64,000 nt of DNA from Bugula neritina. Lineage: Eukaryota; Animalia; Bryozoa. Positions 1-64,000 of this stretch are shown piece after piece; position 1 is the first letter of the stretch; every line of letters begins with the position of its first letter. Below the pieces are notes generated by a model that searched no databases, was not told where the DNA came from, and saw nothing but the letters and a program-made list of their open reading frames with translations. The stretch spans positions 4,744,741 through 4,808,740 of the forward strand of contig OZ037768.1 of the NCBI GenBank assembly GCA_964035545.1. The letters are read 5' to 3'. The position numbers and the translations under genes are program-made.

Positions 1-229
1 TTTATAGTGAATATCTTGTATGGCACTAAGCTACTTGAACTGAACATAAGTTATTTAAATACAAAACTTTTAATTTTCTGCATAATAACTTTCTCTATAA
101 AATCTCAACTAGTATCAGTTTTCCACGGCCTGGCTTACTTATTATATTTTGATGCACAAGTTGTATAACTTAATTGAAACTCTAAGCTAAAAGTGTTGTC
201 GTTTGTTAACTGATGTTACTTGTACGCAG

Positions 230-2654
230 GGCATTGAGGAGTGAGCGATACATGGTGCACCTTAATCTCAGTATAGCCATGATATTTGCTCACGGTTCGT
301 ATCTTCTTGTTGACTTTGCCGAAGAAACATCAGTCATGTGTAAAGTTGCTGCCATCGCACAGCACTACTTCTTTGTGGTGTCCTATGCTTGGGTGCTGAT
401 GGAAGCCCTGTGGCTCTTCTATGCTGTAACCAACGGAACTCTCATGGGGAAAATGAAGTATTATGTTTTCTTTGGATGGGGTGAGTTATGAGTCAAAATA
501 TAGCAGTTGTCAAAACAAAAACTCGAAAGTGACAAGAAAGTTAAAACGTATTTCGCAAGTGACAGCAAAGCTAAAACAAAAGTTTCAAAACTAACATCAT
601 AATATTTTACAAGTTGTGTATTAAAGTTGAAAGAAATGTATGTGTTATGTTACAGTTGTGCCAGCTGGAATCGTCATCTTGTGTGTCAGCATGTACCTGA
701 ATAAGTATGGACTGAATGAGAAGTGCTGGCTGACGTATAATGACTACCTGATTCTTGCCATGCTGGTTCCCATTCTCTTCTGCTTGTTTGTAAGTCTGTA
801 AAATCAACAATATATTATAGCAATGTATTATGATAGTATAGTATAGCAATGTATTATAGCAATGTATTATGATAGTATAGTGCAGTATAGTATAGTATAG
901 CAGTAGCATTATATAACAAAGTATGACAAAATACTTAAATTTGCTTCCACTCTTTTAGATGTGTATTATGCCTGTTTGAAATTAATTAAAGTTAAAAATT
1001 TCTAGAATTGACATAGTTTTAGGCCGATCTACTGTTGAAAAATAGTTGACCATTTGTGATGAATATTTTAGTTGAATGCGTCTGCACTGTTGATAATAGT
1101 CTGCAACCTGCCTCAACCCACACTGAAGAGAGAAGATATTCTATCTGAAGTCCGGTGGGCGGTGTTCTTTGCCATGCTACTAGTGCCAGTTCTCTTCTTT
1201 ATATGGCTACTGGCTCTCATGGATGTGCTGAAAATAAAGACCTCTGATATTGTAATGCTGGTCTACACAGCCATCTTCTCACTGCAGGTCAGATTTTTAA
1301 TACTAAGCATGGTTAAAGAGGAGTATTATTGTCTTCTTGACTCTGATAAATGACTTGTCCAATAAAGTTCTCTAAGGTCAATACGTCAAGTTTTCTTATC
1401 TAAAATAGACATATCTAAGCCCACCACACGAGCTCTAAGGCAGTGTATATGATTATTTTAATTTCAAACTGTTACTCAATATATTTGCAGGGTTTCCTGA
1501 TGTTCCTAGTATACGGGGTGGGTCAGAGATCAGTCCGTATGGCAGTTATGAGACGCAAGTACCAGCCTGAATATCCTTCCTCGGCACTTCTTAGTCACAG
1601 TGAGTTGCATGTCTAGTGCAGAGTCGCCTTCCCTCTTCTAGACTTTATTGCCAACTAGAACTTTCTATTGAGACATGCATTATTTTAATTCATAACCAGT
1701 TGGAATTAATTATTTCAGCATGTAACCTGCCATCAATGTAATAGAACTTGTATTTAGTAATTATGAGTTGTCTACTTTGTATAGGAGGCAATAGTCCTGC
1801 CAGTAGTACGGATATTAGTCGAGCTGACTCGGCCTATGTGGAGGTGAAACCACAGCCAATGTCAAGGCCAACTTCTAGGTCTTCTAAGGAAAAGTCTGAC
1901 AACTCCTCAGATCGTACACAGACTCCAGTTACCAGCTTACACAATCGTCCTTCCTCAGCTGAATCTGAACGAGGGTGTAAGTTTAATTAAAATAACTTAC
2001 AATGTAGAAATTATATGACCTAAGCTAGTTATAATGGTTTAAAGTAACTTACAAGTTCACAGTATAAGTGTCTAGTATTATATTATGTAAAGTACTCTTG
2101 CAACGATGCTTCTGCTAATGGCAGTTACAGTCAACTAGGCTGTGGTTGCATTCAATCTTCACAGATGTTCATTTAATTGAATTTTTAAAAACACTTAGAT
2201 ATGAAACTACACCTCACCAAAATGACATGTCAAGATTATGAACTTAATTCAAAAACTTGCATATCCATAAAATAAACTTTGAAAACAAATAAACAATTGT
2301 ATTCAACAACATTGAAGAAAATATTTTAGCAACCTACCTCTTTTGCTCTCTCATATGACCTGTCTACTAGTACTTACTTATGCCAAGTGGCTGCAGTTAA
2401 GAGCTAGAGCCCTAGGCACAGCTTGTCTGCAAAAAGCTCTGAGTGTAGCGTAGCTCAATAGCTTTGCATAAATTTACTACAGCAGTGATTTTTCTGTGTG
2501 ACTTCTTAGACTACTGCAATAGAATTTTGTATTGTTTGACTCAGATACAGCATTTACTGTTTGAGTCACACACTTGAAGTATGTCAGAAGCTTACATGTG
2601 ATTTAGGTGTAACATCAAAACATGCTTTTTCCTTTATTTGCAGATATTTCATAA
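230..2654 (+). CDS. 3' part (about TM2-TM7 plus cytoplasmic tail) of a family B (secretin/adhesion-type) GPCR; 5' exons lie outside the window
   Basis: Phase-consistent GT-AG exons 230-480, 656-789, 1072-1287, 1491-1599, 1785-1976, 2644-2654. Family B motifs: HLNLSIA (TM2), C..AAIAQHYFF...YAWVLMEAL (TM3), GWVVP (TM4), KCWL (ECL2), FSLQGFLMF (TM7). Ser-rich tail ends ...SERGYIS*. Confidence 0.9.
813..905. repeat. Degenerate TATAG/TATTATAGCAATG tandem repeat in a GPCR intron
   Basis: Repeated units visible directly. Confidence 0.75.
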
Positions 2655-3862
2655 CAGACATGGTAGGAATCTTCAAGTTAGAGACAGAGTCTGTGTAAAT
2701 GCGAATATTTCACGCTAAGATAACTAAAAATTTATATTAATGCTTTTATTTTTGTATAAGGTCTATTTTTTAATCTAGGGCCATCAGTGCTCAATATTTC
2801 AATATCTTTGTGCCTTTCATTTTTCCATCCGTCTAGTCTGCCAGCATATACAGTATATATAACAACTATTAAATATGTATTATAATAAACTACTTCACTG
2901 TGTATTTATACCGATAACTTGGCAGTTACACAATGCTTGCAGCAGATTTGGAATGTGCAGAAGATACCATGGCAATTATTTTCTGCATATCATATTTGAA
3001 CACGGAGTTCTACTTCAACTACCTCAAATACCCAACAAACTGTATAACAGCATATTTTAATAAGTGGTGAATAAAGCAATACCCAGCTCAACAAAACTAA
3101 GCATAGGAGTATTAGCGTAAGGAAAACAATAATACCTGATGGAAAACAGTTTCTTGCCTTGTATTTAATACTTATAAGTAGTAAGAAAAAGGTAGGGGAA
3201 AAGTTTTTTATAGCAGAAGAAATACTAAGAAAAACGAGCAATGCTCAGACTTTTAAGTGGAATATTCTGAGAAAATCCATCAGAAGTTGGTGACAAATAG
3301 TAACACAGTGCAAGTAGCTGTTAGATGACCAATTAAGTCTTAATTATTAAGACTTTGTCTAAATAAAGCAATGTAAAAAACTATGTTTCATATAAAATAT
3401 AGGTAGAGTCAGTGGATTGAATGAAAAATGGTTGTCTAAAATTTGACCAATAAACACAGTGTGGTTTGAGTTGAATATAAAAGTGATAAATAATATGAAT
3501 CATAATATTTCTAAAGTAAACTGGGAGACTATCAATACTCGTAAATTAGCCTTATACTATTTCTATTAACCAGGGTCTAGAAAAAAAAATACAAAATTTT
3601 ACAATAGATGGTGAGCTAAGAAATTGCGGCTGGGATATAGCTCAGAGATTGTGACGCTATATATACGCCATGCATGATCAAGTGTAACTTTACACAAATT
3701 ATACCAATTATAAAACACAAATTTATTTATATACTTTCACTTCAGCTAAGTTTTAAGTTGCATGAAAGTTTATGTTAAATAACTCCTTACAGTGTTGAGT
3801 AAATTGATGGAGGGTGGAAGAATGTAAGATAATCCAGCAGTAAGAACTGACAGAGGAAGAAC

Positions 3863-6800
3863 TCATAAGCTGGTGTAGAATGTAGCTAATATACACACAG
3901 TAATGAAGTAGGTCCAGTGAGCTTGTAGACAACTTGAGTGATTAATCTGCTCTTTTCGAGGTTTCTTGCCGTTTACTGATACAGGCTTATCCGAATCTGC
4001 AACAGATTAGAGAAGACTAAATATCAATCATTTATAATAATCACAAGCCAGACTTGTATGGCAAGATCAACTTTACTATAGTATTGTACAGTATTGAATG
4101 TGAAGAAGTTGTCTTCTCAGTAGAACCAGCTAAAATGTTATATCTTATTCTAGTAGCAATAATATAAACCGGAGTTATGTGCCAAGGATGTGTTATTGAA
4201 GTGACAAGCCAACTCATGCCTTCTATTTCATTCATTGAGTATTGAGCATTGTCTAGTAGCGGCTATTCAACACAGCATAAGTTTATGCATGACTTGCATT
4301 ACTTTTACAATATGTAAGGGAGATGCTATATAACACTTACTTTATGTAACCTATTGCTAAGACCAAACATTCATTTACCTGAACTATTATGCACAAACTT
4401 CACACAAGCTCAAAGTAACAGTATTTTTGCTAACAACTAATAGAAAGCCACACTAAGAATTTAGTTCAACTACAGCACTAGCCACCATAAATAACATAGT
4501 TATAATAATTTATTAAACATGATCCTGTCACTCTTTGTAAAAAATGGTCGAAATAGATAAACCACAAAACGTGACCACTGGACTGGGAAATGAAACTTTA
4601 GGAATCTCTACACAACACTAGAACATCACTCTGGAGCATGATAATTGAATTATGTAGAAGCATGCATTTGCTAGGAGATATTTAATGGAACCGGAGGGCA
4701 CAAAACAATACAAATATGTAAACAATGATAAGCAGGCCAGCATATACAAACCTCCACTCCTTTATTGGAGTACAAGTGTGAGAGTTTATGTGGATATGAT
4801 ATGCTGTGAGGACTATAACCTCACTATGCCCACCTCCACAGCATAGTAACTCAATGCTCATTATAACATTGTAAAAGGCATTCAAGTTCACAATAAAAGG
4901 TATTATTTTTCCTGTGAGGTCATAGACTAAAGGAAAATATTATGTTAATAATACAGGAATGCAACTTGATTCATTAATTACTACATGTCAGTTACAGTGA
5001 CTGACTAGTGCAGTGTGTCACAGCAGTACGTCACAACAGTATGTCACTGCATTAGGTCACATAAGTATGTCACATAAGTATGTCACAGAAGTATGTCACA
5101 GAAGTATGTCACAGAAGTATGTCACAAGTAAGCTTCCTGTTTATTTACTTTTCTTCCTGCTTGCCGATACAATACGCAGATAATGAAAAAAAACTTGCTG
5201 AACTCCGAAATGAAAGTCAAGTAGAAGCCAGTGTTAGAAAGTACCTGCTAAGTCTAGCAGGTACTTTCTAACACTGTGTTGTGTTTTTGAAGATCAACCA
5301 ACTAGTCAAAGTGAATGCTAATCCAAGAAAAATAAACTGTAAACAAAATATGAAGCAATGCTGACACACACTACTGTGTCCCTCACAGACCACACAATGT
5401 AATACCTTGGACAGAGATGCAAGCTTCATTTTCTCCCAACGCGTTTTCATAGACACAACAAAAGGACCTTGAAAAGTCTGCTTCTTGGACAGGCTCTATA
5501 ACCAGAGTGGTGATTATTGAAGCAGCTGCATTGGTGGTGTTAGTATAACTGTACCTAGTCGTGTCATCATTTATTTCTTCAACTTCACCAGCCCTACAAG
5601 TTTATAAAAATACATTTTATTACACAAGGTAAAACACATTAAATACATTGAAAGATTGTTATTGGTTTTCTACAAGATTATTTAGCAGAGGTTCTTTCTT
5701 GTATTGTCTAGTTTGACAAATTTATGCAGTTTCCATTCAGCACTCATAAACTGCCGCAATAAGTTGCGCGTGAAGCTATGTGCTTGCACAGATGAGAATA
5801 GTGAGCAACAGCATCAGAATAATAAAATAATTAGTCAATTCTATTAATAGGGCTAGTGGAGAGAAACTATTTGCTAATTAATTAATTATTCTGCATATTA
5901 TTGAACCAAACTGTAAACTACTTTACAAGTGACTGACTACATAGTTATTCTAACCAAACCTTCTCAACAGATTTATTTATCGCTGAATATCAGATCAAAA
6001 ACATCAAACTTATTGAAAGAGGCGACTTCAATGAACAAAATAGTTAGAATAAAGTGATCACAAAACTAAAATTTATTGAGTCTTAAAAATTTAGATTAAA
6101 AAATAAACTAGTGTAAAAACCCTTAAAACTAAACCTATTAGAACTACAGAAAACAGCTATTTGAGAGTTAATATTGGATACAATACACACTTGAAAAACT
6201 CTCAATACATCAGTTAGTAGTATCAGTGAGTAGTATAGTGAGTAGTATCAGTGAGTAGTATAGTGAGTAGTATAGTGAGTAGTATAGTGAGTAGTACAGT
6301 GAGTAGTACAGTGAGTAGTATAGTGAGTAGTATAGTGAGTCGTATAGTGAGTAGTATAGTGAGTAGTATAGTGAGTAGTACAGTGAGTAGTATAGTGAGT
6401 AGTATAGTGAGTAGTACAGTGAGTATTATAGTGAGTAGTATAGTGAGTAGTATAGTGAGTAGTATAGTGAGTAGTATAGTAAGTAGTACAGTGAGTAGTA
6501 TAGTAAGTAGTATCTGTTAGTAATAGCAAGACAGGGAGTAACAGTATCTTACTCGGAGTGTTTCAGAGGTCTGTAGTACCATCTAACGTTTAGTAGAACA
6601 GGTAGGGAAGGAGGTGCAACACAACGCAACTCGGTGTGATATCCCACCATCTGATTAACTATGAGGGTGTGAACTGTAACCACTGGTTTATCTGAAGTAA
6701 TATTACAGTGAAATCATGGAACACATGCTGAGTAAATTACACACACTAATTACAGTAGCTCACACAGCAATAATATACATATAATATCCACTGAGTAATA

Positions 6801-9678
6801 TACAGTATATTATCTACAGTGAGAAAGTGATGCAGCATGTAGTCCTGTACAGTTGATAGCATGTGAGGAGTATACATTAGTTTATGCTAAGAATAAATGT
6901 TTACATATACACAGTTTAACAAATATACATATATCATACATGTATGCATGATGTGGTTTAATTATCTAGGAATAAGTTTAGGACAGTAAATTGTTGATGA
7001 CTCATTGTTATGGTGAAGTGATAAAGCCTTTCACTGCAATTGACCTCAAAGTGAAATATATGCATACTGCAGCACGTATTCATTGAGTCACTGATTCACA
7101 TCAAGTGGTAGTTTGATAACACTACTGGAAACTCATTGTAAGCATAACAATACAAGAGCAAATATAACTACAGTTAGGAACTAGAGTTAGGAACTACAGT
7201 GAGTAACTACAGTTAGGAACTACAGTTAGGAACTAGAGTTAGGAACTGCAGTGTAGGAAGTGTAGGTGTATCAACGTACGTAATACTGTGACTGTCGCTG
7301 TCCTTGACACAGGGGAAGTCACTCTATTCCAAGCTGAACATTGGTAAGTCGCAGAATCTGTAGATGTTATATTCTTTAGAACTAAATTACCATCTGGGCT
7401 CTACAAAACCCCTTCCAACATAAATGTCAAAAAACAAGGCGGAATGAAGTGCTAGACCACATGTGATGTACTAATAAACTCATCACAACCAACACGTTGA
7501 TGTAAATGAAAACCAGGTAAACAGATTTACTCTGTGAATGAGGCCTCCGCCCAGTGACGCTGCCAGAGCTCTGTCATCAGTTCTGCTCCACTCCACGGTG
7601 GGTCTGGGAAGACCGATGGTGGGGCAGGAGAGAATTATTGTATCCCCTTCCTCCACTGTCTCGTCTTCCAATACTGCGGTGATTTCTACTGGACCTGCAG
7701 AGAAATAATTTCTTTAAATATGGCAGCGAAACAAAACAATATTATTTACAAATGCTGTAGCTTAAAATATCAAGTAAAAAGTTAAACTATCAGTGGTTAA
7801 ATACAAGTTGCAGTATAACTTTAAAAAAAAAGAAGTGAAGTTAAATCAACTGGAAGAATGTTTAAGTTTTTGTGTATTTATGATAAGTGTTGTGTACAAT
7901 ACAGGATATGAATTTGCAACTTCAGTTAAATGTGACTCAATAATTTTGAAAACCAATCATACCCAGTAAACTGTTAATACAAAAAATCAACTCTAAGACT
8001 TTAAAAACAAACTTTTTGTATACCAAATACAAATGAAAAATCGAAACTATATTACTGTATACTAGCTCTGATTGGAGAAAATCCTGATTATTAAATTTTC
8101 TTGTTGTTACTTTCAGTGGCTAACACAAAACTATTGGTAATAACTGAAAATAGTAGATACTCATGAATATTAAAATTAAGATGAAAGTGCACGAAAATGG
8201 GAATTTATCTATTACTTTACTTTGAATACAATACAAATACTGATGTTTAAAATACTACATGTACATGCATGTGAGAAGTGTTACACCTTTGACATATGCA
8301 TAATAAGAAGCAGATACCTAGTACTGCTTTGAAAAAGTGTCACTAATGGACTTTAGTTTACATGATTATCACACACTATTAATTGTTGCAAAGGATAAGA
8401 ACTAGGAACATAAATAGGTTAAAGTATAATCACTGGCAATTGTCACAGTCATATACCAACCCAAACCTACAATATCAGATTTTAGCAAATAGGTTTTTAG
8501 TATAATTATACTTCTGCAGCCCCTAAATAATTTGATCTCAATAGTAACCACCAACTGCATTTACTGCAACTCTTATAACAAATAGCTAATGGTTTGTCAT
8601 ACTGAACCAGGAAAAAATTATTTCTCTACAGTACGCTACAATTTCGAATTAGACTTTTAAAATAAGAATCAAACAAATGGAAACGAAACTCCAAGGACAT
8701 TCATAGTCTGTATTTGGACAACTGTACTACAAAATTGCATTAGCTGCATATGTTTCAAATGAATTAAAACTACTGCAGTGCCTATACTGTTATGGAGAAT
8801 GGCTAATTCAGTTACTTAGCACATGATCAGTATAACTGCTTTTTGAGGAAGTTGAAGTTAATTGGCTAAAATTGCTTTTGAGCACCAGGAATAGTATTTA
8901 ACTATTATTATATAATTATATTAACTGTTATATACTTCTGCACTGAGTTAATCTGTTAACATGGTTGCCAGGAGAAATGGCAGCTGATAGGCTTGAGCTG
9001 ACAGATCTCAAAAAGAGTCAGTAAAATTCCTTCCAGTGTGCAGTTATCAGTTGCAAGTTACCTGCTAGTAGAATTTAGAGTTACTAGTAGCTACTTACTC
9101 ACAAAAGATATTTCAATGCTCCGATTGATATACGAATGTATGAGGGTCTTATTAACGTCGAGATTTACAGTCAGCACTTCACATTTAAACCATATTTTCG
9201 GACTATCTGAGTTGCTGTAATAAGAAGATTGTAGTTGATCCACTATGAGACTCACACTACCATTCTCAGGGCTATATTGAGAAATTTCTTCAGGAATAGC
9301 TTGAAAGCCCGGCTCTGTTTTATCTTTGTTAAAAATGTATGAAGGTGATGTAGGCGACCCAGAACTCCATTTCACCTACAAAGGAACAAAAGTGACAAAT
9401 TTTTAAAAAATAGCTAATGTTATAAACAAAGCAAAGGTATCAAACTTATTGCAAGTAAAGAAATATACTCACCTCTGCATAGTCATATGTAAAATCAGCA
9501 TTTACATAAAAACAAGTTATGTTAAAAGGTGTTGTAGGAGAGATGTCATACGTGTTGCTTTCAGCATTAAAAGTAGCTGTAGTAGTAATATTAGCCATAT
9601 CATAATAAACATTCTTCCATGCTGTCACTCCCAGAACTAACAGCTGATTGAGGAGAAAACTGATCAAACAGCTCCGCA
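3863..9678 (-). CDS. IgA: 3-Ig-domain (V-like, I/C2, Cys-rich Ig) surface protein with signal peptide and GPI-like tail, about 409 aa; first exon uncertain
   Basis: Exons 9473-9678, 9099-9375, 7531-7694, 7280-7400, 6553-6691, 5406-5593, 3863-3996, all phase-compatible and open. Ig motifs: LSC...P.P.VEW and LVLKNITSTDSATYQCSAWN. Tail ...HWTYFITVCILATFYTSL*. The start is either a split A|TG (A at 10162) or ATG-TTG-TAC-G at 10849-10840. Confidence 0.85.
5035..5127. repeat. 13-bp minisatellite (GAAGTATGTCACA)n
   Basis: About 6-7 units, degenerate at the 5' side; lies in an IgA intron. Confidence 0.85.
6224..6512. repeat. 12-bp minisatellite (AGTGAGTAGTAY)n
   Basis: More than 20 near-identical units in an IgA intron; explains the spurious ORFs 6248-6529 and 6251-6520. 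Confidence 0.95.
7167..7250. repeat. 13-bp minisatellite (AACTACAGTTAGG)n
   Basis: About 6 units in an IgA intron. Confidence 0.85.
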
Positions 9679-11725
9679 CTGCAAAATAACCATCTCCTAA
9701 GAAAATTTCATTACAATATAGCAATAAACTATGTGTATAACTTGCAAAATATCATTTCTAGTACACCAAACTGTACATACAAACATACAAGTGTTTTATT
9801 ATGAGCCAGAAGTGCAGTTTTAGGTGGAAAACAAGTTGGTAGCCAGTCACCTCAAGTAAGAAGGCCTGTCAGCTAAACAACTGATACCACTATTCTGAAT
9901 GGTAAAACATCATTACTTATTTTTTTAGGAGCTACGTTCTTATAAAGTAAAGCCATCAGACAACATTGCTCTGAATACTTACATGAAAACCGTTTATTTC
10001 TCTGAAACAAGTACATAGCTACAGCATTAGTTGAGCCCTTGGAGTCTTTCACATCCTTGAGTCTGACTACAAAATATATCAAAGTTTTGCTATAGCATAA
10101 TTAACACTATGCTTAACTTTTCATTATATAAACTACATAAAGTATTATGTAAATTACTTACTCTAATTTTCTAATCTCCCTCGTAATTTCAACTACTATT
10201 GATATTTATACTGAGATCAGTATTGTCAGAATTAATAAAAACTTAATGAAAAAAGCTATTGTATGCCTTGAGACAGATGATAAAGATACTTATACTTATA
10301 TTGATAAGGCCCTAAATATTATAACGGTTATTATAATCACATTATTTATCAATTTTGCTGCGACACTTACCAGCAATTTAATGAGTGACTGTGATACCCA
10401 CTATCACCATGAGTATGAAGTATATAATAATCTTAACTCTAAACAATCAGCAAATGATTTATGATTGTAATAATATTGATTTTACTACTACTTAGTGCTC
10501 AAAGTTAAAGTGTTCATGGGGTATGCAGTGCCCTTGCCAGTCTTTCTTGGAACCCTTCAACTTAACATTACCCCCACAGTTTTTCCAACTCTTTAATTTT
10601 TCTAAGACTAATACCATTTATGAGACAGCTTAATAACTGAGCTGGCTTGAAAGGTCAAAGTTTCAAATTTCAAGCCAGTTCAGTTACTAAATTTAAACTG
10701 CGACTGAGTCAGTGTCACATATTAATAGTATTAGTATTACTATAACTATAAAATTTACTTTTAGTGGTACTATTACTATTAGTATTATATTTAGTTTCAA
10801 CAATACATTTACGGATACTATGAGTATGTCTATACTTACCGTACAACATAAACATTAAGCTTAACTTATAAAAACGAAATTAGATATAAATAATTATAAT
10901 ATTACAACTTAATCTTATAATTATTATAAGTTATAACTTAAACTTATAAGTCTAACTCTAAGATTAAGTATTTACTATTCAACTATAAAATTAAGTATAA
11001 TAATCACTATAACAGTATAAGACTAAGTTACACTAAATCTAATAGTAATAGTAATATAAATATTAAATTTAATAGTAATACTAATACTAATAGTAATAGT
11101 AATACTAATACTAATAGTAATACTAATAGTAATACTAAGTCTAATAGTAATACTAACACTATTAGTGTATTAGAATTAGTAAATGCAATACTCATAGTCA
11201 TACTGTAAGACTACGTGTATTACTATTAGTATTAGTATATCTTAAACTCTATCAATATAAATATGAATATTCAGAATCATAATGATATTGAATATCAAAA
11301 TGAAAACGCCTTTTGAAAATGTATAACTTGAGTAAACTTCTTGATCTAGGCCTAGGCTTATAGTAGATGACTGATGAGTGATGAGGATAAATATAAATGT
11401 TACCACAACTAACGTCAAATGTTATTTATTCTAGTATAAAAGTATAGGTATAAAACAAAGTAATATTTTGGTATTGAAAAAAATAGTAGATAATAATAAT
11501 CCAAATACTGAAATAGCCCTCATGATGACGATGATGAAGCTAGTGGCAGTGTTGTAGCATCTACAATTACTTTACTAATAGCGGATCGTCAAACGCAGCA
11601 CAAATTCTGGAGTCACCGAGTGCAGCATTTATAGAAGCTCGATTGCCCATATGCCAAACTCGAGACTCCTGCACTAAAACTTGGTGCTGCATCAGGCAAA
11701 TTCTCTCACGCTAACTAGCTCTCAG

Positions 11726-12991
11726 TAAAGCTACATGTACACAGGCCGATTTTTCATGAAAATCGGCCGATAAACTGTTAGCGATTTTTTAGGATTTTTG
11801 AAAAATCGGCGATTTTTGCTTTTGGCCGATTTTTGAAGCGATTTTCAAAATTGAACATGTTCAATTTTTCGCCGATTTTCTGTGGAACCAGCCAATCAAA
11901 AAGTGGCAGAAAATTATGACAGCGAGCAAAGTTAACACCATTGTTGAAATACAACCAGGAAGTAATTAATACGTTGCTATCACTATGATACATCATATAT
12001 AAAATACAAATAACTAAAATAACTATCAATAGCAGTAGTAGCAATAATAACAACGCATTGGTTGTTGTGAAAGTTAGTTTCACTTTCGTGGAAATTCATT
12101 AAATTTTGCTCTCTTTTAAAAATACAAATATTATTATTCTTAACTTTTATTCATGTAAAATATAATTTATAACTTGTAGTTTATAGGTTGTTGTTTTTAT
12201 ATTCATGTAACCAGTATTAGTATGAGATTGAGCATCTCAACTTTACGATTTAAATATTTTCTTAGAGAGAAGATTTGCCGTGCTCTACAATTTTCATTAC
12301 CTGTATAAACAATAACGCTTGAGTTAAACTTCTAGTTTTAAACTAAATAGCTTAAAAAAAATTGATAAGTGATGTTAATAGTGTAGCTTAGTGATTTATG
12401 GATAATTATAGATAATAAATATGGTTAAATAGAAAGCTACCAAGCCAGCTATTTGCTTTTTGATTTAATACTAAAATTAGTGATACGTTTTTACGCAATT
12501 TTCAAATGCAGCAAGCTGCTAACAAATTATACGTGGCCAGTTTACTTTTTTCATTTTTTGTTTATTAGAGTATCAGAATAAACATATTGCTTTTTTAAAT
12601 AGAACACTGGTATTATTCTCAACTTTCATTTATAATACAATTTATAACTTGTTGTTTTACTTTTTATATTCATGTAACCAGTATCAGCATCTTAACTTTA
12701 CAGTTTAATTTTTTGTTGACAGTTTCTAGCCATTTCACTTGTGAAAATAACGTATATAAAATGCCGATGTATGTTTACTATGCTAATGCACATGCAACTA
12801 ATCTTGACCTTTGCTTATGAACCTAAAAGAAAGTTATATAGACCGAGAACCATCCGCCAGTAAAACGAAAGCAGGAAAATAACGCGGGAAATAAAATCGC
12901 CTAGAAAATCGGCTGATTTTTCAATCAGCAATAGCGAAATCGACAAGCACAAAATCGGCTGAAAAAATCGACCTGTGTACATGTAGCTTTA
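11726..12991. mobile_element. Non-autonomous DNA transposon (about 1.27 kb), PIF/Harbinger-like or TA-target type
   Basis: Perfect 20-bp terminal inverted repeats TAAAGCTACATGTACACAGG / CCTGTGTACATGTAGCTTTA. Many subterminal AATCGGC/GCCGATT motifs at both ends. No transposase ORF. Confidence 0.85.
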
Positions 12992-13006
12992 GTCGCAAGC
13001 CTAAGG

Positions 13007-13250
13007 CAGGGGTGGGCAATTTCTTTTACACGAGGGCCACGTTCAGAGGTTAGCCAAAACGAAAGGCCACATGAGTGTACACATAATAAATAATAATTTA
13101 TGTACACATAAAAAAATTAATAAAGCATTTTGTAACAAACTTATGCTGTGCTGATCAGAACACATATAACATTTTTACTCATCTCAAGCATTAAGAGGGC
13201 CACTGAAAAATTGGCAAAGGCCACAGGTGACCCCCAGTTGCCCACCCTTG
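13007..13250. mobile_element. hAT (Charlie-like) MITE
   Basis: TIRs CAGGGGTGGGCAA / TTGCCCACCCTTG. The 8-bp flanks GCCTAAGG and CTCTAAGG match 6/8, consistent with a hAT target-site duplication. Confidence 0.8.
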
Positions 13251-14215
13251 CTCTAAGGTCTATGAGCAAACATAATGTGTCACTATTAACTTGTGATCTT
13301 TGTAGAGTTTTATTTTAATTTTGACAACAGACATCTACTTTGCTTCTCCCACTAAAATGATATAACTTAGTTTTAATTGAGTGGCCTTCCATTCATAAAA
13401 AGTAATAAGTAAAAAAACTCTGCAGAGATAGCCATCAGCTATAAGGTGCAACTTTCATCACTCGTAACTGATATTCAATTCAATTTTGCATTTTCGTGTT
13501 TACATGCTTGCCTACAGCCTTACGCATTTGAAAAATATACGCACCAAACACAAAATGTAAAAATTGATGAACAGGTAAAATATAAAAGTTTCTGAGATGA
13601 GATGTTCTGGAGCAGAATACCATGCATTTGGATGAGAGATAGAAAATTTGTGTGACTATTAGGTATAAATGGACATTTGAAGGCTAGTGATTTATTTCAA
13701 GAACTTGATCACATGAATGATCTACAACAAATGGTTAGATCCATCAAATTTCTATTAGAAAATAGTAGTTCAAAAAGAGAACCTTTACATTTAAGTATTA
13801 TTAAAATATTTATATATTATATTTTAGCTACTATCTACAGATTAAGGGTTGTCATCCCAAACAAGTTTGTTTTGTAATAAGTTTTGTGCACACATTGCCT
13901 GAATTAGGTTATGATTTTTGATCACTGTTATATATTCGCATTTATGATACATGCAAGGTCTATACAGAATCTTGGAACAATAAACAAATAATTCTACAAC
14001 AAATATTAGTTGAATTCCTAAACTGTCCAAGGCAAATGCAAAGATCATGATTTATAACAAAAATTATATAGATAGTAACGTGGCTGATATTAAACTAAAA
14101 TATTCACATCAGATCCACCAAACAGGGTTGAATAGAAATATTTTACAACAATTACTATTATACAAAGAGCTAAGTAAGTGGCAAAGGGTGTAGTAACTTA
14201 AATTGAACAGCTAAG

Positions 14216-17200
14216 CTATTGCAGCAAAGAGAAAAACAAAATATAGGCTGATAAAGTTAAATTTACAGTGAATAGTCCTGATGTCTTTTGAGCTAAAAAC
14301 CAAAACAAGGTAAGGAATTATCAACAGTTACAAAATATAGTATATGAAAATAACAAGTCGATGCAGCTAACAACTAACATAGCCTTACTAGCAGCTATGC
14401 TAATTTCACTAAAACTGGCTTTCTCCCAAAACATTTGGCCTACATTTATAATTTTAGTATTTTATTGCACAGTTAACTTTGAGGAGCAAAATTGTATGTA
14501 AAAATAACTTGAAAGGTTACAAACACAAACCAAATTATTAGTGGCAGCAATAGAGTCCAAGTACAGTTTCAAAATTCGAGCTGCACTGCAAACACTTTAC
14601 AGGAATAGTCTCAAAATCAACCAGATCTTTAAAGATCACAACATTAGCAAAAAGTGAAGAGAGATAAATGAACACCTCTTAATAAGAGATTGTCAATTTT
14701 TCAGCATTTAATGAACAACTTACTTGCAGTAGAAATGGAAACTAAAATCTCTAGACTGTGATTGGTGTGTGTTTCCAGATAGTTCCCATCAGGCTCACGG
14801 ACAACAGTTATGACTGAACACCGATATGTTATTTTAGTTGAAGAGTGAAAGTACTTGTATAATGGAAGCACCGAATCCACGCGTAAGGTTATAACTCCAT
14901 TTGACAGATCTTCTGTGATTGGTATTTGATTTGGAAGAGCTTTCACACCTGGAAAGGTTTGTCCATCAAAGTAGAGCAAGAACAGATGGTTTTGTAAAGC
15001 AGCAGTCCACTGCACCTACAACAATGAAAAAGAATATTAATAACATATTGTTGCCAATGAAGAAAACTTAACTACAAGGTTTTAGGTAGCAGCTTTATAT
15101 AAGCCCAAGTCATAAAATCTGAAGTATCTTGAAGTGAAACATTAGTTATTTATTTGTTTGTTAATTCACATTCATTTCCTAATGTTTATAATAAAATGGG
15201 GATAAAACATCATTCTGAAAATCAGGAGTAGGTTGCTACTGCTGAGGCTTTCTATTTCAAAGCTGTTCTTATTGCCAATGTTTGAAATCAGTTTGTGCAT
15301 GAGTGCGTGTAATTGAATAAGTTGAGGGAAAAATGTAGCTATATTAGTTTATTATAAAGAAATTATAACTGAAACAAAAATAAAACTGAAAATAAAATAA
15401 AATGATATAGGCACAACCTTAGCATATGTCAAAGAAGTATCCAGGTTTTTATAGGAACAAGTGACACTGAAGGGGGAGTCTACACTTATCTCATACGTCT
15501 GAGATTTTAGATCAAATGGGACTGTTGCTTTGATATCAGTCATAAAACGATGCACAATTTTCCACTCTCTCTGGAAATAAAAGTGATATATCGTGAGATA
15601 ATGATTAGAGTGAACATTCATTTGACATCCAATATTCAGTTATTGCCATTGGAACAGTGCTTCTCGTTGAGTCATCAATATATATGTTGGCTCTAGGAAT
15701 GCACAAAACCAATCATAACTGGGTGGCATTTTTGACATCATTGGGTATTTTTGTCCCATTGGGTGCTAACCTTTAAATTAGGATCTAGACTAAAGCTCTA
15801 ACCAGTTGACTGTGGCAGCTTCATGCAATTTCTCAGAATGGCTATTGAAATTATCATTCTATTTGAAATTTTATTTTTTTAAAAGTGATCAGGTTTTAAA
15901 TTCTTAATTGAAGTCTTCTAAAAGAAACTAGGTAGGTTTATTTCAAGAAAGAATTTCCGATAAGTATCGAGGTTCATCTTACTAACTTTAACCTTGTTTC
16001 CTTTTCATGCTTTGTAAATGTAACTTTGTAAATCTGTTTAATAGAGTTGTTGAGTTACCCGATTTAATAATTTTTAACTTTACGTTACAACTTTTTTACG
16101 TAGCTGAAACACTTTGGACAGAGCAATTTCTGAAAAAACTAGAAACATGAATACAATTTATATACCTATCTAGTATGCATGTTAACCAACCACCTTTGAA
16201 ACAGTAAAACAATGAAAACAGAAAACTTAATTTTCAAAGAACAATTGTATATTAAAACATCTGATTTAAGTATAAAATTAACTGACTAATGCGAATAAGA
16301 ACATTCAACGATATACCGCAGCGGTTGTCCCTGACAATACAAAACACATATTTTATCAAATAACTTCAATTTACACACAGCCATACAAAACATGCAGTTC
16401 CTACAACATAATTCAGAACCATATGATGACACACGCAGATTATATTAAAAAAAGCAATGTTAATATTTTTACTAGATTACAATTTACTGGAATATTGTGA
16501 TAGATTCTCATCCTCTACTGTTCTCAAGTAACTGCGTGTGTCAGTATATTTTGAATGCTGTTGGGCTAGCTTTCTAATGCCCTATTATTGTGATTGTTGT
16601 TAAAGCTTTCAGTATAATGTAATTTTTAATGAAATACGCATTTCCAGAGTTATTTTCCCTTTTTGCTATTTTATCGTTTTGCATTAATACTGATACTGGA
16701 AATTTGTGTAGCTTTTATGAATGCCTTCAATAGGTTGTTATTATAGCTAAATTCTTGGCCTATTGAATGATTCATTCTCCTTTGTCTATTTTTCTTTTGT
16801 TACTGTCAAGCTTAACTTTCTTTTGTCTGTTGGAACATTCTAGATGTGAATTCTTGTGTATAAAAGCAGGCGAGTTTCCAGTGTAGATTCAGACTACTAC
16901 TGGAGCTCGCTGGTAGTAGGGCCCTAAGCTGTATCTGATACAATAAAGGTTATCCTCATTTGTACTCAAATACTTGGCTTATTCTTTCTAGAGCATGTAG
17001 GCACTAGTTGCATTCAGAACCCACAGTTTACTACAATATCATTGTACGAGCATTAAATCTTCAAATTTCCCAGCAATATAGAACCGATCCATTGAAATAT
17101 GTGTTTTTAGCAAGTTTATAGCTAACTATAATTTTTATTACTATTATTTTTAATGCTATTATTCTTTAAGCCAAAACCTAAACTATAGATATACTCTCAT

Positions 17201-20200
17201 ACCATTTACCTAGTTTCCTTGGGTTAGAACTTGAACCTTTAAGATAGAACTGTTTCAAGATGGAAGCAATGCTTCCTGGTGAGTAACTATATTATTTTTT
17301 ATTAAAAATATCAGTATTATTATTGATTGTACCACAGTGTAAACTGGTGCAACTTCCTACAACTTTCTTAGTTTGAGATAGGTGCATTAATAGAGAAATT
17401 AGGAAATGATAGTGTTTTAAATAAAAAAAATAGCAAAAGAAGTTATATTCTCACAATAATTTTAACCAATCCAAATCAAAATCTATAAAGGCAACAAATA
17501 ACGAGCTAAGACTACCTAATTTTTGTTACTGCACCGCAATGCCTAGTCTATAGAGGTGCATTTACTTTGCCATTTTTAGTGATTACTGTTTTTATGTCAT
17601 TCAGTAATGTGCCTGTATCTGTACTTGTTATCTTTGTTTAACTTGAAAAAATGTATTTTTAACACAAATGCCTCAATTGACATCCCTCCTCTGCCACCTT
17701 CTTCCCTACTAATATACAACTTTCCACATCTGTTTCTTTTTGGTAGGGTGCATACAAAGTTTATTGTCATGAGCTTCCTTGCTCTTTATCCCATCTCTTT
17801 CAGCTCATTAACAGTTCATCAGTGGAGCATTCCAGTCGTATAATGCATTGATACAACTTCAATATTCATCCAATCAGCTTTGAGCTCAGAACTTGTTTAT
17901 TTGTTTATATTAGAATTTATCTTCTCTTTTTAGTCCATCATCTCTATAACTTCAAGGTACTTATAAAATTCTTCACCAAAAGTTTTATTTCCTGTTCTTC
18001 AATTTTCTTTACCTATTCCAGAACTAATGTGCCACACTCTTATAATATAAATTGATTTCTTATAAAAAGTTTTGTACAAAGCTTCAGCCCATCTATATAC
18101 AAGTAATTGTTTAAATTTCTGCTTTGCTGAAAATTGTAATCTTGAGATGCTTCCTCTAATAGAATTTGTAGGATTAGCAGTTAGGAAATGAGTAGAGAAT
18201 TGCTTAAAAAATATCTACTTTCACAGCTGTTTCCCCAGGGTACTCCAGCTCATTCTTGCAAGACCACATGATTTTTCTTGTTTACGAGATTGTACTACAA
18301 GCGATTAGTTTCATAGTCTCAAAGATTGAAAAAAGTGAGAACAAGACGCATGCTTTATGATAGCCTATCCAACACATTGCCAGGTTAACACTTCTTTCAA
18401 GTCACACATTATTGCCTTTTCAATCATGAGAATATCTTTGGTGCCCATTGACTTACTGATGCAGCCTTTCTGATTTCCCATAACATGTATATTATTAAAT
18501 CAGAACATGTAGCTGCCAGTTATTAATATACATGTCAATGTTTTCCACATGAATGGCTAACATGTAATAGAACAATAATTTCCAGCTGTTTGCCTGTAGC
18601 TAGGTCTTGTATGATCATACTGTTAGCCATGATGTCACTCATACAAGGACATCTCCTATATCTCACAAATGCTTCCGAGAAAAATCAGTTTAATCTGGGT
18701 CAGGCAATATCTAGTTGAGTATTTATAATAATATTGAAACTGCAAAATCTTCTGTCCCTACCAGAGAAACATGTGTGCTAACCAGTGTGTTAACCATTAC
18801 ACTATATAGGGGGGCTAAAATGGAATATTAACCCAACATAAACATTATTTTCATTATTTTTATATATCCCCCCACCATCAATTATGTGTAATTATTGAAA
18901 AATCCTAAATCAACCTATTGCTAAACATGCCATTGATATTTCACATATTTTACTTACTATTTAAAGAATTGCATCGTTCAAAGTCACCCATCAAATTTTT
19001 GTAAACACAGCAGTAAAGGTTTGAAAAGTCTTCTTCCATCAAATTTTTTATGGTCAGAGTGGTGATTATTGAAGCAGAGTCATCAGTCTTCCTGGTAAAA
19101 CTGTATCTAGTTGTTGTAGGATCAACATCTTTACTTGTACCTGCACTATAAGTTTATCAACACTAAAATAGGAGATTACAGATAGAACTACTAAATGCAT
19201 TGATTAATTATGTTTCATCATCTTTAGATATTTGGCAAATTGATATATCATAGCCTCAGGTTTTGACTATCATATTTTGTGTTATTCTCTGAGAGACTAG
19301 AGCAACCTTTTTTTCATAAGAAATGAAAAGACAAAGCTACTTACAAATGCCTAAATACACATAATTGCAATTGCTATATTAATTTCATGGCATATTTTTT
19401 GTTCTTCTGCAGAGATAAGTTGATAACACAACTCTAACAATCTGTAAACCTTGCACTAAAAACTGTTTGATGATAATGGTAGCACAATTTACAATTTTTA
19501 ACAAATTTTTAAATAAGAAGGTAACCAACTAAACACGGCTAAATTATAATTATAAATATCTCAATAATAACTAAGGCAATTGTAGATACTAACATAATTT
19601 AATTAAACAAAACAATTACATAAGAACAAGAAGTAAGAATTAAGGAATGCATATGTGTTTCATGCACAGAGCTGAATATTACACATATTACCATATTCAA
19701 ATGCTTCTTTATTTATATGCTAGTAGGTTAATGCTGGCAACTAAATCCTTCCGGAAATAAGAACCCCAATATTTCCTAATATGTTCAATAACTGTGTGAA
19801 GCACATCAGTTTAAATCTTACCATACTTACCAGGATTTGAAATACCATTTGATAGATGTCACAGGCGGAAGAGAGTTGGGTGATGTGCATGCTAATTGAG
19901 CCAGATTTGAACTTACTTGCTGTGATCTAAGGGCATCAATAACTGGGGGTCTGGCTGTAAAAACACAACAACTAGCTTGACGATAACTGCCTGGCGTTGA
20001 AAGATTGAAGCAAACAGGCATATACGCTCCAAGCTACCAACTTCTTACCTTTTATAAATTTTATGTTCAAAGAAATTAAATTTCATTAATCATGAAATAT
20101 TCTATTTAGAAAGTTTTATTTTTCAATATTCAAGTGGAGAAATTTGAAAAGCATATGACGCATTGCATCCTAGAGGAACACCAATAAAGCTTTGATCAAA

Positions 20201-23200
20201 AACTGAGCAGGGCCTAGTAAAAGAAGTATCAACAACTTCAGCATATTCCCAGGGCTCAAAGATAGAAAGACAAATTAAATTCTAAGATGAAACTTGTCTG
20301 TCCTTTAGGCTCTACTACTTTCTTAAGCTTAACATGTTTTAAATGTGATTGCTATGAGGAGGAGCCAATACTAATTTAGTAAAGAAGACAGTCCATCAGC
20401 AGCACATAAACATCAAGAGATACTATATTTTTCTATTGGTGAGGACTTATAAGCCAATATCGGTAAATATGGGTCTTCTCTATTTCTCGAAATGCTTTGT
20501 ACAGTCTGAACTTTTGTATTTTTTTGGGCCTGGTGATTTGAACAAAACCATAGTTAAAGGCAAAAGATTTGAAGTCTTCTAAAAAATACTGCACAATATG
20601 ATCAGAAATTTTAGAGCAAGGTGTCAAGCAAATATTTTCTTAATTGAAAAAAAATAACTTTAGAGCTGGTGATGTCTTTTAATAAAGCAACTTCTATGGA
20701 CAGAAAATGGTAACCAATCACAAGTAATAAAACAAGTCGATGCCTGGCTTTTTTTCAAATACGTATGTCTAGAAAACTTAAGGCATATGAGTTGGGATTA
20801 CGGAAGGTTTGCCTCTTTCCTAAAAAATTTCCATTTCTCTGTCATTTTTGCAATTATTTGAGACATTTTGAGCCACCCCACTGACTTTATAGCTCTAGCT
20901 CTCCACTTTGTTTTACCAATGTGACCTCTATGAGTCTTGTCAAACATGCACGCCTCGATGTTTGACTTAAATGACAACGCGATTGTCAAGAACTATATTT
21001 TATGACATTATTAATGGGGGTAAGCCTATACTGACATTCTAAATAAGAGTGCAACAAAATCTATTAGAATGAGAAATTGTGGGCCAGCCAGGCCTTTTAT
21101 AACGAAATATCATAAAATATGGCTTCATAATTATCTTGTCAAACTTTCATCTCAACGAACAAATGTGGCAGTGCTATACTGACGCAACATAATAAGAAAA
21201 ATCATCCACAGTCACAAATTTATTGTTTGGAAACATTATAGGAAAATCCCAAACCTCTGGTGGTTAGTTTTATTTAATTTAAAGAAAACATTCATTCATT
21301 ACTGATTAATTACAATATTTATAGAGAAATTGACAAAACATATACATTACCTTGTAAATGATTACACTTCTCAATTCTTCCTGCAATATTAGTATAAACA
21401 CAACAATGTGACCTCATAAAATCTGCAGCTTCAACAGGATCTATAATTAAAGTTGATATTATGGGTTTGGAGATGTTATTGAGGGTGGTTGTGGTTACAT
21501 GGTATCTGCTTCTTGAGTCATCCACTGCAGAGATCCTAAATAGAGCACCAAATACAATTGTGGTAAACAAATTCTTTCAACTAACTTCAAATTCGATTGT
21601 ATAAACTTTTAATTATAATGTATTCTGTGCTGTAGTTAAGAAAATTATGTTCTCATTCTGTACTATTCACTGGTTTATAGAGCCATGAAACACCAGTGAC
21701 TGGAAACTTAAGTAGGGGTCAGTTTTACCTTATGGCTAATTTACAAAATAAATTGAGTACATGCATGTCAACCTGGTTACCTTGTAAGTGAGCACACTTC
21801 TCATTGTCTCCAACATTATTACTATAAACACAGCAATATGACCTCATAAAACTTACATCTTAAGCCGCATCTATTACTAAAGTGGACGCTATTGGTACAA
21901 TTAAGAAGGTAACTGATATTAGTAGTACTTATATGATATCTGCATATTAAGTCATCCACTGAGAAAATTCTAAATTTAATGAATTGGTAAATCATATTTT
22001 CAGCAATTTTAAATGTAGTTTTTATTAGGTTTTTTAAATTACAATGTACTTGATATGCACTTACTCAATATTATTATAGGACCAGAAAACATCTGTCAAT
22101 GAAGACGCAAATTGTGAGGTTGAACAGCTAAAATTCAAGTACGGCCCACTTTGTGCTGTCACGAAGGATGCTTCAATTGATATTTTCGGCTTAGCTGTCA
22201 TAAAATGAAGAATAAAAATATATAATTTCAGTTCTAAAAAATAAAATTTTTCTATCCAAATTATTACAATAATATCTCATAAGCCAGTAAACACAACCTT
22301 TCACCAAGAGAATTTGGCCAATGCCACAATGATTTAGAAGTTAAACACAATCTGTTAGAGATATAATTTTTAAATAACAGCTTCAACATGGTATAAAAAC
22401 AAACAAAATAGTCGCTACTGTAAGCAATTCTTAATGCTGACAATAAAAAAACAGTAAAAAATCTTTAATTATGTGCAGCCAAAACTTTCACATGCAGTTG
22501 CTTAAAAAACATACGCAATATTCGTAAAGTGATATTCTTGGATATAGGAGAAGTCACTCTATTCCTGGCAGTGCAACTGTAAACACCAGCCTCTGCAAGG
22601 GTTACATCTTCCAATACCAAAATTTCCTCTGTATGCTGTATCAAAAATAGAAGAAAGTTGTAATATAATCAATATATAATTATAAAGTTATACAGTGTTG
22701 TAGCTGCATCAGACTACTTAAAGATGTTTTGTTCATTTTAGTTACATCCAAGTTTCTACTGTGCTATACATAGTCAATTGAATGTAAAATATTTAAGAAC
22801 TGAAATACATTAAATATAAAAATAACGGAAACAAATTATTCACCAAGTAACATAGAATATTAAAAATATTGTATATATATTTTTAAACTATTTCATTATG
22901 TACTGGCTATAAACTGCTTTCAGATACGACAGACAAATTAATGTAGTTACGGCTTTTATACTGTCTAACAATTTAATTTTGACAATAAAACTTTGGAAGT
23001 TGAAATGTTAAATAGATGAATATTCAGATTCTAAAACCATATTAGAAAAAACATGGACCTCACATAAAAAGGCATAAAATAAGTAGTTAATAGTATTTGA
23101 AGGTTACATCTGCAGAAGGGCGCAAAGTGATTCCATCCACTCTAACCCAAGTAACCTCTGGCGGAGGATACCCTGTTATTTTACAATCAAGTTTTGCATC

Positions 23201-25322
23201 ACTTCCTTCATTTGCTGTTATCTCAGTTTCACCATCCAAAAATCGCAGAGGCACTTTAAAGGAAAAATATATTCATAACTATATAGCGATAGCGACAATG
23301 CAATTAGCCGATGTAATTTAAATTTGAATGATCTTTGTTCAGTTACTAAAAGCAGTTCTTTTAATTGTTTTCCCATTATTTAGTCTGCAGTAAGCCTCAA
23401 CATTATTAGGTAAAAATACTTCAGATTTTAATCTCAAGTGATGCGCACATGAATATTACAAAACGCTTTGAAAAATTATTAATTAATTAGTGCAAAACAA
23501 GCTTTTGAAAAATAACCCTAAGCACAGATATTGGGTACTCTTTGTAACGAAGAAACCTAAATTTTACAATGGTAAATTACTATGATAATTAAGTACTGCT
23601 AAGGTTTATTCTTTATAATTTTGCAAATTTCTATTAGCTAATTAGTCCTTATGGGAGGCAACTCCTTGTCCTAGTAGCTCTAATACCACATTACAGTAAA
23701 GTGATAATACAACTATAGGTCCAACTCTAGAGAGGGGCTTTGAAAATAAAACTAGTTGAATAACCAGTATTAAATTTTTTAAATAATAATGGAGAATACT
23801 AGCATAAAATATACACTGGTTCACTTACATGCCACAGAAATTTCGATACTGTGGTTGGTATTTATCTGCGTAATTTTGTCATTATCATCCTTCTGGAGAA
23901 CCAACATTTCACATTGAAATAATATTGCTGAACTATTTCCAGTGCTATAGTAAGAAGATGATAATTGGTTCACTATGAGACTCATACTACCATCCCTAGG
24001 GCTATTTTCAGGAATTTCTTCAGGAATAACTTGGAAGCCTGGCTCGGGTCTACGGCGAGGGGTAAAAATTACCGAGGGTGATGTAAGTGAACCATACTTC
24101 CATTTCACCTACAAATGAAGCAAATAATATAAAGGAACTTATAAAAAAAAGCAAAGGCATCAAAATTAATGAGAAATTTGCAAGTAAAAATTTACTTACC
24201 TCACCATATGTATATGTGAAATCAGAATTTTCATAGAAACAAGTGATGTTAAAAGGTGTTGTAGGAGAGACGTCGTATTTACCGCTCTCAGCATTGTAAG
24301 CAACTGTAGTAGTAATATTGGCCATCGCACGATATATAATAGGAAATGATGATGACTCTTTTATAACAAACATCAGCAGACAGCCAAGCAAGCAGACATC
24401 CACTGCAACATAAATGTTATAAAAAGTATAGTGTGTATTACTAAATAAATAAAATTACTCCTGACTGAAACCAATTTTTTTAACTACATAGAGCTTTTTC
24501 TTGGATCCTTCAACCTCAGTCACACCTCCTTCATATAATCTTTCATCACAGCCATGGACTTACTACTGGGCCATCTTTTCTTCCTTTATTTTGGCATCGT
24601 CACAACCCTGATTTCCATGTAGCCTTCATCTCCCATCATCATTATGTGATGATGTGCAATTGTGCGTGTAACCCTGCTTTATAATTACTTTTGTTATTGT
24701 AATTACTTGAGCAGTTTGACCATTTACACTGATACTCAAACTCAAAATGGCTACCTTTCATATTTCAATAGTAATACAGAACATCTACTAATAGTATAAC
24801 TATATTAGTAATACTAATAATACATGCAAATTTATATGATGAGTTAAAATATAACAATTAGTATTGGTACTAGTAGCAGTATTATATTTATTAATACTAT
24901 AATAGCTATAGGTACTTGGAGTTAATCTTATACTTATAGAATTTAATAGTCAAGGTGATGGTGTCATTTATTCTCCATGATTTATTTAGAATTTATATCT
25001 TATTGCTGTCATTCATAATTTACAAAGTATTGGTAAAAAATTAATATTATATGATGTTGAAAATTTTGCTTTGCTTGATAATTCAAGTTTACAATGACTG
25101 TTATTAAACTTGAGTTTCAATTCAAATTGATAATTACCAACACTACTCATACTGTTAGTAACAGTCAGACTAATAGTAATACAAATGCAACAGTTATACT
25201 AAAAACAATAATATTATCAATATTTTAATAGTAATTATTAAATCCTAATGACCAAGTCCCTAAGACTATGAGTATGACTATGACTCAAAGTCAAGAGCAA
25301 TACCAGTACCACAAAACTTACT
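14216..25322 (-). CDS. IgB: 5-Ig-domain (V-I-Ig-Ig-V) surface protein with signal peptide and GPI-like tail, about 637 aa
   Basis: A of the start codon at 25322, then exons 24200-24402, 23829-24108, 23108-23253, 22515-22635, 22065-22194, 21351-21535, 19831-19954, 18958-19145, 16317-16330 (14 nt), 15418-15570, 14724-15015, 14216-14292. Total 1914 nt, open only if the dead exon 21781-21969 is skipped. Tail ...LTLSAYILFFSLLQ*. Confidence 0.78.
16500..18700 (-). mobile_element. Decayed non-LTR retrotransposon remnant (R4/NeSL-like) in an IgB intron
   Basis: Frameshifted minus-strand fragments resemble conserved motifs of these elements: xNQKGCISKSMGTKDILMIEKAI (~18410-18480), a WIxYxKAxxLV (WIDYKKAYD-like) stretch (~18340-18375), FYKYL (~17955-17972), KLYISREEGGRGGMSIE (~17675-17725), and IIIGAL near 16580. 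Boundaries are approximate. Confidence 0.6.
21655..21969 (-). pseudogene. Dead duplicated exons inside IgB: a frameshifted exon-7 copy with a stop (21781-21969) and a 5'-truncated exon-6 copy with a destroyed donor (~21657-21712)
   Basis: In the homologous frame 21781-21969 reads ...IDAA*DVSFMRSYCCVYSNNVGDNEKCAHLQ and needs a frameshift. The exon-6 remnant PVTGVSWLYKPVNSTE has ATGAGA in place of the paralogs' GTGAG donor. Confidence 0.85.
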
Positions 25323-25659
25323 GATCAAGACCTCTTCACACACTGCACAGTATAAATATAACTCTTGAAAATTAGATTTTAATGAATCCTCAGTGTCGTT
25401 AAAATGCTCATTATATTTACTGTATTTTGTGTCCGATCATGGTGATGAAGTTTTGCCTCATTATTAGTTTTTGACGTTAAACTTAAATTAGATGCCCAGC
25501 AGACGGCGTATTACCACGCGCACGCACGCCTTTTCTCATGCGTAAATATTTTTTAAATGACAGAATTGGCCAATGAACTGAAACTTCTTATAGTTCAGTG
25601 GTATTGGCCATTGGGGTCAAAGTGAGATTGCGTTGATTTGTCACACTCAAACGGCCAAA
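25323..25659. promoter_or_regulatory. Probable bidirectional promoter and 5'UTR region shared by IgB (-) and the ARMC10-like gene (+)
   Basis: The two start sites are divergent and only about 340 bp apart. A CpG-containing CAGCAGACG...CGCGCACGCACGC block is also present upstream of IgC and IgD. Confidence 0.6.
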
Positions 25660-28600
25660 ATGGGCAACCAAAATTTTTCTTTCTCTCATTTGTTAATTAT
25701 TTCCGCCGTCGCCATTTCAACCTACTATATAGTTAATCATTTAAAAAAGTTGTTAAATACACGACGCAATTCTGCCCATGCTGCCGATAATAATGTGAAT
25801 ATTAATCATAATGCTGACAGTGGGACTCGTACACTTACAGTTACAGCCACAGGCGACACTGATAAGGAATGTTGTGATGGCCCTATTGCTAGCAACGGTA
25901 AGAATCCGAATGCGCCTCAGGCTCATGCCCGTAGCCGTAGGTGTAGTACAGTAGTAGTACTAGTACTACTACTAGTACTAGGAACTACGGTAATTGCTGT
26001 TACTGTTGGTACTAGCAGTAAGTAATTATATTAGGTTTAACTTCAGTAACCGTAAGGCTATCGGTAAGTGTAATATTCGCATCATGAGCATTGGAGTTGG
26101 TCATAATTAATATTATAAATATAAATAATAATATTAATCTATATGAATATGAATATCACAATGATTATCATTATAATATTGATAGTTAAACTAAATCAGT
26201 TAATTTTATACGTATAAACTTGAATTATCATTAAGCCTTAAGGTGATTAGTATCTCACCCAGTCTCATAGTAACTCGAACTCAAACTGTAAGTCAATGAA
26301 TGTGTAACTCAAACTGTAAACTTCTAGAAATTCAAATTCATTAATTATGGCGTGGAAATATTAAATAATCAACATTGATTGTTAATAATTGGTGTTGCAT
26401 TAATTGTAAGTATCATTATTAATATTAGTATTACGATTACCATTATGATTAGGCATTAGGCATTATGATTATCAACTCACTATCACTATGACAGTATAAG
26501 TATCGCCATCGGTGAGTATGTATGTGAGTATCAGTGTTGCTGTTAGTGTTGTCAATAACTGTATTAGTAGTTGTAGACAATACGTGAATGTCTACTCACT
26601 GTGTCTCCTGTGACAATCATGATCAAAATCAGAGCCCTTTTTAAACTCAGCAGTCCGAAAATTAATTAGTTAATCACCATCAAAATCACGCTAAGATAAA
26701 CTTGAAGCTTTTTTAGTATTGTAGATTGTTGAGACTGATGAACTAAAACTATGGCATCTATCAGCCTCAGGTTCATTTTCAGTGTTTGCCAAATTTTCAA
26801 ATCAGCCTAAAATATTTTTGGTGGTATATTTAAGTTGAAATTCAGAATAAATTTCAGTAAATTTTTAAACACATTTACTAAAATAGCTTGCTTGCTATTT
26901 TCATCAGCTTTTGTGACAAAAAGGTTTTAGTAGTTTATCATTATGGCTGATGGCAAACCTTTGTGGTCAGTTCGTTTCTGGCTGCTTTTTTGTGAAATAA
27001 TAAACTATAACCAATCTCAACGTAAAATCCAAGCTGATGGAGTTTAATTATAGCCACTGACTTGCCATTTCTATTGCTACACTTATTTTATCTGCCAATT
27101 CTACTAGATTTTAGGAATATTTTAAGCCAGACACTCTTTATTTCAAAATTAATTTGCTAGGGTGTGATATTCTGAACAAAGATACAGATGAAGCTTGTCA
27201 ATTGCTTAGCACAGCTGATGGCTTCTTGGAGTCTTCTCGAGCTTTATCTGCTGAAGATTATCGGCAAGCATTCTGCAGCATCCAGAACAACACTATATCT
27301 GTAAAAGACTGCTTGGTACTTGCAAACCTTTTAAGGAGTTCTAACACAACTCAAGTCAACGAAGGCCTGAACCTGGTTATGAGACTATCTCTTACATCCC
27401 AGGAAAATAAGGTTGATCTAACATTTGATAGCACAAAGTTGCTAAAATTTTTAATTTTGGAAAGAATTACTATAATTTACACATTTGAGATATGCCAGTA
27501 TAATGTAAAACAGTTCAATTGTATACTTTAGTGTATTTTTAAGTTTCATCAATATAATTAAAATTTGTTGAATGGTCGCTTTATCGGCATATTATTTTTG
27601 CTACTTCTAACTTGCTGTAAGTAAGCAATACATGTTTTACATTGTTTACCGTAATAGCTTCTGTTAAAGTTCTACTAGCTGCCTCGTTAACTACTAATCA
27701 ACTAATGGACAGTATGCTCTTTGTTAGGAAATATTACTACAACATGGCATTGCTACTGAACTCAAGAGGTTAATTTGTCTTCAAGGAAGTTTGTCGGAAG
27801 AAATATTAATCTTGGCCATGAATGCAGTTAATAATCTACTTCTTAGTGAGATGGGCCAAAATGCTTTTATGGTGAGTTCTTTGCTCTCAATAAGTTAGCC
27901 TTGTAGGGTTGTATTTTGGCACACCCATGTAACTTTTAAAATGGGGGAAAAGTAGGCCAAACTATTGGTAATAAACAAAAATAAACTAAAACTTGTTTCC
28001 AAAAATGACTCGAGTTTTAATAAGTTGGGAGTCCTAAGCAGTTCTGCACAACTGGAAACCGAAACAATGTGCTTATTCTCAGCTTCTAAAATTTGGTCAC
28101 TTCCAATTGTGTTTAAAGAATGATTATTGAATTATTTAATAATAATTATTTCCAATTGTGCCATTTGGTCATGACTGTTTGAAGTTTCAGTAAGACCTTT
28201 ACAGATTTTCTCTTAACCAGTTTTGGAAGTGCTTCTAACACTACTAGTTGTCATCAAGTGTCCTGACTAATTTTTAAGCTATATATTATTTTACCAGAAA
28301 AGAAAATAAACTTCAGTATTTATTGAAATTACCTCACCTTTTTATTTAAAAGTTTTTAATAGTTCTTAAAAATTACCCTCAGCAACACTACTTAGTAATC
28401 AAGAGGAGATAAATTAAAAAAAAAGAATCTAAAGGCACCATAAATGGCTTTTCAAATAATATATCTCTTGCCCATCTTAACTTTTTATGTCATATGACAG
28501 TTTTAAATTTATTGAATCTATTTCAAGTGAAAATATTTGCTTTAAAATTCATATATTTTGTGTTATATAAGGGTAAATGTGAAGTTTCGTGAGTTGAAAT

Positions 28601-30072
28601 GATGCTTTTGTTTCAAAATATTTATGAGATTTATATTTATAGACTAGTGCAAGATTTTCAACACGACATATTTTTCAAGAAGGTGTCAAATGTTTTATAA
28701 CTAGTCTGGTGGGACCTCACACATGATATGGTTTGTGGCTAAAGTAAACTTTAGACGCAACAAGTCTTGATCTTATCTAAGTTTTCATTACTATATTATC
28801 CTAATTTATCTATTTTACTATATAATTTTGTTAACTTGATAAAGATGAAAATTCATATTTTATGTATAAAAGAAATACTTTTAGGTAAAACAAGATATGC
28901 CTGATGCCACAGTGTATAAGAAAGTGTTAATTTGAGCTGTCTCAGGCCTCTCAACAGTATGCATGCAGATAGTGTAGTTAATACTGATGTTTCTTTCAGC
29001 CATAAACTTAAATTTGTCATGTTAATCTCAACATGTCAGTTTTGTTTCAGGACATGATGTCTCAAATCATGGACAGTTGTTTGTCAACAAATGAGAATTT
29101 GGCTACTGCCTCACTTCAATGTTTGACTAATCTCACCCTTACAGTCAACCTCAGCAGTCATGCAAGTATTGTTGAAAACCTGCCACGTCTGCTTGGCACC
29201 TTGGATGTGTATCAAAGTAGACGACTTCAAATTTGTAAAGTGCTGGTCAATCTTTCTGCCTGCAATGCTATGGTTCCTTGTATCTTGGCAGCAAAGGTAA
29301 GTTCTCAACTCATTGGTCTGTAAATTACTATGAAGTACAAATTGCTAAGGAATATAAATTGATCAGCAATTCTAACGTTTAAATACTATGCAAGTGTAGG
29401 TTTAGATTGCATAGGGATAGGGAGAGTCTGTAATTACTTCATCAAATATTAAACAGGTAAAAGTATTAAATTTATTGTAATATATTGTAATATGAAATTG
29501 CTGCTATCAGCCGACTACAATTAAGGCTATAAAATTTATTCAAATTTAGTTGAATTTAATAATTGAATTATTGTTTACAACTGAACTGCACCAGTAACAA
29601 CTACAATTTTTAAGTCAATGTGTAGGTAGATGGATACATTTTCACTATAAGACTAAGCAGTTGTAAAATGCAAGAGTCTATCAGATTTTAGAGTATGGAT
29701 GCAGGTTATTCATTATAACATGTCAGAACAAAATTAGATTAGCAAATGTCATTCTGATGCACTGTGATGTAGATTCCATGGTGTGCAAGAAACCTTTTGG
29801 TTGAAGATAAGGATATAGCTAGACGATGGCTACGATTTATGGTCAATATCACCCAAGCCGCACTAGATGATCATGTAACTGAAAAATCATTACCTGTGAA
29901 ATACAAGGCAGCTAGTCCTGAAACAACTTATTGCTATTTATATGGATCCAGTAATCAAGTACTTTTAGATAGTCTTTTATCACACAACTATGAAGATGAT
30001 GAATTAAACCAGCTATCTAATACTTTATATAAAAATATCAAAATGAAAAAAATACTAACTGCTATGTCGTAG
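25660..30072 (+). CDS. ARMC10: Armadillo-repeat protein with N-terminal hydrophobic anchor, ARMC10/ARMCX-like, about 392 aa
   Basis: Exons 25660-25897, 27161-27411, 27728-27871, 29051-29296, 29773-30072 (1179 nt, open). N-terminal hydrophobic segment LLIISAVAISTYYIV followed by basic residues. ARM-like helices AMNAVNNL, ASLQCLTNLTL, QICKVLVNLS. The ARM call is well supported; the ortholog symbol is less certain. Confidence 0.7.
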
Positions 30073-30676
30073 CACCCAATGCTATCCATTTACTTGTAGA
30101 AATCTGAATATAGAATAACATAAATGTTTATAAATCAGTGGAAATATTTGCATTAATTTTATGTTGTAATTATTCAATAAAAAATAGAAGCTATAAATAT
30201 TATAATATATTTATAATTATTTATAATATATTTATCTTTTGACTTTGAAATTAGAACCAGGTGTAGAGACACCAGTGACAAACTAATCTATCACAGCGTT
30301 CTGTTAGGAAGGGCATTCCGTCATAATTCTTTGTTTGCCACAATAGTAAAAAATCGTCGGCCTGCAAGTTTATATTATATTTATATTTCTAAATAATATA
30401 TACACAGATAAAGTCATATATGATTATATTTCAATTTTCATGATACAAGGTCTATACAGAATTTGAAAACAAACATAGTTATTCAATTTTTGAGCTGCTT
30501 TGGGAAAAGGCAATTCAATTGAAATGATCACGATTTTTAACAATTTCAATAGTAACATGATGAATACTAAACTAAAATAACACCAAATTCATCAGAGAGA
30601 GTTGAATAGAAATACTGGACAACAATTAATTTACAATACAAAGAGCCAACTCAGCAGTAAACGAGGTATTATTAAC

Positions 30677-33600
30677 TCAAATAAAACTAGCTAATGAGGC
30701 TAGGAAGAAAATTAAAGATGCTTGGACTTGCAATAAGCTTGTTATATTTTGCTTCACAATGAATTGTTCGGCTGGCTCTTGTGCTAAAATAACAAAGCAA
30801 GGTAGTGAATCATCAAGAGTTTTAAAATACAATAATATCACATACTGACTTCAGATCAATGCTAATAAACAATTAAAATTCCCAAATTTTCTAGTTTTTC
30901 ATAACTCTAGTCTTGTGCTGCACAGGTAATTTTATGGAGTAAATATAAAATGTATGTAGAAATGTGAAAAGCTACTAAACACAAACTCTAAGTGCAAGTT
31001 CAAAATCTTTGCTACTTATTGCAAACATCTTATGGGACTGTAAACATGTAAACATTTCTCAAGATTAGACAAATCTGTAGAGAATATTAACGGTTGCAAA
31101 ATGTAGAGAGAAATTAATTTTTCATAATGAGAGATGGTTTTTTATTACTATACTTGTAGCATCTAATGGAAACTTACTTGTGGTAGACATTGGAATGGAT
31201 ACTACAATCTCTAGACTCCGATTGGTATGTGTTTCAAGATAGTTCCCATCAGGTTTAACAGCAACAGTTATGACTGAACAGCGATATGTTATCTTAGCTG
31301 CAAAGTTAGAATGCTGGTATATGGGGAGCACCGAGTCTACAAGTAAGGTTATATTTCCATTTGACAGATCTTGTGTGGATGGTAGTCGATTTGGAAGAGC
31401 TTTTATGCCTGGAAAGGTTTGTCCGTTAAAATAGAGCAAAAACAAATCGTTTTGTGAGACAGCAGTCCACTGCACCTACAACAATGAAAGATAATTTTAA
31501 TACCAGCTTAGCCCAAATGCCATAAAAACGTATATATATAGATAGTATATACATATGTATATACGCACATATGACATACACACACGCACGCACACCCCGA
31601 CATATATACCGAAAGTCTACAGCTACAGCTTCTTGGAGACATTCTCAAAGTAAAATAAATCACACTTTCACAAGGTTCACCATTTTGAATGTGTAATTAA
31701 GATTGACTTAGCTAAGACCTTTTCCTGTGCTTTGCTTAAAAATTTAATGTTTACCAGAAAGAACTGTTGGTAATTTTTTGCTTGTATGACTTAGCATTTG
31801 CACATTAATAATTCCATGACCACCCTTCTAACTTCTTACAGTGTGAAAACTTAAATTCAAATAAAAAGCAATAGCAAGTCAATTTAAGCTGCTTTGTGTA
31901 TAGTCAAATTGTAAAACAGTATAAAGTGTATTACTCATTCAACATTACTAAAACAAAATGATGATTTTAGATTGAAATAAAATAACATATGAAAATGATG
32001 AGACAAACCTTAGCATGTGTGAGATAAGTATTCACATTTTCATAGGAACAAGTAACATTGAAGGGGGAGTCTGCCTGTATTTCATATGTCTGAGATTGTT
32101 GATTAAATGGGACTGTTGCTTTGATGTCAGCCATATCACGGTACACAGTTGTCCAGTCTCTCTGAAATATAAGGGAAAATAATTTAGAGGAGTGTAGACT
32201 GTTTTAAGGGATCATAAAACTTGTTGAGAAATCTGAAGTCAAACATATAAAAGGTTGTTAGTGAGAAAAATTGATGGCTTCTGAGTAGAAAAAAAATTAT
32301 TTGACATGCATCCATTTAAATTTAAATTGTCACAATTGAAGACAGTGCCTTAAAAAGCTTATGATTACATTATGTATGTCTTGTTTTTAAAATGTGTTTC
32401 CAGAAGTATTGAGGATCATATCTCACTAACTTTAATTTTATATAATGAGCCTAATCTGTTCAATAAAGTTATTTAATTATCAAATTTAAAACAATTCCTT
32501 ATTTCATATTCTAACTTTTCTAGTAATAGAATAACTGAGGTTGCCTTATGTGAACCAGAGACTGAAAAAAATTGAAAACTTCAAAGTCAGAAAAATAGAT
32601 ACAATAAATATGACTACTTAGTATAAAAATTAACCACCTTCAGAACAGTGAAACAATAAAAAAAATATTGGCTAAAAAATTTGATCCAACTATTAACTGA
32701 CTAATAAAAACTAGAATATTCAACACCTTACCATGACGTATGTTTCTAACCACACAAAATAAATATCGAACACAGAACTTTTTTTTTGGTAAGTGGATAC
32801 TATCAGACCAAAAAACAGAATGAAGTCATTTCAAACAAAACAAGTACCCTAATCATAAATTGATTGCTTTAAGAGGGGACAATATTGCTGTTGAAGCTGG
32901 TGGTAAGTATTTTCCCACTAGCTGGAGTTGTGGGACCTAAATAAAATGCTAAATAAAAATGATATGATCATTGTAAATAAATTAAACTTTTTATGTATGT
33001 TGGTTGACCTTGCCTATAACATCCATGAAATATTACACCATCAACTTACTGCTAAGCATGATATTGATATTTTACACATATACTTACTTTTTAAAATGAT
33101 GCATTTTTCAAAGTCACCCAAGATATTAGTGTAGACACAACAAAACGATCTTGAAAAGTCTGCTTCATAAAGAGGCTCTATAACCAAAGTGGTGATTGAA
33201 GTAGTGGAATCCATTGTGTTGGTAAAACTGTACCTGTTTGAGGCATCATTAACTTCCTTAACTTCACCGTCCCTACAAGTTTATCAACACTCCAATTGTA
33301 TGAGTAGAAATAGAGCTACTAGAAACATTTAATTAGACTCAACTGATTAAAATTTATCTGTTCCAACAAAGTAGTTTATATATATATGGTAAAATATATA
33401 GGCCTAGAAACTGTGCCTTCATGCAGTTAAGATATAACTAGCTACGAACAACTTGCAATTTATTAATTCTATAATTTCTTAAACTCAAGACTAAATAAAA
33501 ATGAAAATAATGAAGATATTTCCTTTACTTATATATATAAAAAAAACTTGACCCACCATTATAATATATTTTTATAGCAAGAAATATTCTTATCCTAACA

Positions 33601-36559
33601 AATTAGTTGTGTAATGCAACATAAGAAGTTAAGTTGTAGCAACACAGTTCCAAAAGTGGTATAGATATTTTAACGTAGCCAAAAACTTTCCATATGATGA
33701 CCGAGTTTACTACATAACAGCAAATAATGGCCTATATCCACTGCATTCTTCTTTTTACTTGTGATTGATATCAAACAAGTCTAACAACTCCGGTTGTTTT
33801 ATTTGTACGACTTTTTACAGTTGTATCCAAGTATAATTTACTATAAGCCAGTGTTAACTATAACAGCTTTTATTTAAAGAAAATTTTAATAAAAGAACAA
33901 ACATAAGCTGCAATAAGTAAATATATCACTGCTATATTATTGTGGCAAATACTAGAGTTTTTTTCACTTGTCTTCAGCCACAACTCTACAGGGGGCGATT
34001 CTGGGTTTATATTACAAACTTTTCCCTCACATATAACTAACCGCTAATTTGCAAAATTTAATTAATGAGCTTTACACATAGTTTAGTAGCGTATTTCTAA
34101 TAGTAATTAGGCAACTCATAATTATAATTAATCGGACCTATCTTTCCAACTATGAAATGTTAATCAGGGACATTATATATCAATTATTTTCTTGTCAACT
34201 ATCACAACATCAGGCATTTATTTTGATAATTCTGTTTATGTGTATATTGAAATCTCATAACATTTTGATGCAATTATCATTTATCATTCATCATCTAGGA
34301 TGGTCTTTGAAATCTGCGAATTCCACACAGTTCCTAGTGAATTATTGGAGCCATGCCTCTTCTGAAACTCAACATGCCAGAGCTTTTCACATTTACTGGG
34401 TATATGTATTACAGTTTCATCCCTTGCATTACACATCTGACATATGATACGTACCAGGATTTAGAGTACCAACTAATATCTGCTACAGGTGGAACAGATT
34501 TGGTTGATGTACAAGATAATTCAGCAAGGCTTGCTTTGATTTGGATTGAGGATTGAGCATCGATAACCGGGAATATGCCTGTAACAATAATAGTATAATA
34601 TTCCTAAAGTTGAAAATTCAATAATCAATTTAACGTATTTACTTAAGAATGTAGAAGGTAACTCAAGTATCAATTACATAAACTTAAGTGCTGTTTTGAT
34701 GATTGCAGTCAAAACCCTATCACCAAGTTATTTTGTAAGAGACATATTTTTGCCTTTTTATATAGATGCATGCAATAATGGAGAAATTTTTATGATTGAA
34801 GCTTTTTAATTACCTTTTGTATACATTACTCAAAGTGTAGTAGGCCTATATCTAAATGTGAAGATTTGTGTGAGGGGGGTAAGGAGTTAATTGTACCCTA
34901 CAGCCATTATGTCATAACTTACAGAATAAATATAGTAAATGCATGTCAACCTGGTTACCTTGTACTCGAGCACACTTCTCATCGTCTCCAACAATATTAG
35001 TATAAACACAGCAATGTGGCCTCATAAAATCTGCAGCTTCAACAGGATCTATAATTAAAGTTGATACTACGGGTCCGGATATGTTATTGAGGGTGGTTGT
35101 GGTTACATGGTATCTGCTTATTGAGTCATCCACTGCAGAGATCCTAAATGGAGCACCAAATACATTTCGGGTAAACAATTTCTTTCAAGTAATTTTAAAT
35201 TCGTTCGTATTAGATTTTAATTATAATGTATCCTGTGCTGTAGTTGAGAAAACTAGGTGCTCACTCTGTACTATTCACTGGTTTATAGAGCCACGAAACA
35301 CCAGTGACTGGAGACTCAAGCTGTGGGGATGAACATCTGTAATTTAACTTATCTCCAATTTCTAACTCTGCTGTAATTGATACTTCTGGTTTACCTGTCA
35401 TAAAATGTAGCCAAATAGAAACATTCAACATAACTTTGATACTTTTCCAATGAAAACATATCATTTCTTCACCAAAAGTATTAAAACTCATGGATCAATT
35501 TATTTTTAACAAAATAATGTTGCAGACTTAAAGTTTAACAAAGCTATGTCGAAAAAAACAACAAAATAAGCCTAATTGTAAACATTTTTAATGCTGACAA
35601 TGTTAATAAATCAAAGTAAAAAATTCAAATTAGTTGAAGCCAAAACATTCATTGCTGCATTAAATGACCTACTTAATACTCGCACAGTGAAAGTCTTGGA
35701 TATAGAAGTCACTCTATTCGTGGCAGAGCAAATATAAGAACCAGCCTCTGCTACAGTTACACTTTTCAGTTCTAACTTTTCACCTGCAAGCTGCTTTCAA
35801 AATAGAAAAAAAAACATATTTGTTACACCACAAACACAAAATTATTAAGTTATACATTGCTATATATACCTGCATTATACTACTTGAAACAAAATTATCT
35901 GTATATTTCAGTTACATCTACATTTCTATTATGTTATACATAGAGTTTAACATAGTGTATTGTGAACTAAAATATAAAATGCAAGTATTTTGTGAACAAA
36001 TGCTACCAAATAACCATGAAAATTCAACATGTTCTATTTTCTTTTAGTTTCTATATTGCACTTAACAGCTTCTTTGGCAAAGAAACTTAAAATGTTGGAC
36101 TAAAAAACACTTCATTAAACTTATAAAAGCACTTGTATGAAATATCAAACAAACAGTTTATAATGGATGTTTACATTTGCAGACAGTGGCAGAGCGAGTC
36201 CATCCTCTCTAACCCACTCGAACCTTGGTGCAGGATGCCCAGTTACTTTACAAGTAAGCTCCGCATCACCTCCTTCATTCACTGTTAAGTCAGTTTCACC
36301 ATCCACAAACTGCAGAGGCACTTTAAAGGAAAAATACATTCACAAAGTTCTATGTATTATTGTAAAAATTCAAAACAGCATATATAATGAAAATTTACTT
36401 TCAGTTGGTATAGGCAGTTCTCTTTTCTGTTCCTACTACTTAGACCAGCAAGCCCCAATGTCAATAAAGAAATTACGAATTTTGTACACTATTTTTAAAG
36501 GAATATATAATAATGAGTCAAAAACAACTATTTTGAGAATAGTTTAATAAATAATGCAA

Positions 36560-36604
<45 letters not shown>

Positions 36605-38296
36605 TTTTAAATCATACTGGATAATAGATATTTTACTTACCCACAATGGATATTTCAATACTATGGCTGATATGCGACTGTATAAGGTTGTCATCAATGT
36701 CGCGATTAACAGTCAGCACTTCACATTTAAACAATTTTTTTGAACTATCTGAGTTGCTATAATAAGAAGATGGTAGTTGATCCACTATGAGACTCACACT
36801 ACCCTCCTCAGGGCTATTTTGAGGAATTTCTTCAGGAATAGCTTGAAAGCCCGGCTCTGTTTGACCATTGTTAAAAATATACGAATATGATGTGGGTGAA
36901 CCAGAACTCCATTTTACCTACAGAAGAATAAAACTAACAAATTATATAAAAGAGCTATTAATGTTATAAACAAAGCAAAGGTATCAAACTTATTGCAAGT
37001 AAAGAAATATACTTACCTCTGCATATTCATATGTGAAATCAGCATTTACGTAAAAACAAGTTATGTTAAAAGGTGTTGTAGGAGAGAGGTCATATGTGTT
37101 GCTTTCAGCATTAAAAGTAGCTGTAGTAGTAATATCAGCCATATCATAATAAACATTCTCTAATGCTGTCACCCCCAGAACTAACAGCTGATTGATCAAA
37201 AAGCCCAACAGCCAGACCTCCACTGCAACATAACAAGAATAATCACAAAACACATATCGGTAAGCATTGCAGGATAAGAAAAATATTACTCTTGTTGTAT
37301 GGGGGGGGGGGGGGGAGAGGGGTTTAACTTAGTAGTAGTTGTCTTCTCTTGCTTTTGCATCAACATAGATATAGTGTGGGTGTGACCTATGAGTAGCAGA
37401 TATAAAACAGAGTGTGTATGAGAAGATTGAGAAGATTGAGTGATTGAAGACTGTGGACAGAAGAGAATAGATGCGTTTGAATACAATCGAATATGTTAGG
37501 ATGTATTAGTCGAGTGCTAGCCCAGGATCCTAGACAGCGGAGCACCACCAGACGAATACACTAACCTGCAGTCCTAATTTTACCTTCTACAGACTAACAA
37601 GAGCTGGAGTTACCTCGCAACCCAAGTCAAGCAATCCGTACCAATATACCGACCCACAAGCTAACCCCAAGGTCACAACAAATATATTATTCGATGAGTA
37701 TGCAACAACGCTAAACTGTGAAAATCCTTTATAACACTCTTAACAGAATAATTTTAATATAAACATACTGCATTCATAAATGGTAAATAAAAATGTTGGT
37801 GGCTTCTTAGCAAATGATATGTTGATGTGGAGAGTTTGGTTTTATTATAAGTATAACCTCTTTAATAAAATTTTCAATGTAAAATGATCACAAGTTATGT
37901 GGCATTATATCTATTGTATCATTATGATTGTAAGGCTACATATTTGATATTGTACTTTTGAACTTTGCAACACGATTTGAATTTTAATTTATAGTAAACA
38001 ATGCTGAAATTCATAAAAAATAGGGATGAAAATGCAGTTGCTTAGTATCAAGTATAAGTCTATAACTATTAACTATAATATTAATAATAAATTAACTTTA
38101 GAATTCAACTAGTTAACAATAATTTTTAATAATGCAAATACTAATAGTAATACTAATACTAACAGTAGTTATACTGATACTAATAGTAATAGTAAAACTA
38201 AAAGTAAATGTAATAGTAATAGTTTCACTACTTACTGCGTCTACTGAGTTTGATTCAGCGATTGAATGTAACAGAACAATACTACACGAACTCACT
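30677..38296 (-). CDS. IgC: 5-Ig-domain (V-I-Ig-Ig-V) surface protein with signal peptide and GPI-like tail, about 647 aa
   Basis: A of the start codon at 38296, then exons 37017-37222, 36641-36917, 36175-36320, 35673-35790, 35265-35394, 34959-35143, 34455-34578, 33088-33272, 32732-32745 (14 nt), 32009-32161, 31178-31475, 30677-30783. Total 1944 nt, open. Tail ...QASLIFFLASLASFI*. Confidence 0.87.
36564..36603. repeat. (TA)n microsatellite
   Basis: Seen directly. Confidence 0.9.
37293..37680. mobile_element. Solo-LTR-like insertion in IgC intron 1
   Basis: Bounded by TGTTGT...ACAACA, with an internal TATAAAA and a G-run. Absent at the homologous IgD site (ATTACTCTT-AATA at ~49106). No clear TSD. 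Confidence 0.5.
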
Positions 38297-38419
38297 ACTA
38301 TAGAGCCTCTTTACACCATATAGAATATGCAACTCTAAAACTAATCGTCAGCTTATCCTTAAAATCAGTATTGTGATTATCATATTAGTTTTCGACTTCG
38401 ACTAGACCTAATAGATGTA

Positions 38420-38470
38420 CAAACAACGCACAGCAGACGACATGCTAAGACGCGTGCGCGCTTGCTTTTG
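38420..38470 (-). promoter_or_regulatory. Conserved promoter-proximal CpG motif upstream of IgC exon 1
   Basis: CAGCAGACG...CGCGTGCGCGCTTGCTTTT, homologous to 25497-25534 and 49723-49762. Confidence 0.45.
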
Positions 38471-39869
38471 ATTTCCGTATTGAGTGAAGGTACGAACTAG
38501 TATTCATTAATGAAATGTTCTATATTGGAATATAGTTACATATAAAAACTTAGCTGTGACTACAGTACTGTTTTATGTTAGCACGCTCTCCAAGGTCTAA
38601 CGGTGGAATGTTCTTGGAAAATTGTGTCAGTTATTGTATTAATACGCGCATCTCGCAGTTGACATTGTTTAATTACGCAAGTACTGACACTTGTGTCCCA
38701 CACTTGCAAGTTCATGGGAATTTAAATATTCTAGAATCTAGCATTTAGATATTTCTTGGTTTGTACCCTTATTATCGCTGTACAAGTCTTTTTTTCAACC
38801 TAAACAATCTTAACTCCATGTAAGATATTAAACAGCTTGTAGTAGTATCAAACGTTTACTTTACAAAGGAGTCCACATGACTTACCCCACATAACCTTTG
38901 GGCTTTGACATATGATATCCAGCGCTGTTACAAAATAAAAGCTCAACATCACGGAAATAATAGAGTTGTATACTCTTTGGACTTCACTAAATATCGAGTC
39001 ATGCTTGTTCTAAACTAATTTAAAAGCTGCCAATTCTTTAATGATTTCATTTTTTATGGCAAAATATGAATGAAGACTTTACAGAATAACGAAAGCCCAA
39101 CCCCCAATGAAAGGGAGGTAACATAGCATGTCCCACGGCCATCACAATATTATTATTCTAGTACAGCATATCTTGTAACAGAGGAATGGCGAATATAAAA
39201 ATTATATGGGAAAAAGCAGTTCGATACACATTTCAGAAACTGCTTGCTTGGTTTGTCGACAACATATCTTGGGTCATGCAGTTTAAAAGTTTCAAAATTT
39301 TCACCATTATGAATATTAAAAAGGTAATAGTATCAGTATAGGGTAGTAACTTGAACTATTTTTGTTAGTAGCTAGAGTTTATGACCATAAAGAACGCCAC
39401 CACTGAATGTTAATGCTGAGCATCAAGTGAGAGCTGATGTGTGTGTATTCATAATTGCTCTCTTTGCCCTAATATCGAAAAAGCCCTTAGCCCGTGATTT
39501 CATTACTTAGACTTGTAAATATATACATATAAAGCCATAGAAGATTATATTTCAATTTTCATGATGCAAAGTCTATACAGAATCTGAGAACAATAAACAC
39601 ATAATGTGTTAGTTATTCAGCAAGAAAGTGCCAGTTGAATCTTTTAAACAGCTTTGGAAAAATGCATGCATTTCAATTCAATTGAAACTGCAATTTAATG
39701 CAATTCCATTGAAAGGATCATATGATTTTTAACAATTTCAACAGTAACATGATAAATATTAAACTAAAATAACATCAAATTTATCAGAGAGAGTTGAATA
39801 GAAATGCTTTACAACAATTAATTTACAATACAAAGAGTCAACTGAGCAGTAACCGAGGTATTATTAAAT

Positions 39870-42800
39870 TCAAATAAAACTAGCTAATGAGGCTAGGAAG
39901 AAAATTAAAGATGCTTGGACTTTCAATAAGCTTGTTATATTTTGCTTCACAATGAATTGTTCGGCTGGCTCTTGTGCTAAAATAACAAAGCAAGGTAGTA
40001 AATCGTCAAGAGTTTTAAAATACAATAAAAGGATTATGTACTGACTTCAGATCAATGCTAATAAACAATAAACTTAGCTGGTGCTTGCAACTAAAGTATC
40101 AATTCCCCCTTCCCCAAGCTGCTAATCATTCACAATTTTAATCTTTTGTTGCGAAGGTAATTTTATGGAGTAAATGTGCAAAGTTCCTAAACACAAACTC
40201 TTTTGTCAAAAGTTACACTATTAATGTCTAAGTGCAGTTTCAAAACCCTAGCTACAGTATAAACTATAAACACACTGGTCGGCTGTAAAGAATTCTCATT
40301 CAAATATGTCTGTGGATGCTATCAACATTTGCATTTTTTAGGAGACTTTTAGCATCTAATAAAAACTTACTAGGTCTAGTAGTAGACATAGTAACAGAAA
40401 TGAACATCTCTAGACTGTGATTGGTGTGTGTTTCGAAGTAGTTCCCATCAGGTTTAACAGCAACAGTTATGACTGAACACCGATATGTTATCTTAGCTGA
40501 AGAGTGAAAGTACTTGTATAACGGAAGCACCGAATCCACGTGTAACGTTATAACTCCATTTGACAGATCTTCAGTGAATGGTATTTGTTTTGGAAGAGCT
40601 TTCATACCTGGAAAAGTTTCTCCATCAAAGTAGAGCAAGAACAAATGGTTCTGTGAGACAGCAGTCCACTGCACCTACAACAATGAAAGATAATATTAAT
40701 ACCAGTGTAGAAAACACACACCCCGAGTGCACACACGATATAAAAGCACCTCAACCAGCTCTAGTTATATATTGAACATATTATGTATAGTGTTTTATTA
40801 TTTTCTCAGTTTGTTTGCAGCATTTGCTTGTAATACTGACTGGGACTTTTAAACTTTTGAGAAACTTATCTAGCATTATTTATAACAAAAGTCTACAACT
40901 ACAGCTTATTGGAGACATTCTCACTATAAAATAAACCTCACTTTCACAAGGCTCACCACTTTAAATATGTAAGTGAGGTTGACTTAGCTAATATCTTTTC
41001 CCGTGCTTTGCTTAAAAATGCAATGTTTGTCAGAAAGAATTTTGGTAATGTTTTTAACCTGTATGACTTATCATTTGCCCCCTGAATGTTACAACTTCTT
41101 GCAGTTTAAAATTTTAAATTCAATTAAAAACTAATAGCAAGTCAACTTGCTGCTTTATGTATAGTCAAATTATAAAACAGGATAAATAAATAATAAAATA
41201 ATATAATAAAAGAAAATGATTATCTTGGAATGAAATAAAATAAGACATGAAGATGATGGGACAAACCTTAGCATGTGTGAGAGAAGTATTCACATTTTTA
41301 TAGGAACAAGTGACATTGAAGGAGGAGTCTGCTTGTATTTCGTATGTCTGAGATTGTTGATTAAATGGGACTGTTGCTTTGATGTCAGCCATATCACGGT
41401 ACACAGTTGTCCAGTCTCTCTGAAATAAAAGAGAATGGAGTGCAAAGGAGTGTAGAGATCATAAAACTCGTTAAGAAATCTAAAGCAAAATATGTTAAAG
41501 GTTGTTAATGAGAACAATCTATTTGACGTGCATGCATCCAGTTAAATTTAAATTGTCACAATTGAAGACGGTGCCTTATAATTACATTATATATGTTTTG
41601 TTTTGTAAAAGGTCTTTCCAGAAGTATTGAGGACCATATCTCATTAACTTTAATTTTATATGAGCCTACTCTGTTCAATAATTTTATTTAATTATCAAAT
41701 TTAAAACAATTCTTTATTTTATGGTCCAACTTTTCGAGTAATTAAATAACTTGAGGCTGCTTAATGTGAGCCAAAGCATGAAAAAAATGAAAACTTCTAA
41801 GTCAGAAAAATACATACAATAAATATGACTACTTAGTATGCAAATTAACCACCTATAGAACAGTGAAACAATAAAAAAAATATTGGCTAAAAAATCTGAT
41901 CCCATCAACTATTAACTGGCTAATGGAAACTAGAACATTCAACACCTTACCATGGAGTATGTTTCTAAATTAACCACACAAAATAAATATAAAATACTTG
42001 AAAATTCTTTAGCACTTAGAGACTATCAGGAAAAGAACAAAATGAAATCGAACTTAGAAATGTATGAGTAAAATCATTACATCATTGCTTTTCATAACAG
42101 CATCAACTTGCTTTCAAAGGTAAACATATAAGAGATATTGTGTTTTCCCCCACACTCAATGAATTGTTACGAACAGAACATGTTACACAAATTTTTTCAT
42201 AACATTTCTGAGCATCTCTCTGAAATCTTAACAGAGTTTGAATAGTATCCCCCTTGAGCTACCTCCAAAAAAGGAAAATATTCTTAATTTGACAAGTGAC
42301 CCATTCTAAGGTGACCCAGTTTAACGGTCTGATGATGATTGCAGATGAACTACATGAGGATTTTATTAAGACAGTAAATAATTCTGCCATGAAATGTTTA
42401 CTTATTGGCGAGTTTCATAGGTTCAACAAGCAAAATTTATCCCTGCATAGCTGAGAAAGCACTAAGAATTTTTGTTTTATTTAGCACCATCAATTTCTAT
42501 ACTAGGTGGGATTCTCATTTGAAAATAAAAAGAGAAACTGCTTTGACCTGCAAAGTGACCAGAGGTTTGCCCTGTCCGAAACAAAGCCAGCTATCACATT
42601 ATTACTGAATAAACTGCTCTGTTTTTTTACATGCATAATAATACTGTAGCCATTACATTATAATCAAACCAAATAGAAAAAATATAGACTTGCATCATAA
42701 TAATTATTATGTTATATGACGGTCAGTTTAAAGTGCATATAAATTATAATTGTCAAAAGAGAGGATATTAATCACAAAGGTTGATGAAAGGGAGGAATGG

Positions 42801-45800
42801 CATGGAAATGGTTGGAAACCACTGCGTTAAAAACCAGCTGTAAGTATTTTGCCAGGAGCAACAGGTCTCGGCCCTGGCTACTTGAAAATAAATAAACACC
42901 GATATATTAACCCAATTATGTTTCTGTATATAAAACTAACCATTGATTACTATTGCTATTATTAGTATTATTCTTGGTTGAACTTTTGAACTGAGCTAGG
43001 CTCCTATTTTCTACCTAGTTCCACTAAGCTGGAACGGATAGGACTTTTTCAAGATATTAGTTAATTCCAGCAAGACTTTTGATGACCTTATTTGTACTAT
43101 ATTATTATTAATATTAGTAGCATTATTATTATTGATTGTGTAATTTGCTATAATGCCCTAGTTCTATCAATAATACAAGCTCGCTCACGCAAGTTTATAA
43201 CCACCATCCATGTGAGAAAGGGAGAGGTTTTTGTTAAATCAGGACTTGTTCACATGGGGTACAGGAGCAATTATGTCTGTAGGCCTATGCTCTTCCTAAC
43301 ATCACCGATAGCCTTTACTGGGGTTCGAACCAATGATTTTGTGTTTACTAAGCAAACTCTAAAGTCTAAACCCTAAACCACGACTGCTCCCTCTAGCAGA
43401 CAATAATAGATAGCAACATTTTACTTAGCTGAGGGTCCCACAACTCCCACTAGAATCAGTCAGCATCTTGAAAAAGTACTATCATTATAAATGAATTAAA
43501 CTTTTTATGTACATGTATGTTGATTGACCCTGCCTATACCATTCGTGAATATTACACAATCAACTTACTCCTAAGCATAATATTAATACTTCATACATTA
43601 TACTTACTTTTTAAAATGGCACACTTTTCAAAGTCTCCCAATATATTAGTGTAGACACAACAAAAGGACCTTGCAAAGTCTGCTTCATGAAGAGGCTTTA
43701 TAACCAGAGTGGTGATTGAAGCAGCAGCATCTATTGTGTTAGTATAACTGTACCTGCTTGTGGTATCATTAATTTCCTTAATTTCACCATCCCTACAAGT
43801 TTATCAACACTCTAATTGCATAAGTAGAAATAGAGCTACTAGAAACATTTAATTAGACTCAATGATATTAAAAAAATTATTTATTCAACAAAATATGGTT
43901 AGCAATTTCATAGGCCTAGAAAATGCACTTTCATTTATAATATAACTAGCTATGCACGATTTGTAATTTATCAATTGTATTTATTGTATTTATTTGTATT
44001 TATTGTTTTGTCAATGTCTCTACTAACAACAGCTGTAACACAAATTGTGGAACCATAGCATACAGAGGCCTCGCTCATAGCTCTGTTAACCAAAAATGAT
44101 ACGTCTCTGCTAGCAGTAGCAGTGATGCAAATTAGTGAAACCTAATCCGGGGCAGTATATTAAATAATTTTGTTTTTTTCTTCATTACGTTTGTCAACTA
44201 CCACAACATTAGGCATCTGTTTTGACAACTTTGTCTATGCATCTCATAAATTTTTTATGTAATTATCACGTTTCATTATTAGGTTGGTATGAGAACTACA
44301 GTTCTTGCTTCTTTGAAATCTGTAAATTCCACAAAGTTCATACTAAATTATTGAAGCCACCTCTCTTCTGACACTCAATCTGCCAGAGCTTTTCACATTT
44401 ACTGGGTATTACAGTATCAACCCTCGCATTTGACAGATACGTACCAGAATTTGGAGTACCAACTAATATCTGCCACAGATGGAACAGACTTGGCTGATGT
44501 ACAAGATAATTCAGCAAGGCCTGCTTTAATTTGATCAGATGATTGAGCATTGATAACTGGGGATATACCTGTAACAATAGTATATTCCCAAAGTTGAAAA
44601 TGCACCAATCAGTTGGACAGTCTTGCTTACAAAATTCAGAATGTACCTCAAGTACCAATTGTATAAACTTTAATGTTACATTGATGTTTACAGTTGAAAA
44701 CTCTATCAACAAGTTATTTTGTACAAAAGTCATGTTTTTGCCATTTAGGTGCAGTAACAGAGAAATTTCTATAGTCTAAACTCTTTAATTGCCCTAATAA
44801 ATTATGGTTTGGAGTGTATGTTGAAAAACTTTAGAGAACAAATTCTTTAATTACAATATTATTTTCTCATCTAGAGCACATACTTTACCATTTTTATCAG
44901 GTACTATACATAATTTTATTATTACTGTGAGCCAGAAAGAGCCCTGGCCATGATTGTATTTATAAAATTTTAAAATTTGGAATAATCTAAATTTACAATT
45001 TATAATATTTTATGCAATGAGATGCACCGATTTAAAGTTCAAAAACAAATCTACATTTAACTCAAAATTTGTTTTTTTAGATATTATGTAGGTTGTCGAT
45101 TTTAATGTCAACGAAAATACTGGAACCTCAAATATACTTTAAAATCAACTTACATTTTACCGAAAATGATAGAACAGAGTAGTTTTCTACAATAGTCTTG
45201 TATGCATGTCACAATGACTAGTGTAAGTGTTAGTATAATGGTTAACATACTGATTTGCAAGTTATAGAAGCCCGAGGATCAACTCTCGTTGGGGGCAGAA
45301 CTTTTTACATTCAAACATTAACCATTAATAATGCAACAGATTATCCTCAGAAAAATAGCTAATTTAATCTCAAATTTTTAAAAAAAAGTATAAGTAGTGT
45401 TCAGCAAATTTTCACCTCCAAGAATAGAGTATCAAGAGTTTTAGTTGCAGATTTGATGAATCACTCTGGCAAGTAGAATTAAAAGCGTAGACATTAATCA
45501 AAGTTTTGTATACCTAAATGTGAAGATTTTTGTTAGGAGTGTAAGGGGTTAGTTGTCCACTACAGCCATTATAGCATAACTTTCAAAATAAATATTATAG
45601 TAGATGCAGGTTAACCTGGTTACCTTGTACTTGAGCACACTTCTCATTGTCTCCTACATTATTGCTATAAACACAGCAATATGACCTCATGAAGTCTACA
45701 GCTTCAACAGGATCTATTACTAAAGTGGATACTACAGGTCCAGATCGGTCATTGAAAATGGCTATGGTGGTTACATGGTATCTGCTTATTGAGTCATCCA

Positions 45801-48800
45801 CTGCAGAGATTCTAAATAGAGCGCCAAATACAATAATTTATGGTAAACAAATTCTTTCAACTAATTTTAAATTCATTTGTACAACATTTTAATTCTAATG
45901 TATCCTGTGCTGCAGTTATGAAAATTATTTTCTCACTCTGTACTATTCACTGGTTTATAGAGCCATGAAACGTCAGTAACTGGAGACTCAAGCTGTGAGG
46001 AAGAACATCTGTAATTTAACTTATCTCCAATTTTTACTTCTGCTGTTATTGATACTTCTGGCTTAACTGTCAAAAATGCCACCAAATAAAATTATTTAAC
46101 ATTAGTTCAACACTTTTTAAAAGGAAACATATTATTTCTTCACCAAAAGTATTAAAATTCAATAAATTAATTTTAACAAGAGATGGTTAATTTTTTGGAC
46201 ATAAAAGTTAACGAAGCTATGTTAAAAAAGAATAATCATGAGTTTAAACATTTCGTAATGCTGACAATGCTAATAAATTAAAGTAAAAAATTCAAATTAG
46301 TTGAAGTCAATACATTGAATAGTGTTTTGAACGACGTACTTAATACTCGCACAGTGAAGGTCTTGAATATAGGAGAAGTCACTCTATTCGTGGCAGAGCA
46401 AATATAAGCACCAGCCTCTGCTACAGTTACACTTTTCAGTTCTAACTTTTCACCTGCAAGCTGCGTTTAAAATAAAAAATTATATCAACAAAAAATTATA
46501 AAGTTATGCATTGCTATAACTGCATTATACTACTTGAAACAAAACTGTCTTTATATTTTAGTTACATCTACATCTCTATTATGTAATACATAGAGTTGAA
46601 TATAATGTATTAAAAACTGGAATATAGAATATAAGCATTTTGGGAACAATTGCGATCAAATAACCATGAAAATTCAACATGTTTTATTTTCTTTTAGTTT
46701 CTATACCAGTTTCTATACAACTTCTTTGACAATAAAGCATGAAATGTTAGATTAAAAATCTGCATTAAACGTACATATTATATAAAAGCACTTGTATGAA
46801 ATATCAAACATATATTTTGTAATAATGGAAGTTTACATTTGCAGACAGTGGCAAAGCGAGTCCATCTTCTCTAACCCACTCGAACCTTGGTGCAGGATGC
46901 CCAGTTACTTTACAAGTCAGTTCCGCATCACTTCCTTCATTCACTGTTAAGTCAGTTTCACCATCCACAAATTGCAGAGGCACTTTAAAGGAAAAGTACA
47001 TTCACAAAGTTCTATGTATTATTGTAAAAACTCAAAATAGCATATAATAAAAATTTACTTTCAGTTGGTATAGCTCTCTTTTCTGTTCCTACTATTTAGA
47101 CCAGCAAGCCCCAACGTCAATAAATAAATTATAGATTCTGTACACTATCTTTAAATGAATGTATAATAATGAGTGAAAAATAGCTATCATTTATAGAATA
47201 GTTTAATAAGTAATACAAAATATTTTATAAATATAGCATTATATTATATTAAAAAACTTTTGAGATAGCCCAGATATTGGGCATCATTTGTAAAAAAAAC
47301 AATATTGTATATAACCAAAGCTATAGACAGCAAAAATGTATGAGGATTATTTTTGAAAATCTACGAACTTCTTTGCGAAGTCAAGCAGCACTGTAGGTAT
47401 TTTGAGATGCACCGTCTTTAAACTTAACCCAGCATCTTTGACTCTCTGATTTATCAGCAGAAAATATTGGATATATTTTAAAAGAGCTTGCCTAAGCTAG
47501 TTGTGAAACTGAGAAAACAGATTCAATAATTGATTGAGCATATGTAATAGCAAATTGCAAATATTTATTTGTAATTGAGGCATCATTGTTTGAAATCATT
47601 TGAAACATTATTATAAATAACCATCATAAGATGTCTACAGTTGGAAAATATTGAAAAGTTGAATTATAAATAAGGAACTCAAATTGTACAATACAATATT
47701 ACTATGATAATTAAAATTTGGCTGAGGTTTTTCTGTTCAGCAAATTAAATGGAGTGGAAGGCAACTTCTTTTCCCAGTAGCTGCTAGTAAAGAGAGTTAA
47801 TTTCAGTTGATATGTTTTTATAGTATATCTATAGAAAGGGATGACTACAGTATCAAGTGCATCTACAAAACACTACCTCTCTTCAAAAGAAAACAACCTA
47901 CTCATACATAAGTCAGGCTGAATCTTTTTCGATCAGGTTGAGTCGAGCCTGGCTTACCTGTTTTATAACATAATATAATTTATATGCACACAAAGTTTAT
48001 CCAAAAACATATAAAACATATAATCAACGTGGTTGATATAACATAATGTCACTAATATTGTGCTAACAGCCACACATGGCCTTATTTCCGTTCCCAAATC
48101 ATGAAATTATTATTATTTAGTGTTGGATATAGGTATTATTTGCAAACTACTAGAATCAAAGTTAAATATGAGAGACTTCAAATCACATCTTACCTGTTCT
48201 AAATTAAACCCTTACATGCATGTATGCCATAAATTCAGAAAATACCACAGTTGTAAAATTGTGCTAAATGATATTTCACAGTTGCTAAAGCTCAATAAAT
48301 CGTGTCACAGTATATACTTGAATTCATATAACTGTAGGTCAAACTCCATACAGGGGTTTTCAAAAGTACCCAAATTTGAAACAAAGATGTCATGAAATAA
48401 ATATGTGAATGAGTAGCATAAAACGTTTTAAATGATATTGGATAATAATTAATACTTCACTTACCCACAATAGATATTTCAATGCTATCGTGTATACGTG
48501 TATGTATCATGTTGTTATCAATGCCTTCATGAACAGTGAACACTTCACATTGGAACCATACTTTTTGACTATCTGAGTTGCTATAATAAGAAGATGGTAA
48601 TTGGTCCACTATGAGACTCACACTACCATCATCGGGGCTATTTTGAGGAATGTTTTCAGGAATAGCTTTAAAAGCCGGCTCTGTTTGACCATTGTAATAA
48701 ATGTACGAAGATGATGCTGGTGAACCAGAACTCCATCTCACCTACAAAAGAATAAAACTGACAAATATAAAAGAACTAATGTTGAACAAAGCAAAGGTAT

Positions 48801-49576
48801 CAAATTTAATGGGAAATTTGCAAATAAACATTTACTGACCTCTCCATATGTATATGTAAAATCAGCATTTACATAGAAACACGTAATATTAAAAGGGGTT
48901 TCAGGAAAGATGTCATATGTGTTGCTTTCAGCATTAAAAGCAGCTGTAGTAGTAATATTAGCCATATCATAATCAACATTCTCGAATGCTGTCACTCCCA
49001 GAACTAACAGCTGATTGATAAGAAAGCCAAACAGCCAGACCTCCACTGTAACATAAGAAGGATAGTTACAACATACTTGTAAGTAAGCATGGCAGGACAA
49101 GAATAATTACTCTTAATAAATTAACATAATAATTGTAATACTAATATACATAGAAATGTTGGAGCCTCTTAAGCAATGAGTATGACATGTGGGGAATTTT
49201 GTTTTATTTAATCCCTTTAATAAAGTTATCAATTTAAAACGACCACAATCTATATTATATATACCATTGCATTTACTATGGTTTATGCCATTAAAAGGCC
49301 ACATCAAATTTTTAAACTTCATCTTACATTTTCCAATACAATTTATACTTATAGCTGAGATATACATTAAATTTAATTTTAAAGAAGAATCGAAACAGGT
49401 AGTTTCTTAGTGTTAAACAAAGGTCTACAATATTATTATTAATATTAATAATAAATTGATTTTAGAATTTAACTAGTAGTAGTTGAAAATTGACAATAAC
49501 TGCTAACAATAATAGTAATACTAATAGTAATACTAATAGTAATTAATTTGAAAGAGCAATTTCACACGAACTCACT
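39870..49576 (-). CDS. IgD: 5-Ig-domain (V-I-Ig-Ig-V) surface protein with signal peptide and GPI-like tail, about 651 aa
   Basis: A of the start codon at 49576, then exons 48840-49045, 48465-48741, 46837-46982, 46340-46460, 45937-46066, 45624-45811, 44445-44568, 43608-43792, 41951-41964 (14 nt), 41267-41419, 40371-40674, 39870-39976. Total 1956 nt, open. I-set motifs: ELTCKVTGHPAPRFEW and EAGAYICSATN. Confidence 0.87.
42050..42824 (+). mobile_element. Decayed hAT-Charlie transposon 3' fragment in an IgD intron
   Basis: Translation YPCIAEKALRIFVLFST resembles the hAT C-terminal dimerisation region of Charlie-type transposases. Ends in GTTGGAAACCACTG, a Charlie-like TIR. Confidence 0.6.
43180..43390 (-). 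mobile_element. tRNA-derived SINE-like element
   Basis: B-box-like GGTTCGAACC and a core GGTGATGTTAGGAAGAGCAT shared, in opposite orientation, with 51955-52146. Confidence 0.6.
45228..45305 (+). mobile_element. Degenerate tRNA-like SINE head
   Basis: A-box-like TAGTATAATGG and degenerate B-box GGATCAACTC. A related reverse fragment lies at ~18780-18805. No clean cloverleaf. Confidence 0.4.
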
Positions 49577-49719
49577 GGTAAAGTGCCTCTTTGCACCACG
49601 AGTTCTAAAGAGCTAAAATATGCAAACCTAAAACTAATTTTTAGTCCATACTTAGAATCGTCCTCGTGACTATTATATTTAGTCTTGGACTTCAACTAAT
49701 AGACAGATGTCCAAGAAAT

Positions 49720-49765
49720 GCAAAGCAGACGACATTTTATGAAGCGTTCGCGCATGCTTTTGTTT
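49720..49765 (-). promoter_or_regulatory. Conserved promoter-proximal CpG motif upstream of IgD exon 1
   Basis: AGCAGACG...GCGTTCGCGCATGCTTTT, containing an NRF1-like GCGCATGC; homologous to the IgB and IgC blocks. Confidence 0.45.
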
Positions 49766-50559
49766 TTAATATTGAAAGTGGGAGCTAGTATGTAGATAGT
49801 TCTTATTATCGCCTTACAATATCAGTGTACACAGATCGTAAATGTAATGACCATGTTATAGTCACTTAGTGCAGTGTTTGTACACACATCATTGTTCAAA
49901 ATCCAAGACTGCTAGATTCCTGCACTCAATCACTCCGAGTTTCGTGCTGCATCAAACGATTTTCACTCGTAGACTTCCGCCATGCAATGCCATCGTAGTT
50001 GTTTTCTTAATATAAAAAAGAAGATAACTCTTTGTGTAGCAAATCTTGCAATTGAGCTTTTACACTTGCAGTGGCTTTACCACTGCAATATTTTAGGTCA
50101 ATTACTACCCCCACAGCTTTACCCAAGGCACTGTAGGAGTAAGTGAATTTTATTATATTTTGCTGCCATTGTAGCATTATTTTTGTACAAGCCAATTGTA
50201 TCTTCAAATATTGATAGGGAAATCTTTTGGCATGAAATGAGAGTTAGAGCAAATTTATGGAAAAATAATGATTCAAATTTATGAAGGTAATAGATATATC
50301 AGATATCAACTTCTAACTACAGTTATAGACCGTATGTTATTTTCAACTATCTATAGATGTAAGCAGTTAAAATGTTTTTATTCTTTTTTTGGTATACATA
50401 TAGCACACAACCAAGTTTATTAGCCATCTAAAGTGCTTGATTGAGATTAACACCTTCAAATTTGTTCAAATATAGTGTATGTTTATAATAATTAGATTCT
50501 AAGAGCCTTTCACATTCAGAGCATAAATTCGTTGACTCAATAGAACATGTTTTTACACA

Positions 50560-50750
50560 GATGAGCTACACCAGCTATTTAATACTTTGCACAAAATAAA
50601 AATGAAAATCTTACTAACTTCTATTTTATAACAGCCAGTGCTGTTCATTTATTTTTAGAAATCTGAATATAAAATAGCACAAATATTTCCTAAATCAATG
50701 CAAATATTTACATTAATTTTATCCTATAATTCTCGAATAGAAATGAAGAA
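50560..50750 (+). pseudogene. Remnant copy of the ARMC10-like C-terminus and 3'UTR
   Basis: 50560-50631 encodes DELHQLFNTLHK-IKMKILLTSIL*, versus DELNQLSNTLYKNIKMKKILTAMS* at 29998-30072. The following ~120 nt align with 30075-30190. Confidence 0.8.
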
Positions 50751-50769
50751 CAACTGGTTTTTAATATAT

Positions 50770-62944
<12,175 letters not shown>

Positions 62945-63049
62945 TTTTAGAAGAAAAAACAAATCAAAATACTTCTCTTTATTGCAGCTTTAAACTATTG
63001 TTTACAGTTTATTTTTTAGTTTCAGTTTGACTTTGTTTTCAAAGTTGTT

Positions 63050-63300
63050 TCATCATCTTCAACTTACACGTTCCCACGTTTGAAATCACGTCCAAACAGA
63101 TCCGTAGAGCGTGGCGGCCCCTCAATAAGTCGGTAATTGTTCTATAACATTGTAGTTAATTTTACGGATTTCATATACTCTTCGCAGCGTGGCTATAATA
63201 ATAAAGACCTTTGAATAGCGGACGTTCATGAAAAGCCGACACAGTAGTTCTACAGCGGTTCTCCCTTTATGCGGACAGCCTCCGTTACTCCCTCCTTTCT
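63050..63300. promoter_or_regulatory. CpG-enriched probable QARS promoter region
   Basis: Local rise in CpG/GC immediately upstream of the QARS ATG. Confidence 0.4.
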
Positions 63301-64000
63301 CAACAGTTCACAATAACCTTATAATTTTGGACAAAGCTGGTGGAGTGCTCATTAGAACACGTTTGATTTTAACATCACAGTTGAATTGAGTAAACACCGT
63401 TAATAAATAAATGTAATTGTTAATTTTTATTTTCAAATCCATACCCGCTTTCACTCAAGAGTCTGTGATAGTCAATGTCATAGTGTAAAACTTCCTGCGA
63501 GTGTTCCGCTATCAGTATCTTAATCTAAATCCTAGTAGTAGTCGAGGAATTGATTGAACTAAAAGAAGAAAGTTAGAGTAAAAGCCACCAGACAAATCAC
63601 AAACTCAAGCAAAAAGTTTTCAACTGTAAGTATCGGGTGACACCATAAACATTATTCATATTGGAATGGAATTTCAATAACAATTTGATGTTGTCGACGT
63701 CGTTGCGGTTGTGAGACTGAGCAAGACTAAAATAAAAATATCACTCTGATTATCACTTACTGTTAGAATGTTGAAATGAAAGCTATTTTTGTAAAAAAAA
63801 CTTTTTTGTTTTAAACTAATTTAAAAATTAAATTTCAGGTCAACAATAATCAATAATGGTTATTTCTATGAGTATGATCATCAGATCATGATGATGATGT
63901 AAAATTTGTATTATAATTATTAATAAAATTTGAATCTAAATCAAAATGTAACACTAACAGTAATTGTAAATGTAAAATGTTTTTGTTAATTTTCTGGTAT

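Follow-up and report, generated by a model that had tools for sequence, protein, structure and literature searches.

A tandem cluster of four immunoglobulin genes

The window that we analyzed is a stretch of 64,000 nucleotides from Bugula neritina and sits on a chromosome-scale contig. Its minus strand encodes four paralogs of the immunoglobulin superfamily (IgSF), which we will call A, B, C, and D. As the first-pass annotation had described, they are co-oriented and have matching exon phases; all four also have open frames and AG/GT splice sites. Along the plus strand, the order is the end of an adhesion GPCR gene, A, B, an armadillo gene, C, D, and the gene for glutaminyl-tRNA synthetase. 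Comparing the window to itself, we found 7 V-type, 4 I-set, and 7 C-type modules on the minus strand. Gene A has three Ig domains (V-I-I), while B, C, and D have five (V-I-I-I-V), so the difference in domain number that was reported earlier holds. Each Ig domain is spread over two exons. The features, in positions of the window, are:

Gene A, 3863..11204, minus strand: 400 amino acids; signal, V, I, C-type I domain, hydrophobic end. The basis is an open model, A-type spliced V exons in run X7, and an orthologue in L001.
Gene A exons, minus strand: 11204 (the A of the split start codon, predicted), 9678-9473, 9375-9099, 7694-7531, 7400-7280, 6691-6580, 5593-5406, 3996-3863.
Gene B, 14216..25322, minus strand: 637 amino acids; V1-I-C1-C2-V2-hydrophobic end. 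NCBI divides its orthologue into KAF6031701.1 and KAF6031700.1.
Gene B exons, minus strand: 25322, 24402-24200, 24108-23829, 23253-23108, 22635-22515, 22194-22065, 21535-21351, 19954-19831, 19145-18958, 16330-16317, 15570-15418, 15015-14724, 14292-14216.
Gene C, 30677..38296, minus strand: 647 amino acids; V1-I-C1-C2-V2-hydrophobic end; orthologue KAF6031703.1 in L009.
Gene C exons, minus strand: 38296, 37222-37017, 36917-36641, 36320-36175, 35790-35673, 35394-35265, 35143-34959, 34578-34455, 33272-33088, 32745-32732, 32161-32009, 31475-31178, 30783-30677.
Gene D, 39870..49576, minus strand: 651 amino acids; V1-I-C1-C2-V2-hydrophobic end; orthologue in L004, L005, and L009.
Gene D exons, minus strand: 49576, 49045-48840, 48741-48465, 46982-46837, 46460-46340, 46066-45937, 45811-45624, 44568-44445, 43792-43608, 41964-41951, 41419-41267, 40674-40371, 39976-39870.
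Microexon of 14 nt joining C2 to V2, minus strand, phase 1 to phase 0, at an aligned AG..GT position in all three genes: 16330-16317 (B), 32745-32732 (C), 41964-41951 (D).
Exon 2 of the distal V domain (strands C to G), minus strand: 48741-48465 (D), 36917-36641 (C), 24108-23829 (B), 9375-9099 (A).
Degenerate internal duplication in B, 21660..21975, minus strand: the C1b exon in a broken copy (21975-21777) plus part of a C1a exon (21712-21660).
Armadillo-repeat gene (Arm_2, Pfam PF04826), 25660..30072, plus strand: head to head with B, dividing the cluster.
Decayed copy of the 3' end of the armadillo gene, 50560..50785, plus strand: matches 29998-30247 and adjoins the end of the glutaminyl-tRNA synthetase gene.

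In B, C, and D, the frame is broken between C2 and V2 unless the 14-nt microexon is added. Its splicing is predicted from the aligned AG..GT position. In the sibling lineage that is described below, the microexon of B is 11 nt long, and the frame is kept. We considered whether V2 might be a separate gene; the microexon rules this out, since it restores the frame and, in B, ends in letters other than ATG. Intron 1 divides the start codon as A|TG, and all four genes keep this donor in the sibling lineage; for A, we infer the exon that holds the first letter.

The degenerate duplication in B was found by self-comparison. It has stops in its frames, the sibling lineage has it too, and its exon copies are presumably skipped. 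The decayed 3' end of the armadillo gene sits beside the synthetase gene, which suggests that C and D may have arisen from a duplicated block of B plus the armadillo gene.

Genes A and D are expressed. In RNA contigs from run X7, which is a symbiont metagenome sample, we found spliced joints for six of D's predicted GT-AG introns, between 48840 and 44568; intron 1, with the split start, is not among the joints listed, and the microexon lies outside the stretch covered. X7 also contains A-type spliced V exons. Of the four runs compared, the other three had no spliced joints of D.

The same four genes in a sibling species

The same gene order is present in one independent assembly and in two metagenome assemblies, at 84-89% identity. 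A, B, C, and D correspond one-to-one and are in the same order. One concern was that C and D might be uncollapsed haplotypes of a single gene. They are not: both are present, in tandem, in the independent assembly, and their proteins differ by ~17%.

The two lineages differ by 7-9% at this locus. For an unlinked gene, which lies on another chromosome, the same samples are 7-10% apart. Because the unlinked gene diverges as much as the locus does, the second set of genes belongs to a sibling species, and a hyperdivergent haplotype is ruled out.

A V domain that profile searches miss

For database searches, we used single exons or database proteins as queries. The joined gene models were used for frame, hydropathy, and dN/dS.

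The V domains had been described as V-like but non-canonical, and our results agree. Neither the V exons nor P0002 had a match in Pfam, and no V domain matched the sequences in PDB at E = 10. An AlphaFold model of a homologous V2 domain is nevertheless a V-set Ig fold (pLDDT 82.8). With VIA, this model matched TCR V-delta (Z = 10.7 over 105 residues, rmsd 2.8), myelin P0 (Z = 10.5), and nectin-3 (Z = 9.7); with Foldseek, the best matches were VH and VHH domains. In the Atlas, the V domain had TM scores of 0.64-0.68 to V-set proteins. (Single-sequence AlphaFold of a three-domain piece gave a pLDDT of 34.) The domain is ~137 amino acids long with a Cys-Cys spacing of 78. The Cys(B)-Trp(C)-Cys(F) pin is invariant in 7/7 V copies, and the D-x-G-x-Y-x-C motif is absent from them. 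We conclude that the V domain is a further type of Ig domain that is missed by profile searches.

The rest of the ectodomain is more familiar. The I domain is a standard I-set domain (Pfam), and the third domain has a Cys-Cys motif plus an extra Cys. At E < 1e-8, the I+C pair was matched in a single stretch only by LRIG1, palladin, DIP-eta, DIP-alpha, DIP-theta, and neurotrimin. DIP-eta covers the pair collinearly (residues 136-327 to 109-299, domains 2-3). The profile of the C-b exon matched KIRREL3 better than the DIPs, and the Atlas list for the stalk has Lachesin and Amalgam among Fas2, Dscam, and Kirrel. No sequence match links the V domain to domain 1 of DIP or IgLON proteins, and HHalign gave a probability of 1.5% for the V exon against a lachesin-like V exon from the same genome. 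All of the coding exons of A-D encode Ig domains, signal, linker, or hydrophobic tail, without a match to Fn3, chitin-binding, or fibrinogen domains.

The genes are restricted to a narrow lineage

The closest proteins are hypothetical proteins of B. neritina (KAF6031700, KAF6031701, and KAF6031703), and A-D are not one-to-one orthologs of any named gene. In the genome of B. neritina (tzBugNeri2.1; 216,009,554 bases in 321 contigs; PMC11480708), profiles of the V and C exons found only the copies in the window; few candidates were scored, so distant kin can be missed. Across 1.84 billion proteins, the only full-length matches to the V exon profile were from Bugula and from one Logan contig (L002, from SRR25569768), which comes from another species. 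Its exon layout is the same, its V domain is 34-36% identical to those described here, and its best match among them is gene A. Because of this shared layout and best match, the three-domain form of A is probably ancestral.

Two metagenome scans found no relatives, and word-index searches found none outside Bugula except for a weak match to hemicentin. Some long repeat proteins (P0004-P0008, P0010, and P0011) were set aside as matches to short repeated stretches; of these, P0004 and P0007 were inspected. We searched the literature and found neither a description of this family nor a molecular allorecognition system or cell-identity code for bryozoans.

Paralogs exchange patches of sequence

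The mosaic relationships that were noted earlier are clear when A is compared to C. At the nucleotide level, their V exons are 86-89% identical and their V introns 88%, versus 43-45% for the Ia and C2a exons. Within V2, C groups with D in the first exon (V2a), and B groups with D in the second (V2b). A short patch is common to A and C of the sibling lineage but is in neither of the window's copies, and another is common to B and D there. For at least one of the genes, three runs of raw data also show the A/C patch. Among the quartet sites, 42 are shared by lineage and 16 are crossed, although these counts are not independent. V1 alone has 15 versus 7 (p = 0.07, not significant). As judged from these alignments, the paralogs evidently swap patches by gene conversion.

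For the NCBI assembly, polishing used reads from another sample (PMC7576161), and this could blur its paralogs.

Variation lies on the GFCC'C'' face

The most divergent exon is exon 2 of the distal V domain, which bears the variable GFCC'C'' face. Strand positions in A-D were taken from the AlphaFold model of the V2 domain. Comparing V1 between paralogs, F, F-G, G, and C' differ most (0.33-0.57), and the F-G loop is highest (0.57); the framework strands differ by 0.03-0.14. Between the sibling species, C'-C'' changes most (0.24-0.33), and the framework strands differ by 0.03-0.06. The first-pass annotation had pointed to a single divergent loop in the distal domain. This fits F-G between paralogs but not the comparison of species, where C'-C'' leads. 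The F-G hairpin is strongly different between paralogs and is mostly kept within each pair of orthologs. Between orthologs, 41 of 173 amino acids differ in C', C'', and FG versus 24 of 364 elsewhere (p = 6e-8, for regions that were chosen after viewing the data).

This face is the binding face of Wirins, nectins, and Kirrels (PMC6525511). Variation on it is equally expected of immune or allorecognition receptors.

Between the species, the Ig genes have 90% protein identity and a dN/dS of 0.38 (confidence interval 0.32-0.46), and copy number is stable. The neighboring genes have dN/dS of 0.05 (glutaminyl-tRNA synthetase) and 0.29 (the armadillo gene). The pN/pS of the GFCC'C'' face is 0.63, versus 0.26 for the rest of the exon, between species, and 0.86 versus 0.40 between paralogs. 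The maxima are 0.73 between species (in C'-C'') and 0.92 between paralogs. Counting methods did not find positive selection, and no region tested was above 1.

Alleles of B from the sibling lineage were compared using two haplotypes, a very small sample. These are 1.2-1.5% apart, versus 0.3-0.6% for the unlinked gene. They have 14 amino-acid changes in ~600, of which the mature V1 domain has one. Two assemblies are 0.24% apart in the 3' part of D. In run X1, which is from the window's lineage, a reference-type contig for V1 of D has about half of diploid depth and lies beside contigs with paralogue-like residues; among the contigs listed, there may be a second allele of D with three or more such residues, with contig depth being a weak measure.

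The proteins end in a hydrophobic stretch

In all four proteins, hydropathy peaks only at the two ends: 1.6-2.1 (KD19) at the N-terminus, and 1.9 (C and D), 1.8 (B), or 1.2 (A) at the C-terminus. The start resembles a signal peptide, and no residues follow the C-terminal stretch, so the proteins are tailless, as had been reported. The last 20 residues include 0-1 charged residues. Because the peaks are only at the ends and nothing follows the last one, a GPI anchor is plausible. As candidate omega sites, A and B have plausible small residues, and the candidates in C and D are weak. In the sibling lineage, D has a 14-nt deletion that leads to a stop ahead of the hydrophobic tail (in two assemblies), and this truncated D is probably a secreted form.

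A putative code for adhesion or cell identity

A-D are an undescribed, lineage-restricted, expressed, and tailless IgSF family that varies on its presumed binding face. With moderate confidence, we propose that they form a small lineage-specific code for adhesion or cell identity, working like the Dpr/DIP/IgLON proteins of the Wirin group. They would be bryozoan-restricted surface proteins that are probably GPI-anchored, and each would use the GFCC'C'' face of its distal V domain to bind another copy of itself or a paralog on an adjoining cell. The F-G hairpin would mainly hold the identity of each paralog. Gene conversion could exchange C'-C'' patches among the copies and so retune specificity, and any signal would pass via a co-receptor. 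A would represent the ancestral three-domain form; in B, C, and D, a C-type domain would have been duplicated and a second V domain appended through the microexon. V2 might lengthen the protein or provide a second, cis-binding site. The binding mode, partners, tissue, and Wirin ancestry in this proposal are what we infer. Wirin ancestry stays tentative, because the V domain has no match in DIP or IgLON proteins and the C-b exon favors KIRREL3.

Could the variable face serve another purpose? We consider it unlikely that these are innate immune or symbiont receptors. In that role, their V domains would recognize microbial surfaces, as those of amphioxus VCBPs do, on epithelia or in brood chambers, and secreted variants would be opsonins or decoys. 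B. neritina carries a vertically kept symbiont, the run with expression is from a symbiont metagenome, and a distal V-type domain that is less constrained on one face would suit such a role, as would the probable secreted D. But there are only four copies, which are stable between sibling species, and they have no chitin-binding or fibrinogen domain, no signaling tail, and no dN/dS above 1. A-D might also be largely redundant duplicates of one structural adhesion gene, with relaxed exposed loops and conversion and no specificity code. No dN/dS value is higher than about 1, the overall value is near that of the armadillo gene, and D is truncated in the sibling lineage. Redundancy does not readily explain why F-G differs between paralogs yet is mostly kept in each orthologue pair, which suggests maintained identities, and we think it very unlikely. 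Very unlikely indeed is a role in species recognition by gametes or larvae, in which C'-C'' divergence between cryptic species would add to reproductive isolation. GPI-type Ig proteins do act in gamete binding in other animals, and the change between species is centered on C'-C''; however, pN/pS stays below 1 there, and the patches look as if they were brought in from paralogs.

The first-pass annotation inferred a recognition or adhesion family, possibly for allorecognition. Our results support this in part, for a lineage-restricted family that recombines between paralogs; allorecognition is not our leading reading because the genes are retained one-to-one, dN/dS is 0.38 with no region above 1, and the B haplotypes are nearly identical in V1. 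Under allorecognition (histocompatibility or kin recognition), allele-specific homophilic binding by V1 would determine fusion or rejection, as with Alr1 and Alr2 of Hydractinia. Bugula is colonial, and PMC10078279 cites reports of histocompatibility for a cheilostome and of kin-biased settlement for B. neritina. Also, there is a single locus whose distal domain varies most, the paralogs undergo conversion, the B haplotypes are further apart than those of the unlinked gene, and X1 hints at a second D allele (from contig depth, a weak measure). Yet the mature V1 domains of the two B haplotypes are one residue apart, whereas domain 1 of Hydractinia Alr2BC alleles is 60-84% identical (10.1101/2022.03.25.485889). 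The 3' part of D is likewise too similar between assemblies, the 7-9% gap between lineages is genome-wide instead of reflecting a divergent haplotype, and the proteins have neither a transmembrane helix nor a tail with tyrosine motifs. We are quite doubtful of this explanation. We are equally skeptical of the version in which the cluster is one part of a bryozoan histocompatibility or kin system, with tailless V-set alleles produced by C'-C'' conversion and signaling left to a separate tailed receptor.

Since this is a small, expressed family at a single locus, all 16 pairwise bindings and the allele spectrum could be tested at low cost. An unusual feature is the V-I-I-I-V layout, in which the presumed binding domain recurs close to the membrane. 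If A-D are only an adhesion code, they are a bryozoan parallel to Dpr/DIP; if their alleles track fusion, they would open allorecognition in a further phylum.

Comparison with known systems

The Alr family of Hydractinia comprises 41 genes that encode single-pass proteins with a cytoplasmic tail, an Fn3-like region, and one exon per domain; its V domains lack the Cys-Trp-Cys pin and are V-set by structure yet invisible to Pfam, and it has very many alleles (PMC9546547). In both systems, clustered IgSF genes of a colonial animal encode Pfam-invisible V-set domains, the distal domain is the most variable, and paralogs exchange sequence. In contrast to Alr, there are four genes here, they are tailless, their domains are split between exons, the pin is present, and no strong allelic divergence was seen (in two B haplotypes).

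In nectins, Kirrels, and CEACAMs, too, I- or C-type domains follow a V-set domain at the N-terminus. The fold matches include nectin-3 and myelin P0, and the C-b exon profile matches KIRREL3. Unlike those proteins, A-D have no transmembrane segment or PDZ-binding tail.

VCBPs of amphioxus and Ciona and FREPs of snails are invertebrate Ig proteins with variable V-like domains and a C-terminal chitin-binding or fibrinogen domain. A-D share the variable V-like domains, and B-D carry two V domains. However, A-D have no chitin-binding or fibrinogen domain, the V domains are not adjacent, and the C-terminus is of a membrane-anchor type.

The first-pass annotation did not recognize the architecture as any of the systems that it listed, Dpr/DIP/IgLON included. 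It is closer to a known one than this suggests: the layout of gene A is that of DIP, Lachesin, and IgLON. Like the Wirins (DIP, Dpr, Lachesin, Klingon, and IgLON; PMC6525511), gene A has a signal peptide, V-I-I, a hydrophobic C-terminus, and no tail; most DIPs and Dprs are tailless (PMC6525511). The best collinear two-domain match is to domains 2-3 of DIP-eta, and both groups show variation on GFCC'C'' and lineage-specific expansion. There are also differences. B, C, and D have five Ig domains, with the second V membrane-proximal, whereas Wirins have two or three. The V domain departs from domain 1 of the Wirins in its length (~137 amino acids), its Cys-Cys spacing of 78, its lack of D-x-G-x-Y-x-C, and its sequence, and the third domain has an extra Cys beside the Cys-Cys motif. 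With a Wirin layout and a Wirin-like stalk, A is a candidate member of the group.

Two apparent sibling species behind the public assemblies

The window's genome is from a Plymouth specimen. At two unlinked loci (L025 versus L030-L033, and the window versus L004-L007), it is 7-10% diverged from US samples. The NCBI assembly of B. neritina, which has the Type S genotype (PMC7576161), is also 7-10% apart from the window's genome, as compared at the Ig-cluster locus. Given this divergence, the two public B. neritina assemblies appear to be from different sibling species.

Two genes of the cluster are altered in the sibling lineage, whose orthologs lie in the stretches L004 and L009:

L004 ~18330 and L009 ~2140 (window equivalent 40400-40385): deletion site in D
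L009 15104-20423: 5.3-kb insertion in C, in the intron between C2a and C2b (the exon pair of the second C-type domain)

The deletion in D removes 14 nt at the end of the exon for V2 (the second, membrane-proximal V domain) and leads to a stop codon. This stop precedes the hydrophobic tail, and the truncated D is probably secreted. The middle domains of the sibling C gene are left out of the NCBI model (KAF6031703.1).

Gene starts and surroundings

In all four genes, the start codon is interrupted by the first intron, as A|TG (window 49576, 38296, 25322, and 11204), and all four first-intron donors are kept in the sibling lineage. B lies head to head with the armadillo gene, ~340 bases apart. 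Intron 1 carries TAATAG-type microsatellites in A, C, and D. Other features in and around the cluster are:

window 1-2000 and L027: large gene for an adhesion GPCR (7tm_2), convergent with A; its 3' end lies here
window 6212-6513: intronic array in A, with 25 tandem copies of a 12-bp unit
window 25322-25660 (B/armadillo gap), ~38460 (upstream of C), and ~49755 (upstream of D): short GCGC-rich elements
window 50770-62911: gene for glutaminyl-tRNA synthetase, on the minus strand
L028 964-1458 and beyond, just right of the window: Bcl-2-like open frame (translation judged by eye)

Solely by its position, the adhesion GPCR is a possible signaling neighbor of A. The glutaminyl-tRNA synthetase gene, which served as a control, had a dN/dS of 0.05.

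A separate three-Ig gene

The window's genome has another three-Ig gene, which appears to be lachesin-like:

L026 (G000:C2:27226500-27231200), minus strand: separate three-Ig gene

A phase-0 intron interrupts its V domain three codons ahead of the C-strand Trp, which matches the cluster genes; the intron in its third domain differs from theirs.
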